A stretch of 64,000 nucleotides of DNA from Bdellovibrio sp. (GTDB taxonomy: Bacteria; Bdellovibrionota; Bdellovibrionia; Bdellovibrionales; Bdellovibrionaceae), in contig JAKFCY010000002.1 in assembly GCA_036676395.1 (NCBI GenBank), forward strand, positions 640,001-704,000, written 5' to 3'. Below are positions 1-64,000 of the stretch, piece after piece (position 1 is the first letter of the stretch; each line of letters begins with the position of its first letter). Under the pieces are notes generated by a model. The model ran no database searches. It saw only the letters and a list, made by a program, of their open reading frames with translations, and was not told the origin of the DNA. Made by a program: the position numbers and the translations under genes.

Positions 1-3000
1 GTTTTGCAAATGTAACAAGTGGATCACAATACACAAAAGTAACTGTCGATGGCAAAGGCCGCATAACAAGTGGCGCACAACTGTCAACGGCAGATGTAAC
101 GACAGCATTAGGTTACACTCCAGCAAGTGCATCAGCTTCTTCGCAATGGGCGACAAGTGGAACATCAATTAATTATATGACAGGCTATGTAGGTATCGGG
201 ACAGCTTCGCCTTTACAAAGTTTTTCTGTAAGTGGTATCGGCATAGTGACAGGTAATTATGGCAGCGGCGAAGATTTAGTTGTCAGCGGCGAAGGATCAA
301 GAATGTTTTTCTATCCTAAAAAAGCTGCTTTTCGTGCAGGCTATGTCGGAAACGACGAATGGGATGATACTAATATCGGTGAATCCAGCGTAGCCATAGG
401 TGATAGTTCGATCGCCACAGGCTATGGAGCTGTTGCTTTAGGTGCAGGAACCCTTGCGAGTGGTACCAATTCTGTAGCCCTAGGTAAATACAGCCAAGCG
501 CTTGGAGATAGATCAACTGCTTTTGGTGAAGCACAAGCCGTCGGCGATTTAAGTACAGCTTTTGATAGCAGTTACGCCGAAGGAATGTATAGCATTGCCA
601 TGGGAAGCAGTAGTGCAAATGCTGATCGCGCTATAGCTATGGGATCATCAGCAAATGCAGATGGTGAATCAAGTGTTGCTATCGGCCAGTCAATTCATAG
701 TAGAGCTTACAGATCTGTAGCGGTCGGCAGTTACAATGTCGGAGCGGGAAGCGGAACTGCATGGGTGGCGACAGATCCGATTTTTGAAGTTGGTAATAGT
801 CAAAATGGATCTCCCCGCAGCAATGCAATGACCATTCTAAAAAATGGCAACATTGGTATTGGCATATTTGCACCAGTTACAAAATTAGAAGTCAGTGGCG
901 GTGTAAAAATCAGTATGGAAGCTGCGGCGTGTGCTGTAAGTTACGCGGGTACTTTACGTTATAATTCAGGTAACGTTGAATATTGTAATGGCACTTCGTG
1001 GGCAGCGTTCAGTACAGGTGGTGCTGTAACAAGTGCATCCATTGCAGCAGCATTAAGTTATACTCCAGCTAATCAATCAACAGTAGCGACATCATTTACA
1101 ACTCTAACGAATTCAGTGAATATCGCGGGAACTTCGATGACTACATTAACTAGTACAGTTAATAATTTATCAACTTCATTTACAAACTTAGCAGCTGCAG
1201 TTTCTGGAATCGCAACAGGTGCTAAAGTGGCGCGCGTTGCAACGACCGCCAATATCGTGCTGTCAGGTTTGCAAACGATTGATACGATTGTTACCTTAGT
1301 CGCCGGTGATCGCGTTTTAGTTAAGAACCAATCAGCCCAAGCTAATAATGGACTTTATATTGCCGCAGCCGGTGCATGGACCCGTGCTCCTGAACTTGAT
1401 ACTTGGCAAGAAGTGTTGGGTGCCGAAGTTTACGTTGCCGATGGTCTTTCAAACCAAGGTATAGCCTATATGGTGAATACCTCGGTCTTATCTGGTACAT
1501 TGAATACAACGAGTATCCAATGGACTACGCGTGGAGCAAACTGGTTTAACGGTAACATTGGTTTTGGCTTGAGTGCACTTGCTAAAAATATTTCGGGTTT
1601 CGACAATGCGGCTTTCGGTAATTATTCTTTATCAGTAGCGACCACGGGGTCTGAAAATACCGGCGTCGGTAATTATACTTTTGAAGATTTAACAACTGGT
1701 GGCAAAAATACAGCTGTCGGTACTTCGGCGATGGGCGGCGTATCTTCAGGGTCTTTAAACACAGCACTTGGTTATAGAGCTCTAGCAAGCGTAGGAACCG
1801 GCGATGGTAATATCGGTATCGGTGCGAATGCCGGCTGGTTGATCACGACCGGATCTAACAATGTCGTCATCGGTTCAAATACCGGAGCAGCAATTGCGAC
1901 ATCATCAAATAATATTCTTTTAGCTGATGGCCAAGGTAATGAACGCATGCGCATTACTTCTAGCGGCGCCGTTGGTTTTGGAACAACAACACCTACAGCA
2001 GGATTAGAAGTTTCTGGTGGAGTTAAACTTAGCGGTACGATAGCTACATTAGATATTCCTTTAACGACATCAACTACCGGTTACATCACGATGAATAGTG
2101 AGCGGTTACTACATGCTTCTGAAGATTATAGTATTTTCTTAGGAAGAGGCGCCGGTAATCTTGCCGGTACGGGTGTACAGGATACAGGTATCGGTCATAA
2201 GGCACTTAAGAGCATAACTTTAGGGTATCAAAACGTGGCGGTCGGTGATTTTGCAATGGCTGATATGACCATCGGCGGAGAAAACACCGCCATCGGTTCA
2301 GAAGCTTTAACTAACTCGGTCAGTGGTAATGCCAATGTTGCAGTAGGTATTCAAGCTCTAATGAATAATACTAGTAACGAAAATACTGTTGTTGGGGCTT
2401 ATGCTCTTAATAGAACTGGTAATGGTTCTAAAAATACTGGATCTGGTTATGCTGTCTTTAATATGCTGACGACAGGATCGAATAACGTTGCAGCCGGATG
2501 GATGGCGTTAAGAAACGTGACTACGGGAAGTTCTAATATCGGTATTGGTTATAATGCCGGTACAAATCTTACAACTGGTTCTGGTAATGTGGTTATCGGT
2601 GCGAACACAGGTGCAAGCTTTGCGACTGAATCAAATAATATTTCTTTTAATGATGGCGTTGGCAATGAAAGAATTCGTGTCGTTAGTTCAGGCTTAGTGG
2701 GTATCGGCCTCTCAACTCCAGTCACAAAATTAGATGTATCGGGTGCGATTCGTATCAGTATGGATTCGGCAACGTGTGCGACAAGTTATGCCGGAGCGAT
2801 TCGCTACAATGCCGGAAATATGCAATTGTGTAACGGCACAACGTGGGCAAGTTTAGGCGGAGAAGTGACCAGCGCATCAGTGGTTTCGGCATTAGGCTAC
2901 ACGCCGGCCGCCAGTGGATCAGGGTCATCGCAGTGGACGACATCATCAACGACCATCAGTTATATGTCTGGTAATGTCGGTATCGGCATCGCTAATCCGA

Positions 3001-5261
3001 CAAATCCATTACATGTTGTCGGCAATCAACTTTTAGAAGGTCATCTGTTATTAAGAACCGGCAATATCTATATGGATAATAACCATGGCATCCGGGCTAA
3101 AAATGCCGCCGGCACAGAAGACCGTGATATCTTGATTATGTCGTCTTCGAATCAATTACATCTTATGAATAACACCGATGGTGACGGTGGTGATATTATT
3201 TTTAATTCAAAAGCCGGTGGTGTCGAGTCAATGCGTATTACGCCTGCCGGTCATGTCGGTATCGGCACCGGATCACCGGCTGCGCGCTTAGCGATTGAAG
3301 GAACTGGCGCAGTTGGTTTACAAATTAAAACCACAGGCGCAGGCGCAGCCGATACTTTTAATCTGGTTAATGATATGGATGCGACTGGTAATTTCTGGTT
3401 CGCAAAAGGATCATCGAACACAGTTCCGACAAGTCCAAATCGTTTAATGAATATAACGAATTGGGGTAATGTAGAAATTTTCGGCCAAGAAGTAAATAAC
3501 ACGAATGATAATTCAGGAATATTATCTCTTAAAACTCAAGCTAGTGCAGATGGTGGCCAAAGAAATGAAGTGTCATTAGAATTTTATGGCGATCGTACAG
3601 ATTTAAACACGCTGTCGGGGTATTTGGGCTATGAAAGTAACACGACATTTGATTTAACATTGATGAATAGTAAAAACGGAAAATTAATTCTTGGAACTTC
3701 AAATACCGCGGCCGTAACGATCACATCTGCGAGCGCTGTGGGTATAGGTACGACTACGCCAGACAGTGCGCTCACAATTAATTCGAATAACACTAAAACG
3801 ACTTTGCATCTTACAGCAATGGGTGGTGGTGGATATCTTAGTGCTCGCGGCAATACCTCTCAGCTAGATGTGTTTGGTGGCTATGAATATGACTTAGCTG
3901 CAGCTAATTACAAGGCTCGTGCAACAGCCGCTGCCGGCGTAGAGTTCAATGCCGGCACTTTTCGCGCATACACCAATTCAGGTCTAACAAGTGGAAACAC
4001 ATTCACTCCTACTGAACGCCTGCGTATCGATACAAGCGGCAATGTCGGTATCGGCACGAGTTCTCCTGGCTATCTTTTGGATGTAAATGGAAATTCGGCA
4101 TTGAGAGGAACGGTTTTAGGAAATGCCTATGGTATTTTAGCAGTGGGAACGGCTCCAAATAATGGGTTTTATTCGCCTGCCACAAATAGATTGGCATTCA
4201 CCGCTAACGGCACTGAAGCGATGAGAATCGATTACACAGGTAACGTCGGTATTGGTACGGCAAGTCCTACTTATAAACTTCACGTGAATGGTACATTTTA
4301 CTCTGGTGCAGCCACTGTCGAAAGTCTCACTTCCGCAGGGCAAATTAAAACAGCTCATTCAACAGCTACAATGACAGATTTTAATAATGCAGGAATTGTT
4401 TTCAATAATGGAAGCAGTAGTTACTCAGGAATTGGCTGGGCAGGAATTTCGGCATTCAATTCATTTTTAGGGCGTCGGGTTGGCGGAGACGACATTATTT
4501 TTGGTACATTAGCGGGCGGGCCTATCGTTGAACGAGTTCGATTTTCAATGGCAGGGCTGGATGTGACAGGAAGTATGACAGCTACTGGCAACGTCGGGAT
4601 CGGTACAACCACGCCGCTAGCAAAATTGCATATTGATACTGGTATAAGTACGACGAGTTACACAGGTATTAAACTTCAAAATGCATTTAAAACTTGGACG
4701 ATCGGTAATAATGTTCCAAACAATTATAATAATATTTTTTCTATTTTTGATGGAACTACATCACGGTTATGGATTGGCGACACGGGTAATGTGGGTATCG
4801 GTGTGATAAACCCATCTTACAGGCTTGATGTAAGTGGTACGATCAGAGGCTTCGGAATCACAGACTCATCTGATATTCGGTTGAAAAAAGATATTGAACC
4901 ATTGGATTTGAGTTTAGAAAAGATATTAAAAGTTAAAGGTGTAAGTTATTACTGGATAGACAAATCAATGCCAAAAAAACAGATTGGTTTTGTCGCTCAG
5001 GATTTAGAAAAAATTTATCCAGAACTGGTTGAAACTGACAACAAAGGTATGAAGTCAGTGAACTATTCACATTTAGTGGCTCCTGTCGTTGAGGCTGTTA
5101 AATCGCTGTATGAAAAAGTTATGGTGCTATTTGACCGCAACGAACAGCTTGCGCGCGAAGTGGCCGCTGTTAAAGCCGAAAACGCTGAAAAAACAAAACA
5201 GTTAAATGATATTCGAGCTTATTTGTGTTCGAAAGATCCAAACGCGCCGATGTGTAAATAG
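1..5261 (+). CDS. Giant mosaic trimeric fibre adhesin (MAT-like) with C-terminal S74 chaperone domain; 5'-truncated by the window edge
   Basis: The frame of ORF 177 is open back to base 3 (FANVTSGSQYTKVTVDGKGRITSG..., a tail-fibre repeat). It has YadA-head-like SVAIG/AVALG repeats, many GNVGIGT repeats and NTAVG solenoid repeats. The C-terminus has the S74 motif SDIRLKKDI...IGFVAQDLEKIYPELV...VNYSHLVAP, a coiled coil and the end LCSKDPNAPMCK. Confidence 0.9.
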   Translation, partial: FANVTSGSQYTKVTVDGKGRITSGAQLSTADVTTALGYTPASASASSQWATSGTSINYMTGYVGIGTASPLQSFSVSGIGIVTGNYGSGEDLVVSGEGSRMFFYPKKAAFRAGYVGNDEWDDTNIGESSVAIGDSSIATGYGAVALGAGTLASGTNSVALGKYSQALGDRSTAFGEAQAVGDLSTAFDSSYAEGMYSIAMGSSSANADRAIAMGSSANADGESSVAIGQSIHSRAYRSVAVGSYNVGAGSGTAWVATDPIFEVGNSQNGSPRSNAMTILKNGNIGIGIFAPVTKLEVSGGVKISMEAAACAVSYAGTLRYNSGNVEYCNGTSWAAFSTGGAVTSASIAAALSYTPANQSTVATSFTTLTNSVNIAGTSMTTLTSTVNNLSTSFTNLAAAVSGIATGAKVARVATTANIVLSGLQTIDTIVTLVAGDRVLVKNQSAQANNGLYIAAAGAWTRAPELDTWQEVLGAEVYVADGLSNQGIAYMVNTSVLSGTLNTTSIQWTTRGANWFNGNIGFGLSALAKNISGFDNAAFGNYSLSVATTGSENTGVGNYTFEDLTTGGKNTAVGTSAMGGVSSGSLNTALGYRALASVGTGDGNIGIGANAGWLITTGSNNVVIGSNTGAAIATSSNNILLADGQGNERMRITSSGAVGFGTTTPTAGLEVSGGVKLSGTIATLDIPLTTSTTGYITMNSERLLHASEDYSIFLGRGAGNLAGTGVQDTGIGHKALKSITLGYQNVAVGDFAMADMTIGGENTAIGSEALTNSVSGNANVAVGIQALMNNTSNENTVVGAYALNRTGNGSKNTGSGYAVFNMLTTGSNNVAAGWMALRNVTTGSSNIGIGYNAGTNLTTGSGNVVIGANTGASFATESNNISFNDGVGNERIRVVSSGLVGIGLSTPVTKLDVSGAIRISMDSATCATSYAGAIRYNAGNMQLCNGTTWASLGGEVTSASVVSALGYTPAASGSGSSQWTTSSTTISYMSGNVGIGIANPTNPLHVVGNQLLEGHLLLRTGNIYMDNNHGIRAKNAAGTEDRDILIMSSSNQLHLMNNTDGDGGDIIFNSKAGGVESMRITPAGHVGIGTGSPAARLAIEGTGAVGLQIKTTGAGAADTFNLVNDMDATGNFWFAKGSSNTVPTSPNRLMNITNWGNVEIFGQEVNNTNDNSGILSLKTQASADGGQRNEVSLEFYGDRTDLNTLSGYLGYESNTTFDLTLMNSKNGKLILGTSNTAAVTITSASAVGIGTTTPDSALTINSNNTKTTLHLTAMGGGGYLSARGNTSQLDVFGGYEYDLAAANYKARATAAAGVEFNAGTFRAYTNSGLTSGNTFTPTERLRIDTSGNVGIGTSSPGYLLDVNGNSALRGTVLGNAYGILAVGTAPNNGFYSPATNRLAFTANGTEAMRIDYTGNVGIGTASPTYKLHVNGTFYSGAATVESLTSAGQIKTAHSTATMTDFNNAGIVFNNGSSSYSGIGWAGISAFNSFLGRRVGGDDIIFGTLAGGPIVERVRFSMAGLDVTGSMTATGNVGIGTTTPLAKLHIDTGISTTSYTGIKLQNAFKTWTIGNNVPNNYNNIFSIFDGTTSRLWIGDTGNVGIGVINPSYRLDVSGTIRGFGITDSSDIRLKKDIEPLDLSLEKILKVKGVSYYWIDKSMPKKQIGFVAQDLEKIYPELVETDNKGMKSVNYSHLVAPVVEAVKSLYEKVMVLFDRNEQLAREVAAVKAENAEKTKQLNDIRAYLCSKDPNAPMCK

Positions 5262-5268
5262 TAAATAG

Positions 5269-6126
5269 TTAACAATCTGAAGAGTTCTCGATGACTTCTG
5301 AAACCGATAGAAGCTGTTGGTTAAGTCTGTAGACCTTTTTACCCGCGATGCTTTTTTCGTTAAATATTGCTACCATCTGACTGTTAAAATCTTGAATTAG
5401 TTCTTGAGCCTTTTGGAATTGTTCAGCAGACAGAGCCATGAATGCTGAATAGAGCTTTCTGTTTTCTGTTGGCCCGTGAATAGCCTCTTGGGCTTGTTTG
5501 AGTCCTTCTGCATGGAAAGTCCGGATATACGAGTTGCCAGGGCTGGAAGGAATTTTAAAAAACTCATTCTCTGTGTGATAGATAATGCGGCCGTCTTCTT
5601 TAACCTCTCCCGATACAAGCTTTTGCCAGAGCAGGCACTTCAAGGCGTTCTTAATTCGCTCCACCGAGCAGCAAAAATCTTGAGCCCATTTTTCTAAATC
5701 AGAAGAGGAGTCATCAAAACTCAGATAAGTAAACAGCTGAGGCACTAAAGGGTCGCTTAAAAAAGCTGAGATATCCTGGATCGCCGTTTCTTGTAGATTG
5801 CGAGACCAGCGACCATAGATTTCTCTTAAATATAACGCGCGCATTGAGTCTGTAGTCGCAATTTGGTAGTTCACCAATAGGGTTAGGTAGCTCACTTCGC
5901 CTTCACTTAGCTGTAAGCCTTTAATAAGGGCTGGGATAATCGAATGAGTTGGTGGCTTTTCGCCTAATACTAAATAGCGCAAATAAGAGCGACTTTTTAT
6001 TCCCATTTCGCCGGCCCAAGTTTCATAAGAAAAATTCCCCTCCGTGCTCTTACGATACTTGTAAAGGGCTTTGAGGAATTCAGGAAGGTCGCGGTAGTCA
6101 TAAACTTTTGGTTTTGGTGCTATCAT
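5269..6126 (-). CDS. TIGR02147/DUF4423 family protein (putative HTH regulator)
   Basis: N-terminal YxDxxxFLxxxY...FSYETWA..G.KSRSYL..V..G.K; C-terminal IRTFH...A..AI...R....F....F....VYRLN.QL pattern. Confidence 0.85.
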   Translation of the reverse strand: MIAPKPKVYDYRDLPEFLKALYKYRKSTEGNFSYETWAGEMGIKSRSYLRYLVLGEKPPTHSIIPALIKGLQLSEGEVSYLTLLVNYQIATTDSMRALYLREIYGRWSRNLQETAIQDISAFLSDPLVPQLFTYLSFDDSSSDLEKWAQDFCCSVERIKNALKCLLWQKLVSGEVKEDGRIIYHTENEFFKIPSSPGNSYIRTFHAEGLKQAQEAIHGPTENRKLYSAFMALSAEQFQKAQELIQDFNSQMVAIFNEKSIAGKKVYRLNQQLLSVSEVIENSSDC

Positions 6127-6269
6127 ATCTGCATCGTAGCAAGGTCATTTATTCTTGGGACGTCCAGTTTTTTGTTCTCTAAAAAAGAACGAGTGCTCAA
6201 ATTTGCAGTTACTGTCTACGGGGTACACACAGAGTTCACATAGAATCAATACAGCGCCTCTTGCGAAGA

Positions 6270-6285
6270 TGGCATGCCTAATGCA
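6270..6285 (+). promoter_or_regulatory. Putative sigma54 (-24/-12) promoter
   Basis: TGGCATGCCTAATGCA (GG-N10-GC, close to TGGCACG-N4-TTGC), about 70 nt upstream of the 6354 start. Confidence 0.55.
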
Positions 6286-6353
6286 AAAGCATTTAATCAA
6301 ATTAAACAATCGCTGCCAGATCGCTTCCTCTGGAAAAAACTAAGGAGACTCTC

Positions 6354-7040
6354 GTGAAAAAAGTTATTTTAAGTTCGCTGGTTATTCTGGTTGCTGCATC
6401 GGCTTTTGCTGGGGGTGGCACTGTTGGTTCTGACGCTGTTAAAGGATCAGCCCAGCATTTTTATTCCGATGAAAATTCGGATGCTATTACTGAACTCGCA
6501 AAAGACCTACATGATAAATATGGCCTATTCGTCGCAAATTTTAAACAACATAGTGAGACCTATGTGGGAGATTTTAATCTTAATAAGATGAAAAATAAAG
6601 GGGCTGATGTAGTGGCCTACAGTGACCTTACGTTTTCAAAATCCGGAGAAAGCTATAGACTGTATTACAATACCTATAAAACAAATAGACCCGTAATTAT
6701 AACTCTGGATTCAAAATATAACTCAGCTATTGAGAAACTTTTTTTAGATATCAAGCAAGAGGCTAGCTTTGTAGAAATTGATGGTGCTACTGGCTATGGA
6801 CGTGGAGGATCGCATCTTACTGCTAGAAACTTGTCTGATGTAAAAGAATTAACATTAACTTGCACAAGAATAATTCAGTCTGATCTAAGCGGAGGAAACA
6901 GATGTCAGACAAAAACTTCAGGAATCGATTTTGCAAAAAATGAAACTGAAGTCATAGTGCAAGGTGCACACGCTGAAGTTATGGTGCCAAAAAAATATTT
7001 AAGAACTTGGAGTGAAAATTATTGGAACGGGAAATTCTAA
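6354..7040 (+). CDS. Secreted hypothetical protein (mature N-terminus GGGTVG)
   Basis: AAGGAG RBS, GTG start, Sec signal MKKVIL...ASAFA. Confidence 0.8.
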   Translation: MKKVILSSLVILVAASAFAGGGTVGSDAVKGSAQHFYSDENSDAITELAKDLHDKYGLFVANFKQHSETYVGDFNLNKMKNKGADVVAYSDLTFSKSGESYRLYYNTYKTNRPVIITLDSKYNSAIEKLFLDIKQEASFVEIDGATGYGRGGSHLTARNLSDVKELTLTCTRIIQSDLSGGNRCQTKTSGIDFAKNETEVIVQGAHAEVMVPKKYLRTWSENYWNGKF

Positions 7041-7072
7041 AATTGTTCGCAGATTATGAATTGAAAAGCTAA

Positions 7073-7108
7073 AAGAAGTGGCCACATCGTGGCCGCTTCT
7101 TATTTTAT
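7073..7108. terminator. Intrinsic terminator between convergent genes
   Basis: AAGAAGTGGCCAC-ATC-GTGGCCGCTTCTT hairpin followed by a T-rich tail. Confidence 0.7.
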
Positions 7109-7151
7109 TCTGGTCTCCTCAAGAAACCTTGCTAAATCCTGCAGTCAGAAA

Positions 7152-7769
7152 TTAAGCCTGTAAATTATTAAGCAATGTGCTCGTCGCCCACTTCATGGTC
7201 TTACCCATTTCAGCGCCGGTCTCACCGTATACATTGCGTAAATCACTCCATAAATTTGCATTAATTAAAGTAATAACTAAATGAACTCTTTGCTGTTCTT
7301 CTTTTGAAGTAGTTAACGGAATCTGAGCTTTGATTTTTTCCATGACTAGGGCGTTGAACTTGCGGCGAAATAAAACACGCGATTGCTGGCCGAAGTTTGT
7401 GTATAAATAAGCTAAGATTAAACTTTCGTATTGATCAAATACCTGAAATGAAAATTCAGCAAAATCTTCGACAGTCATGACTTGTAAATTGCCGGCCACT
7501 TGGGTGACGTAGGTTTCAAGATAAGTTTCTAATTCACGAGTTAAAGATTTTTTATCACCGAAAAAACGAAATAAGGTGCGTGTTGAAAGATCAGCGCGCA
7601 CGGCTAATTCTTCTAAAGAAATTTCTTCGCCACGTTTTTCAACTAATAGAGAAACATAGTTTTCAATAATCTTCTGTCTATTGTTATTTGATTTTTCGGC
7701 GCGCGCAGAATTGTCGTATTTTCTGGGTTTCTTAATCTTTTTAGCTGTTTTCGTGTTTTTACGTTTCAT
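7152..7769 (-). CDS. TetR/AcrR family transcriptional regulator
   Basis: RKYDN..RAE...NRQKII...ISLEELAVRADLSTRTLFRFFGDKKSL HTH. Confidence 0.9.
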   Translation of the reverse strand: MKRKNTKTAKKIKKPRKYDNSARAEKSNNNRQKIIENYVSLLVEKRGEEISLEELAVRADLSTRTLFRFFGDKKSLTRELETYLETYVTQVAGNLQVMTVEDFAEFSFQVFDQYESLILAYLYTNFGQQSRVLFRRKFNALVMEKIKAQIPLTTSKEEQQRVHLVITLINANLWSDLRNVYGETGAEMGKTMKWATSTLLNNLQA

Positions 7770-7937
7770 AAGAGTAGTATAGAAATAAGACGCGCTGTGA
7801 TCAAATTAAAATGACATTAACACAGCCTAATAAGGGCATAATAAATGAAAAAACCTTTATAAACAGTTAATTATTGACAAATAAAAAGATATTGTTAAAA
7901 TCAAAAGGCAGCGTCGCTGTGATTTGTAAATCAAAAT

Positions 7938-8318
7938 CTATTTAGCCGCGACCCAAAGCCTAACAGCGACTAAAATTAAGAATACAGAAAACATTCGGGT
8001 TAACGTGGCTGTTTGTAAGGTGATCGCAAATTTTGAACCTAAGTAGGTTCCGCCAAACATAACTGCAGCAATCACCAATCCGTATTTAATGTTATCCATC
8101 TGAATAAAGCCCGCACGGTAATAATTAATGATTCCTAAAATACCCACAGGTAATAATAAAGCGACCAAAGAAGTGGCCGTAGCGGTTTGCTGTTGGTATT
8201 TAAAAAGATACACTAGCATCGGCACAATAATCACTCCACCACCGATGCCAAATAACCCTGACGAGATTCCGGCAGTTAAACCAATAATTGCAGCATAAGC
8301 GATTTGTAGCGGTGACAT
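7938..8318 (-). CDS. TauE/SafE (TSUP) family membrane transporter, half-size
   Basis: AGISSGLFGIGGGVIIVP...ATATSL motif, hydrophobic helices. Confidence 0.9.
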   Translation of the reverse strand: MSPLQIAYAAIIGLTAGISSGLFGIGGGVIIVPMLVYLFKYQQQTATATSLVALLLPVGILGIINYYRAGFIQMDNIKYGLVIAAVMFGGTYLGSKFAITLQTATLTRMFSVFLILVAVRLWVAAK

Positions 8319-8327
8319 GGGTATCTC

Positions 8328-9038
8328 CTATAAAGATGGGCGAATAACTTTTTTACGTAGAATTTCGGCGTCGTTTTCTGGGTGCGACACTTGAATGCTT
8401 TCAAGCCATTCAACTTTTGCTTTTTTATCGCGAATACCAAATTGCGCCGTCATTTTGCCAATTAAGCTATCGTCATCAACAAATGATGATTCGCGGTAAG
8501 GATGGTAATCAATTTTAAATAATTGCACCGGAATCTGATAATGCTGGGCAATTTCAAAGATGCCTTTTTTCCATAGCTTTTCTTCGTTTAAAGTTGTGGT
8601 GCCAGAAGGAAAAATCACTAACTGTGATTTGTTCGTAATGAGTTGTTCGCCGATGACTTTGCGCAATCTTTCGCGGTCATGTTTTGATTCGCGATCAACA
8701 AATAAAGTGCCAACACGAACTGCCGCCTGGCCTAAAATCGGCCAACGCTTAACTTCTTTTTTCGCTAAGAAAGCAATATGCGGATTTACCGCCATTAATA
8801 ATAAAATATCTAAAAAGCTGACGTGATTGCCAACATAAATACGTGGGCCTTGCACAGAATATTCACCTTGATGGCTAATATCATAACCGATGTAATTTAA
8901 AACACTTTCGGCCCAGCGCTTTTTATAATGGGTGACCTTATGTGGTTTAATGTAACTAAGTGCCAGCCAATAGAAAGTAATTCCAAAGGATCCGAAAGAC
9001 TTAATAAAATAAAAAGACTTAACCGTGTGTTTTAGCAT
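8328..9038 (-). CDS. Lysophospholipid acyltransferase (PlsC-like)
   Basis: NHVSFLD, FLAKKEV..WP, FVDR and FPSGTT motifs. Confidence 0.9.
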   Translation of the reverse strand: MLKHTVKSFYFIKSFGSFGITFYWLALSYIKPHKVTHYKKRWAESVLNYIGYDISHQGEYSVQGPRIYVGNHVSFLDILLLMAVNPHIAFLAKKEVKRWPILGQAAVRVGTLFVDRESKHDRERLRKVIGEQLITNKSQLVIFPSGTTTLNEEKLWKKGIFEIAQHYQIPVQLFKIDYHPYRESSFVDDDSLIGKMTAQFGIRDKKAKVEWLESIQVSHPENDAEILRKKVIRPSL

Positions 9039-9833
9039 CTACTTCAGTAAATCATGAGTGTAGGTAAAAGTCGCTGCCCATCCATCGTTGCGGTCACGCG
9101 CCAAAACGCCATTTTTATTTTTATCGCCTAAGACTTCAAAATGTTTAACGGTGATAACGGGGTTATTACGGTCTGATAAATCGTTAAAATGAAACCACAC
9201 ACCGTAAGATAGATTATTTAAGCCTTCTGAATCAGCTGCGCCGTAATAATATTCGTTATGGCGTTTATCGCCGTAACCTACAGTGACGATAAAATTCGGT
9301 TCAACCATTGAAGTTCGAAGGATGGTGTTTTGAAAAGTGAATAATTTAAGTTTGCCTGATAGTTCATAATAAAGACCATTATGAGCTTTTAAGTCTTTGT
9401 GAATACCGAAAACCCACTCTGAGATATAGTCTTCGTTATAGCCCGGAATGAAAAACTCTGCTCTATTTACCCACTCCCATGAGTTCTCACGATCTGGATA
9501 AATATCTTTAATACTGTCGTGTTTGGGAAAGATCGGATTATCACTGATCGCCTGAAAGCGCGTTCTTAAGCGCACTTTATCTTCATAGACAAAATCACGG
9601 TAGCTGACCGAGCTTGTTAAAAACTCGAAGCGGTCTTCAAACATAAAAACGGCAATGACGGGAACCAGTTGAAAGTCATTATATTGAATGACACCGCGAG
9701 ACTCCCAGATCGAGAAAAACTTCGCGCCAGCTTTGACGCCGCTGACTGATTTCCATTTGTTAGTTGCTTGGTATTCAGCCAAAGCATTAAAAGAACTAAG
9801 CATTAATAAAACAGCAAAAAGTATTTTCATCAT
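9039..9833 (-). CDS. Outer-membrane beta-barrel, MipA/OmpV-like
   Basis: Signal peptide, aromatic-rich beta strands, GD..HNEYYYG motif typical of MipA. Confidence 0.65.
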   Translation of the reverse strand: MMKILFAVLLMLSSFNALAEYQATNKWKSVSGVKAGAKFFSIWESRGVIQYNDFQLVPVIAVFMFEDRFEFLTSSVSYRDFVYEDKVRLRTRFQAISDNPIFPKHDSIKDIYPDRENSWEWVNRAEFFIPGYNEDYISEWVFGIHKDLKAHNGLYYELSGKLKLFTFQNTILRTSMVEPNFIVTVGYGDKRHNEYYYGAADSEGLNNLSYGVWFHFNDLSDRNNPVITVKHFEVLGDKNKNGVLARDRNDGWAATFTYTHDLLK

Positions 9834-10001
9834 GAGTGAATTTAAACATCATTCATTGGGGGATGCTGCCTAAATTCACATTTTAGCACGGCGTTTCACA
9901 AACCCAATCTTGACAACAATTATGGTGAATTTACCAAAAAGAGTTGCTAGCTTTCTGGCGACAACTAGTTCGATTTTGTTTCCTAAATTGAGGGGGGATA
10001 C

Positions 10002-10928
10002 ATGTATTGGAATTTTTCAAAAACGATTGCTGCCGTTTGGTGCTTTACACTTTTAACCGCAGGTTTTGCTAATGCACACATCACTTCGAAATCAGACTAT
10101 TACGGTAAAGAATTCTTAGGCCAGGTTCAATCAGGCCAATTAAAAAACGAACAACTATTAGATAAATTATTTCACGTTGTTTCAGACGCCCACATTAAAA
10201 ATAAAAACGCCCAAGACACATTAATCACAAATTGCCAATCAGCTACCTTAGAACCAGGCCAAAACTGCATTCAACACACAGCCCTTGGTTATGATACTGC
10301 AAGAAAACACATGTTCGGTGCGATCCACTTAGAACAAACACCTGATGGCGTTTACTTTGTTAAAGACGTGTACTGTGAAAAAGATTTTACAGATGAAGAT
10401 TTTGGCAGAAAAGGCAAAGGCCAAAACATCGGCCCAGGCATCATTCCGGGTGATGGTTCAATTTTAAATTGTGAACACACTTGGCCACAAAGTCGTTTCA
10501 CAACTCGCTTTCCTAAAGAAACACAAAAATCTGATTTACATCACCTATACCCAACTGATTCTAGCATGAACAGCCACAGATCTGCTTTGCGCTTCGGCGA
10601 AGTCGAAAAAGACATGGAGAAATTAAAATGCCCACAAAATCGTTTAGGTCGTGGTGCAGGCAATGCGGGAACAGTATTCGAACCACCAGTTGCTCACCGT
10701 GGTAACGTGGCGCGCGCGATTTTCTACTTCGCCACTCGCTATAAAATGAAAGTCGGCGGTGCCGAAGAAGCAACTTTAAGAATCTGGAATCAAGAAGATC
10801 CGGTTGATGCTGACGAATTAAAAAGAAACGACCAGGTTGAAGACCTTCAAGGTAACCGCAACCCATTCGTCGATTACCCAGAATTAGTTGACCAAGTGAA
10901 CATGTTTTCGTTCAGCACGACTAAGTAG
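10002..10928 (+). CDS. Secreted endonuclease I family (His-Me) nuclease
   Basis: Signal peptide; NCEHTWPQS, DLHHLYP, RGNVARAIFYF, QGNRNPFVDYP. Confidence 0.92.
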   Translation: MYWNFSKTIAAVWCFTLLTAGFANAHITSKSDYYGKEFLGQVQSGQLKNEQLLDKLFHVVSDAHIKNKNAQDTLITNCQSATLEPGQNCIQHTALGYDTARKHMFGAIHLEQTPDGVYFVKDVYCEKDFTDEDFGRKGKGQNIGPGIIPGDGSILNCEHTWPQSRFTTRFPKETQKSDLHHLYPTDSSMNSHRSALRFGEVEKDMEKLKCPQNRLGRGAGNAGTVFEPPVAHRGNVARAIFYFATRYKMKVGGAEEATLRIWNQEDPVDADELKRNDQVEDLQGNRNPFVDYPELVDQVNMFSFSTTK

Positions 10929-10952
10929 ATTTAAAAATTAATTCCTACAAAT

Positions 10953-10990
10953 AAAAAAAGCTAACTCCGTTGAAGAGTTAGCTTTTTTTT
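10953..10990. terminator. Bidirectional intrinsic terminator
   Basis: A7-GCTAACTC-CGTTGAA-GAGTTAGC-T8 between convergent genes. Confidence 0.85.
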
Positions 10991-11029
10991 ACTCTGTAGT
11001 TTAGCTAACAATGTTAGCTAAAACCCTAA

Positions 11030-11464
11030 TTACTTAGGTTGAACGCGTAACATTTTTTGGATTTCAGAAACATGCATTTCTTCATCCATAATCATTTGGC
11101 GAGCGTACTCTTCTAAGAATACTGAAGAGCCTTCAACTAGTTTTAATAAATTATGTAAGTTTTTAAGCTGAGCTAATTCGTGATCTAAGCTTTCTTTTAA
11201 AATATCGTTTAAATTATGTTTGTGAGTTTCTAAAAGAGTTCCGATTTTTAAAGACGGGTGGCCACCTAAAGTTGTGATGTGCTCACCAGCTTGCGAAGCA
11301 TGTCCTAATGATTCAGTCGCTTGATCGCGAAACCATTTAATGATTGGAATTCTGTTGTGGCCGAAAACCATTAACGAGTAGTGCGTGTAACGAACAACTC
11401 CGGCAAGTTCAGCTTCCATGATTTTGTTTAGTGCATCGATTACTTTTTTCTCGTTCATAGCCAT
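11030..11464 (-). CDS. Bacterioferritin-like (ferritin superfamily) protein
   Basis: E..ELAGVVRYTHY, ESLGHA..AGEHI..LGGHP, DEEMH di-iron ligand pattern. Confidence 0.85.
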   Translation of the reverse strand: MAMNEKKVIDALNKIMEAELAGVVRYTHYSLMVFGHNRIPIIKWFRDQATESLGHASQAGEHITTLGGHPSLKIGTLLETHKHNLNDILKESLDHELAQLKNLHNLLKLVEGSSVFLEEYARQMIMDEEMHVSEIQKMLRVQPK

Positions 11465-11597
11465 ACTTAGCTCCTCTACAATGGTTCTGGGTAAAAATAC
11501 CCTATAAATGAAAGCTAAATGAAAATGAACTGAAAGTCCAATAATAAGTTAAATCCATACCGTTGTAATACGGTAGGGCCTTTGGTATTGAACCGCC

Positions 11598-13277
11598 ATG
11601 TCATTAAATCGTCGCCAATTCATTAAGTCGTCTTCATTCGCAAGTTTTGTTTTAGGCTATTCGCTACAGTCAAAAGCAACCACAGGTATTTTGATGGGGC
11701 AGTCTCCTACAGCTCCTATTAATGAAAATGCAAATGATAATCCAATTCAAAATGTTCCATACTCTGAATCATCAAGCCTTGATTTCAATGGCGATAATAT
11801 CGATCGTCCGCACGATATCTTATGGAACATTGATGGCTACGTAGCTAAAAAAGGTGGAATCCCTGCCCCTTCAATTTGGAATAGTATCGTGATTGCCGGT
11901 GGTGGTATGTCAGGTCTATTAAGTGCGTATCACTTACAAGCGCACAAACCGATGTTGTTAGAACAAGATAACGTATTTGGCGGAAACTCTAAGGGCGAAA
12001 ACTTTGATGGCTCTTATTATTCAATCGGTGCAGCTTACGTAACGATTCCGGATGAAGGTTCTGATGTTGAGACTTTCTTTAAAGACACAGGCATTGCTGA
12101 CAAACTTAAATTAGAATCTGATACAGAAACTTCTGTAAACTTTAAAAATGCTTTAATGCGCGATTTCTGGAAAGGCGCAAGTGATCCAGAAAATGCAGAG
12201 CAATTTATTGCGGTTGAAGAAGAAATGCGCCGTATTTATAACGATGCGTACCCTGATATTCCATGGTTTGAAGATTCAGCAATTACTTTTGAAGAATTAT
12301 GCCGCTTAGACAAAATGACTTTTGATAAATGGCTTGATGAAACTTTTGAAGTGGTGCATCCGCATGTGCGCGAATATTTTCAAGCTTATTGCTGGTCATC
12401 TTTTGGTGGTTCGATCGATGAATTGTCTGCAGCGCAAGTATTAAACTTTGTGACCGCAGAAGTTGATGGGGTATTAGCTTTACCTGGTGGTAATGCGTAC
12501 ATCACTCAGACCTTACATACACAATTAAAAGCAAATTTACCTGAAGGCCATGTGTTATCAGGTGCCTTTGTATTACGTATTCATGAGCAAGAATCTGGAA
12601 AAGTATGGGTTACATTTGAAAGCAAACAAGGCGAGTTAATCACGGTTGAATGTGATCAAGTGGTATGTGCGTTTCCAAAATTTGTTGCCGAGCGCGTGAT
12701 CGTGAACATCGAACCTGAGCGTGTAAAAGCGATTCAAAGTTTAATGTGGCGTGGGTACATCGTGACTAATGTGATTTTAGACAGCGCTGTTAAATCACCT
12801 GGATTTGATATTTTTAATTTAAACGGCAAAATGCAACCGGCGCCGACTCCATTTAATCAGCCAAAAAATTTAACGACTGATGTTTGTTTTGGAACATGGG
12901 CACAAAATGATGAAGTAAATCATTCGGTAATGACAATGTATCGTCCGTTGCCGTTTGAGGGCGCGCGCCAATTTTTATTTAACCCTATGGCCCATCAAAA
13001 ACATTTGATCGCTTCACAAAAAGAGATCGTTGAATTTGCTAAAACCGTAAATATCGATGTCGCTAAAATTAAGGGCTATCGTTTGACACGTTGGGGGCAT
13101 TCTTTGCCTTTAGCTAGTGCTGGAACAATCAGTGACGGTACCGTACAAGCGTTAATTAAGCCTATTAATGACCGTATATTCTTCGTGAACCAAGATAACT
13201 GGGTAAATCCAGCTTTTGAGTGCGCATTTAGTGAAGCTTTGACAGTTGCACAAAAGATAGAATCTCTAAAAGCGTAG
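11598..13277 (+). CDS. Tat-exported FAD-dependent oxidoreductase (amine oxidase-like)
   Basis: NRRQFIK twin-arginine signal; IAGGGMSGL..A...LLE..FGGNS FAD motif; RWGH near the C-terminus. Confidence 0.85.
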   Translation: MSLNRRQFIKSSSFASFVLGYSLQSKATTGILMGQSPTAPINENANDNPIQNVPYSESSSLDFNGDNIDRPHDILWNIDGYVAKKGGIPAPSIWNSIVIAGGGMSGLLSAYHLQAHKPMLLEQDNVFGGNSKGENFDGSYYSIGAAYVTIPDEGSDVETFFKDTGIADKLKLESDTETSVNFKNALMRDFWKGASDPENAEQFIAVEEEMRRIYNDAYPDIPWFEDSAITFEELCRLDKMTFDKWLDETFEVVHPHVREYFQAYCWSSFGGSIDELSAAQVLNFVTAEVDGVLALPGGNAYITQTLHTQLKANLPEGHVLSGAFVLRIHEQESGKVWVTFESKQGELITVECDQVVCAFPKFVAERVIVNIEPERVKAIQSLMWRGYIVTNVILDSAVKSPGFDIFNLNGKMQPAPTPFNQPKNLTTDVCFGTWAQNDEVNHSVMTMYRPLPFEGARQFLFNPMAHQKHLIASQKEIVEFAKTVNIDVAKIKGYRLTRWGHSLPLASAGTISDGTVQALIKPINDRIFFVNQDNWVNPAFECAFSEALTVAQKIESLKA

Positions 13278-13293
13278 TGTTACGCTTTTAGAG

Positions 13294-13851
13294 ATGGCTA
13301 AACTAAAACATCTCATTACCCATGCGGTAAAATTACTTCAGTATTACATAAATCGTGCTTGGTATTTGCCAATGTTATCGCTATTGGCTTTTTTAGATAA
13401 TTTTTTAGTCGTTGTTCCGACTGATGGCATTTTAATTTCAAGTTCGATGTTAAAACCGCAGAAATGGTTTTCATTTAGTTTTTGCGTGGCTGCAGGTTCT
13501 GCAATTGGTGCGTTAGCGTTAGCGTTAGTTATCGAAGTTTATGGCATTCATGTTGTTGAATATTTTTTTCCGAATATTCAAACAAGTTCAGCCTGGATAC
13601 GCACCCAGGGCTTTTTTGAAGATTATGGCTTATGGTTATTATTTGCTGTGGCGGTTACGCCCTTTACCCAACAGCCTGCCGTAATCTTAGCTGTTCTGGC
13701 CGGCGTGCCTGTTTTTCAGATTTTTGTGATTGGCTTTTTAGGGCGTTGGATTAAATTTTCATTAATGGCTTATGTTGGGTCACATGCACCACACTTAATT
13801 AAAAAGATCTGGGGCGTACAAGACGAGCTTCATGAAGTGGGTATCGATTGA
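13294..13851 (+). CDS. YqaA/DedA (VTT domain) membrane protein
   Basis: Hydrophobic; VPTD.IL, GS.IGA, TPF and GR.IKF motifs. Confidence 0.75.
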   Translation: MAKLKHLITHAVKLLQYYINRAWYLPMLSLLAFLDNFLVVVPTDGILISSSMLKPQKWFSFSFCVAAGSAIGALALALVIEVYGIHVVEYFFPNIQTSSAWIRTQGFFEDYGLWLLFAVAVTPFTQQPAVILAVLAGVPVFQIFVIGFLGRWIKFSLMAYVGSHAPHLIKKIWGVQDELHEVGID

Positions 13852-14351
13852 AAAGTTTTTCTAAAGTGATCAACATTCTGATTCTAGCCGGAGTCGTATA
13901 TATGTTCGCCACTAAAGTTCCTGGCATATATGCGCATTTTAAATCTGAAGGATCTAAAGTTTCAGATTTTTCAGTCTTACAGAATAACGGCGAAGAATTT
14001 AATTCACAAACTTTGGCTACGAAAAAAGTTATCGTGTTTTGGGCAACGTGGTGTCCGCCCTGTGAATTAGAACTTTCGCGCATCAACGATTTAGTTAAAG
14101 AAAAAAGAATTTCTGCAGACTCAGTTTTAGCGATTTCGATCAGCGAAGAAAAACAAACCGTTGATAAGGTCATTGCTGAGCGTGGTTATCAATTTCAGGT
14201 CGGTTATGATTTTGATGGCGCCGTTGCCAGCAAGTTTGCCGTCGCCGGAACTCCTACAGTTGTATTTTTAAATGCTGATAAAACGATTAACTGGATCACG
14301 ACTGGTTTAAGTCCGTTTTTAAAATTACGTATAAATATGTTTTTGGATTAA
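13848..14351 (+). CDS. TlpA-like thiol-disulfide reductase
   Basis: N-terminal anchor; FWATWCPPC; V.GTPT. Confidence 0.9.
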   Translation: MKSFSKVINILILAGVVYMFATKVPGIYAHFKSEGSKVSDFSVLQNNGEEFNSQTLATKKVIVFWATWCPPCELELSRINDLVKEKRISADSVLAISISEEKQTVDKVIAERGYQFQVGYDFDGAVASKFAVAGTPTVVFLNADKTINWITTGLSPFLKLRINMFLD

Positions 14352-14353
14352 TT

Positions 14354-14995
14354 ATGTGTGCACAATTTGGGTTGAAAGTAAGCGCTAGTGAATTGAGAGA
14401 ATTGGGAATTTCTGTATCAAGTGCGCTTGAGGGTGTAGATGAAAGATTTCTTCCCTACACAAAAGTGCCGGTCATAGTTTTAACACCACAAGGACTAAAG
14501 CTTACGGCGATGAATTTTTCGCTGGTTCCAGCGTGGTCAAAAGAACCCAAAGTAAAATTTGCGACCCATAATGCCCGAATTGAAACCGTAATAGAAAAGC
14601 CTGCATGGCGTGAACCTTTTCAAAGCAAGCACTGTTTGTTGCCGATGACAAATTTTTTTGAATCAGCCTACGCGGGACCGCATGCGGGGCATATTATATC
14701 TTTTAATTCTGATTTAATGTTTGCCGCGGGTCTTTTTGATGTCTGGGTTAATCCAGAAACGAAAGAGCAATTGTTTTCATGCACGATATTAACAACCGAG
14801 CCATCGGCCTTTATCTTAGAAAATGGCCATGACCGTACGCCGATATTTTTAAATTTTGAAGATGGTAAGCAATGGCTTAGTTTGCGCGCGCCAGAAAAAG
14901 AAATGGTCGACTTCTTGCTATCTAAAAATGTTTACCCTGATTTGCAAGTCTCTCGTGACCGCGCGCTTAAATCTGGCTGGGAAAAACGGGCTTAA
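14354..14995 (+). CDS. SRAP (YedK/HMCES-like) abasic-site protein
   Basis: Starts MC; NARIET, FFE, AGLFDVW, TILT and HDRTP motifs. Confidence 0.9.
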   Translation: MCAQFGLKVSASELRELGISVSSALEGVDERFLPYTKVPVIVLTPQGLKLTAMNFSLVPAWSKEPKVKFATHNARIETVIEKPAWREPFQSKHCLLPMTNFFESAYAGPHAGHIISFNSDLMFAAGLFDVWVNPETKEQLFSCTILTTEPSAFILENGHDRTPIFLNFEDGKQWLSLRAPEKEMVDFLLSKNVYPDLQVSRDRALKSGWEKRA

Positions 14996-15008
14996 AGAAA
15001 GGCTATTT

Positions 15009-15374
15009 ATGAAAGAAAAAGTAGTGATCCTTGGAGCTTCAGATAACCCTGATCGTTTTGCTCATAAAGCCATGCTGATGTTAGAACAGTACGGCCATCA
15101 GCCAATCCTTGTAAATCCCACATTAAGCGAAATTGCAGGGCACACCGTGATCGCAGATCTTGATCAGGTGCCAAGGCCAATCGACACCTTAACGATGTAC
15201 GTAAACCCGCGTATCAGCATAAACCTAAAAGAAAAAATTATTGCGTTAAATCCAAAACGGGTGATCTTTAACCCCGGTACAGAAAATCCGGCAATTGAGT
15301 TCGCACTAAAAAAAACAGGCATAGATACGATCCATGCCTGTACGTTAGTTTTGTTGTCTACCGGTAAATACTAG
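15009..15374 (+). CDS. CoA-binding protein (YccU-like)
   Basis: Start reassigned to [32 protein letters not shown] and ACTLVLL motifs. Confidence 0.9.
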
Positions 15375-17191
15375 ATTGAAGCTTCGGGAGCTGGTGATCC
15401 AGCTTTTTTAAAGCCCATTGCTTTTGTTTCTTGAATATTGATGAATTCAAGAGGTAAAGAATTTTTTAAGGTTAAGAAAAATTCTTTATGCGAAGCCATT
15501 TCCATATTCCATTGTGTATTATCGATTTTCATCGCTGCATTAAATTGATCATGAGAAAATTCTAAACCTTCCCAGTTAAGATCATTGTATTGCGGAGAAT
15601 AGCCTAATTCAGTTTCAACAGCATGAGCTGTATTATCGATGCGGTTAAACATCCATTGAAGAACGCGCATGTTATCGCCGTAACCTGGCCACATGAATTT
15701 ACCCTGTTCGTTTTTACGAAACCAGTTCACGATAAAAATTTCTGGAGTCTTAGCAATACGGTTTGGCATTTTTAACCAGTGCTTGAAGTAATCACCAATA
15801 TTGTAACCGCAGAACGGTAACATCGCCATTGGGTCACGACGAACAACACCCACTTTACCAGTTGCTGCTGCAGTTGTTTCAGAACCCACAGTGGCTGCGA
15901 AGTAAACGCCTGTGTTCCAGTCTTTAGCCTGAGAAACCAATGGGATGGTATCTGCACGACGGCCACCGAAGATAAAGGCATCAATTGGTACACCTGCTGG
16001 ATTTTCCATTTCTGCATCTGCAGATGGGCATTGTGAAGCCGGAACAGTGAAACGTGCATTCGGGTGAGCCGCAAGTCTGCCGCAGCCTGGAGTCCACTCT
16101 TGGCCTTGCCAGTCAGTTAATTTTGCAGGCGGAGTATCAGTCATACCTTCCCACCAAACATCACCTTCAGGAGTTAAGGCTACATTCGTGAAAATTGTAT
16201 TTTTCGCGATAGTTAACATCGCATTTGGATTTGTTTTAAAACTTGTTCCTGGGGCTACACCGAAAAATCCAGCTTCTGGATTGATTGCGCGTAACTGGCC
16301 ATTAAGATCAGGTTTGATCCATGCGATATCATCACCAACAGTTGTGATCTTCCAGTCTTGAAATTCTTGTGGCGGAATTAACATTGCGAAATTTGTTTTT
16401 CCGCAGGCCGATGGAAATGCCGCTGCTACATATTTTTTTTCTTGTTTAGCATTTTCAACACCTAAGATTAACATGTGTTCAGCTAACCAGCCTTCTTCGC
16501 GACCTAAAGTTGAAGCGATACGAAGGGCGAAACATTTTTTTCCTAATAAGGCATTGCCGCCGTAACCAGAACCGAAAGACCAGATTGATTTTTGTTCTGG
16601 GTAATGAACGATGTATTTTGTGTCAGCGTTGCATGGCCATGTCACATCTTTTTGACCAGCTTGTAATGGCGCACCTACAGAGTGAACACATTTTACGTAG
16701 TCAGTGTTATCGTTTACTAAATTCATCACTTGCGCACCGATGCGAGTCATCACGCGCATGTTGATTACAACGTATGGAGAATCTGTAATTTCAAAACCGA
16801 TTTTAGAAATTGGTGAACCTAAAGGGCCCATGCAAAAAGGAATCACGTACATCGTGCGGCCTTGCATACAACCGTCAAAAAGTTTTCCTAGAGTTTGTTG
16901 CATTTGTTCTGGAGCCATCCAGTTATTTGTTGGCCCTGCATCTTCTTGTTTTTCAGAACAGATAAAAGTTCTGTCTTCAACACGCGCAACGTCTGCTGGA
17001 TTTGATAAAGCTAAGTATGAATTCGGGCGTAGTGTTTCATTTAATTTTTTTAATGTGCCTGAAGCGATCATTAAGTCGATCAGCTTTTGGTTTTCAGCCT
17101 CTGAGCCATCGCACCAGTGGATATTTGTTGGCTTTGTTAAAGCCGCGATTTCGTTAACCCAGTTTAATAAATCTTGATTTTGGATTTGCAT
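15371..17191 (-). CDS. pckG: Phosphoenolpyruvate carboxykinase (GTP)
   Basis: [46 protein letters not shown]. Confidence 0.97.
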
Positions 17192-17305
17192 GTCTGCTCC
17201 TATAAAATTTAGAATGACACGTTCTAAACTTTTATAGTTTTGCAGGCAAGAAATGGGTTTGTTTTGCAGCTTTTACAGGCATGATTAGAGGCTAAAAAGC
17301 CTCAT

Positions 17306-17656
17306 TTATAGACTAAAAAGTTCGCGAATGGCCTCGGCCAATTTTTCACGTGGAATTACGCCTGCACTCATTGCTGGTTCTTCGCCAAGTGGAATAAAAA
17401 GCAGGGCAGGAATAGAGCGCACTTCGAACAGGGCTGCAAGCTCAGGAGACGCTTCAGTGTTGATTTTGTAAAAATTAACCCGGTCTTTAAAGATTTCTTC
17501 AGTATCTTGTAAAATAGGATTCAGTTGATGGCAGGGGCCACACCAATCGGCATAGAAATCAATGATAGCGGGCATTTTACCCCTAAAGGTCCATTCTTTA
17601 TTTTCAGTGAAATCAAAAATTTTTTCTTTAAATGTCTCAATCGTCAGTGTTTCCAT
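17306..17656 (-). CDS. Thioredoxin family protein
   Basis: IIDFYADWCGPC; start probably METLT. Confidence 0.9.
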   Translation of the reverse strand: METLTIETFKEKIFDFTENKEWTFRGKMPAIIDFYADWCGPCHQLNPILQDTEEIFKDRVNFYKINTEASPELAALFEVRSIPALLFIPLGEEPAMSAGVIPREKLAEAIRELFSL

Positions 17657-17752
17657 GACATTAAGTCTTATTAGAAAATGGCGCATTGTCAAAATGTAAT
17701 AGTCACTTGCGAATTATAGATTTGAGCGAAATAATTTTATATTGAGGTTTAT

Positions 17753-18307
17753 ATGAAAATTCTAACTTTCGCCGGTTCGTTACGAAAAGATGCTTTAAGT
17801 AAAAAACTTTGCCATGTGGTTTCTGAAATCGTTCAAAAAAATAATTTAGGTGAGATTCATTTTGTTGATTTACAACCCTTGAACATTCCCGTTTATGATG
17901 GCGACTTTGAAACTTCACAGGGGATTCCTGCAGGAGTCATGAGTTTAGGAAAACAAATCACGGCAGCTGATGCATTGATTGTTTGTACACCTGAATACAA
18001 TGGTTCGATTCCAGGTTCGTTAAAAAATGTAGTTGATTGGTTATCGCGTGAAAAGCCTGTGCCTTTAACAGGTAAACCGATGTTGCTATTAGGTTCTTCA
18101 CCTGGAGCAATGGGCGGAATTCGTTCGCTATGGCATTCGCGTCAGCCTTTTGAGGTTTTAAATACGCAGCTCTATCCGGAAATGATGGCTGTAGGTAAAG
18201 CTCATGAAGTTATTTTAGAAAATCACACTTTGAGTGAACCTAAGTTACAGCAAAATCTTGAGCGTTTACTTAAAGATTTTACCACACACGTACAAAAATT
18301 TCTCTAA
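17753..18307 (+). CDS. NADPH-dependent FMN reductase
   Basis: GSLRK, TPEYNGSIPGSLKN..DWLSR, SPG..GG.R. Confidence 0.93.
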   Translation: MKILTFAGSLRKDALSKKLCHVVSEIVQKNNLGEIHFVDLQPLNIPVYDGDFETSQGIPAGVMSLGKQITAADALIVCTPEYNGSIPGSLKNVVDWLSREKPVPLTGKPMLLLGSSPGAMGGIRSLWHSRQPFEVLNTQLYPEMMAVGKAHEVILENHTLSEPKLQQNLERLLKDFTTHVQKFL

Positions 18308-20823
18308 TGGCTAGAACTATTTAATTTATCCAGCAGCAGAAGTTTTTGTTTTAAATTAAAATAATCAGCCCACGGGTCTTTTGCTGTTTTTAAAATTTTT
18401 AAAACTTTATCCACAGTAAAGTCTTTCGCAGATTTTACTTTCTTTAAGCTTTGCCAGGAAATCGGAAAAGCTACGGTGGCTTCACTTTGGGCACGCGCTG
18501 AATAGGGTGTAATAGCTGTGGCACCGTAACCGTTACGTAAATAATCTAAAAATATTTTTTTGTTGCGTTTGGATTTTGAAATTACCGTAGTGAAACTTTG
18601 CGGATATTCATGCACTAACTGATCACACACAGTTTTTGCAAAGTTTTTAACTTCGTCAAAGTTATATTTACGCTGAATCGGTACATGTAAATGTAATCCT
18701 TTACCGCCACTGACCAAAAGAAAACTTTTAAGCTTAAGCCGGTCGAGCAAGTCTTTAAGCGCAAAAGCGGCTTCTTTTACTTTTTCAAAAGTGACATTGG
18801 GTGCAGGATCTAAATCAAAAACGATGACATCGGGGTGGTCGACTTGATGAATTTTACATCCGCGCGAATGAATTTCAAGTGTACCTAACTGCACAAGCTC
18901 TAAAATTCCGGTGAGCGAATCGACATATAAAACTTCATCGGGTTTATTTTTTAATTCAGAATGTAATTTCATTGATTTTAGTCCAACGCCATTGATGTCT
19001 GTGTGTTTTTGAAAAAAACAAGTTTTACCAACGCCGTTCGGGCACCTTAGTAAGGCCAATGGGCGGTTTTCGACATAAGGTAAAATCCATTTTTGAATAG
19101 TTTTATAATAATCAGCTAACTCTCTTTTTGTAAGTTTTGCTTTTGCAAATAGGATTTTATCTGGATTACTAATAGGTACATCTTTTGGTTCTGGTGGCTC
19201 TTTAACTGGCGGGCCTTTTTTTGTTGGTGCTTTTTCTTTTTGGCTGATCAGAGTGTTTAATGTTTTTTCTTCAAGTGTCACGGTTTTTGCCTTTTTGTCA
19301 TAACGTAATCCTTTATAGGCAGCATGTCTTAAAATTTTCTCATCTGTCCATGCACCGAATTCAATTTGCGCGACCAGAGCGGGCTTTACAAAGCTCATGC
19401 TGCGGCGGCGGTCATGGGCTGTCATTGCTGGAGAACCTTTTTTGAAATAGCTTTTTTCACTTTTTATTTTTTTTAGTTTTTCTAATAATTTTGTGCTTTC
19501 AGCAGAATTAAAACCAGTTCCTACACGGCCAATATATTGAAATTCATTTTGTGCATTATAGGCGCCCATTAAGAGTGCCCCCAGAGAATTATTTTTGTTT
19601 TGTAAAGTGTAACCGCCTATCACGAATTCCTGAACTTTAGAACATTTGCTTTTAATCCAGTTTTTCGTGCGTCCTGACTGGTAAATACTTTGAACTTCTT
19701 TTGAAACAATTCCTTCAAGGTTTAAATGGCAGGCTGATTTTAGAACGTTCTTGCCGTCGCCTCGCCAGTGGTCGCTGAAAAGTATTTTTTTTGAAGGAGT
19801 TTCTTTTAATAATTTTTTTAAAAGAGTTTTTCTCTCTAAGAGCGGGTAGTCCCGCAGATCTTGTCCGTTAAAGTGCAGTATATCGAACACGTAATAAAAA
19901 AGTTCATTGCTTCTATGATTGTCTAAAGAATTTTGCAGGCCCTGAAAGTGGCTAACTCCGTTGTCATCAACCCACACGATTTCTCCATCTAGCATCACAG
20001 AGGCAGCCGGGATTTTTTTACATTCTTGTTCAATAAACTTATACTTGCTTGTCCAATCTAATCCTGACCTGGTTAAAAGTTTAATGTTTGATTTTTTTTT
20101 GTGGCAAAGAGTCCGGTAGCCATCAAGTTTAATTTCATGAATCCAGTTTTCACCCTGAGGCGCAACTTCTGCTAAAAGCGCTAACTGCGGTGCTACGAAT
20201 TCTGGCAGCGCTGTTTTTACGGCTTTTATCTTTTTAGGTTTGCGCACTGGTTTTTTTACCCGGGCCTCAAAGTTGTCGTCGGGAAGTTTTTTGCCAGAGA
20301 TAACGCTTTTATCGTTTTCTAAGATATCCACATTATCTTCGGCAAACTGATCATGCCTTTTAATTAAAAGCCATTGGCTTTTTTTTGAATTTCCAATTTT
20401 TCGTGTCCGCACCAATAACCAGCGGCCGGATAGTTTTTCACCATGTAATTCAAACTCAAGGCGTCCACTTTCAAGAGCTTTAAGCGGATTTTTCGGCGGA
20501 ATCCATTCGCCGCGATCCCACACAATCACATCACCACCACCATATTCTCCAAGCGGAATGCTTCCTTCAAAATAAGCGTAGTCCATAGGGTGATCTTCTA
20601 CTTCTACGGCTAAGCGTTTATCTTCGGGATTTAAAGAAGGGCCTTTAGGAATAGCCCAGCTTTTTAAAACTCCATCTAATTCCAGACGAAAATCATAATG
20701 TAGATGCGAGGCCGCGTGTTTTTGAATGACGAAAATTTTTTTGTTTTTTGTTGAATACTTACGCCCCCGTGGTTCGAGAGTTTTTTTAAAATCACGTTTT
20801 GAATGGTATTCTTGTAAACCCAT
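18304..20823 (-). CDS. ligD: NHEJ DNA ligase D (phosphoesterase-ligase-polymerase order)
   Basis: KHAASHLHYDFRLE (PE), EIKLDGYR and EGIVSK (ligase), RCP.G..CFFQKH, FDLDP and SGGKGLH (PolDom). Confidence 0.97.
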   Translation of the reverse strand: MGLQEYHSKRDFKKTLEPRGRKYSTKNKKIFVIQKHAASHLHYDFRLELDGVLKSWAIPKGPSLNPEDKRLAVEVEDHPMDYAYFEGSIPLGEYGGGDVIVWDRGEWIPPKNPLKALESGRLEFELHGEKLSGRWLLVRTRKIGNSKKSQWLLIKRHDQFAEDNVDILENDKSVISGKKLPDDNFEARVKKPVRKPKKIKAVKTALPEFVAPQLALLAEVAPQGENWIHEIKLDGYRTLCHKKKSNIKLLTRSGLDWTSKYKFIEQECKKIPAASVMLDGEIVWVDDNGVSHFQGLQNSLDNHRSNELFYYVFDILHFNGQDLRDYPLLERKTLLKKLLKETPSKKILFSDHWRGDGKNVLKSACHLNLEGIVSKEVQSIYQSGRTKNWIKSKCSKVQEFVIGGYTLQNKNNSLGALLMGAYNAQNEFQYIGRVGTGFNSAESTKLLEKLKKIKSEKSYFKKGSPAMTAHDRRRSMSFVKPALVAQIEFGAWTDEKILRHAAYKGLRYDKKAKTVTLEEKTLNTLISQKEKAPTKKGPPVKEPPEPKDVPISNPDKILFAKAKLTKRELADYYKTIQKWILPYVENRPLALLRCPNGVGKTCFFQKHTDINGVGLKSMKLHSELKNKPDEVLYVDSLTGILELVQLGTLEIHSRGCKIHQVDHPDVIVFDLDPAPNVTFEKVKEAAFALKDLLDRLKLKSFLLVSGGKGLHLHVPIQRKYNFDEVKNFAKTVCDQLVHEYPQSFTTVISKSKRNKKIFLDYLRNGYGATAITPYSARAQSEATVAFPISWQSLKKVKSAKDFTVDKVLKILKTAKDPWADYFNLKQKLLLLDKLNSSSH

Positions 20824-20831
20824 ATATAATC

Positions 20832-21740
20832 CTAATGCAATCTATGCTGAGCTGTTGCTTTCGATTTTTTATGAGAGGCCGATTTTTTGCGCGCGGCTGA
20901 CAATTGCGCTGCCGAAGCTTTTTCAGAACGTTTTGCCGCAGGTTTTCCCCGCGAAATACTTTTTTGCAGTAACGACATAAGATCGGCTGAATTTGTATTT
21001 GTGGCCTTGGGTGCTTCTTCGTACTCGGCAGCTTCTTTGGTATCTCCGGCTTTAATTTTATGGGTAATATATTTCTTAAGATCTTCCTGATATGTGTCGT
21101 GGTATTTTTCTGGTTTCCACTTTTCTGTCATTTCATCGACTAAAGTTTTTGCGGCCTTCATTTCACGGGGTGAAATTCTGACATGCGAGATATCATAGTC
21201 GTGAAGAAACTTTGCTTGTTTGACTTCGGTAACTTCATGGGCAAAACGCATAATTTCTAGTATTAAATATTCACCACGCGGAATAATAGTCACTAAATGC
21301 TGGCGGTTCCGAAGCACAAATTTAGCAACAGCAGCTTTCTTAGTTTCTTCTAAGATATTTCGCAGAAGCACATAACCTTTTTCGCCATTTTTGCCTGGCA
21401 CCAGATAATACGGTTTTTCGAATAGTAAAAAATCAACCTCTTTTAGATTTACAAAGTCTTCGATATCTATAGTCTGTGTTGATTTTGGATTCGCTTTTTT
21501 CAGTTCTTCGTCCGTTACTGTGACAAACTGATTTTTTTCATATTCGAAAGCTTTAATAATATTTTTTCTATCGATTTCTTTACCAGTAGATTTTGTATAT
21601 TGTTTGTAGCCAATCGGCGAGTAGTTGCGTTTATCGAGCATACGAAAACTAATTCGTTCGTCTTCTTTTGCACTCATGACTGAGACGGGAATGTTTAACA
21701 ACCCAAAACTAATGGCTCCATTCCATATACCACGCGCCAT
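20832..21740 (-). CDS. ku: NHEJ Ku protein
   Basis: IWNGAISFGLLNIPV, IDIEDFV, PYYLVP, WKPEKYHDTY, basic C-terminal tail; adjacent to ligD. Confidence 0.97.
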   Translation of the reverse strand: MARGIWNGAISFGLLNIPVSVMSAKEDERISFRMLDKRNYSPIGYKQYTKSTGKEIDRKNIIKAFEYEKNQFVTVTDEELKKANPKSTQTIDIEDFVNLKEVDFLLFEKPYYLVPGKNGEKGYVLLRNILEETKKAAVAKFVLRNRQHLVTIIPRGEYLILEIMRFAHEVTEVKQAKFLHDYDISHVRISPREMKAAKTLVDEMTEKWKPEKYHDTYQEDLKKYITHKIKAGDTKEAAEYEEAPKATNTNSADLMSLLQKSISRGKPAAKRSEKASAAQLSAARKKSASHKKSKATAQHRLH

Positions 21741-21757
21741 AATACTCTCTCCTTTAG

Positions 21758-21946
21758 TTAAATCAGTTTTTCATTGTGCTGGCGGGCTTTATTTCGCGAC
21801 TTGCGAGCATCTTCGCCAACCACATCATGAGCACCTTCATATTCGGTTGAATCTTTCATATCATTATCGTGCAATGTCGCTGAATTTTTATGAACACGAG
21901 TGACCTGACTTTTTTTATGCTTATTACTGCGTGAAGCCATTGTCAT
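21758..21946 (-). CDS. Small hydrophilic protein heading the ku-ligD operon
   Basis: GGAGG RBS before ATG 21946; highly charged 62 aa. Confidence 0.6.
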   Translation of the reverse strand: MTMASRSNKHKKSQVTRVHKNSATLHDNDMKDSTEYEGAHDVVGEDARKSRNKARQHNEKLI

Positions 21947-21974
21947 ATAAACCTCCATTTATAGAATAAAGTGC

Positions 21975-21990
21975 AGCAAAGCGCTTGCCT
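21975..21990 (-). promoter_or_regulatory. Putative sigma54 promoter of small ORF-ku-ligD
   Basis: Minus strand AGGCAAGCGCTTTGCT (GG-N10-GC with TTGC). Confidence 0.5.
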
Positions 21991-22081
21991 ATAGCAGCTT
22001 GAACCTGGAAGTTATAATTATTTTTTCAGGGTAATAATGGGACGTTTACCGAGGAACAGTTATTGCTGTTTAATGACGGTG

Positions 22082-22738
22082 ATGAAAAAGTTCAGCCTAA
22101 CTTTAGTTTTGATCTCGTTGTTCGCTTTTTCTTTACTGGGGCAAGTTATAGAAGGGCATTCGGCCTACAACGAAGAAAGAGTCAGCGAAAACAAGCTGCC
22201 TGCAGTTCAAATATCTGAGTACCTTAAAACAGGCCACTTTATCAGTGCGCTTTCTGAAAATATGGAATCTGAGTTTTTGCAAATGGCACTTTTTGTGGTT
22301 TTAACAGTTAATCTTTATCAAATCGGCTCTTCAGAATCGAATAAACTACCTTACCAAAAAACCAAAGATGATTTAAATACTGAAGCCGATGAAGAACTGT
22401 ATTCTAGCGAACAAAAAAAGAAATATCCATTTTGGTGGCCAATATATGAAAGGTCACTGACTATTGCGCTTTTTTTAATTTTTGTCGGCTTTTTTCTAGT
22501 TCACGCTTACGGAAGTTTACTTTTAGTTAATGAAGAGCATTTGCGGTTAGATAAACCTTTACTTACCTTTTGGCAAATATTCAGCGAAAGCGAATTTTGG
22601 TTTGAATCTTTTCAAAACTGGCAAAGTGAATTTTTTTCGGTAGCGATGCTTTGCCTCTTAAGTATTTTCTTACGTCAAAAAGGTTCGGCACAGTCAAAAA
22701 AACTGCACCGATCGGTTTCTTACACTGGTGGTCACTAA
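22082..22738 (+). CDS. DUF6766-type membrane protein (internal duplication)
   Basis: ENMESEFLQMA...LYQIGSSES and FWFESFQNWQSEF...LRQKGSAQSK repeats; start likely MKKFSL. Confidence 0.8.
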   Translation: MKKFSLTLVLISLFAFSLLGQVIEGHSAYNEERVSENKLPAVQISEYLKTGHFISALSENMESEFLQMALFVVLTVNLYQIGSSESNKLPYQKTKDDLNTEADEELYSSEQKKKYPFWWPIYERSLTIALFLIFVGFFLVHAYGSLLLVNEEHLRLDKPLLTFWQIFSESEFWFESFQNWQSEFFSVAMLCLLSIFLRQKGSAQSKKLHRSVSYTGGH

Positions 22739-25125
22739 TTATTTATTGCGGAGGGCAAGTTTGCGTCATGGTTCACCTTGTGGTGAAAAACCATTTCGTC
22801 TGTCCAATCGGATAAGTCTATCCCTAAAGCAATCGTTAATACTTCGTTAATATGTTGTACCGTATGAATTTTCATCTGTGAACGAACCTCTTCAGGCACT
22901 TCAATTAAATCTTTTTCATTACGTTCTGACATAATCACTTCGTTAATTCCGGCGCGGTGTGCGGCAATGATTTTTTCTTTAATACCACCCACCGGTAAAA
23001 CTTTTCCGCGCAAGCTGATTTCTCCGGTCATGGCTAATTTTGGATTTACCACACGACGAGAAATAAGGGAGGCCAGCGATGTTAAAAGCGTAATCCCTGC
23101 GGATGGCCCATCTTTTGGAATCCCTCCAGAAGGCACATGTAAGTGGATATCAAATTTACTAAAATCAAAGGTAGGAGCCAAAGTTTGCAATCTGGCTTTA
23201 ATTAATGATTTCGCAATTTGTGCAGATTCTTTCATAACGTCACCTAATTGGCCAGTCACGATCAATTCGCCTTTACCAGGCACGAGGGCGGTTTCGATAA
23301 ATAAGATATCACCGCCGACCGGCGTCCAAGCAAGGCCTGTGACCACACCTGCAGATGCGACAACATCTGCAACTTCGCTTTGGTAACGTTCTGGCCCTAG
23401 AATTTCTTCTAGTTTTGCCAGCTCGACTAAAATTTTTGTCTCGCCACGCAGAATTTTTTCGCTGGCGAATCTGGCCATTTCAGCAATTTTACGTTGCAGC
23501 TCACGCACCCCGGCTTCACGAGTGTAATGCGAGATGGTTTTAAACAGAGCTTCGTCACTGATTTCGATTTGTTCAGCGGTGAGGCCATGTTCTTTGATCT
23601 GTTTCGGAATCAGATGCGTTTTTGCAATATGAAATTTTTCTGCAATCGTGTACCCCGATAAATCAATCACTTCCATACGATCAAGCAAGGGCAGTGGAAT
23701 ACCTTCAAGGCTATTTGCCGTGGCAATAAAAAAGATATTCGACAAATCAAAAGCCGTATCAAGGTAGTGATCAGTGAACGTTGTATTTTGTTCTGGATCT
23801 AACACTTCAAGCATGGCTGAAGCGGGGTCTCCAGAAAAGCTGCGCGACATTTTATCGATTTCATCTAATACAAAGACAGCGTCGTTTTCTCCGGCCTTTT
23901 TAACAGCCGAAATAATTCGCCCCGGTAAAGAACCAATGTAGGTTCGTCTGTGTCCGCGAATTTCAGATTCATCCCGAACCCCACCCAGACTGATACGTTG
24001 ATATTTTTTTCCTAAGGCGCGCGCAATACTTTGGCCAAGCGAGGTTTTACCCACTCCGGGAGGGCCGATAAATAATAAAATAGAGCCGCGTTTTTCTTTT
24101 TTAAGTTTTAGTACAGCCAAATGCTGCAAAATTCTTTTTTTAATTTTGTTTAAACCATAGTGATCTGCATGCAGAATGTTTTCGGCATCATCTAAGTTAA
24201 AATCTTTTTGATTCGAAGACTTTTTCCATGGCAAAGCCACCATCAAATCTAAATGTGATCTAATCATTTGATGCTCTGGCGATTGCTGGTTCGTAGACTC
24301 AAGCTTTTTAAGTTGTTGCAGAGCCAAATCATTGGCTTCTTGAGGCATATGAGCTGATTTGATTTTTTTACTATAATCATCCAGATTAGAAGTTTCTTCG
24401 CCTTCGCCGAGTTCTTCTTTAATGGTTTTTAACTGCTCACGCAAAATATGTTCGCGTTGCGTTTGTCCAAGTTTTGTTCCCAATTTTTGACGAATATCCT
24501 GACGAACTTGCAGATTATCTTTTTGCTGATTCATCAGGTTTAATAAATGCATAATACGTTCTTTGATCGACGTCATTTCTAAAAGATGCTGTCTTTCTTC
24601 GATAGTAATTTCGATATTAGCTGCGGCTAAATAAGATAATAAGCCCACATCTTCAATAGCTAAAACTAATTCCTGAGCTTGTTCCGTGTTGCCCGGAATT
24701 AATTGTAAAACTTCAATGCTGATCTGTCTTAAACTGTTTAACAAAGCACCTTCAGTAGCGGGGTCGACATCTAAATGATCATCGACGCGCTCAGTGTGGG
24801 CTTCGTAAATTTCGGTATCGGTTTTAAAAGAAGTGACTTTCATGCGATGGTAACCACGCAAGGTCACGAAGTAACCTTGTTCGTGGGTTCCCTTAATCGC
24901 TTCGATTTTGCTTAATGTTCCCCAATGAAATAAATCATCAGTGCTTTCAATTGATTTGTCAGGATGTCGCTGCGCAAGCGTGATAATCCAATTATCTTTA
25001 AGCATGGCTGCATCAACAGCTTTTAAACTGCGGTCGCGCCCTACGCGTAATGTTTGTGTGATACCGGGATAGAGCACTGTGTTTTTAAGTGGTAAAACGG
25101 GGATGGCTCCTATTGGCATTGACAT
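22735..25125 (-). CDS. lon: ATP-dependent Lon protease
   Basis: LON N domain, GPPGVGKTS, GHRRTYIG, PKDGPSAG, GGIKEK; AGGAG RBS supports ATG 25125. Confidence 0.97.
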   Translation of the reverse strand: MSMPIGAIPVLPLKNTVLYPGITQTLRVGRDRSLKAVDAAMLKDNWIITLAQRHPDKSIESTDDLFHWGTLSKIEAIKGTHEQGYFVTLRGYHRMKVTSFKTDTEIYEAHTERVDDHLDVDPATEGALLNSLRQISIEVLQLIPGNTEQAQELVLAIEDVGLLSYLAAANIEITIEERQHLLEMTSIKERIMHLLNLMNQQKDNLQVRQDIRQKLGTKLGQTQREHILREQLKTIKEELGEGEETSNLDDYSKKIKSAHMPQEANDLALQQLKKLESTNQQSPEHQMIRSHLDLMVALPWKKSSNQKDFNLDDAENILHADHYGLNKIKKRILQHLAVLKLKKEKRGSILLFIGPPGVGKTSLGQSIARALGKKYQRISLGGVRDESEIRGHRRTYIGSLPGRIISAVKKAGENDAVFVLDEIDKMSRSFSGDPASAMLEVLDPEQNTTFTDHYLDTAFDLSNIFFIATANSLEGIPLPLLDRMEVIDLSGYTIAEKFHIAKTHLIPKQIKEHGLTAEQIEISDEALFKTISHYTREAGVRELQRKIAEMARFASEKILRGETKILVELAKLEEILGPERYQSEVADVVASAGVVTGLAWTPVGGDILFIETALVPGKGELIVTGQLGDVMKESAQIAKSLIKARLQTLAPTFDFSKFDIHLHVPSGGIPKDGPSAGITLLTSLASLISRRVVNPKLAMTGEISLRGKVLPVGGIKEKIIAAHRAGINEVIMSERNEKDLIEVPEEVRSQMKIHTVQHINEVLTIALGIDLSDWTDEMVFHHKVNHDANLPSAINN

Positions 25126-25152
25126 ATTTGTCTCCTGACCATTTATGGTCAT

Positions 25153-25183
25153 AAAAAAACAAGGGGCACGGTTCGGCCCCTTG
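25153..25183 (-). terminator. Intrinsic terminator-like hairpin between hsp20 and lon
   Basis: Minus strand CAAGGGGC-CGAACCGT-GCCCCTTG-T7. Confidence 0.8.
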
Positions 25184-25287
25184 TATGCCTCAGATAGTTC
25201 TCTCGAAACTATTTATTTAACTGGGGCAGCGGTCTAACGTCCGTGTCGACGTCTGCGTGTGAAGTCCGCTTGTTAAGGCACAGAACG

Positions 25288-25824
25288 TTAAGTCTTATAA
25301 TTTTCTTTAGCAGGCGCTTCCTTATTTGAAGTTTGTTCCTGTTTTTTTGTTCCTAAAAGTTTATCGAAGATGCCGCCTTTACCAGATTGAATTTCAATCT
25401 TTCTGGCTTGGGCCACTTCGGTTTTTGGTAAATATAATTCAAGTACGCCATCTTCATAACGTGCTTCAACCTTTTCCGCATCGATCGTGTTAGGTAATAC
25501 GAAACTTCGCTTAAACGTACCGTATGTTTTTTCATAACGATGAACTTGGTTAGTTTCATTATGTTTTACATTTTTACGTTCACCCGAAATAGCTAAAGTA
25601 CCATCAGCAACTTCGATTTTAATATCTTCTTTTTTCATACCGGGTAAATCAATACTTAGTAAATAGTGATTTTCTTCTTCCATTAATTCAGACGCCGGAG
25701 AAAATTCGCGTTCATCATAAACGGGCTGACCCGGGGGAGTAAAATGATCAAACATCCTATCCATCTCTCTCAATAAATCGGATGTTAGATTCCTACTCGT
25801 AAAAAACGGAGTTAGTGTTCTCAT
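25288..25824 (-). CDS. Hsp20/alpha-crystallin small heat shock protein
   Basis: DLPGMKKEDIKI, L.ISGER, YGTFKRSF.LP, A.YEDGVLEL.LPK. Confidence 0.95.
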   Translation of the reverse strand: MRTLTPFFTSRNLTSDLLREMDRMFDHFTPPGQPVYDEREFSPASELMEEENHYLLSIDLPGMKKEDIKIEVADGTLAISGERKNVKHNETNQVHRYEKTYGTFKRSFVLPNTIDAEKVEARYEDGVLELYLPKTEVAQARKIEIQSGKGGIFDKLLGTKKQEQTSNKEAPAKENYKT

Positions 25825-26081
25825 ATATTTTTCCTCCTTTTAAGGTTAGAACATTTCTCTTTCTTAATTAAAAGTTGTAGCCGTGTAGATTTATGTCAAG
25901 GCGACCAAATCGTTAGATTGAAGTAATAGTTATGTCGCAAACAATAATTTATTATTGATAATATTTCTGTAAATGCGCCTTGACGGAAACATAATACGAC
26001 TCATTTCAGCAAAAACAGTTTAACTTTTTGACAGTACCAACAAGATTAAAGTCTAGGTAATTGTTGCCCGATCATTTGGGT

Positions 26082-26852
26082 ATGAAACAACATACAACAG
26101 CAATTTTATTCGCAGTAACATTAACGACATTATTAACTTTCAGCATGAATACAGCCAATGCAATGGGTCGCGGAAAACCAGTTGAGCAAGAACCAAAGCC
26201 AACACCTAAACCGCCAGTAGTCACTCCGGCGCCGACGCCGAAGCCACCAACTCCAGTTCCAGCTCCGCCACCAAAACCACCAACACCAGCACCTGGTGCT
26301 GATACTTCTGATGCAGTTCCGATGTGGGAAGCCAAAGTTTCTGGAAGCCGTGATTGGTCTAATCATTTATATTCAGAACTTGATCGTTTAGGTCAGGATT
26401 TATTAGATGTGATTCCTGCCGATGCCGCGACGTTTTGCCCGAATTATAAAAATCTAACTTATAACGAGCGTAAAAAATATTGGATCTATATGATTTCTGC
26501 GATGACAAGATTTGAAAGTTCTTTCAAAACAGATACAACGTATACAGAAGATTTCACAGATAGCTCTGGAAAAAAAGTCGTCAGCCGCGGTTTATTACAA
26601 ATCTCGATTGAAAGTGCCAATGGTTATGATTGTGAACTAAGTAATGCGCAAGACTTACATAATCCACTTAAGAATTTAAGTTGTGGTGTAAGAATTCTTG
26701 ATCGTTGGGTAGGCCGTGATGGTCGTATTGCTGGTAAAGTTGATTCTAAATGGCGCGGTGGTGCAAGATACTGGGCTGTAATGCGCGAAGGTGACAAGAC
26801 ATCTTATAAAACGATCTTAAGCTCGAGCAAAAATTTAAAAATGTGTAAGTAG
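26082..26852 (+). CDS. Secreted lytic transglycosylase (SLT-like) with Pro/Thr-rich linker
   Basis: Signal peptide, PKPTP linker, M.RFESSF (catalytic Glu), SRGLLQIS, N..CGVRIL. Confidence 0.85.
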   Translation: MKQHTTAILFAVTLTTLLTFSMNTANAMGRGKPVEQEPKPTPKPPVVTPAPTPKPPTPVPAPPPKPPTPAPGADTSDAVPMWEAKVSGSRDWSNHLYSELDRLGQDLLDVIPADAATFCPNYKNLTYNERKKYWIYMISAMTRFESSFKTDTTYTEDFTDSSGKKVVSRGLLQISIESANGYDCELSNAQDLHNPLKNLSCGVRILDRWVGRDGRIAGKVDSKWRGGARYWAVMREGDKTSYKTILSSSKNLKMCK

Positions 26853-26944
26853 TTCTTTCAGCTAGATTGGCTTAATCTGAGACAGTGATAAGCCAATCTA
26901 AAAAATTATTTTAATTTCACAGCCAATCATTCCGAAATATAATC

Positions 26945-27703
26945 ATGGTTGAATCAGCTGTAGAAGATAAAAAAATATTTCTTGTCGTTACTGAAGATAA
27001 AGCAAAAATGCAATCTATCTCGGCAGTGATCCGTTCGCATACGAATAAGGCCGCAATTTTTGAGGCCAGCGAGTTGCATGCAGCTCTGTTTAAATTTCGT
27101 AATGCGGTTCCGCATGTGATTGTTCTAGATTTAGAGGTTTCTAAGTTTTCAACTATTCAGCTAGTGAGTGATCTTTTAAAAGGTGAACACAATCAATTTT
27201 CAGTGATTTTTACCAGTGAAATTCCGGAAAATGAGTTGTTCATTGATCAAGTGATCACTGGGCAAGTTCAGTTTTTAACTGACTACACTGATAAGGCTTG
27301 CTTTAGCCAATGTCTAACAAAAGCACTTAAACGTTTGCAGCAAGAAAAGAAATCTGAATTTATCTTGCGTCAGCTAGTGTCTGGTGAGCTGCTCTTTGAA
27401 GAGGGGCATCCGGGTGACAGTATATTTTTGGTTAAAAGCGGTGAACTTGTTGCCTGGAAACTGAAAAATGGTCAGCGTGTGGATTTAGGAACTATCGGTC
27501 CTGGTGAGTTTGTTGGTGAGATGGCGCATCTTAATCAAGAGCCGCGTTCGGCAACTGTTTCTGCCAGTCAAGCCAGTGAGCTTATCGAAATACCATTTGG
27601 CAGTCTGGATATGATTTTATTTTCGAAACCCTCGTGGTCGAAAGCCCTCTTTATGACGTTGTCAAAACGCCTTAAAATCACTAATGCAAAGCTATCAGCT
27701 TAA
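26945..27703 (+). CDS. Receiver-like plus cyclic-nucleotide-binding domain protein
   Basis: N-terminal degenerate receiver (PHVIVLDL); C-terminal LFEEG..GD..FLVKSG...GEFVGEMA...PRSATV. Confidence 0.85.
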   Translation: MVESAVEDKKIFLVVTEDKAKMQSISAVIRSHTNKAAIFEASELHAALFKFRNAVPHVIVLDLEVSKFSTIQLVSDLLKGEHNQFSVIFTSEIPENELFIDQVITGQVQFLTDYTDKACFSQCLTKALKRLQQEKKSEFILRQLVSGELLFEEGHPGDSIFLVKSGELVAWKLKNGQRVDLGTIGPGEFVGEMAHLNQEPRSATVSASQASELIEIPFGSLDMILFSKPSWSKALFMTLSKRLKITNAKLSA

Positions 27704-27743
27704 CACTAGATACGTTAGTAAACCTGTGTTACACTAATTCTGT

Positions 27744-28046
27744 ATGAAGAAGTGCATTTTTAGTCTATTAACAATAGTTGCAATCTCGTTATTAGTTTCA
27801 ATAACCCAGGCGGCGCAATGCACTCTGGTGGGTGGTACTGATTTTTCGCTTTGCACAGCGATTAGTAAAAACAACTGTGGTTTAGCGGCGAAGGGCGAAT
27901 TTATGAAATGCAAAGCCGTAACTGCAAAAAACTGCGGTTTAGCCGGTCAGGATTATTTCTTAACTTGTAAAGCGATGCTTGATCGTAATTGTGGTTTGGT
28001 TAAAGAACCTGGCTTCAGTCTTTGTTCAGCTGTAACCAAAGAGTAA
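27744..28046 (+). CDS. Small secreted Cys-rich protein with four 19-aa repeats
   Basis: Signal peptide followed by 4x C-x-L-x5-F-x2-C-x-A-x4-N. Confidence 0.75.
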   Translation: MKKCIFSLLTIVAISLLVSITQAAQCTLVGGTDFSLCTAISKNNCGLAAKGEFMKCKAVTAKNCGLAGQDYFLTCKAMLDRNCGLVKEPGFSLCSAVTKE

Positions 28047-28052
28047 TTATTC

Positions 28053-28760
28053 GTGGCTAAAAAAATCCCCAGTAAATATCAACCAAAAGGGTTTCGCATC
28101 CTTCATGAAGACCGTGACGTGATTGTCGGTAATAAATCACCCGGCATTCTTACGGTGGGCGCTCTGTGGGAACAAGAAAACACTATTCATAACATTTTGA
28201 ATCAGTATATTCGTAAGGGTAATTCCAGATCACGTGCCTGTGTGTTCGTTGTTCATCGTTTAGATCAGGCTACCTCTGGTGCTTTGATCTTTGCTAAGAC
28301 CGAAGAAGTGCAGCAGTATTTAAAGAATAACTGGAAATCGACAGTTAAAACTTATTTTGCCATTGTGCACGGGCTGTTAACGAAGAAATCCGGCACTATC
28401 GAAAGTTACCTATCAGAAGATGAAGATTATCATGTGCATTCAAGCCAGGATGCAGGTTCAGGAAAGCTTGCACAAACGCAGTACGAAGTCTTAACTGAAG
28501 TGGCAGGATTTAGTTTAGTTAAAATTAATTTATTAACCGGTAAAAAAAATCAGATTCGCGTGCATATGGCTGAACTTGGTCACCCAGTGGTGGGTGACGG
28601 TAAATATGGTAAAGCCAATACAAAATTTAAAAACTTAGCCTTGCATTCGGCAAGTCTTGAATTTACCCATCCTTTTACTCAGAAAAGAATTTTAATTAAA
28701 GCCAGTGTGCCCGCATATTTTCACGATCTGATCCCTTTCGACTATAATAATATCAATTAG
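28053..28760 (+). CDS. RluA family pseudouridine synthase
   Basis: NKSPG, VHRLD.ATSG, TGKKNQIRVH, GHPVVGD.KYG, LHS. Confidence 0.95.
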   Translation: MAKKIPSKYQPKGFRILHEDRDVIVGNKSPGILTVGALWEQENTIHNILNQYIRKGNSRSRACVFVVHRLDQATSGALIFAKTEEVQQYLKNNWKSTVKTYFAIVHGLLTKKSGTIESYLSEDEDYHVHSSQDAGSGKLAQTQYEVLTEVAGFSLVKINLLTGKKNQIRVHMAELGHPVVGDGKYGKANTKFKNLALHSASLEFTHPFTQKRILIKASVPAYFHDLIPFDYNNIN

Positions 28761-28882
28761 TTTTCAAGAAGGTGAGCCTACAAACTTAATATCAGTTCGT
28801 TTGCATTTTCACTGCGTTTGCAAATTTAAAAATAAAACGGCAAAGATTTGTTTTTTATTTGGTCTGGCACTAACCATAGGGC

Positions 28883-29509
28883 ATGAAAAAAACAGGAAAA
28901 ACCGCTCGCTTTAAATTACAACGTCGTCTTTTAACAGAACTTCCAGGTTTAGGAAAAGCCGGAGCGCTTGAACGTCGCCCATACCCACCAGGCCAACACG
29001 GTGGTAAACGTATTAAATATTCAGATTACCGTTTACAATTAGAAGAAAAACAAAAAGTTCGTGTGCATTATGGCATCCGCGAAGAACAATTGATCCGTTT
29101 AGTTCAATTAGCTAAAAAGAACAAATCCGGCGGCAAGTGGATCAATTCTTTAATTAACATTTTAGAAAAACGTATTGATAATATCGTATTTCGTGCTGGT
29201 TTTGTGCCAAGCATGCGTGCAGCTTCGCAAATGATTTCTCATGGCCAAGTTTTAGTGAATAACAAAAAAGTTACTATTCGTTCGCAAAAACTTAAAGTAG
29301 GCGATGTGGTTTCAATCACTGCAAAAGGCTTAACTAACCAAATCTTTTTACATTCAAAACAAAGTCCACGTTTAACTTTACCAGACTGGTTAGATAAAGA
29401 TGTTTCTGACACTAAAGCCGCAGTGACGTTGAAAGATGAACCAAATTTAGGTTCTGTGCCATTTGCATTAGACGAAGCATTAGTCACATCGTACTACTCA
29501 AAGGCGTAA
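28883..29509 (+). CDS. rpsD: 30S ribosomal protein S4 (stand-alone copy)
   Basis: PYPPGQHG, SDY..QLEEKQK, LEKRIDN.VFRAGF, ASQ.ISHG.VLVN, ends YYSK. Confidence 0.95.
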   Translation: MKKTGKTARFKLQRRLLTELPGLGKAGALERRPYPPGQHGGKRIKYSDYRLQLEEKQKVRVHYGIREEQLIRLVQLAKKNKSGGKWINSLINILEKRIDNIVFRAGFVPSMRAASQMISHGQVLVNNKKVTIRSQKLKVGDVVSITAKGLTNQIFLHSKQSPRLTLPDWLDKDVSDTKAAVTLKDEPNLGSVPFALDEALVTSYYSKA

Positions 29510-29514
29510 TTTTT

Positions 29515-29736
29515 ATGGCGACAAAATTAAATGATGGCGATTTAAATTGTTATGCGATTGATGATGACACGGCCGTGATTTCAGTTAAAGAACAAAAGTT
29601 TGTTGTTGATTATTCGACACTGATGGATTTTTTAACTGAACTTGCCGTTGTGGCCGCGCAAGTTGAAAATGCAACGATGAATGCAACTGCAGAACAAGAG
29701 CAATTAGAAACTTGTGCTTGTGTAAGATTGCATTAA
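29515..29736 (+). CDS. Small acidic hypothetical protein
   Basis: Starts 5 nt after rpsD on the same strand; 73 aa. Confidence 0.55.
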   Translation: MATKLNDGDLNCYAIDDDTAVISVKEQKFVVDYSTLMDFLTELAVVAAQVENATMNATAEQEQLETCACVRLH

Positions 29737-29825
29737 TTGCGTTTCATATTGAGACTTTTTTAATGAGTTCTTAACAACTGACACAAATATATTCTAAGGT
29801 GTTTGCTAAGTTGGGTTTTAGACCT

Positions 29826-29852
29826 CTAGTAGGTGTATGAAAATGCCGAAAA
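29826..29852 (+). promoter_or_regulatory. Putative sigma28/FliA promoter of fibre adhesin 2
   Basis: CTAG-N15-GCCGAAAA, ending 7 nt before GTG 29860. Confidence 0.55.
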
Positions 29853-29859
29853 ATAGAGG

Positions 29860-32800
29860 GTGGAACGTCGCTGTAACTACCGCTTAATATTACTATTTTT
29901 TGTACTATTTTTTTCAATAGTTGCATCGGCATCACCACAGGTTACGACTTACCAAGCCCGCATCGTAAAGCCTGATGGCTTACCTTTAGAAACTGCCAAC
30001 GTTAATTTTAAATTTTCTGTTTTAAATCCTGCCGCGGATTGCGTTTTGTATGCTGAAACCTTTTCAGCGATCAATATGGCAAATTCTGCAGGTATTATTT
30101 CGTTCACGCTAGGGTCTGGTGTAAAAACTTTTCCCGCAAGTGCCACAACATTTGCGCAGGTTTTTAATAATTCAACGCCTGTGCTTTCTTGTGATGCGGG
30201 TGGCCCGCCAGATTATTCTCCGCTGTCTTTTGACGTTCGAAAAGTGGTCATGCAGTTCAACGATGGGGCTGGTTGGCAAACACTTCCGGCAATGTCGATC
30301 AATGCCGTTCCGTATTCGATCTATTCTGGTGATTCACTTCGTTTAGGTGGAGTCAGCGCAACTAACTATGTTCAATACTCAACAATTCCAACTTGTACTG
30401 CTTCGCAAGCTATTCGTTATGATGGTTCAAGTTTTTCTTGTGTAACATTAGCCAGTGGTGGTGGCGCATCCAGTACAATCACTTCCGGTGATGTGACAAC
30501 AGCTCTAGGGTATACTCCGGCGAACACTTCAACTGTAGGAACTTCATTTTCCACGGTGACTGCGACGTTAAGTTCATTAACTAGTTCACAGACAACTTTA
30601 ACTTCAACAATAAGTACTTTATCAGCATCATATTCAGCTTTGTCCGCTTCGATGACGACTTTTACAGATTCGCAATGGACGGCAAGTGCTACAGATATTT
30701 TTTATACTTTAGGAAATGTCGGTATCGGAACAAGTACGCCAGTTACTAAACTTGATGTGGCCGGCGGCATTCGTATTAGTATGGAACCAGCCACCTGTGC
30801 TGCAGGTCTTGCAGGAACATTACGTTATAACTTAGGCATTGTAGAATACTGTAACGGAACATCATGGACTGCATTTGGCGTTTCGGGTGCTGGAATTTTA
30901 GCTATAAACGGCTTAACTTCAGGCTCACAAACTTTTGCGATGGGTGCCACTGGCACTCAACCTAATGTGTCTTCAACGGGAACAGTGCACACAATTAATA
31001 TTCCAAATGCAGCGTCAGCTGCGGTGACTGCAGGTCTTTTAGCAAATACAGATTATCAAATTTTTACAAATAAAATGAATGCCACTAGTGCCGCAGTGAT
31101 TTCGGCATTAGGTTATACTCCGGCAAGTGTTACAGCTCATGTTATGGCAACTTACCAAGTGCGCGTCGCGACTAGTGGCAATATCGCTTTATCAGGAAAT
31201 CAAACCATCGATGGCATAAGTGTTGTCGCTGGTGATCGTGTCTTAGTTAAAAATCAATCGGCACAGCAAGAAAATGGTGTGTATGTTGCAAATGCTGGTG
31301 CATGGACACGTGCAGCAGATATAAATACTTGGGAAAAAACTATCGGCTACAAAGCTCACGTTACAGAAGGTGCAGCTTGGGAAGGAATGACTTTTTCTTC
31401 AAACACATCAGTGGGCGGCACTCTTGATAGCACAGTTTTTGAGTGGAGTTCTGCAGGTAGTACAAACATCAGTTTAAATACAGCGCAGGGCTTTAGTGCA
31501 CTTGGTGCAAATACGACAGGAACAACAAACGCTGCATATGGGCCAGGAACTCTGGCTTTAAATACAACCGGATCAGCGAATACAGCCAATGGATTTCGTG
31601 CTCTTTATTCAAATTCAACGGGATCGTATAATACTGCCAACGGAGCAATTTCACTTTTTAGCAATATCTCGGGATCATATAATACGGCCAACGGATATCG
31701 TAGTCTTTACTTTAATACCGGAAGTTACAATACGGCGACAGGTTATCGTTCTCTTTATTTAAATTCCACAGGAATTAATAATACAGCTAACGGCTATAAT
31801 GCTCTGACAAATACGACGACCGGAAGTAATAATACAGGAGTTGGTTTTAGCGCGGGAAGCGCGATCACTACCGGAAGCAACAACGTCGTCATTGGTTCAA
31901 ACACAGGTTCAAGTTTTGCGACAGATTCAAATAATATTTCAATCAGTGATGGGGCGGGTAACGAACGAATTCGCGTGGTCTCCAGCGGTAATGTGGGGAT
32001 TGGAACGACAACACCGGTGACAGCGCTTCAAGTTTCAGGTGGTGTACGTATCAGCATGGAATCTGCTATTTGTGCCACAAGTTATGCGGGAACTTTACGT
32101 TATAATTCTGGCAACGTGGAATTTTGTAACGGTGCAAGCTGGTCGGCCTTCGGTGTAGCTGGAGCTGGAATAACAAATTTCAATGGTTCAACTTCCGGCT
32201 CGCAAACTTTTGCCAATGGTACGACAGGTACAGCTCCTTTATTTGTAACCACTAATGGCGTGCATACATTAAATATTCCACTTGCATCAGCAGGCTCTGT
32301 GACGGCGGGCCTTTTATCGAATGCGGATTACGCAACGTTCATGAATAAGATGACATCAAGTTCTGCAAGTATCGCACAAGCGTTAGGTTATACACCAGCA
32401 GCCAGTGGTGCGATCGCTATTGCTGATTTAACAGATGCACACACTAATTCTAACGACAGTATTTTTATCGGTGTCGGTACACCCCAATCGGGGACAACAT
32501 CCAATAATACAGCGCTCGGAGTAAGTGCTTTAGCGTTGCTTACCGACGGTTCAGAAAACGTCGCGATCGGCAAAGAAGCTTTGTATAGTAACACCAGCGG
32601 TTATGCCAATACTGCAATCGGGTGGGAATCTTTATTTTCTAATACTACGGGTGGAAATAACACTTCTGTGGGTAATGAATCAATGGCGGCGAATACGACA
32701 GGTTATTCTAATAGTGCGCTCGGAAGTTGGGCTTTATATAGAAATACAACTGGTAGCTTCAACGTAGCTCTTGGTGAGGCAGCCATAGATTATAATACGA

Positions 32801-35800
32801 GTGGTAATTATAACATTGGTATTGGTATGACAGCGGGACGTTATAATACCAATGGCAATTACAATACGTTTCTTGGATCAAACGCTGGACGAGGTCAAGG
32901 AACTAATCTTTCAAATGTTTCAGGAAGCACTTTGGTTGGTTACAGTGCGGGATCAAATATTCTTACGGGCGCGAATGGCAATACACTTTTAGGTTATAAA
33001 GTGGGTGATAATATCACAACCGGATCTAAGAACATCGTCATCGGTTATGATATCGATGCCACAACAGCTACGGCTTCTAACACATTAAACATTGGAAATC
33101 TTATTTTTGGTACAGAAGTAAATGGTGTAGGTACGGCTATTTCTACAGGCAACGTCGGAATTGGCATCACTGACCCAAAAGCCATATTACATTTAAAAGC
33201 AGGAACCACAGCGGCCAATACGGCTCCTTTGAAATTTACCAGCGGAACATTACTTACCTCTCCAGAATCAGGGACTGTTGAATATGATGGAACTAATTTA
33301 TATTTCACTGATAGTACAAATATCCGTAGAACGATAACTTCGACAGCCGGTGCAGGAACATACGATAGTGCTTCACTGATTTCAAATTCTGGTAATATCA
33401 CGATGTATCCAAATAGCGGAGCGGGCAGCGTTATTGTATCTGCCACAACGGCTTCAACGTCATCAAACACGGGAGCTCTTGTTGTAAAAGGTGGTGTAGG
33501 TGTTACAGGAGATATTAATGTATCAGGTACAATCAGCGCGACAGTAGGCTTAGTTACGCCATTAGTTGTTGGAAGCAATGCCTCGAGCGGAAGTCTAACC
33601 TTAAATTCAACGACTCATGCTAATAAAGGAAATATTTATATTTCGCCGCAAGACGCCGGTAAAGTGGCGATCGGTAATGTCGATCCGTTGGTAGGATTGC
33701 ATGTGCAAAAACCAGGTCCACTTAATTTAGTCGCGATATTTCAAGCCGGCGCAAGTTCGGGATCAATCGCTTTAGGAACCAATGCAACTTACCCAGCATC
33801 AGGTGGGCAAGTGCAAGGGTTAGATGGATCGGGTGCAGCCGGTTCATTAGTTTTAAATGCGATCGGTGGTTTTGTCGGAATCGGAACCGCGGCGCCATTG
33901 GCACCTCTTCATATAAGAAGACCATTTGGTTCTAGTCAGTCGTTACTCTTAGAAGGTGATTCTGCATCGACTGGAACTCCAAAACTTACATTTTTAGATA
34001 CTAACGGTGGATCTACGCAAGGCCATATTGGGTTCGATGCCACAAATGGTTTTAGCATGATGGGTGGTAAAGTTGGAATCGGTACTGTGTCTCCAGCAGG
34101 TGTACTCGAAATCAATACTCCGGATGCAACGCCAAATATTTTATTAAGCCGTACAGCTATGGCAACCAAATGGGCTATTCGTAATTCAAATAATGGCGTG
34201 AGTGATACGTTGTTAATCGGAGATAATGCAAATAATCTATCAGGCATTTCTATTGAAGCATCGGGCCGCGTAGGAATTGGGTTAACAATACCGGTAACTC
34301 AATTAGATGTATCAGGTGCAATTCGCATCAGCGATGATCAAACCGCGTGTAGTTCTGCAAACAAAGGGGCGATGCGTTTTAATCAGTCGACAAATATTTT
34401 TCAAATGTGTGATGGGATTTCGTGGAATACCTCGGCCAGTGCCGATTTGATTCCTGCAAGTTCGGTTGTGCTGATGTCGTCGTGTCCAGTAGGTTGGACA
34501 AATAATGGACTAGCTTCGGCTGCTGGACAGGGGGCGGTAACATGTAGTGGTATTACTTGTAGTCTTTGTCAGGCGCCAAGTGCTTCACTCGTGCCAGCAA
34601 GTTCAAATATGTTAATGGAGTCTTGCCCGTCGGGTTGGACAACCATGAATAAAGCCGGAGGCCCGGGTCGTTCTGGTTATACCCTAAGCGGCAGCATTGT
34701 TGATTTTGTGACTTGTCAATCTCCGGCGATAAGTTCTGTTATGCCCAAAGGTAGTCGTGTCATAATGCAATTTTGTCCGGCGGCGTGGAATGATTTAGGT
34801 GATTCAGGACCAGGGCAAATTCTGGCAACTTGCGGAGCAATACCTTGTCGTGTGTGTGAAGTTCCAGGCGGCGTAGCAAATCCAAGAGTGCTTTACGGTG
34901 GTACCGCTAGTGGTTCTGCAGCTTTAGGGGCTGAAGTAAGTATTATCGGCGGGCGTGGTGGTTCAACATCTGGCCAAGGAGGCCAAGTAAATATTCGCGG
35001 TGGTATGGCGAACGATGGTTTGGGCGGATCAGTGTTTATTAATGCAGGAGCCGCATCAACAACTACGAACACTAGCTATGCAGGGGCATCTATTTATTTA
35101 GAAGCGGGTGATGGTGTTGTTAGTGGTATCGGAGGAGTAATCAGTTTAAAAGCTGGCAAATCAGTAGAGGGAATCTTCGAAGATATTCATTTGCAATCCA
35201 CTGGTGGTCGTGTCGGCATCGGTACGACAAATCCCGAACAACGACTTCATGTTGCGGGTAATTCAGCACTGTTAGGTTCATTACAAACAAATATTTCAGC
35301 TTATGCCAGTGGTGGTATTCGCTTAACTGGCAATGGTGGAGCCTCGCAAGAAGCAATTTCTTTTTGGGGTGGTAATAGTGGCGGTGGTGCCGCGATTGCT
35401 TTTAGACGCGATGATAATTTAGGAAGTTATCTTGATTTTTACACAGATGATACCGGTTTCGGAAACATCACCCATGCAGCGACACTTAATAATTTAGGTA
35501 ATTTTGGTATAGGAACAGCTTCGCCAACCACTAGATTGCATGTAGCAAACTCTTCAACAGTAACAAATGCAGTAGCGACTTTAGAATCGACCGGAGCTGG
35601 CGGCAGACCTTACATGAAATTTCGCGGCGACGGTGCAGATATGGGTTATGTCGGTTACGGCAGTACGGCTCAACCCAATTTAATTCTTATGAACTATGTT
35701 TCTGGCCCGACCTACTTAGGAACAAATTCAGTAATACGCATGAGCATTACATCTGCAGGCTCAGTCGGTATCGGCACGCAAACACCAGAAAATTTATTAG

Positions 35801-36549
35801 ATGTCGCAGGCATTGCACAAGTAAATTACTTAAGGGTAGATGTTTCCGATGCCATCAGCGAGGGCGGAGAAATCCAGCTAATGGGTTCACCGACGTACAC
35901 AAATCTTCAGTTAGATAATTTTCAGGGAAATTTTAGAATACACACTTTGGCTGCGGGTAAAAAGATGCAGGTTCTAGGTGGTACGATGTCAGTTGAAGGA
36001 GCTAGTGGCACGAATTATTTTGCGGCAGCCGTGGGTATTGGCAATCCTTCGCCAGCTGTGGCTCTTGATGTGACCGGTGACATCCGCGGAACAGGTACTG
36101 TGGCGACGTGGTCAGATTTGCGCACAAAGAAAAATATCAAAGTGATTCCTGATTCGCTAAATAAAATTTTACATCTTCGGGGTGTGGGTTTTGATTGGCG
36201 CACTGATGAATTTCCGGATAAAAAATTTAAAACGACCCCTGATATCGGGGTGATTGCTCAGGAAGTTGAAAAAGTATTTCCTGAAGTTGTTAAAACTTCA
36301 TCTGATGGTTATAAATCTGTTGGATATGCGCAGTTAGTGGCCCCGTTAATTGAAGCGGTTAAAGAGCTTTATTATAAAATCACAGGTGTCGAGCGTAAGA
36401 TTGATCGCACGGTAGCTGCAGTCGCAAGTATCGAAGCTAAAAAAGCGGATAAAACTGAAGTGGATGCTTTAAAAGCTGAAAATGCAGAGCTAAAATCTCG
36501 TTTAGACCGCTTAGAAAAAATGATGCTAAACCAGCAAAAATCGAAATAA
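29860..36549 (+). CDS. Giant mosaic trimeric fibre adhesin (MAT-like, 2229 aa) with C-terminal S74 chaperone
   Basis: Signal peptide, TYQARIVKPDG...INAVPYS N-domain, GNVGIGT and NTANG repeats, WSDLRTKKNI...IGVIAQEVEKVFPEVV...GYAQLVAPLIEAVKEL, coiled coil. Confidence 0.92.
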   Translation: MERRCNYRLILLFFVLFFSIVASASPQVTTYQARIVKPDGLPLETANVNFKFSVLNPAADCVLYAETFSAINMANSAGIISFTLGSGVKTFPASATTFAQVFNNSTPVLSCDAGGPPDYSPLSFDVRKVVMQFNDGAGWQTLPAMSINAVPYSIYSGDSLRLGGVSATNYVQYSTIPTCTASQAIRYDGSSFSCVTLASGGGASSTITSGDVTTALGYTPANTSTVGTSFSTVTATLSSLTSSQTTLTSTISTLSASYSALSASMTTFTDSQWTASATDIFYTLGNVGIGTSTPVTKLDVAGGIRISMEPATCAAGLAGTLRYNLGIVEYCNGTSWTAFGVSGAGILAINGLTSGSQTFAMGATGTQPNVSSTGTVHTINIPNAASAAVTAGLLANTDYQIFTNKMNATSAAVISALGYTPASVTAHVMATYQVRVATSGNIALSGNQTIDGISVVAGDRVLVKNQSAQQENGVYVANAGAWTRAADINTWEKTIGYKAHVTEGAAWEGMTFSSNTSVGGTLDSTVFEWSSAGSTNISLNTAQGFSALGANTTGTTNAAYGPGTLALNTTGSANTANGFRALYSNSTGSYNTANGAISLFSNISGSYNTANGYRSLYFNTGSYNTATGYRSLYLNSTGINNTANGYNALTNTTTGSNNTGVGFSAGSAITTGSNNVVIGSNTGSSFATDSNNISISDGAGNERIRVVSSGNVGIGTTTPVTALQVSGGVRISMESAICATSYAGTLRYNSGNVEFCNGASWSAFGVAGAGITNFNGSTSGSQTFANGTTGTAPLFVTTNGVHTLNIPLASAGSVTAGLLSNADYATFMNKMTSSSASIAQALGYTPAASGAIAIADLTDAHTNSNDSIFIGVGTPQSGTTSNNTALGVSALALLTDGSENVAIGKEALYSNTSGYANTAIGWESLFSNTTGGNNTSVGNESMAANTTGYSNSALGSWALYRNTTGSFNVALGEAAIDYNTSGNYNIGIGMTAGRYNTNGNYNTFLGSNAGRGQGTNLSNVSGSTLVGYSAGSNILTGANGNTLLGYKVGDNITTGSKNIVIGYDIDATTATASNTLNIGNLIFGTEVNGVGTAISTGNVGIGITDPKAILHLKAGTTAANTAPLKFTSGTLLTSPESGTVEYDGTNLYFTDSTNIRRTITSTAGAGTYDSASLISNSGNITMYPNSGAGSVIVSATTASTSSNTGALVVKGGVGVTGDINVSGTISATVGLVTPLVVGSNASSGSLTLNSTTHANKGNIYISPQDAGKVAIGNVDPLVGLHVQKPGPLNLVAIFQAGASSGSIALGTNATYPASGGQVQGLDGSGAAGSLVLNAIGGFVGIGTAAPLAPLHIRRPFGSSQSLLLEGDSASTGTPKLTFLDTNGGSTQGHIGFDATNGFSMMGGKVGIGTVSPAGVLEINTPDATPNILLSRTAMATKWAIRNSNNGVSDTLLIGDNANNLSGISIEASGRVGIGLTIPVTQLDVSGAIRISDDQTACSSANKGAMRFNQSTNIFQMCDGISWNTSASADLIPASSVVLMSSCPVGWTNNGLASAAGQGAVTCSGITCSLCQAPSASLVPASSNMLMESCPSGWTTMNKAGGPGRSGYTLSGSIVDFVTCQSPAISSVMPKGSRVIMQFCPAAWNDLGDSGPGQILATCGAIPCRVCEVPGGVANPRVLYGGTASGSAALGAEVSIIGGRGGSTSGQGGQVNIRGGMANDGLGGSVFINAGAASTTTNTSYAGASIYLEAGDGVVSGIGGVISLKAGKSVEGIFEDIHLQSTGGRVGIGTTNPEQRLHVAGNSALLGSLQTNISAYASGGIRLTGNGGASQEAISFWGGNSGGGAAIAFRRDDNLGSYLDFYTDDTGFGNITHAATLNNLGNFGIGTASPTTRLHVANSSTVTNAVATLESTGAGGRPYMKFRGDGADMGYVGYGSTAQPNLILMNYVSGPTYLGTNSVIRMSITSAGSVGIGTQTPENLLDVAGIAQVNYLRVDVSDAISEGGEIQLMGSPTYTNLQLDNFQGNFRIHTLAAGKKMQVLGGTMSVEGASGTNYFAAAVGIGNPSPAVALDVTGDIRGTGTVATWSDLRTKKNIKVIPDSLNKILHLRGVGFDWRTDEFPDKKFKTTPDIGVIAQEVEKVFPEVVKTSSDGYKSVGYAQLVAPLIEAVKELYYKITGVERKIDRTVAAVASIEAKKADKTEVDALKAENAELKSRLDRLEKMMLNQQKSK

Positions 36550-36678
36550 TTGTAAAGATCAGGATCATTCAATATCGTCAATCTCCCAATTAAGCTTAGG
36601 CTTTGGCTGTTTCGATTTATTATAGCCGTCTTCATATTCCGGATTCCCACCCACAAGTCTTCTCATTTCGTAATTACT

Positions 36679-37131
36679 GGGCACCGCCCCTGAACGTCGT
36701 GTTGCATTGGTTTACACGCATGCAACAAACATCTTTTTTAAGAACTCAGCGATTTTCTAAACTTCACGGCGGAGAACCTTCTATTGGGCGTCGGCGTGCG
36801 CGCAGGCCCCTGACGACGAAACTTCCGATTCATGTGACTTTACGCTCTGATTTTGCCTACGGCGGGCGGTGCCTTATGAAACACCACAAATTGATCTATG
36901 CTATTCTGCGCAAGGCCTCAAAACGATTTAATATTTCAATCTACGAGCGCGCGATTTGTGGTAATCATATTCATCTTTTAGTGCGTGGAAAAAAACGTAT
37001 AGATTTACAGAATTTTTTTCGGGTGGTGGCTGGTCATATTGCTCAACAGATCTTGCTTCAGTTTCCGATCCGTCAAAACGAGCGATTAGCTACGAAATTA
37101 CTGAATCGCCGTAAGCAGCGGGGCGGTGCCC
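36679..37131. repeat. 12-bp perfect inverted repeat pair GGGCACCGCCCC (36679-36690) / GGGGCGGTGCCC (37120-37131)
   Basis: Read directly; the two are exact reverse complements. One copy lies upstream of the HUH gene and one inside it. Confidence 0.8.
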
Positions 37132-37352
37132 CCCTAGTTCATGAAAATAAATGTAAGCACCCGAAAAATCAGTATAAATTTTGGCAGGCGTTGGTGTTTT
37201 CAAGACTACTTTCAGGATGGGGACGCGAGTATCAAAGCGTGAAAAAATATATCGTGCAGAATACATTAGAAGCGCTGAAGCTTATTCCTTATCAACAACG
37301 TAAACATCGCTACAATGTTCAATATAACCAAAAAGTGAATAATACTTCATAG
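36720..37352 (+). CDS. HUH Y1 tyrosine transposase-like protein (IS200/RAYT-related)
   Basis: IHVTLR, NHIHLLV (HUH), FWQ...SR, YI.QN (catalytic Tyr); start likely MQQTSF. Confidence 0.8.
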   Translation: MQQTSFLRTQRFSKLHGGEPSIGRRRARRPLTTKLPIHVTLRSDFAYGGRCLMKHHKLIYAILRKASKRFNISIYERAICGNHIHLLVRGKKRIDLQNFFRVVAGHIAQQILLQFPIRQNERLATKLLNRRKQRGGAPLVHENKCKHPKNQYKFWQALVFSRLLSGWGREYQSVKKYIVQNTLEALKLIPYQQRKHRYNVQYNQKVNNTS

Positions 37353-37481
37353 TAAAAGAACGTAAAGAGCGTCAAAACTTTCGACACTGTTTGTAGTCAA
37401 TAGGGTAAAACTTTTACGTGGACTGTTGGCCCTGCAATCGCATTCCTACAGATTGAAAAACACCTGTTAAAGTCTCAAGTT

Positions 37482-38924
37482 ATGACATATGCAAATAAAT
37501 TTTTAGCGGCATTCATTTTAACTTCAAGCTTATTAGCCGAGGCATCCCCTCGTACGGTAATGGTGCATTTATTTGAATGGAAATGGAATGATATCGCCTA
37601 TGAATGCGAAACGTACTTGGGGCCAAATGGGTTTGCCGGTGTGCAAGTATCGCCGCCAAATGAACATGCCATTGTCGATGGCCAACCATGGTATCAACGT
37701 TATCAACCAGTGTCTTATATTTTAAACTCGCGTTCAGGAAATCGTGAAGAATTCGTCAACATGGTTAAAACTTGTAAAAAAGCAGGCGTGGATATTTACG
37801 TTGATGCCGTTATCAATCACATGACAGGTATTTTACCCCAAGACGAACAGCGCACAGGTTCTTCGGGGTCGCGTTTTGGCCATTTTAGTTATCCAGATTA
37901 CAGTTATAATGATTTTCATCACTGTGGCCGCAACGGTAATGATCAAATTAATAATTATGGCGATCGATATGAAGTGCAAAACTGTGCACTTGTTGGCTTG
38001 GCTGATTTAAGTATCGAAAAAGATTACGTGCGTGATCGCATCGCGCAATACCTGAATGATTTAGTTGATATTGGTGTTGCAGGTTTTCGTATTGATGCTG
38101 CAAAACACATGTCGACCGATTCTTTAAATGAAATTTTAAAACGTGTAAAAGGTAATGCTTATATTTACCAAGAAGTGATTGATCAAGGCGGCGAAGCCAT
38201 TTCTGCAAATGAATATTTTCAAAATGGGGATGTCACTGAATTTAAATACAGTCTTGATTTATCACGCGTCATGCAAGGTGGAAGATTACACTGGCTAAAT
38301 GATAAAGCTCGGTTCGGCGAGGGCTGGGGCTACATGTCTAGCGAAAATGCTATCGTCTTTGTAGATAATCATGATAATCAGCGCGGTCACGGTGGTGGTG
38401 GCCACATTTTAAATTATCAAAACGGTCGCGACTATGAATTAGCCAGCGTATTAATGCTGGCTTGGCCTTACGGTTACCCGCAAGTGATGTCGAGTTTTGC
38501 TTTTACTAGCCCGAACACTTCGCCCCCGGCATTTGCTGATGGCAGCACAAAGTCAGTTGATTGTTTATCGCGTGCACAAGGACCGCAAGCTCAAGAAGGT
38601 TGGGTGTGTGAACACCGTTGGTCCATGATTCGTGAAATGGTGAACTTCAGAAATGTAACAAGCTCTAAATTTACTCTGAATAATTGGTGGAGCAATGGTA
38701 ATAACCAAATCGCTTTTTCTAGAGGAGATTTAGGTTTTGTTGTGATTAACCATGAAAATCAAGAATTAAAACAAACCCTGCAAACTGGATTGTCGCAAGG
38801 TTTGTATTGTGATGTTTTAAGTCAAAATTGCGAGCGCAAAGTTGAAGTGCGCGCAAATGGTGAAGCTGAAATTACAGTGTCAGCCCAAAGTGCCGCTGCA
38901 ATTCACGTCGGTCGCAAACTTTAA
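37482..38924 (+). CDS. Secreted alpha-amylase (GH13, animal-like)
   Basis: HLFEWKW..IA.EC, DAVINH, GFRIDAAKH, YQEVID, FVDNHDNQRGHG, CEHRW. Confidence 0.95.
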   Translation: MTYANKFLAAFILTSSLLAEASPRTVMVHLFEWKWNDIAYECETYLGPNGFAGVQVSPPNEHAIVDGQPWYQRYQPVSYILNSRSGNREEFVNMVKTCKKAGVDIYVDAVINHMTGILPQDEQRTGSSGSRFGHFSYPDYSYNDFHHCGRNGNDQINNYGDRYEVQNCALVGLADLSIEKDYVRDRIAQYLNDLVDIGVAGFRIDAAKHMSTDSLNEILKRVKGNAYIYQEVIDQGGEAISANEYFQNGDVTEFKYSLDLSRVMQGGRLHWLNDKARFGEGWGYMSSENAIVFVDNHDNQRGHGGGGHILNYQNGRDYELASVLMLAWPYGYPQVMSSFAFTSPNTSPPAFADGSTKSVDCLSRAQGPQAQEGWVCEHRWSMIREMVNFRNVTSSKFTLNNWWSNGNNQIAFSRGDLGFVVINHENQELKQTLQTGLSQGLYCDVLSQNCERKVEVRANGEAEITVSAQSAAAIHVGRKL

Positions 38925-39131
38925 TTAGCCATGGCGGTGAGAGCCTGAATGTTGTGAGGTATGTTTAGACTTCACAGCTTTTCCAGCTCCGCCGGTTTTT
39001 TTATTAACCGTAGCCCAGGCAATACGTTCACTGGCTTTTTCTGAGCGGCCTTGTTTTTTTTCGCTCTCTTCAATATGTTCGGCCATTCTTTTTTGTTTAT
39101 CTGTGTATTTGGCTTTGCTTCCTTTTGCCAT
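38925..39131 (-). CDS. Small basic stress-associated protein (YTDKQKR...RIAWATVNK family)
   Basis: Conserved motif YTDKQKR.AEHIE...AWATVNK; AGGAGG RBS before ATG 39131. Confidence 0.8.
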   Translation of the reverse strand: MAKGSKAKYTDKQKRMAEHIEESEKKQGRSEKASERIAWATVNKKTGGAGKAVKSKHTSQHSGSHRHG

Positions 39132-39141
39132 AAAAATCCTC

Positions 39142-40065
39142 CTAATTGATTGGTAATCCACCTGTGACGGGGATAATTGTTCCGGTGATATAACTTGAAT
39201 CTGCATCTGATGCTAAAAACACATACAGCGGGGCAAGCTCTTCGGGTTGCGCCGGTCTTTCGATCGGCTGTTTTTTGCCGAAGGTTTTTATTTTTTCTTT
39301 TTTTGCACCTGCATCTGAGGGGTTAAGCGGTGTCCACACCGGACCGGGTGCCACCGCATTGACCCGAATACCTTTTTTAACCAGTGATTGTGCTAAAGAT
39401 TTTGTGAAAGTATTAATAGCCCCTTTGGTGGCGGCATAGTCTGGTAAATCATGAGGGCCCATCGCTGCTGTTTGAGAACTTGTAACGATAATAGATGAAC
39501 CTTGTTTTAAATATTTAAGTGCAGCTTTTGCTAAATGAAAATAAGCATAAATATTTACTTTAAAAGTAAGATCCCATTCTTTAGTTGTGACTTCGTCCAA
39601 AGAATCTTTTCGCATTTGGTGAGCTGCATTGCTGACCAGAATATCTAAGCCACCTAATTCTTTGGCAGCAGTTGTTACAGCTTTTTTACAAAATGCTTCT
39701 CGGCTTAAATCGCCTTCTATTAAAATGCAGCGCCGATTATAAAGTTCAACTAAGTGTTTTGTCAGCTCTGCATCTTTACGTTCACGGGCGGTATAAACGA
39801 TAGCTACATCAGCACCTTCACGCGCATAAAGCACAGCAACGGCTCTGCCGATTCCACTATCACCTCCGGTAATTAAAGCTTTTTTATTTTCAAGCTTGTT
39901 GGCCGAACGATAAAGAGCGGCCTGCCACTGCGGTTGGTTTTTCATTTTATGTTCTAAGCCCGGAGATTTTTGTTTTGGTTCACGAAATGGAGGTTGCGGG
40001 CGGCTGAGCCTAGGTTGTTTTTTTATCTGAGGTTTTGTTGATTTTTCTGAGTGGGCAGTGCGCAT
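39142..40065 (-). CDS. SDR oxidoreductase (YghA/general stress protein type)
   Basis: ITGGDSGIGRAVA, YAATKGAI, VAPGPVWTPL, RPAQPEELAP. Confidence 0.93.
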   Translation of the reverse strand: MRTAHSEKSTKPQIKKQPRLSRPQPPFREPKQKSPGLEHKMKNQPQWQAALYRSANKLENKKALITGGDSGIGRAVAVLYAREGADVAIVYTARERKDAELTKHLVELYNRRCILIEGDLSREAFCKKAVTTAAKELGGLDILVSNAAHQMRKDSLDEVTTKEWDLTFKVNIYAYFHLAKAALKYLKQGSSIIVTSSQTAAMGPHDLPDYAATKGAINTFTKSLAQSLVKKGIRVNAVAPGPVWTPLNPSDAGAKKEKIKTFGKKQPIERPAQPEELAPLYVFLASDADSSYITGTIIPVTGGLPIN

Positions 40066-40227
40066 AAATATCTTCTTTCGTTAAACACAAAAGTTTTTGC
40101 AAAACCAAGACCCGGTAAATAAGCGAGGCATTATAGTTCGATCCTGTAGCAGGGCAGTGTGGCAAAAAAGTTTGGAATAAAAGTTGAACTTAATTTCACA
40201 AACAGTTCTCAACAAAAAGGAGACGTT

Positions 40228-40419
40228 ATGAAAAATGTTAAAAATGAAGCTCCGCTTTCAAAAAAAGTTGGTGATAAACTAGAACGTGTAGGTCAAAAAA
40301 TTTCAAATTCTGGCGCCGAAAAAATCGGTTCTTTTGTCTCTAGAATGGGTGATAAGTTAGAACATTCTGGCGATGATAAACCAGATACTGAAGACACTTT
40401 TAGAAAAACAAATAAATAG
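40228..40419 (+). CDS. Small hydrophilic protein
   Basis: AAGGAG RBS; repeated GDKLE motif; terminator follows. Confidence 0.7.
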   Translation: MKNVKNEAPLSKKVGDKLERVGQKISNSGAEKIGSFVSRMGDKLEHSGDDKPDTEDTFRKTNK

Positions 40420-40442
40420 TTAATTAGAAAAAATTTGATTTT

Positions 40443-40481
40443 AAAAAAGGCCGGCGTTTCACGAAGACGTCGGCCTTTTTT
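40443..40481 (+). terminator. Intrinsic terminator
   Basis: AAAAAAGGCCGGCGT...ACGTCGGCCTTTTTT. Confidence 0.85.
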
Positions 40482-40632
40482 GTACCAAATTGTCTTATGC
40501 AGGGCAGATCGTTGAGGCATTTTTTTATATATACAAAAATTGGTCTTAGAGTTGCAACATTCGAAAAAAAAGATTTGATTCAGAAAAGTTTTTTGCGAAT
40601 TAAAGCTAATAAAATAAATATAAGGAGTAATC

Positions 40633-41394
40633 GTGCAACAAACAAAAAGTGCCTCATCAAAAAGAGGAACTCACCCTACAACTAAACGTGCAGCAGCAAA
40701 GCGCTCATCAACAGCTTCATCAGGAAGGTCACGTTCTAACTTAAGAGAAGAAGATCAATATGAAAGATCAATGGGTACACGTGGTGAACGTGAAGGCTAC
40801 GGACGCGACTCAGGCACCCGCGAATCAGGATTCGGTCGGGGCGACAGAACTGGTGACTATGGGCGCGAAGGCGTGCGCACAATCTCAGGCCGTTATTCTG
40901 ATTTCGAAGACTACGGTGGAAGTTCCCGCAGCTGGCAAGATCGCGATGAGAGTGACAGAGGATTTGCGCGCGGTGGTCGTCGTGGAGAGTACTCTTCATC
41001 TAATGACCAAGATTTTTACGAAGGAAGTTCAGGACGCAGTCCATGGTGCGGAACCTACGATACAGACAGAAATGATACTTATCGTGGTTCTTCGCGCAGT
41101 CAGAATTATGGCGGGCAAGGCCGAGAATATTCTGAACATGAGTCTGATGACGACAGCCGAATGAATCCACGAGGTGGCCGCTACGGCAGTTACCGTGGAT
41201 ACAATGAAGGATCAGATTATTCTGATCGCGACCGTAACAGTGAGCGTGAAAGTCTTTACGGCTCGAGTCGCGGCGATCAATTTGGATCGTACAGAGATCG
41301 TGATGAAAGATGGATGAATAATTATGATAACCAAGATGAATCTGTTGAAGATGAATACGGTTATCGTCAACGTTACAACGAAAACCGCTATTAA
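40633..41394 (+). CDS. Low-complexity R/G/S/D/E/Y-rich intrinsically disordered protein
   Basis: AAGGAG RBS, GTG start, 253 aa almost without aliphatic residues. Confidence 0.8.
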   Translation: MQQTKSASSKRGTHPTTKRAAAKRSSTASSGRSRSNLREEDQYERSMGTRGEREGYGRDSGTRESGFGRGDRTGDYGREGVRTISGRYSDFEDYGGSSRSWQDRDESDRGFARGGRRGEYSSSNDQDFYEGSSGRSPWCGTYDTDRNDTYRGSSRSQNYGGQGREYSEHESDDDSRMNPRGGRYGSYRGYNEGSDYSDRDRNSERESLYGSSRGDQFGSYRDRDERWMNNYDNQDESVEDEYGYRQRYNENRY

Positions 41395-41417
41395 ATAGCA
41401 CAACAAAGGAGAACACT

Positions 41418-41570
41418 ATGAAAAAATCAACAGCCTCAAATCGTACGAGCAGAACAGCATCGAACTCTAGCTCGGGTTCTAGTTCGCGCAGAACTGGCTC
41501 ACAATCCGGAAGTAATTCTGGAAGCAGTTCAGGCCGCGGCTCTGCAAACAGCTCACGTCAAGAACGCTAG
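41418..41570 (+). CDS. 50-aa Ser/Arg/Gly-rich microprotein (not in ORF track)
   Basis: AAGGAG RBS, ATG 41418 to TAG 41570: MKKSTASNRTSRTASNSSSGSSSRRTGSQSGSNSGSSSGRGSANSSRQER; terminator follows. Confidence 0.7.
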   Translation: MKKSTASNRTSRTASNSSSGSSSRRTGSQSGSNSGSSSGRGSANSSRQER

Positions 41571-41590
41571 TTTTTTTACTATCACAAATT

Positions 41591-41626
41591 TAAAGCCACT
41601 TGCCTTCGGGTAGGTGGCTTTTTTTA
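41591..41626 (+). terminator. Intrinsic terminator
   Basis: AAAGCCACTTGCC-TTCG-GGTAGGTGGCTTT plus T tract. Confidence 0.9.
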
Positions 41627-41738
41627 TTTCCTATGCTAAAGCCGCGTAATTGCAGATGTTAGTCTGTATTTGCGTCTCATGCTGTTAAGTACTTCATCTT
41701 ATTCAACGATAAAGTATTTACCAACATGTGAGGTCATT

Positions 41739-42584
41739 GTGAAAAAGCTAACCACTTTAATTCTGTTCTCGTTATTTACATTAAATGCTCAGGCAATTGA
41801 TATGACAAAAATTCAGGTTCAATTAGGACAAATGAATTTTCAAAATAACAAAGGCTCGGGCGTTTTAAATAATCTATTACTTGAAACTGACGGTGGTCTT
41901 TCACAAAGTGCAGACTCTTCAGCAGCTGCAGTGGCCACAAAAATAGAACTTTCACGCCAAGGAAAAACTGTAAAAGTAAATACCGGGGCCATGAATATCG
42001 TCGTGAAGAATGCTAACGACATGCTGACCAAGATTCAAGAAATGCAAATTTCTAAATTAAGTGTGTCGATGGGGTCAAGCCAGCATCAATTCAGCGTAGC
42101 CTCGGCGCACTTAAGTCATGAGTCGACAGGTGAAATTATGGCCGAAGATTTAAATGTAGTCTGTACGTACAAAAGCATAGGCGCCTTAGATTTTTCAAAA
42201 GTTGTCGATCAGTGTTTAGTAAAATCTTCAATGCGCGCAGAGCGTTTAGAAGTTCCTGATATGAACAGCTTTTTTGAAGAATCATTGTTAGGAGTGCCCC
42301 TACAACCTGAAAGTGATGTTTTACAAACTGTTAAAGATCTTGAAATGGAAATCACGAAAGGTGATTTTGAAATGAGTCTAAAAATCAAAGGTATTCCGTT
42401 AGTGCGTTTAAAATCACTCGGCAATATTAAAGCAGACATGGTAAAAAAGCGCGCAACAATTCGTGTAGATAAAGTAAAGCTGGGTTTTATTGGCGTGACT
42501 GATATCGTTATGAATCAGCTTAAGAAAAAACTGCCGCCAGAAAATTTTCGTGTAGAGTCTCCGTATATTTTTGTGACGTGGTAA
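41739..42584 (+). CDS. Secreted hypothetical protein
   Basis: GAGGT RBS, GTG start, signal KKLTTL...AQA. Confidence 0.7.
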   Translation: MKKLTTLILFSLFTLNAQAIDMTKIQVQLGQMNFQNNKGSGVLNNLLLETDGGLSQSADSSAAAVATKIELSRQGKTVKVNTGAMNIVVKNANDMLTKIQEMQISKLSVSMGSSQHQFSVASAHLSHESTGEIMAEDLNVVCTYKSIGALDFSKVVDQCLVKSSMRAERLEVPDMNSFFEESLLGVPLQPESDVLQTVKDLEMEITKGDFEMSLKIKGIPLVRLKSLGNIKADMVKKRATIRVDKVKLGFIGVTDIVMNQLKKKLPPENFRVESPYIFVTW

Positions 42585-42679
42585 TCGGATTATTATAAGC
42601 CCTTAGTCCAGATCTGCTGGACTAAGCTTAAGTCGTGATATTAGAGCTCCGATCCTAGACTTATCTAGGAGAACACCAT

Positions 42680-43219
42680 ATGACAAATCTTAATATCAAG
42701 CTCAACCTTACGACTTTCTTTTTCGCTTTAGCCTTAGCTCTGCAATTTTCAGCTGCGACGGCAGAAGCAAAAACAGTAGAAGATATTCCCAATTTATTTA
42801 AAATGAGCGACAACTTATACCGCGGTGGCCGCGTAACAGATGCGGGCATGAAGCAACTAAAAAAAATGGGCGTGACGACAATCCTTAATGTTGAAAACGA
42901 TGAAGAAGCCATAGCCATTGATAAAAAATTCGCAGCTAAATATGGCTTACGTTATATTTCAGTGCCTTTCGAGACTTTTAAAAAGCCAAGTGATGCTAAA
43001 GTTGATCACGTGTTAAAACTATTACAAGATCGCAGTCTTGGGCCAATCTACTTACATTGCAAACATGGTCGTGACCGCACTGGAATGCTTATGGGTTTAT
43101 ACCGTGTAGAAGCTGACGGCTGGCACCCAAAAGCGGCTTATAAAGAAATGAAAGACCGCGGTTTCAGAACTCTTATCTGGACATTAGATAACTACTATAA
43201 AAAAAGATCTGGCTACTAA
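42680..43219 (+). CDS. Secreted dual-specificity/tyrosine phosphatase family protein
   Basis: Signal peptide; LYRG; HCKHGRDRTG active-site loop. Confidence 0.9.
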   Translation: MTNLNIKLNLTTFFFALALALQFSAATAEAKTVEDIPNLFKMSDNLYRGGRVTDAGMKQLKKMGVTTILNVENDEEAIAIDKKFAAKYGLRYISVPFETFKKPSDAKVDHVLKLLQDRSLGPIYLHCKHGRDRTGMLMGLYRVEADGWHPKAAYKEMKDRGFRTLIWTLDNYYKKRSGY

Positions 43220-43224
43220 GATTT

Positions 43225-45189
43225 CTAGTGTAATGTTTTTGCGCTGTGCTGGTAGATATAATGAACGGTCGAAACAAGCTGACGAAAATTTAATGGTTTT
43301 GTGATATGTGCATCACAACCAGCGGCCTTAGTTTTTACCCGTTCCTCTAGCATGGCGTGCGCAGTCAGTGCGATAATTGGTTTACTAAAATTTTCAGAGC
43401 GTAACGTGCGCGTGACTTCATAGCCATCAAGTTCAGGCATTTGAATATCCATTAAGACAACATCAAATTCATTTTTGCGGGCTAATTCTAAAGCTTCAGC
43501 CCCATCACTGGCTACTGTAACCGAGGCGCCGTGATTTGCGAGCACATATTTAATCAGCTCTTGGCTATCTGGTGAATCTTCAGCCAATAAGATGCGCACA
43601 TGATTCAAATTAATCGTTACCGGAGGGTGAGTGTTTTCTGGAATCTGGCAGCGGTTTTCTTCAGTTGTAATAAGGGCTGTGAATTCAAATGAAAAAGTAG
43701 AGCCTTCGCCTAAGCTAGTTTTGACGATTTGAATATCACCGCCCAAAGCCTGAGCTAAGCGTTTTGATAATGTTAAGCCAAGGCCCGTACCGCCGTATTT
43801 TCGGGTGGTGCTATTATCTGCCTGAGTGAACGGGCGAAACAATCGTTCGGCCTGCTCAGATGTTAGCCCGATACCTGTATCGCAAATGTTAATTTTAAAT
43901 TTACACTGATCACCAGTTAACATTTCGCTGTGGATATCAATTGTTACGCCACCATCTTTTGTGAATTTAACGGCATTGCCGATCAAGTTAATTAAAATTT
44001 GGCGCACGCGGGTGGGATCAGATTTAATTCTGATCGGAACCTGACTGCCTAAGTTTAAATTCAGAAAAATATTTTTGTTTTTGGCTTTTTCGCGAAACAT
44101 AGCCAGAACTTCAAAAAGTAAATGATCAAAGGCTGTTTCTATATTTTCGACTTCTAAATGACCGGATTCAACTTTGGACAAATCTAAGATGTCATCGATG
44201 ATGCGCGAAAGACTACATCCATTTTTAATAATCATTTCTAAAAAACGGTCTTTATCTGTTTCAGTTAAAGTCTTTTCTTTTAGAACTTCGGCAAAACCCA
44301 TGATCGATGCCAATGGTGTGCGAATCTCGTGCGACATGTTCGCTAAAAACGTGGTTTTTAAGTTATTCGCGCGTTCAGATTCATCTTTTGCGCGGATTAA
44401 TTCTGATTGGGCTAATTTTTCAGTCGTGATATCACGGTAAAAAATAGCCAGGCCACCATCAGCTTTTGGGTAGACATTCATTGCGGCCCATAGTTGTAAT
44501 GGCGCATAGAATTCTTCAAACTTTACACTCACTCGTTCTTTCATTACGCGTAAATAAGTTTCTACAAAAAGCGAACTTTGAAAAATGGGTTCTGAAAAAA
44601 ATAAGTCTAAAAAATTCTGACCGATTTGTTTATGTCTTTTAATGCGGGCGATGCGCTCATGATAAGAATTTAATTGGGTGATTTTCCAGTCTTTATCGAT
44701 AGCGATAAAACCCTCTTCAACATTCTCAATAATATCCACGATTTCATGTTGCGTTTGTTTGGTGTCATCAATATCGGTGCAGGTGCCGATCCATGAAATG
44801 ATTTTACCTTCGTTATTAAAATTTGGAACTGCGCGTGTTAAAAACCAGCGGTAAACGCCATCAAAACGACGAAGCTGGTAGATGACTTCGTAGGTCTTTC
44901 CCGCAGCTATGGCGGCTTCCCAGATATCTAAGGTCATATTCAAATTATCAGGGTGGTGGGCTTGGCGCCAGCCATTCTGAAGCGATTGTTCTGCAGTTAA
45001 GCCTGTAAAGTCATACCACTGCTGGTTAAACCATAACAGATTACCTTGGGGGTCTGTAATCCATCCCAATTGCGGAGCCGTATTAGCAAGAGCTTTATAA
45101 TGCTCTTGCGTAGTCGTGGTGTTAACCATCTGTTTCACAAAACCTCGTTTAGTCTTCATGAGATACGCCTCTCCTGATTGATTGTCCAT
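43225..45189 (-). CDS. PAS-PAS hybrid sensor histidine kinase/receiver
   Basis: PAS domains, FLANMSHEIRTPL, NAVKFT, DTGIG, GGTGLGL, receiver LMDIQMP...KP. Confidence 0.95.
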   Translation of the reverse strand: MDNQSGEAYLMKTKRGFVKQMVNTTTTQEHYKALANTAPQLGWITDPQGNLLWFNQQWYDFTGLTAEQSLQNGWRQAHHPDNLNMTLDIWEAAIAAGKTYEVIYQLRRFDGVYRWFLTRAVPNFNNEGKIISWIGTCTDIDDTKQTQHEIVDIIENVEEGFIAIDKDWKITQLNSYHERIARIKRHKQIGQNFLDLFFSEPIFQSSLFVETYLRVMKERVSVKFEEFYAPLQLWAAMNVYPKADGGLAIFYRDITTEKLAQSELIRAKDESERANNLKTTFLANMSHEIRTPLASIMGFAEVLKEKTLTETDKDRFLEMIIKNGCSLSRIIDDILDLSKVESGHLEVENIETAFDHLLFEVLAMFREKAKNKNIFLNLNLGSQVPIRIKSDPTRVRQILINLIGNAVKFTKDGGVTIDIHSEMLTGDQCKFKINICDTGIGLTSEQAERLFRPFTQADNSTTRKYGGTGLGLTLSKRLAQALGGDIQIVKTSLGEGSTFSFEFTALITTEENRCQIPENTHPPVTINLNHVRILLAEDSPDSQELIKYVLANHGASVTVASDGAEALELARKNEFDVVLMDIQMPELDGYEVTRTLRSENFSKPIIALTAHAMLEERVKTKAAGCDAHITKPLNFRQLVSTVHYIYQHSAKTLH

Positions 45190-45301
45190 AGGTTGTGTAA
45201 ATATTTTTTTATCGAGTTAAAGAGCTGTCAAAGATTTGTAAAAAAATCCGGAATGGCCTTTGCAAAAAGCAGATTTAAAAACAATAATAGCGAAAGAATT
45301 T

Positions 45302-46807
45302 ATGTTAGAAAAACACCTTGCACAATATTTTAACCTGTTAAATTTCAGACGAGGACAGCTCGAGATTATCTCTGCTGTTTTGGCTAAAAAAGATGCCCTG
45401 GCGGTTTTACCCACAGGCGGTGGTAAATCTTTGTGCTATCAATTTCCTGCAACCTATCAGCAAAAGCTAGTTGTTGTGGTATCTCCCCTCATTGCCTTGA
45501 TGAAAGATCAGGTCATGTCGCTGCAAAACCGCGGTGTTAAAGCCGGATGTTTATATTCGGGACAGACGGAATCCGAAAAACGACTAATTTTTTCACAGAT
45601 CAACGAAGGCGGCTGTTACGTTCTGTATTTATCGCCGGAACGCGTGCAAAAACCAGGGTTTCAAGAATGGATTAAAAACCGCGACATCGCTTTGTTTGCT
45701 ATTGATGAGGCACACTGTGTGTCACAGTGGGGGCACGATTTTCGTGAAGAGTATGCTGAATTAAAAATCTTAAAAAAAATTCGTCCTGATGTTCCAGTGT
45801 TAGCTTTAACAGCGTCGGCAACACCTACAGTATTAGATGACATCGCCAAAAATTTAGAATTAAAAAATCCAGAACGTATGGTGCATGGGTTTTACCGGCC
45901 AAATCTTTATTATCAAGTGGCTGCGTGCACGGATGATAAAGAAAAATCACAAATGCTTTTACAAAGTATTAAACAACATCCAACAGGTCGTGTGATCGTT
46001 TATTGTGGTACCCGTAAGATCACCGAAGAGCTTGCTGCCTTTTTACAAGAACGCGTAGAAAAAGTTGGCTTTTATCACGCCGGTTTAAGCCAAAACGAAC
46101 GCACGCAAATGCAGACTAATTATGCCTCTGGAAAATTACGTATCCTTGTGGCCACGAATGCTTTTGGTATGGGGATCGATCAACCTGATGTAAGGCTTGT
46201 CGTGCATTTTCAAATGCCAGCTAACATTGATTCGCTTTATCAAGAGATGGGCAGAGCTGGGCGTGATGAGCAGCCATCAACGTGTTTGTTATTGTACGCC
46301 AAAAAAGACAAAGGTTTACAGTCATTTTTTATTACCAGTTCTCAGGCGACAAAACCGATTAAAGATTTACGTTGGCGAAATTTAAATGCATTAGTCAGTT
46401 ATTGTGAGGTCGCCGAATGTCGTCACGCTGAAATTTTAACGTATTATAAAGATTCAACGCGATTAAAATCCTGCGGTCACTGCGATGCCTGTGACCCAAA
46501 ATCTGCGCGGGCTATTGAAAAACTTGCGGTTGCGGTCATTGTAAAAAAATCTTCGGCTAAAAAAATTACTGAAAGCTCACTATCAGCGATCGAAGAGGCA
46601 CGTTTTCAAATTTTGCGAAAATGGAGAAAAGCTAAAGCCGAAGAATTAGATATTCCGGCCTTTGTGGTGTTCGGCGATAAAACTCTTATCGATATCGCAC
46701 AAAAAAATCCACAGAACTTAAATGAACTTAAAAACATTTACGGCATTGGCGAAGCCAAGTTAGAAAAATTTGGCTGGGATCTATTGGCACAATTAGGTGA
46801 CAGCTAA
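45302..46807 (+). CDS. recQ: RecQ family DNA helicase with HRDC
   Basis: PTGGGKSLCYQ, DEAHCVSQWGHDFR, QEMGRAGRD, Zn Cys cluster, HRDC PAFVVFGD.TL. Confidence 0.92.
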   Translation: MLEKHLAQYFNLLNFRRGQLEIISAVLAKKDALAVLPTGGGKSLCYQFPATYQQKLVVVVSPLIALMKDQVMSLQNRGVKAGCLYSGQTESEKRLIFSQINEGGCYVLYLSPERVQKPGFQEWIKNRDIALFAIDEAHCVSQWGHDFREEYAELKILKKIRPDVPVLALTASATPTVLDDIAKNLELKNPERMVHGFYRPNLYYQVAACTDDKEKSQMLLQSIKQHPTGRVIVYCGTRKITEELAAFLQERVEKVGFYHAGLSQNERTQMQTNYASGKLRILVATNAFGMGIDQPDVRLVVHFQMPANIDSLYQEMGRAGRDEQPSTCLLLYAKKDKGLQSFFITSSQATKPIKDLRWRNLNALVSYCEVAECRHAEILTYYKDSTRLKSCGHCDACDPKSARAIEKLAVAVIVKKSSAKKITESSLSAIEEARFQILRKWRKAKAEELDIPAFVVFGDKTLIDIAQKNPQNLNELKNIYGIGEAKLEKFGWDLLAQLGDS

Positions 46808-46917
46808 GCCAGAAGTAGTTTGAATTTCACCTACCTCGGGCCAGATTCTTTAGAACTTTGGTCCTAAATTCGCGTTCCAAATTATGCTTAATTTATAAAC
46901 ATACCGATAATAGAGGT

Positions 46918-47571
46918 ATGAAGACAAGATTACTACTATTAGCATCGTTTATCGTTTTATCTTTTAGTTCACATCAAGCCCTAGCGATGGGGCGTGGCAA
47001 GCCGGTCGAGCCGACACCAACGCCATCTTCTAAATATCAAGAAGGTGATATTATTTTTATTCAAAGCCAAACACAGCAAGCCGCCGCTCTTCGTGAATCG
47101 ACAGAGTCAGTTTGGACACATGTTGGTTTAATGATTAAGAAAAGCTCTAAATGGTATGTTGCTGAAGCGGTCGGGCCGTTAAAAGAAACTCCGTTAGCAG
47201 ATTTTATTGCGCGTTCAAAAAATAAATCATATCGCATCTATCGATATAAACATTTCGATGCAGCAACAATGACAAAAGCCTTAAAAGCCGCATTACCAAA
47301 ATATAACAAACCTTATGATATCTATTTTGAATGGTCACAAGAACGTATCTACTGTTCAGAGTTAACTTATCATGTGATGAAAGATGTCACTGGTTTTGAA
47401 TTAGGTCGTTTACAAAAAATGAAAGAGATGAGACTTGATGGTCCATACACACAAGCCTTAATCAAAAAACGTTATACAGATACGGGTAAAGAATTCGATC
47501 CCGAAGAGCTAATCATTACTCCAGTGAGTCAAGTCGAAGACGAAGACGTAACGCTGATCGAAGCAAAATAA
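46918..47571 (+). CDS. Secreted YiiX/YebB-like permuted papain-like (NlpC/P60) enzyme
   Basis: GDIIF, THVG, EAVGP, KPYD..F.W...IYCSEL; signal peptide from ATG 46918. Confidence 0.9.
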   Translation: MKTRLLLLASFIVLSFSSHQALAMGRGKPVEPTPTPSSKYQEGDIIFIQSQTQQAAALRESTESVWTHVGLMIKKSSKWYVAEAVGPLKETPLADFIARSKNKSYRIYRYKHFDAATMTKALKAALPKYNKPYDIYFEWSQERIYCSELTYHVMKDVTGFELGRLQKMKEMRLDGPYTQALIKKRYTDTGKEFDPEELIITPVSQVEDEDVTLIEAK

Positions 47572-47595
47572 TTTTTTACATTCTAAATCAAATAT

Positions 47596-47636
47596 AAAAC
47601 TCACTGATGGATAAGCCACAGTGAGTTTTGTTTTTT
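47596..47636 (+). terminator. Intrinsic terminator
   Basis: AAAACTCACTG...CAGTGAGTTTT plus T tract. Confidence 0.75.
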
Positions 47637-47732
47637 GAAAATGGTGACACACTATTAACGCAACTCAAGTTGTAAATACTTTTCATTCGCTTCGCCTATG
47701 CTACGGTACTCGTATAAACAAAGGGGAATGTT

Positions 47733-48275
47733 ATGAAACAGTTAATTATTCTTTCAATCATGGCTATGGCAGCGCTTCCTGTATTTTCTGCTGAACGTGC
47801 TTTAACTGGTTCTTGCACGGTAACAACAGCAACCACGCAAGAGACTTATAATTTTTCAGCGGCGCCCAATCAAAAATTTAGATTAGGAATCTCTGAAGAA
47901 GTAGCGCCACAAAGCTTTAAGCAATTTAAAGTTTCAGTGGTAAATAACATTGGTAATAAAGAAAGTGCACAGGCTTGGGGGCGCCGTGTATTGATCGCCG
48001 TATCTGTATTAGAGCGTGAATTCACAAACCCTCCAGTGCTTTGCCCAACTACTCCCTTAGACGCGCGCGAAGAGTGTTTGCGCCAGAATGAATTAAGTGG
48101 TTCAAACGGAACTCACTTCGATCGTTTTAGTGAACGTTATAATGATGGAATCAAAGATTGGGATGCTGATATCTTTGCTTTAAAAAGTTTAAAAAACGGC
48201 GCTAAGCTAAATACACCTACAATACGACTTACAGCAGCCACATCGGTACAGTGTAGCGCTACTTACGTGAAGTAA
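47733..48275 (+). CDS. Secreted hypothetical protein
   Basis: AGGGG RBS, signal peptide MKQLIIL...VFSA. Confidence 0.75.
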   Translation: MKQLIILSIMAMAALPVFSAERALTGSCTVTTATTQETYNFSAAPNQKFRLGISEEVAPQSFKQFKVSVVNNIGNKESAQAWGRRVLIAVSVLEREFTNPPVLCPTTPLDAREECLRQNELSGSNGTHFDRFSERYNDGIKDWDADIFALKSLKNGAKLNTPTIRLTAATSVQCSATYVK

Positions 48276-48427
48276 CTGTTTCGTCTGGGTAAAGAAATAG
48301 TTACTTCTGTTGTTCGCTGAGCCCGGTGTGACCACAACGGCAGGATTCATTTTCTGCCGCCTTAATGGCCAAAAGATTCGTTAAAAAGTTAAATGCTTAT
48401 TTGAAATAAAAATGTTAGTGTTTTTGT

Positions 48428-48778
48428 ATGCAAACAAGTTGTCCAAAATGCCAATCTGAAAATATTTATCAAGACGGTAACCTATGGGTTTGCCCTGAAT
48501 GTGCTAATGAATGGGTAGAAAAAGCTCAGGCCGCTACCGAAGAGGCTGCTGTTGATGATGGTCTTATTCGCGATGCGAATGGCAATGTCTTGGCTGACGG
48601 TGATTCGGTGATCGTTATGAAAGATTTAAAGATCAAAGGTTCATCAAGTGTGGTTAAAGGCGGAACAAAAGTCAGAAACATTCGTTTAACTGATATGGGT
48701 GATGGACATGATATCGCTTGTAAGATCGATGGCCTTGGGGCGATTAATTTAAAATCTTCTTTCGTTAAAAAAGCCTAG
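48428..48778 (+). CDS. YjdM/PhnA zinc-ribbon protein
   Basis: CPKC...CPEC..EW, DANGN.L.DGDSV...KDLK.KG, LKS.FVKK. Confidence 0.93.
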
Positions 48779-48804
48779 GTTAGCTGCTACGCCTTCGGCG
48801 TAGG

Positions 48805-50034
48805 TTACTTTTTACGTTTAGATTTTTTGCGCATAGATTCTTCTTGTTTAATTAACTCTTGAAAATTCATATCATGCATTGGTGGCATCACGATCATTTC
48901 GTAATTCTTTTTACTGACTTTAGTGACTTCGATTTTTTTACCTAATAGCTCTTCAATACTTTGTAAAAAGGGCATTTCTTCTGGCGCGCAAAATGAAACC
49001 GCAATGCCTTTGTTAAAACCACGGCCAGTACGGCCGATGCGATGAACATAGTTTTCATTTTTTTCTGGCAGATCGTAATTAATCACATGAGTCACATCTG
49101 GAATATCAATACCACGAGCCGACACGTCAGTGGCGATTAACACTTTGCACTCGCCGGCACGAAACGCTCGCATCACTTCAGTACGGTCAGTTTGGTCTTT
49201 TTCACCGTGTAAGGTTAAAGTAGTTACTTCTAATTTAGCTAAGGCCTTAGCAACGCGTTCAGCACGCACGCGTGTACGCACGAACACCACGAATTTACCG
49301 TCTGGGTTTTGTTTAAAGTATTCAGCTAAGAAGTAACGTTTGTCGTCCATATCAATAAACATCACCGAGTGAGTTACGTTTTTTGAAACTGGATCTTCCG
49401 GAGAAATCTGAATACGAATAGCAGAACTTCGAACTTGGTCGTACGCCATCTTTTTAATTTTTGAGTTGATAGTGGCCGAGAAAAACAGGGTTTGGTGGCC
49501 GCGCACTAATTTACGTTTGATAGATTCGATATCATTGATAAAGCCCAGATCAAGCATTTGATCGGCCTCATCTAAAACTAAAGTTTCGATATGGCTTACG
49601 TCCACATAACCTTGGGCGATAAGATCAAACATGCGTCCTGGAGTCGTGATTAAGATATCAATGCCATCGCCAAGTTTGCGGATTTGTTTGTCTTGTTCTA
49701 CGCCGCCATAGAGCGCGAAAGATTTAACTTTCATATTTCTGCAAAGACCATTGAACACTTCACCGATTTGTTGCGCAAGTTCGCGCGTCGGTACCATCAC
49801 TAAACAACGAATGCCTTCGTTACGTTTACTTTTTTTGCGGGAATGAATGTTTTCAATAATTGGAATCGCAAAAGCACCAGTTTTACCGGTACCAGTTTGC
49901 GCGATCGCTAAAACGTCTTCGCCTCTTAAGATCGACGGAATCGCTTTAAATTGGATGTCTGTAGTGCGGAAAAAACCTAAGTTGTTTAGATTGCGTAGTA
50001 AGTCTTCAGAGAGGTGGAATTTTTCGAATTTCAT
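48805..50034 (-). CDS. DEAD-box RNA helicase
   Basis: AQTGTGKT, PTRELA.Q, DEAD, SAT, ARGID, HRIGRTGR. Confidence 0.95.
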   Translation of the reverse strand: MKFEKFHLSEDLLRNLNNLGFFRTTDIQFKAIPSILRGEDVLAIAQTGTGKTGAFAIPIIENIHSRKKSKRNEGIRCLVMVPTRELAQQIGEVFNGLCRNMKVKSFALYGGVEQDKQIRKLGDGIDILITTPGRMFDLIAQGYVDVSHIETLVLDEADQMLDLGFINDIESIKRKLVRGHQTLFFSATINSKIKKMAYDQVRSSAIRIQISPEDPVSKNVTHSVMFIDMDDKRYFLAEYFKQNPDGKFVVFVRTRVRAERVAKALAKLEVTTLTLHGEKDQTDRTEVMRAFRAGECKVLIATDVSARGIDIPDVTHVINYDLPEKNENYVHRIGRTGRGFNKGIAVSFCAPEEMPFLQSIEELLGKKIEVTKVSKKNYEMIVMPPMHDMNFQELIKQEESMRKKSKRKK

Positions 50035-50074
50035 AGAAGCGAACTGTACCACTGCAGGGCCTGCGAATGAAGTT

Positions 50075-50111
50075 AAAAAGGGGGAGAGGCCCCGTTTATG
50101 GAGCCTCTTTT
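50075..50111 (-). terminator. Intrinsic terminator of the 50119-50403 gene
   Basis: Minus strand AGAGGCTC...GGGCCTCT hairpin followed by CCCCCTTTTT. Confidence 0.55.
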
Positions 50112-50118
50112 GTAATAA

Positions 50119-50403
50119 CTACGGAGCTTCGAAAGTTGGGTTAGACGGGTTGTTACCGTGTTGGCCATTAGATCCAGTTGGAACCCAGCTAGGTACGCCG
50201 TACTCAGTTGGAGCTTGGTATTCATTTTCGTTAGATGGATTGTGTGATCCAGCTGGAACACCTTGTGATTCACGCTCTTTGTAAGTCACAGTTTCACATT
50301 GTTGGCCTGATTCGCCACGGTCACAAACAGTTACAGTTACATAACGATCAGCAAAAGCTGCTACAGACATCATAGTGATAGCTGCGATAATCATTGTTTT
50401 CAT
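50119..50403 (-). CDS. Small secreted protein (Cys pair, disordered tail)
   Basis: AAGGAG RBS; MKTMII...AAFA signal; VCDRGESGQQC. Confidence 0.75.
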   Translation of the reverse strand: MKTMIIAAITMMSVAAFADRYVTVTVCDRGESGQQCETVTYKERESQGVPAGSHNPSNENEYQAPTEYGVPSWVPTGSNGQHGNNPSNPTFEAP

Positions 50404-50728
50404 AGGGATCTCCTTTGGTTTTGTGAACCTTTTTGGATTCACAGTTTATTTAAAACACACGTTTGTTGTGCGCTTAGCTTCTCGCAAACTTGTGAAAAAA
50501 GAACAATACAAATTTCACAAAAATTATTTAAAAAGTTCACAAAAAATAATTGAAAATATATGAAAACACAGTAAAAACAACGGCTTATGATTTCAAATTA
50601 TGAAAGATGCATTGCGTAATTGGTGAGGAAATTTGGAACAACAAAGCAATGTTTGACTTGGGGCAGGCTTTAATGATGAATGCCTCTTAAGACACGTTTT
50701 GTGAAAAAGATCCTCTAAAGGAGTGTTC

Positions 50729-51175
50729 ATGGCTAAAGCCGTATTAACCACTGTATTTGCAATTTTAGCGACCGTTGCAGTTCATGCTGCTACCTACACC
50801 AGTCATGCTTATGAAAGTGTATTGAATGGTATTCCTTTAAATAATGCCTGTTTAACCAAAGACCATGTGCAAACCATTAAAGGTCTTACTGTTTGTGAAG
50901 AAAAAAAAGAAGTTGTGCTTAATGATGGCATTAACACCTCAACTGATTTTATCTGTGTGAAATGGTCGACGCAAAATCTTTCATACTCACGTAAATACAT
51001 TTCTGAAGAGTGTACGCAGTTTGTAATTGGCGAAGGTGATATGTCGTGCAAAAAATATGAGAAAAAAACTAAATTACTCCCGCAAACTATTTTAGTGCGT
51101 ACTTGGACAGAAAATGCCGATTACAACAACTATCCGGGTTCAGTTTCTAAATTTACGTTTCCGGCTTGTAAGTAA
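50729..51175 (+). CDS. Secreted six-Cys hypothetical protein
   Basis: AAGGAG RBS; signal ...AVHA; ends FPACK. Confidence 0.75.
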   Translation: MAKAVLTTVFAILATVAVHAATYTSHAYESVLNGIPLNNACLTKDHVQTIKGLTVCEEKKEVVLNDGINTSTDFICVKWSTQNLSYSRKYISEECTQFVIGEGDMSCKKYEKKTKLLPQTILVRTWTENADYNNYPGSVSKFTFPACK

Positions 51176-51183
51176 GGGTGTAA

Positions 51184-52017
51184 ATGAACAGCCTTTCTCA
51201 AGCCACCTCAATTAAAGACTTTGTTAGCTTCGAGCTTCGTAAGACGCTTGAAAACGATGAGACTTTAAAAACATTGAGTGAAAAACTAAATCTAAAATCT
51301 CCGAGTTTGTTATCAATGATAGCTAACGGCAAGCGCTTACCTTCAGAGGCGGTTTTAGAAAAGCTTTTTAACGTTTGGAAAACCGGCGCAAAAGAGCGTA
51401 AATTTTTACGTCTGCAATTACAGCTGGAAAAAAAGCATCAAAAAGGAAAAGAAGCCTTAAGCTTGATGCAAGAAATTAAAAAGTTAAATCCACCAAGTGC
51501 ATTTTATAAATTAAAACTAAAACAAATCGAATCAGTGCGCGACTGGCATGTGCTGGTGGTACGAGCCCTGGCTAACAACCCAGAATTTAAAGCTGATCCG
51601 CAATGGATTGCTGAGCGCTTAAGAAACAAAATTAGTCCGAAACAAGCTCGCGCAGCTTTAACTTTATTAATCGATCGTGGATTATTAGCTCAAGATGCAA
51701 AAACTGGAAAGATCACAGTTTGCCAGGATTACATTGAAACCACGCATGAGATTCCTTCAGAGGCTATTCGCCACCATCACCGTGGTATGCTTAATCGTGC
51801 CCTTGAAGCTTTAAACGAACAATCAGTTGCCGAGCGTTTATTTAATTCGATCACTTTAAATTTTAAACCTGAAGATCTGGAAGCTGCAAAAAAACGAATT
51901 GTCGAATTCAACCGTGCTTTTCACGATGAATTTGGCAATAACGAATCAGAAATGGTCTATCAGCTTAATATTCAGTTATTCAGTCACACTATTCCCCAGA
52001 TAGGAAAAGTAAAATGA
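51184..52017 (+). CDS. TIGR02147/DUF4423 family protein (putative HTH regulator)
   Basis: KSPSLLSMIANGKRLP HTH; W....VR.L, WIAERL, AIRHHH..ML..A.EAL......ER.F.S.T, VYQLNIQLF. Confidence 0.9.
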   Translation: MNSLSQATSIKDFVSFELRKTLENDETLKTLSEKLNLKSPSLLSMIANGKRLPSEAVLEKLFNVWKTGAKERKFLRLQLQLEKKHQKGKEALSLMQEIKKLNPPSAFYKLKLKQIESVRDWHVLVVRALANNPEFKADPQWIAERLRNKISPKQARAALTLLIDRGLLAQDAKTGKITVCQDYIETTHEIPSEAIRHHHRGMLNRALEALNEQSVAERLFNSITLNFKPEDLEAAKKRIVEFNRAFHDEFGNNESEMVYQLNIQLFSHTIPQIGKVK

Positions 52018-52895
52018 GAAACGCAAAAAATCTTTTAGCTGTATCTGTATTTTTATTGTCAGCAATCACTCAGGCGGGTGGAAGTTTTGTCGGCAACGGC
52101 GCAGGCCTTATGGAAAACCGTTTTCAATACGGTTATGCCTCGCTGAATAAAGTGTTGATGAATTGTTTAATCAATAATGATTGCGGTTTGACAGCGCAAG
52201 AAAAAATAATCGCTGAAAATGTGTCAGAAGTGTTGATGCAAAACATTTCTAATGCAGACAAGTTTGTTTTCGTGACTGATAAACAATTTTCTGATCTGAC
52301 AACAATGCCGATGAATGAACCGCACCGTATTGCTATGACCGGCTTAACGCCGCAAGATCCGATCTATATCAATGTCGATCTTTTATATGATTTATCTGGC
52401 AAACCACAATTAGAGTACGGCGCTGTTGTTGCTCTTGTTTTTCATGAAGTGGGTCACCAAACGGGCGAAACTTCCCACCAATTACTGGATATTATCGGCA
52501 GCAAACTTCGTTTAAAACTTGAAGAAGAAACTTTGGTTTATAAGTTTGAATTGGTTAATTTAGATAAAATCGAAGTGGTTATGAGCAATTATTCATCGCC
52601 AAATAAATTTGCCGAAATTCGCATTAGCCGTAATCACAATGCTATGACTAGCGTTGGCGCAAATATTTCAAAAAGTTTTAAATGTAGCGATAAAAAAGCC
52701 AGAGTGACTGCGTACGAATATTTTAATGGTTATTTTACGCCGGTATTTAAGGGCTCAAAGGCGACATTTAATTTTATTGCTAACATTCACTGTGTAAAAA
52801 TGAACGGCCAGTTAAATATCGAACGTAAGAATGTAAGCTTTGATATCCGCCAAGATAACTCAATCGACAGTTTGAAGATATCAGCGATTTTTTAA
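52014..52895 (+). CDS. Secreted protein with GGSFVGNG N-terminus and HExxH motif
   Basis: ATGA overlap with the TIGR02147 gene; signal ...TQA; FHEVGHQ. Confidence 0.8.
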   Translation: MRNAKNLLAVSVFLLSAITQAGGSFVGNGAGLMENRFQYGYASLNKVLMNCLINNDCGLTAQEKIIAENVSEVLMQNISNADKFVFVTDKQFSDLTTMPMNEPHRIAMTGLTPQDPIYINVDLLYDLSGKPQLEYGAVVALVFHEVGHQTGETSHQLLDIIGSKLRLKLEEETLVYKFELVNLDKIEVVMSNYSSPNKFAEIRISRNHNAMTSVGANISKSFKCSDKKARVTAYEYFNGYFTPVFKGSKATFNFIANIHCVKMNGQLNIERKNVSFDIRQDNSIDSLKISAIF

Positions 52896-53227
52896 TTGCG
52901 AATGACTCGCCAAAGTTTTGATAAAAATGACTTTGGCGGTAGCGCTTTATTAAGTAACTCGGTAATTTCTTGCTGCTGGTGTAATTCTGCCGCTTGCAGC
53001 GGCGTGAGATTGTCATACTCAGACAATAGAGCAGGATCAGCTCCATGTTGTAATAAATATTTTGCAATTGATATGTGGCCAGCGCTAATTGCTGCAACCA
53101 GCGGGGTGCAAAGAATTTCTGGGTGTTGGTAATTCGGATTTACACCGTTAGCGATATGGTATTGTACCAGCGCTAGATTGCCAGTGGATGCTGCATTATA
53201 CATTTCTTTCCAGTCGCCGGCAGACAT
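52892..53227 (-). CDS. Ankyrin repeat protein
   Basis: AA..GNL..V, TPL.AAI..GH..IAKYLL.HGADP, TPL..A. Confidence 0.9.
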   Translation of the reverse strand: MSAGDWKEMYNAASTGNLALVQYHIANGVNPNYQHPEILCTPLVAAISAGHISIAKYLLQHGADPALLSEYDNLTPLQAAELHQQQEITELLNKALPPKSFLSKLWRVIRN

Positions 53228-53260
53228 TACAGGTTATTCGCTTTCAAAATATAGAGCCAA

Positions 53261-54025
53261 TTAGTCTTCATTCTTTTCATCCTTATCGTCTTTGTCGTCA
53301 TCAAATTTCAGATCAAAGAAATCAGTCGATGGTTGCTCTACCCGAGGAATCTCTGGGGCTACGCGGTTTAAGATGCGATGTTGTCGTGAAGTAACATAAG
53401 CCGACGGGCGGTCAATGCGAAACCTGCGCGGGTTAGGCAGAACAGCGGCGATCAGTGAAGCTTGTGATGAATTGATTGTCTTCGCAGTTTTTTTAAAAAA
53501 CTTATTTGAAGCGGCTTCGACACCGTATACCCCAGAACCAAGCTCTACCACGTTTAGATAAACTTCCATAATACGTTCTTTGGGCCACATCACTTCGATT
53601 AAAACAGTAAAGTAAGCCTCCATGCCTTTACGAAGCCAATCCCTGCGCGGCCATAAAAACACATTTTTTGCTGTTTGTTGGCTGATGGTGCTAGCGCCTT
53701 TTTTTCGCTTATGTGTTTGATTATACTTTATGGCTTTTTCGATCGCGTCGTAATCAAAACCATTGTGTTCAAAAAAACGATAGTCTTCAGATTTTAAAAC
53801 AGCTTTTTGTACAGATGGCGCGATTTCTTCAATAGGCACCCAGGTTTTATTCATGCCGACAAATTTTTCTTCGGCCAAAGATTGCAGCGTTCTGATAAAC
53901 ATCAGCGGCGTAAAGTAAACAGGCACATAGCGATAAAAGAAAACGCTTCCGAACGTGCTTACGAAAAACAGCAGAATTAATTGCAGGGTGAGTTTTTTAA
54001 AGCGCGGCCAAAAGTTCTTTTGCAT
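53261..54025 (-). CDS. mtgA: Monofunctional biosynthetic peptidoglycan transglycosylase
   Basis: SEDYRFFEHNGFD, GASTISQQTAKN.FLW, RK..E, KERI.EVYLN. Confidence 0.95.
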   Translation of the reverse strand: MQKNFWPRFKKLTLQLILLFFVSTFGSVFFYRYVPVYFTPLMFIRTLQSLAEEKFVGMNKTWVPIEEIAPSVQKAVLKSEDYRFFEHNGFDYDAIEKAIKYNQTHKRKKGASTISQQTAKNVFLWPRRDWLRKGMEAYFTVLIEVMWPKERIMEVYLNVVELGSGVYGVEAASNKFFKKTAKTINSSQASLIAAVLPNPRRFRIDRPSAYVTSRQHRILNRVAPEIPRVEQPSTDFFDLKFDDDKDDKDEKNED

Positions 54026-54127
54026 ATAGCTGGTTTAATTATAGCGTTAACGGGCTAAAAGTCATTCACACTAAAGTAGGGAAATTTTGTTTATTGACCT
54101 GAAATGCCCATCTTTTAGAATGAAAAG

Positions 54128-56320
54128 ATGGCTTTTCCTGTTTTACCGGCAAAATACTATCTGACGCATTTTCATGAATTCTTAGAATTCATTGAAGCGC
54201 ACTATTTACCAGTCATGGAAGCAGAACATGTGCAGTTTATTAAAAGCTTTCAAAGCTTAAGCGAAGATGCACAATGCATTTATGTTCGCATGGTCAACCG
54301 CAAAGGAATTCTATTCGCTAAAGCAGGTTTTGTTAAATATGCTGAAATAAGCCAACACGAAAAAGCCTATGCAGAATTAAAGCAATTTGAATTTATAACA
54401 ACTGTCAGCGATCATCATAAATTAGATTTAATTGGCTTTTTCAGTAAAAAAGAAAACCATCAATGGTTTAAAAAAAGTAATATCAAATTTAATAAAACAG
54501 ATAGTGTCGATCAGCTGGAAGAGCTAGCGTTAGCAAATCTAGAACAACTCAGTATTGAACATTTAGCTGATTTAGATCAGTTAATTGTGCAGGCCTATCA
54601 AGAAGAGTTAAGTTATCTCCTGTTTTTATTTTTTGGCACTTTACAGACAAGCCTTAGTCTTTATACTTTACGCGACTTGGGAATCCGTCAGAAAAGTCAG
54701 TTCAAAGAAAAATTCAAACCTCGCTATGCAGATCTAACGATAGCACAAACCGAATACCAGCTATTAAAGGTTATAAATAATTTAGGCGAAGATAATTTAG
54801 ATCAAGCTCTCGAGTTCGGGCTTTCAGTTAAAATTAATAAAAGCAGCACTCAAGCTTTAAAGAGTGAACTTTTATTAGAAATCGCCAGTTTATGTGAAGA
54901 GCAGCAGCCACAAAAGGCTATTGCCGCATTGAAAGAAGCAAAAAATTATCCGGCCAGGCAGAATTTAGCTAAACTTTACTATAAATTAGAACAAAAAGAA
55001 GACTGCAAAACAGTTTTAGAAGCTATTATTGACCAACCGGCAAATGATGAAGAAATTCTATTCGCCGAAGACTATCTGGATCGTAAATTTAATAAAAAGA
55101 AAATGGGCTATCTGACCCAAGCCCTGCGCTCTGCCAAAGAGATTTCTTTAAGCGAAGCTTATCTTAAAAATCCGGAAGCGGGTGTAAAAGACTATTTTGA
55201 AAAAAAGGGGATTCAGGCAACGTTTACTGAAAATTACCTTTGGTGCGCGTTGTTTGGTTTGTTTTTTTGGAACGAAATTTTTGAAGATGAGCAGTCAGCA
55301 TTGCACAATGCTTTTGAAAGGTCTCCGGCAGATCTGGTGGGCGAAGAATTTTATTTAAATCATAAAAAACAAATCGAAGATAAGTTATTACTTCTGACAG
55401 ACTATAAAAAAACTGAAAAATTAATTTTAAAAACAGTCACTGAAAAGCTTGGTAAGCTCAATGATATTTTTCAATGGCATCCAACAGTAGCCAAATTGGT
55501 GCTAAGTTTTTTAAAGGCTTCTACGCAAAAAGACGTTGCGCACATTCTTCGAATGATGAGTCAAAATTTTTCAAATTACCACAGCGGCTATCCTGATTTA
55601 ATGCTTGAGACTGAAGAAGGCATTCAATTTGTAGAGGTTAAAGCTGAAGGTGATGTCTTAAAGGCGAAACAACTTTCAAAATTACATTTATTAAAAGAAG
55701 CCGGCTTTGAAGTGAGTGTCTTAAGAGTTAATTGGGTAACAGATCCGAATCAAGTGTATGTGGTTGTTGATATTGAAACGACCGGTGGGTCGGGAATTTT
55801 TCACAAGATCACTGAAATTGGCGCGGTCAAAATTCAAAACGGTAAAATTATCGAAGAGTTTCAAACTTTGCTTAACCCCGGCAGAGCCATACCGAAATAC
55901 ATTACGGGAATTACCGGGATTACCAATGAAATGGTTAAGGATGCTCCAAAGTTCAGTGATATTGCTGATCAATTTTTTGAATTCACAAAAGGGGCGATCT
56001 TTGTGGCTCATAATGTGCGTTTCGATTACGGCTTTATTCAAAAAGAATATCAACGTCTTGAAACATCCTATGTACGGCCGTTGTTATGTACAGTGCAAGG
56101 CATGCGCAAGCATTATCCGGGTTTATCATCATACAGTTTAAAAAATCTTTGTGTGAATTTTAATATTTCGCTAGAGCAACATCACCGTGCGATGTTTGAT
56201 GCAAAAGCTGCCGCTGAATTGTTAAATTTGATTCATCTTAAGAAAACGCCTTCTCAGGCAGAAGACAGTGCGCAAGGTTTGCGTCAAGAATCTGTGGTCG
56301 ACCGAAATTTTTTCGATTAA
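54128..56320 (+). CDS. FAN1-like VRR-NUC nuclease fused to a DEDDh (DnaQ-like) 3'-5' exonuclease
   Basis: YYL.HF...YVRMVNRKG (bacterial FAN1 N-terminus), EN.LW..LFGL.FW, GYPDL...EVK.EGD.L...Q; then DIETTG, AHNVRFD, HHRA..DA. Confidence 0.85.
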   Translation: MAFPVLPAKYYLTHFHEFLEFIEAHYLPVMEAEHVQFIKSFQSLSEDAQCIYVRMVNRKGILFAKAGFVKYAEISQHEKAYAELKQFEFITTVSDHHKLDLIGFFSKKENHQWFKKSNIKFNKTDSVDQLEELALANLEQLSIEHLADLDQLIVQAYQEELSYLLFLFFGTLQTSLSLYTLRDLGIRQKSQFKEKFKPRYADLTIAQTEYQLLKVINNLGEDNLDQALEFGLSVKINKSSTQALKSELLLEIASLCEEQQPQKAIAALKEAKNYPARQNLAKLYYKLEQKEDCKTVLEAIIDQPANDEEILFAEDYLDRKFNKKKMGYLTQALRSAKEISLSEAYLKNPEAGVKDYFEKKGIQATFTENYLWCALFGLFFWNEIFEDEQSALHNAFERSPADLVGEEFYLNHKKQIEDKLLLLTDYKKTEKLILKTVTEKLGKLNDIFQWHPTVAKLVLSFLKASTQKDVAHILRMMSQNFSNYHSGYPDLMLETEEGIQFVEVKAEGDVLKAKQLSKLHLLKEAGFEVSVLRVNWVTDPNQVYVVVDIETTGGSGIFHKITEIGAVKIQNGKIIEEFQTLLNPGRAIPKYITGITGITNEMVKDAPKFSDIADQFFEFTKGAIFVAHNVRFDYGFIQKEYQRLETSYVRPLLCTVQGMRKHYPGLSSYSLKNLCVNFNISLEQHHRAMFDAKAAAELLNLIHLKKTPSQAEDSAQGLRQESVVDRNFFD

Positions 56321-56429
56321 TGAGGCATTTTGCCAAGCAAGCGACTAATCACCAGTTATGCAGTGTTCGCGTTGTTGATTGATACTCGTGGTCTAATTCA
56401 GTCTTTGATTATAACGATCAAGGAGAATT

Positions 56430-56918
56430 ATGAAACAACTTATCTTAACTTTAATTGTTCTAACAACGACAGCTGTCTTCGCAGACACGATGCCTAAAGT
56501 CACTGCGACAGACAGTGGTCACGTCATGCACAGTAAAAAATCTATGAAGTGGGCAGCCGCGCCACCTTCATTACCCGCTGGTGCGCAGGCCGCCGTTATA
56601 GATGGTGATCCAACTAAGGCCGGTGAATTTACAATGCGACTGAAATTTCCAGCTAATTATAAAATTCCACCGCACACTCATCCGGTGGATGAACACATCA
56701 CTGTTATTGAAGGCACATTTAGTATGGGATTAGGCGAAAAATTCGATGCTAAAACTGCTCATGCGATGAGTGCCGGAGATTATGCTCGCATGACTGCAGG
56801 TACCAAGCATTTCGCTATGACAAAATCGCCCACTGTGGTTCAGTTGCATGGTAATGGACCGTGGGGAATAACGTACGTTAACCCAGCCGATGATCCGCGC
56901 GAGGCGATTAAAAAATAA
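56430..56918 (+). CDS. Secreted cupin domain protein (DUF4437-like)
   Basis: Signal peptide; GDP...G.F..RLKFPA.YKIPPHTHP.DEH.TV..G; H.A; GPW.I.YV.P.DDP. Confidence 0.85.
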   Translation: MKQLILTLIVLTTTAVFADTMPKVTATDSGHVMHSKKSMKWAAAPPSLPAGAQAAVIDGDPTKAGEFTMRLKFPANYKIPPHTHPVDEHITVIEGTFSMGLGEKFDAKTAHAMSAGDYARMTAGTKHFAMTKSPTVVQLHGNGPWGITYVNPADDPREAIKK

Positions 56919-56925
56919 AATCATT

Positions 56926-58002
56926 TTAATTAAATTCGAAAACTACAATTTCACAACGTGTGAACCAACGCATGGGCGGGCCCCAATAGCCCGTGCCTTG
57001 GTGTGCGAAAACGCGAGTACCTTTAATTGTTTTAAAGCCGCTAACCACTGGCTGAACCATTCGTACGAATATTCCGAACGGAAAAATTTGACCACCATGA
57101 GTATGACCAGAAAGTAATAGATCACATTTTTCTTTATTTAGATCAAACACACTAGAAGGCTCGTGGGCCAATAATATTTTGTAATCAACTTTTTCAGAAG
57201 TTTTTAATGCTTGATCAGGATTTGATTCAAGTTTTTTGTGAAATCTATTTACGGCGCGATCGGGAACTCCGGCGATCAAAAGTTTTCCGTTATCGCGTAC
57301 AATGATCTGGTGAGAGTTGTGTAAAACATCAAATCCTAAATCATGAAGTCTGGCTTCCCAATCGCCGCCACGAATGTATTCATGATTTCCTGTAACATAA
57401 AACTTGCGTGCTGTGATTTGTGCTAGTGGATCTATCAAGGGTGATGTTTCATCAAACGGGGCATCGACTAAATCACCAGTGACGACAACTAGATCAGCAC
57501 GAGCTGCTTGAATGCGATCGACAACTTTTTGCAACCAAGCTTTACGTAATAACGGCATACCGATATGCAGATCTGAAATTTGTACGACTCGTAACCCGCG
57601 TAAAAATTCTGGGCCAGATAATTTGTGTGTAACGACTTGTGGGCCAAAAACGTTTAGGCGCAGCGACCAAAGCGAAATAATTCCCGTCGCGTATAACATC
57701 CATGAAGAATGTATCGGTAATGCCAGTAAAGAAAAAATCAGCTGAACAATAGCAAAGAAAAAAGCGATGGTAAATATACCCATCCAGATGAAGCCACCCA
57801 TGATGACATGTCGTAAGCGCTCGCGAAATGGTGACATGCTAATAAGCAATGAACCCGGCATAAAAATCACACCGAACGTTAACAGAATAACCAGCCAGAC
57901 TGGTGTCGAGACAAAGCTAAGAGCGGCCATGGTGTAGATAAACCAATGCAATAAGCCAAGCATGGTCGTAATAATAATTAAGGGTATCGCTATGCCTCTC
58001 AT
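56926..58002 (-). CDS. Membrane-anchored metallophosphoesterase (YkuE-like)
   Basis: N-terminal TM helices; SDLH, TGDLVD, GNHE, LAH.P, GHTHGGQ. Confidence 0.92.
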   Translation of the reverse strand: MRGIAIPLIIITTMLGLLHWFIYTMAALSFVSTPVWLVILLTFGVIFMPGSLLISMSPFRERLRHVIMGGFIWMGIFTIAFFFAIVQLIFSLLALPIHSSWMLYATGIISLWSLRLNVFGPQVVTHKLSGPEFLRGLRVVQISDLHIGMPLLRKAWLQKVVDRIQAARADLVVVTGDLVDAPFDETSPLIDPLAQITARKFYVTGNHEYIRGGDWEARLHDLGFDVLHNSHQIIVRDNGKLLIAGVPDRAVNRFHKKLESNPDQALKTSEKVDYKILLAHEPSSVFDLNKEKCDLLLSGHTHGGQIFPFGIFVRMVQPVVSGFKTIKGTRVFAHQGTGYWGPPMRWFTRCEIVVFEFN

Positions 58003-58424
58003 GAGCTGAGCTTCGGGGTGCCCATGTTCTTTTTAAGTTCAAGAACTTGCACAACTAACATTGGATCCTGGCTTTGGGCGATTTTAAGTTTACTTTTAAA
58101 ATCAGGGTATAAATCAGATTCATCAAATAATGAATGCACTTCGGTTAAAACTGATCTGTGCAGGTCTTCTAAGATGGTTGTCTCATCGTCAAGGGATTCA
58201 TCCATGCGAACCACAAGACTTGTGATTTTTCGTAGCCAGTCAAAATCTTCGTGTGACATCGATAAATGCAAAACATCATAAGGCGTTAAACTTTTTTCGT
58301 TTTGGGCTTCGTATTTTTCTTTTTGAAATTGTAACAAAGACTTGTGCACGCGCAAAAGTAGTTGTGAAACTTTAGTAAGATCTGCTTTGATATTTTTTCT
58401 GTTTTCTTCTGCGGACATATGCAA
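57999..58424 (-). CDS. Hypothetical helical protein
   Basis: Clean ORF overlapping the downstream gene by 4 nt. Confidence 0.7.
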   Translation of the reverse strand: MHMSAEENRKNIKADLTKVSQLLLRVHKSLLQFQKEKYEAQNEKSLTPYDVLHLSMSHEDFDWLRKITSLVVRMDESLDDETTILEDLHRSVLTEVHSLFDESDLYPDFKSKLKIAQSQDPMLVVQVLELKKNMGTPKLSS

Positions 58425-58566
58425 TTCCTAGCTTTACATTGTAAAGTCTAGGAAGGGTTAGTTACCTTTGGCAACTGGTTTTTGGAGTTCTTCATTAACC
58501 ACCAGCATTATTATACAGATCTACCTCAGTTTTAGGCGCTAAGATTCGAATCGAGCTACAGCCTTA

Positions 58567-59370
58567 TTAAAAATTAAATGCAAGGACGACAGCCCATTCT
58601 CTGACGTATTCATGATAAACCGATAAACTGCCAGAGTTAAATTTAAAGCCCGCTCCAAACCAAACTTGGTCATCATGGGTTTCTGTTTCGTCATTCACAT
58701 AGGTATCGTGCGAAACTGACAACGCTACATTTTGGCTTTGCACAAGCAAACCCGGTGTAACCATAATCACATCATCAGTTGTGGTTTCATTTTTGTGGGC
58801 TTTTTTGGAAGCGTCCAAAGAAAAAATAAAATTACTGGAAACGTATCCGTAACCCACACCGTAACTAGTGATATCGCTATCATCATCTTCAGCGTCGTAA
58901 AAATCAGCGACTAATCCTAATCGGTGACCTTGTCCTTTGCCGAACAGTATTCCCAGTGAATAATTATCTTCTTCGTGAAAACCAATTCCCAATGCAAAAG
59001 AACCTGTGCTAAATCCAGCAATGGCACCGGTTCTTCCTTCACAGTTATCGCAGTCATTTTTGTAGTGGCCAACGCCTAAGCCCACATCGCCACTGCCGAC
59101 ACCAAGCTCTACGCCGTAACCTTCGGCATTATTATTGTTATTATTACTTTCTTCATCTGTTTTGTCGTATTCCAGTGAAAGTTGAACACCGTTGTAATCG
59201 GCGGCCACAGCCGGATTAACATAGGTGAAACCGTGCGAATAATTAATCGGGGATGTGACCGCCGGGGTGCCGATACCTTGCGAGACGGCTAAAAATAGAG
59301 AATCATTTGTTTTTGCCTGCGATGTCGGACTAAAAAAAATAACTATGACGATGGCTAGAACCCATTTCAT
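58567..59370 (-). CDS. Putative outer-membrane beta-barrel protein
   Basis: GGAGG RBS, signal peptide, Gly/aromatic alternating strands, C-terminal Phe. Confidence 0.7.
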   Translation of the reverse strand: MKWVLAIVIVIFFSPTSQAKTNDSLFLAVSQGIGTPAVTSPINYSHGFTYVNPAVAADYNGVQLSLEYDKTDEESNNNNNNAEGYGVELGVGSGDVGLGVGHYKNDCDNCEGRTGAIAGFSTGSFALGIGFHEEDNYSLGILFGKGQGHRLGLVADFYDAEDDDSDITSYGVGYGYVSSNFIFSLDASKKAHKNETTTDDVIMVTPGLLVQSQNVALSVSHDTYVNDETETHDDQVWFGAGFKFNSGSLSVYHEYVREWAVVLAFNF

Positions 59371-59490
59371 AAAGGCCTCCTTTGGGGAGATTACCTGTAG
59401 TTTACTCCTCTTTTTTTAAGGTGGAGTAAAAAATATGAAATTTGTATCAGTACGAGAGATAGTCTAAGAGATTGTCGATATTTGTAAAAT

Positions 59491-59567
59491 TGGTGATTCC
59501 GGTACGATTCGAACGTACGACCCTCTCCTTAGAAGGGAGATGCTCTATCCAACTGAGCTACGGAACC
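59491..59567 (-). tRNA. tRNA-Arg (anticodon UCU)
   Basis: Minus strand GGTTCCG-TAGCTCAGTTGGATAGAGC-A-TCTCC-CTTCTAA-GGAGA...GTTCGAAT...CGGAATC-A-CCA; full cloverleaf, 77 nt. Confidence 0.95.
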
Positions 59568-59640
59568 ACGGTCTGTGAACTGAAAGAAACTATCAAATTT
59601 GGAGCGGATTGTTAAGCGCTTTTAGTAGCACTTATGCAAT

Positions 59641-60531
59641 TTATTTAACCACCTCTAGGGGCTGACCTAAGTTTAAAGCACAAAATGATCGGGTTTCGTG
59701 CGCTAAAAAGGGCTGCGAACTGTCTGTCAGAGGGGCTCCGTTCAAATCAGTGTAGCGGGTTAAGCTTGGGCCGCCGAATTGGATAGTTGTGCGTAAGTCC
59801 ACTTGCTGGTTCCAGCGATCAAGCATCATACCTGTAAAAGGATCTTTCATGCGAATACTAAAGTCATATTTGGAATTATCTAGCTTTGTCACTTCAGCAT
59901 AGAAAAACAATTCATGAATTTGTGGAGCCTGTGAAGCAAGATCAACAGTTGTTCTAAGAATTGTTACTTCGCCTCTTTTGGGGGTTGCGGAAACTGAAGT
60001 GTTAAATTGAAAATTCATTTCTGAATTATTGTTGTTAGGTACGGCGGTGCGATTGACGCTGATTTGGCATTCGGCAGATTTTACACTGGCTTGTAATTTA
60101 AAACTTAAAACATCTTTGATTTCTTTTTCAGTTAATAAAAATTCTTCGCCAAGATAAATTTGGTAAAGTCCAGAGGTGTTTTGCAGAATATTTGATGTTG
60201 CGCAGACCACAGTTTGATATTCGCCATCGCTTGTTTGTTCGAAAAGTAAAATTCCCTTCTGATTTACTGGAATATGTTCGCCGTTACAGTTTAGCCCATC
60301 TTGCCCTTGAATATCTAAATACACACTTTCAATGCCGCCGCGTAAAACTTTTTCGACGCGAACTCGCGCTTTGCCATTATAGATGGCTACGGTTTCAACT
60401 TTAGCGACAATCGTAGTTTTTCGTTGTGCTGCCTGCTGGGCATTGGCGAAACCCATGCAATCGCAGGCTTGTGATTGTGTAGAGAAGATAAATGCAGATA
60501 GCGAAATTAAAAGGCCAAAGCAGAAACGCAT
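59641..60531 (-). CDS. Secreted protein with a TIMP/NTR-like N-terminal domain (mature start CxC)
   Basis: AAGGAG RBS; signal ...SQA then CDC; V.KV...V.VEKVLRG...C pattern. Confidence 0.6.
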   Translation of the reverse strand: MRFCFGLLISLSAFIFSTQSQACDCMGFANAQQAAQRKTTIVAKVETVAIYNGKARVRVEKVLRGGIESVYLDIQGQDGLNCNGEHIPVNQKGILLFEQTSDGEYQTVVCATSNILQNTSGLYQIYLGEEFLLTEKEIKDVLSFKLQASVKSAECQISVNRTAVPNNNNSEMNFQFNTSVSATPKRGEVTILRTTVDLASQAPQIHELFFYAEVTKLDNSKYDFSIRMKDPFTGMMLDRWNQQVDLRTTIQFGGPSLTRYTDLNGAPLTDSSQPFLAHETRSFCALNLGQPLEVVK

Positions 60532-60641
60532 GAGTATGCTCCTTGTTTTGCGAACAACCTAGCAGAACGATGACAGATGCAAATACTTAATGCCTCTTGT
60601 TACCTGTTTACATTCATGACTACGCTCATCATCATTGTTAA

Positions 60642-61808
60642 ATGCGTTTATTTCTTGTAACCGTTTTTTGGCTTGTGTTCGGCGTGAAGGCTTTGGCCTA
60701 TCCGGATTTCATTGGTTACGGGTATCGTAGCTGTTTAGTTTGTCATGAATCGGGTAGCGGTGGTGGTGCTCTAACAGATTACGGTCGTGGCGTGTTCGCT
60801 TCTGAAATTGCAGCTAATCCGATCAAGCGCTGGATCAATGACGAAGAAGCTGCGCAAGTTTCAAATTTCTTAGGCCCCGTCGAATTTCCTTTTTGGTTGC
60901 GCATTGGTTTTAAATACCGGGCCTTAACTGTCGAACGCTCACCTGGTTCTGAGCAAAGCCGAATGTATCACTACAACATGCAAAATGATCTGAATTTGAA
61001 TTTTTTTGCTAATGAAGCCCATACCATCGGATTAATCACGACTGTGGGGTATGTTGAAAATCCACTTTCATTATATCCAAATAAAACGATGAAAGATGAT
61101 TCGTATTTATTTTACCGCGAATATTTTATTAAAGCTAACGTTGCTAAAGAATTTTGGATCTATGCCGGCATGATGGACAAAGTGTTTGGTATTAAAACCG
61201 TGAATCACACGTCTGTAAACCGCGCCCCTTTATCACTGGGGCAAAACGACCAGGTTCATGCTGGCCTTGTGCAATGGGCGCGTAAAGACGAAGATTTATT
61301 TTTTCAATACTGGGCGGGTAATTTGCATTTACCTAAAGCTGATCGCCGTTCTGGTGGAAGTTTTATGCTGGATAAAAAATGGGGCAGCATGCATGCGGCC
61401 GGGTTTAGTTTGTTAACTGAATCTAAAGAAGGCACTAAGCAAAATATTTTTTCACTGCACAACAAAATGGGTTTTCGTGACGGAAACTCACTGTTGATGG
61501 AAGGCGGTTACCGTGTTGAAACCACTGAACAGGCCGGCGTTTCAACCGACAGCAAAAGTTATTATATTTTTACGCAGAATAATTTAAATTTAACTCGCGG
61601 AGTATTTTTCTTGTCAGGTTTAGAAATTTCTAAAAATACCACCGAGTCGACAAATCCACAAAATCTGCGCTGGGATTTAGGTTTTTTAATTTTTCCGATT
61701 CAAAGAATGGAAGTTCGTTTTTCTGGAATTAACCAAAAAACATTAAGCGCTGAAGAGGCAGTTAAAGATCAATGGTCAATACAATCACAAATACATTTAT
61801 CTTTATAA
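60642..61808 (+). CDS. Outer-membrane beta-barrel with N-terminal CxxCH heme-binding motif
   Basis: Signal; YP.FI.YGY.SCLVCH...GGG.LTDYGR; amphipathic strands; ends QIHLSL. Confidence 0.7.
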   Translation: MRLFLVTVFWLVFGVKALAYPDFIGYGYRSCLVCHESGSGGGALTDYGRGVFASEIAANPIKRWINDEEAAQVSNFLGPVEFPFWLRIGFKYRALTVERSPGSEQSRMYHYNMQNDLNLNFFANEAHTIGLITTVGYVENPLSLYPNKTMKDDSYLFYREYFIKANVAKEFWIYAGMMDKVFGIKTVNHTSVNRAPLSLGQNDQVHAGLVQWARKDEDLFFQYWAGNLHLPKADRRSGGSFMLDKKWGSMHAAGFSLLTESKEGTKQNIFSLHNKMGFRDGNSLLMEGGYRVETTEQAGVSTDSKSYYIFTQNNLNLTRGVFFLSGLEISKNTTESTNPQNLRWDLGFLIFPIQRMEVRFSGINQKTLSAEEAVKDQWSIQSQIHLSL

Positions 61809-62488
61809 TCTTATCGCTCGCGATTAATGGAGCGTTTGCCGCTGATGAAGCAAAAGAGCTCATCCAGCAGGTGAAGCAAGCCCCTGCGCAAGGAGCGCCG
61901 GCGGCACCATCACGTAAACTTTTAAAACGCGTTCGTCGTAAAAGACCAGTCGTTACTGAAGCTGAGCTGATGTCTAAGATAGGCTTTTCTGCAGGGGCAG
62001 TGGCTTGGGGCGAACAAATTCTTCTAAGAACAGCAGATGGACGTACTGAAAATATTTTGGTCGAATACACTGGCCTTGCGGTGGGGTTAGATTACACACT
62101 TACGGGTGATCTGGCGGGTTGGTACACTTCAGTAAAAACAATGCTTCTTCAAGGTCAGGCGCAGGCCGAAGGTCAATCTATCACTTATCAAAACAAAGTC
62201 GATGCAGTCACAGCAGTTTTTGCCACGACAGGCCTTAGGTTTTACCCACATGAAAAAGTGAACGTAACTTTAAGTGCAGGGGCTACGTATTACAAATTGC
62301 AGCTAGAGCCACCGACTTCGGTAGTGACCAGCTACGATTTTAAATACTCTGAAGACATACAGCCTGTGGCCCAGTTGCAACTTGGGTGGATGCTAAACGA
62401 GTCATTATTATTTCAACAGGAGATCTTTGCCGCTGCTAAAAACAATGTTTCTGCCGGCTGGATTGTATCACTTGGATACGTTTTTTAG
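61772..62488 (+). CDS. Putative small outer-membrane beta-barrel protein
   Basis: Signal ...AFA; beta strands; C-terminal SLGYVF. Confidence 0.65.
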   Translation: MVNTITNTFIFIILSLAINGAFAADEAKELIQQVKQAPAQGAPAAPSRKLLKRVRRKRPVVTEAELMSKIGFSAGAVAWGEQILLRTADGRTENILVEYTGLAVGLDYTLTGDLAGWYTSVKTMLLQGQAQAEGQSITYQNKVDAVTAVFATTGLRFYPHEKVNVTLSAGATYYKLQLEPPTSVVTSYDFKYSEDIQPVAQLQLGWMLNESLLFQQEIFAAAKNNVSAGWIVSLGYVF

Positions 62489-62641
62489 ATTCTGATAGAC
62501 TTCGGGTGTCTAGGTAGTTTTCAAACGCAAAATTTCATAAATAAGTTCGACAGAGAAACGTCTTACGTAGATACGTTTTCGAAACTAGTCTATACAAATT
62601 AATTGTGTCCCCTCAAAATAGTAAGTGGGGGAACGAAAACT

Positions 62642-64000
62642 ATGCGCTATAAACATTCACTGTTTATTTCTTTTGTTGCTATTGGTTTGATGACCACTCA
62701 GAATTCTGGGGCTGCGAGCAAACTTAACGACGTTGAAATTTTCAATCGTTGTTATTTAAAGCTATTTAAAATGGTTGTGCCACGCACAGCAAGCCTTGGC
62801 AAAACTTTGACTGACACTATTTACAGTAGAAAAATTACGGGTCCTGCGGCTTGTATGGTTTTACTTGAGCAGTCTGAGTTCATGGATAATGGTAAACTTC
62901 GTGCCGCGAAGTACACGAATTACCCTAAGTTAAGCGAACAAGAGACAAAAAAACTTATCGCTAACTTACATAATTTTCACAACACATGGTTTAGTAAAAA
63001 AGCTTTCGTTTTTTCAACGAATGGATCTGACACGTCAACATATGCTATTAAAGATAATGATGAACCATCATTATACTTTACCCGCGCATTGTTTGGCAGT
63101 GGAGTTCCAATTTCAACGGCTTTCACAGGCACAAAGACCTTACGTGGTTTACGTGAAACACCAGATAAGTCGGCCACAAAACGTTGGCAGTCTAAACCGA
63201 TGAATATCTTAAATGAAGCTAACTTCGGTAATGCTGCGGGTTTTGTGATGGCTTCGGGCCCAGGTGCTACTGCGGCTTCGATTGTTGTCAAAGATGAAGA
63301 TCTTGTGCCATTTGGTAAATTGTACGGTGTTGAAGAAGCTAAACCATTGATTGTTCCGAATGTTGTGATCAGCGGGCAAGGTAATGTTTCGGCAACAATT
63401 CGTACGCAGATCGCGCAGGCAATTGCTTTAAAAAATAAAGATGTAAATTTATTCGAGCACTTAGGTGGCGGTATTTTAGGTTCGCAAGTTTTCATTATGA
63501 AAAACACGAATTTAAGTGTGGCCCAAATTGCTCCGGGCGCAAACAACGATAAAGATGATGTGGTTGCCCGTCGTATTTCAAGTCGTGTTTTTGAAGATTT
63601 ATTATGTCACCAAATGCCTACGCTGAGCGAAGCTGACGTGCGTGGTGATGTGATCGCGAATTCTCCGCATGGCTTTAGAATTAATTCTTCATGTATGGCT
63701 TGTCATACATCGTTAGATCCGATGGCGTATACAATGAGAAATTTTGCACCGTATAGAACTTCAAATAATGAAATGCCGCCGGCAACACCTGAAGGTAATG
63801 CCATTCGTGCTAAAGGAACTCCGGTTTTAGGTATTACAAGATTACCGGCAGTTGCAGGTTCAGGTCACTTTGCTTTACAAACGCCAATGGGGGCATTGAA
63901 CTATCGTGACCACACAAATAAGTTAATTAAAATTCCGGTGAAAAATTTAAATGAATTAGGTGCAGCGATTGCTAACAGCGATGATTTCTACCGTTGCGTA
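62642..64000 (+). CDS. Secreted c-type cytochrome-like protein (DUF1585/DUF1588-like); 3'-truncated, not in ORF track
   Basis: ATG 62642 (MRYKHSLFISFVAIGLM...); in-frame CMACHTSLDPMA at 63692; no stop seen before the window end. Confidence 0.75.
   Translation, partial: MRYKHSLFISFVAIGLMTTQNSGAASKLNDVEIFNRCYLKLFKMVVPRTASLGKTLTDTIYSRKITGPAACMVLLEQSEFMDNGKLRAAKYTNYPKLSEQETKKLIANLHNFHNTWFSKKAFVFSTNGSDTSTYAIKDNDEPSLYFTRALFGSGVPISTAFTGTKTLRGLRETPDKSATKRWQSKPMNILNEANFGNAAGFVMASGPGATAASIVVKDEDLVPFGKLYGVEEAKPLIVPNVVISGQGNVSATIRTQIAQAIALKNKDVNLFEHLGGGILGSQVFIMKNTNLSVAQIAPGANNDKDDVVARRISSRVFEDLLCHQMPTLSEADVRGDVIANSPHGFRINSSCMACHTSLDPMAYTMRNFAPYRTSNNEMPPATPEGNAIRAKGTPVLGITRLPAVAGSGHFALQTPMGALNYRDHTNKLIKIPVKNLNELGAAIANSDDFYRCV

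Follow-up and report, generated by a model that had tools for sequence, protein, structure and literature searches.

The two tagged genes and their surroundings

Within the 64,000 nt of Bdellovibrio sp. DNA analysed here (the window), two genes on the forward strand encode predicted exported enzymes that carry the same eight residues, MGRGKPVE (the tag), directly after the signal peptide. Their features are as follows.

26047..26074, +: conserved sigma28-like block TAAAGTCT-N12-CCCGATCA, ending 7 nt before the SLT-like ATG
26082..26852, +: SLT-like lytic transglycosylase gene, an ORF of 256 aa from ATG
26082..26162, +: SLT-like signal peptide, 27 aa, ending ANA (hydrophobic stretch plus A-x-A; cleavage site predicted by rule)
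26163..26186, +: tag MGRGKPVE, SLT-like copy (atg ggt cgc gga aaa cca gtt gag)
26187..26321, +: SLT-like Pro/Thr/Lys-rich linker of about 45 aa, from sequence
26322..26849, +: SLT-like catalytic domain, from the Pfam SLT match
46903..46910, +: ACCGATAA, −10-like only, 7 nt before the C92 ATG
46918..47571, +: YiiX-like permuted papain-fold (Peptidase_C92) gene, an ORF of 217 aa (PF05708)
46918..46986, +: C92 signal peptide, 23 aa, ending ALA (hydrophobic stretch plus A-x-A)
46987..47010, +: tag MGRGKPVE, C92 copy (atg ggg cgt ggc aag ccg gtc gag)
47011..47043, +: C92 short Pro/Thr/Ser linker PTPTPSSKYQE, from sequence
47044..47568, +: C92 catalytic domain (Pfam; AF2 pLDDT >90 from about residue 41)

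The SLT-like protein falls just below the Pfam SLT cut-off (PF01464; E 2e-4, 21.2 bits, cut-off 21.3), and its homologues score above it (21.6 and 26.9 bits). FES and GLLQIS motifs are present on reading the sequence. An in-frame TTG occurs at 26061 of the SLT-like gene. The second protein is a Peptidase_C92 of the YaeF/YiiX permuted papain fold, given its profile match (PF05708; E 2e-29, 103 bits, cut-off 27), His68 and Cys146, which are invariant in an alignment of 36 sequences, and a confident AF2 domain. The NCBIfam YiiX model scores it at 160.7 bits, under the equivalog cut-off of 216. Genes neighbouring and between the two encode LigD/Ku, Lon, Hsp20, S4, RecQ and similar products. As these are housekeeping genes, a linked system spanning the two tagged genes was rejected.

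The initial annotation had placed a sigma28-like −10 element 7 nt before each ATG. The spacing holds at both genes (CCCGATCA, 26067–26074, in the case of the SLT-like gene), but the assignment to sigma28 is weak. The sigma28 (FliA) promoter consensus is TAAA-N15-GCCGATAA. No −35 match was found upstream of the C92 gene, and TAAA-N14-17-CCGAT is not enriched in the window (5 observed versus 3.5 expected). Also, with only 7 nt between a −10 element and the ATG, a leader would not fit. The TAAAGTCTAGG block is retained by 6 of the 7 orthologous SLT-like loci and reads TTTAAGTCTAGG in L064, and GTCGATA[AC] lies upstream of C92 in 6 of 7 other loci.

The identity of the eight residues after the predicted signal-peptidase sites was confirmed from the DNA, as were the Pro/Thr-rich stretch after the tag in both proteins and the third-base difference in 6 of 7 degenerate codons between the two copies, all of which had been reported initially. 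When all six frames of the entire 3.40-Mb genome were scanned, MGRGKP occurred at these two places only. The two signal peptides are not specially alike, each placing at rank 694–811 when the 1819 signal-peptide-like ORFs are compared with the other; therefore the identity begins at Met +1, and a common origin of signal peptide and tag was rejected on these ranks. Shuffled N-termini of the 1819 ORFs yield a mean of 2.7 shared eight-mers at any offset; chance is excluded because the tag is conserved in orthologues, and the tag is thus shared by the SLT-like and C92 proteins beyond chance.

Neither n-region, MKQHTT (SLT-like) or MKTR (C92), contains the RR of a Tat signal peptide. Pfam, at E up to 10, matches neither of the tagged N-terminal pieces, and the NCBIfam/TIGRFAMs sorting signals match the N-terminal 41–47 residues at chance level only (E 0.3); the motif lies outside Pfam and NCBIfam coverage. 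In the AF2 model, residues 1–40 of the C92 protein have pLDDT values of 54–65, with residues 2–25 forming a lone helix (60–65) and the tag at approximately 54–60. Placement of the tag within the catalytic fold was rejected, since AF2 predicts the tag to be disordered.

Conservation and recurrence of the tag

Conservation of the tag is evident in both families. The pattern [ML][GS]RG[KR]P is kept in 18 of the 18 closest SLT-like homologues, with Arg +3, Gly +4 and Pro +6 invariant, and [ML][GSA][RL]G[KRGSA]P is kept, by eye, in all 35 of the closest C92 homologues. Among 47 distinct tagged C92 N-termini classed by script, Gly is found in 47, Arg in 44 and Pro in 44, counts that are partly circular as this set was chosen by regular expression. 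The signal-peptide and linker columns flanking the tag have entropies of 1.2–3 bits, and the tag persists down to approximately 62–69 % protein identity while these flanks drift. Absence from orthologues had been named at the outset as evidence against a functional tag; the tag is kept in the orthologues of both proteins.

Codon comparisons were made over 15 orthologous loci of the genus, with pairs that are not independent. Differences in the six core codons number 31 synonymous versus 6 non-synonymous in SLT pairs and 68 versus 20 in C92 pairs, whereas the 14 signal-peptide codons upstream of the tag show 46 versus 69 (SLT) and 135 versus 109 (C92). This excess of synonymous change in the core, unlike the signal peptide, supports the protein-level selection that the initial annotation had proposed. 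Its own argument, codon divergence between the two copies, is true here but strong only for the C92 copy of this genome. In other genomes the SLT-like and C92 copies differ at 1–3 codons only, which makes codon divergence by itself weaker evidence than claimed.

Such small differences, seen in several genomes, are compatible with DNA exchange, and the tag could in principle be without function, a stretch that recombination or gene conversion once carried from gene to gene and that has since persisted neutrally. This is extremely unlikely: the likeness ends sharply at the tag borders, next to unrelated signal peptides, the tag outlasts its flanks as described above, and unrelated proteins from four further taxonomic families bear equivalent tags.

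A class of tagged envelope enzymes had also been anticipated. A degenerate form of the tag, hydrophobic-small-basic/Gln-x-x-Pro and usually followed by a Pro/Thr/Ser-rich disordered stretch, is indeed found phylum-wide on further, mostly wall-acting families, but in this genome the class is limited to the SLT-like and C92 genes. Carriers number 1–4 proteins per genome, and in a scan of the genus 15 of 15 matches in signal-peptide context were SLT or C92. A DslA-like lysozyme-fold family carries the tag in 30 of 30 Bdellovibrio loci; with the query used, this family was not found in G000, G058, G101 and G043. Its fold aligns with 6ta9_A, the DslA match, at Z 9.0 and rmsd 3.3 over 166 residues (VIA-align, wide), Foldseek against the PDB returned no match at E up to 0.001, and AF2 gives a pLDDT of approximately 30 for its tag and linker. 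In a polysaccharide lyase (PF14099) the tag is kept in two of three close orthologues, the third reading MGQNLF without Pro. Likewise, tags are present on YkuD_2 L,D-transpeptidases in two taxonomic families, on a TolC-like OEP, and on several proteins of unassigned function in four other Bdellovibrionota families.

All 10 profile matches outside the family read A.A/[FMLW]G[SAKR][KR][KRP]P (the slash marks the predicted cleavage site); nine contain [KR][KR]P and one MGKKPP, and a Pro-rich stretch follows the tag in eight. The E-values overstate the weight of the tag itself, since the profile also scores signal-peptide and Pro-rich columns. Of nine profile matches at E 0.014–0.1, the two that were read have no signal-peptide-plus-tag N-terminus and seven are in short ORFs. 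PDB sequence searches with two tagged proteins of unassigned function gave nothing useful. A word-index search with C92 residues 1–40, insensitive to other families, returned 11 proteins, all C92 orthologues, and a 32-column tag profile, too short for significance against 1.84 billion representatives, returned none at E up to 0.001. Word searches of the open-access literature found no description of the motif.

MGRGKPVE is best read as a local and sharply conserved form of a short linear motif at the predicted mature N-terminus of a few exported, envelope-acting Bdellovibrionota proteins. The motif comprises a hydrophobic residue (M/F/L/W), a small one (G/S/A), basic or Gln residues and a Pro at the end.

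Alternation with the lipobox and candidate functions

A lipobox (Cys at +1 after L-[AS]-[GA]) is absent from both window genes, in which the first mature residue is Met; Cys occupies the first mature position in many of their homologues. Of the 120 best SLT-like homologues, 56 were classed by script as tagged, in the looser form given above, 47 as having a lipobox Cys, 8 as lacking a signal peptide and 9 as other, the last comprising, by eye, 4 tags, 2 cut lipoboxes, 2 truncated sequences and 1 with neither. The tree of the SLT-like domain needs at least 8 tag/lipobox switches. However, repeated switching is not firm, because the starred branches of this tree force only 1 change. One C92 paralogue clade begins FA/FSRG[KR]P or else LLTGC. 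The median number of residues before the C92 domain is 10 with a plain signal peptide, 20 with a tag and 35 with a lipobox, and in tagged SLT-like homologues the mature N-terminus and the domain motif are separated by a median of 40 aa. Linkers are short in the polysaccharide-lyase copies and in the C92 copy of this genome.

Lipobox-like ORFs in this genome number 227 and prefer A/S at +2 and K at either +3 or +4. Only 4 of the 227 fit C-[GSA]..[KR]..P, and the idea that the tag is an ordinary lipoprotein N-terminus with its Cys replaced was rejected on this count.

The preferred reading, plausible though somewhat short of probable, is that the tag may serve as a lipid-free anchor or docking motif on the free end of a tether, where it would take the place of the acylated Cys of lipoprotein homologues. 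Signal peptidase I would presumably cut just before the tag, and contacts made by its free amino group, by its hydrophobic side chain and by two or three positive charges would hold the catalytic domain near a membrane surface or on a receptor. Conservation, recurrence on unrelated folds, alternation with the lipobox, tether lengths, disorder and the precedent of DslA/B/C are all consistent with such an anchor. Against it, one hydrophobic residue with two or three charges makes a weak membrane anchor, the short linkers noted above fit poorly, and the lipobox-to-tag relation is equally compatible with ‘anchored versus released’. Basic residues just after a cleavage site hinder Sec export. Those of the tag are odd in this respect, which has no bearing on anchoring.

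‘Anchored versus released’ is what would be expected if the tag were an address guiding passage across, or exit from, the outer membrane, read by a translocon or chaperone as in CsgA, with tagged proteins released and lipobox proteins tethered. The same conservation and recurrence evidence applies to this address as to the anchor, and its carriers are mostly enzymes usable on prey walls. Additionally, passages of the DslA report set lipobox tethering against general secretion on a signal peptide (PMC7511926). The address is nevertheless unlikely: no candidate translocon was found, the genes around the two being housekeeping, and the tagged TolC-like outer-membrane protein is no secreted enzyme.

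Of comparably low probability is a processing element, in which A-x-A-[MLF]-[GSA] would provide two overlapping (−3,−1) sites and the basic-x-Pro would fix the cut or guard the N-terminus and linker from trimming. Both registers agree with the (−3,−1) rule, given A/S at −1 and G/S/A at +2. A Pro at position +5 or +6 would be expected to block aminopeptidases, and the Bacteroidetes Q-rule (PMC5837995) is a precedent for a lineage-specific rule on the residue after the cut. However, with so few carriers per genome the element is not general to signal peptides here, and its tracking of tethered proteins and of those with lipoprotein homologues is a pattern that processing does not predict.

The alternation with lipoboxes could also reflect a covalent modification replacing Cys lipidation, e.g. 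acylation or cross-linking of the N-terminus or Lys. YiiX-like enzymes are described, in part of PMC7387801, as related to acyltransferases acting on staphylococcal lipoprotein N-termini. This is very unlikely, given that position +5 is frequently occupied by Arg, Gly, Ser or Leu in place of Lys, so that no single modifiable side chain is invariant, that no modifying enzyme is linked to the tag, and that tagged SLT forms occur in genera in which a C92 homologue was retrieved from few genomes (1 of 8 Bdellovibrio genomes).

A more specific proposal, distinctly improbable as a whole, is an undescribed lipid-independent address label of Bdellovibrionota (hydrophobic-Gly/Ser-basic-basic-Pro plus a disordered tether) that would be read by a dedicated envelope receptor or translocon and would put wall- and lipid-degrading enzymes at the predator surface or into prey. 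LptDE is suggested as a possible reader because the look-alike LptM N-terminus binds it.

Lipid tethering via the lipobox has been proposed (PMC7511926) for the way in which predatory bacteria route and restrain their wall-degrading enzymes. A portable, conserved tag that alternates with the lipobox offers a handle with which to probe enzyme localization and release, a search key to further members of the predatory enzyme set, and possibly a tool to target cargo in predatory bacteria. If the tag were only a processing element it would still be a lineage-specific rule worth adding to signal-peptide predictors.

Likeness to known systems

The lipobox with a disordered tether (Lgt/Lsp/Lnt; DslA/B/C) resembles the tag in its place at the first mature residue, in the disordered linker that follows and in the kinds of enzyme that carry it, and homologues swap one for the other. 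In B. bacteriovorus, a lipobox and approximately 35 disordered residues are present in each of DslA, DslB and DslC, and the lipobox has been interpreted as a tether of the enzyme to the predator (PMC7511926). The tag differs in that it has no Cys, and thus would receive no diacylglycerol, and in that the preceding A-x-A fits signal peptidase I and not a lipobox.

The N-terminus of LptM (PF13627, LptM_cons, C-G-x-K-G-P-L) is also similar, with small and basic residues, Gly and Pro after +1 and then a Pro-rich stretch; the best LptM_cons match in this genome reads C/GIKGKPLPP, compared with M/GRGKPVEP for the tag. The tag lacks the lipidated Cys, however, and is offset by one residue. A whole-genome scan with the 23-position LptM_cons profile matched 4 other places and neither tag at E up to 10. 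LptM is described, in part of PMC12065857, as binding the LptDE translocon. That binding is a feature of LptM, and nothing connects the tag to LptDE.

In curli, the first 22 mature residues of CsgA (N22) are read by CsgG/CsgE, and the Bacteroidetes lipoprotein export signal is a short targeting sequence at the mature N-terminus. Both are like the tag in being short and in lying directly after the signal-peptide cut, and they set the destination of their proteins as the tag may do, although their sequences are different and they belong to other phyla. The Q-rule of Bacteroidetes, under which signal-peptidase-I substrates have Gln at +1, is likewise a lineage-specific residue pattern at a new N-terminus. 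As set out in part of PMC5837995, it applies to most exported proteins of the phylum, whereas the tag is confined to its few carriers in each genome.

An octapeptide shared by two exported enzymes

The genome around the window comprises 3.40 Mb at 39.6 % G+C. Two enzymes encoded in the window carry the same eight residues, MGRGKPVE, after the signal peptide, and a Pro/Thr-rich stretch lies downstream in both proteins, as the initial annotation had described. Its count of codon differences between the two copies, six of the seven degenerate codons, is likewise borne out.

Genes and tag copies in the window
26082–26852, + strand: SLT-like gene; Pfam SLT at 21.2 bits against a cut-off of 21.3, FES and GLLQIS motifs present
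26163–26186, + strand: MGRGKPVE, SLT-like copy, after a hydrophobic signal peptide ending A-x-A
46918–47571, + strand: YiiX-like Peptidase_C92 gene; Pfam match at 103 bits
46987–47010, + strand: MGRGKPVE, C92 copy, after a hydrophobic signal peptide ending A-x-A

The two signal peptides show no special similarity (mutual rank 694–811 of 1819 signal-peptide-like ORFs, the output of a caller that over-calls), and thus the identity of the two proteins begins exactly at Met +1, the first mature residue at cleavage sites predicted by rule. Unrelated housekeeping genes flank and separate the pair, and a six-frame scan of the whole source genome returned no third MGRGKP.

A sigma28-like −10 element 7 nt before both start codons had also been proposed. 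A CCGAT-containing box is present 7 nt upstream of ATG in both genes, and the SLT-like gene additionally has TAAAGTCT at sigma28-like spacing, retained in six of seven orthologous loci. No −35 match precedes the C92 gene, and the sigma28-like pattern, based on the sigma28 consensus, shows no enrichment in the window (5 found, 3.5 expected).

Several other genes of the window were recorded. A 2229-aa ORF (29860–36549, + strand) has a C-terminal Peptidase_S74 (endosialidase chaperone) domain and an N-terminus, TTYQAKI[IV]KPDG[YL]PLE...VNF[KR]FT[IV]L, that recurs in no fewer than 16 further signal-peptide-like ORFs of the genome, including one near 14172 (− strand); judged from sequence, it is a member of a large paralogous fibre-like family. 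The ORF directly 3′ of it (36603–37352, + strand) has a weak IS200-like Y1 transposase match. A 100-aa exported protein (27744–28046, + strand) has three or four ‘NCGL...C’ repeats and no Pfam match. LigD, with ligase, phosphoesterase and primase-polymerase domains, adjoins Ku at 18304–21740 (− strand), a bacterial non-homologous end-joining pair.

Conservation of the tag in orthologues

When 101 genomes of the taxonomic family were scanned with a DNA pattern, one further genome, G058, proved to hold both tag copies, its two genes lying 21.9 kb apart. In 52 genomes of the genus, a looser DNA pattern matched 18 times, against once for the control; 15 of the 18 sit after a signal peptide, and all 15 of those belong to SLT-like or C92 genes, mostly paired 8–22 kb apart on one strand (6 genomes). 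Retention in orthologues, the lack of which had initially been named as grounds for refutation, was found throughout the closest database homologues: [ML][GS]RG[KR]P in 18 of 18 for the SLT-like protein (62–98 % identity) and, read by eye, [ML][GSA][RL]G[KRGSA]P in 35 of 35 for the C92 protein (69–100 % identity). Little or no variation is seen at Arg +3, Gly +4 and Pro +6, while the neighbouring signal-peptide and linker columns are variable, the C92 column counts being partly circular because that set was picked by regular expression. Conservation this deep and broad makes it unlikely that the tag is a neutral remnant.

Codon divergence had been taken as a sign of protein-level selection. 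Across 15 loci of the genus, synonymous to non-synonymous changes (from pairs that are not independent) number 31:6 (SLT-like) and 68:20 (C92) in the core codons, against 46:69 and 135:109, respectively, in the upstream signal-peptide codons. The largely synonymous core changes agree with that proposal, but the strong divergence between the two copies is peculiar to the C92 copy of the source genome, a codon outlier in which alone CGT, AAG and GTC are seen among these loci; in other genomes the SLT-like and C92 tags differ at merely 1–3 codons. The nearest relative, G116, shows approximately 5–8 base differences per 100 across the locus.

Tag-like starts on other families and alternation with the lipobox

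A profile of 21 tagged N-termini was run on the 101 family genomes. Besides the families listed below, nine matches at E 0.014–0.1 were not taken as signal-peptide-plus-tag starts: two, when read, lacked that combination, and seven lie in short ORFs.

Families matched by the 21-sequence profile (E-values also score signal-peptide and linker columns; the vertical bar marks the predicted cut)
401-aa protein, unknown family: ALA|MGSRLP..., E 1e-6 per genome
Polysaccharide lyase: ALA|LGQRLP
225-aa unknown protein: TFA|FSRRKP
329-aa unknown protein: tag-like start
LolA-like protein: tag-like start, weak
YkuD_2 L,D-transpeptidase: tag-like start, E 0.06

Two of three close polysaccharide-lyase orthologues retain the tag, the third reading MGQNLF, without Pro. 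When 201 genomes of the phylum were searched with a second, broader profile (39 N-termini), 19 of them were matched at E<=0.001, signal-peptide and linker columns again included. Ten of its matches fall in four other taxonomic families and all read A.A|[FMLW]G[SAKR][KR][KRP]P (nine [KR][KR]P, one MGKKPP), with a Pro-rich stretch next in eight; among the matches in other families are a TolC-like OEP protein and a second YkuD_2 enzyme. The set per genome is small, at 1–4 matches in each of five complete genomes. The proposal of a tag for a class of envelope enzymes is partly supported: the YkuD_2, lyase and 401-aa (DslA-like) families have tag-like starts, yet the source genome has two carriers only, the two window genes being its sole profile matches even at E<=1.

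The 401-aa family occurs in 42 of 44 Bdellovibrio genomes and was not found in the four Pseudobdellovibrio genomes searched. It has approximately 375 mature residues and no Pfam match; all 30 loci fetched (L118–L147) begin A|M[AGS][KQS][KARQ][PL][VIP], after which comes a Pro/Thr/Ser/Gly stretch, with a lipobox (a lipoprotein signal with Cys at +1) in none. Among known structures, its AF2 model (mean pLDDT 70.5) most resembles that of DslA, a Bdellovibrio lysozyme (6ta9_A; Z 9.0, rmsd 3.3 over 166 residues); endolysins, GH19/GH23 enzymes and lytic transglycosylases come next, at Z 4–6. Foldseek alone gave nothing at E<=0.001. Tag and linker are predicted to be unstructured in this model and in that of the C92 protein.

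SLT-like orthologues of other genera begin A|MGQRLP, MGRKLP, MAQRPP, MGKKIP, FGQRLP and similar, or carry a lipobox instead. Among the best 120 homologues, a script classed 56 N-termini as tagged, 47 as lipobox, 8 as truncated (no signal peptide) and 9 as other, the last being by eye four tags, two cut lipoboxes, two truncated and one neither. The catalytic-domain tree, like all trees here from FastTree only, needs at least eight tag/lipobox changes (shuffled mean 31.7), and its well-supported branches force just one. N-termini of the C92 family fall into three kinds: tagged clades, one of them a paralogue clade reading FA|FSRG[KR]P[FI]W; members with a lipobox; and clades whose signal peptide is plain. 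After four corrections by eye these number 63, 11 and 45, respectively. The median distance from mature N-terminus to domain is 20 aa in tagged, 35 in lipobox and 10 in plain forms.

Since a conserved motif of six to eight residues caps a disordered N-terminal stretch exactly where homologues bear a lipid anchor, our tentative preferred interpretation of the tag is a short linear motif with an anchoring or docking role. It may hold the enzyme in place, a role preferred over that of marking the enzyme for release across the outer membrane, which seems less likely; a processing or protective element is a less likely reading as well.

Comparison with known signals

The N-terminal pieces of both window proteins match no Pfam or NCBIfam model. 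The tag is not a lipobox, having no Cys, and a Tat signal was also ruled out. There is a resemblance to the LptM N-terminus: the best LptM_cons match of the source genome, C|GIKGKPLPP, contains KGKPLPP, which resembles RGKPVEP of the tag, but the tags do not match the LptM_cons (PF13627) profile. That match is a 58-aa lipoprotein, LSLSAC|GIKGKPLPPIPEAP...KKKKK (L114; G000:C3:487065-487115, − strand), at 18 bits, below the cut-off. Another small lipoprotein, C|GVKGRPQPPLYAPPMGRGKPT at L002 (G028:C327), starts like LptM and bears MGRGKP internally, and the LptD homologue of the source genome (L154; G000:C2:1562865) starts VTKA|LAQTGPPTSQK, which is weakly tag-like.

For DslA, DslB and DslC, the published account reads the lipobox and a disordered region of approximately 35 aa as tethering the lysozyme to the predator (PMC7511926). 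This arrangement provides an architectural precedent for the anchor reading of the tag.
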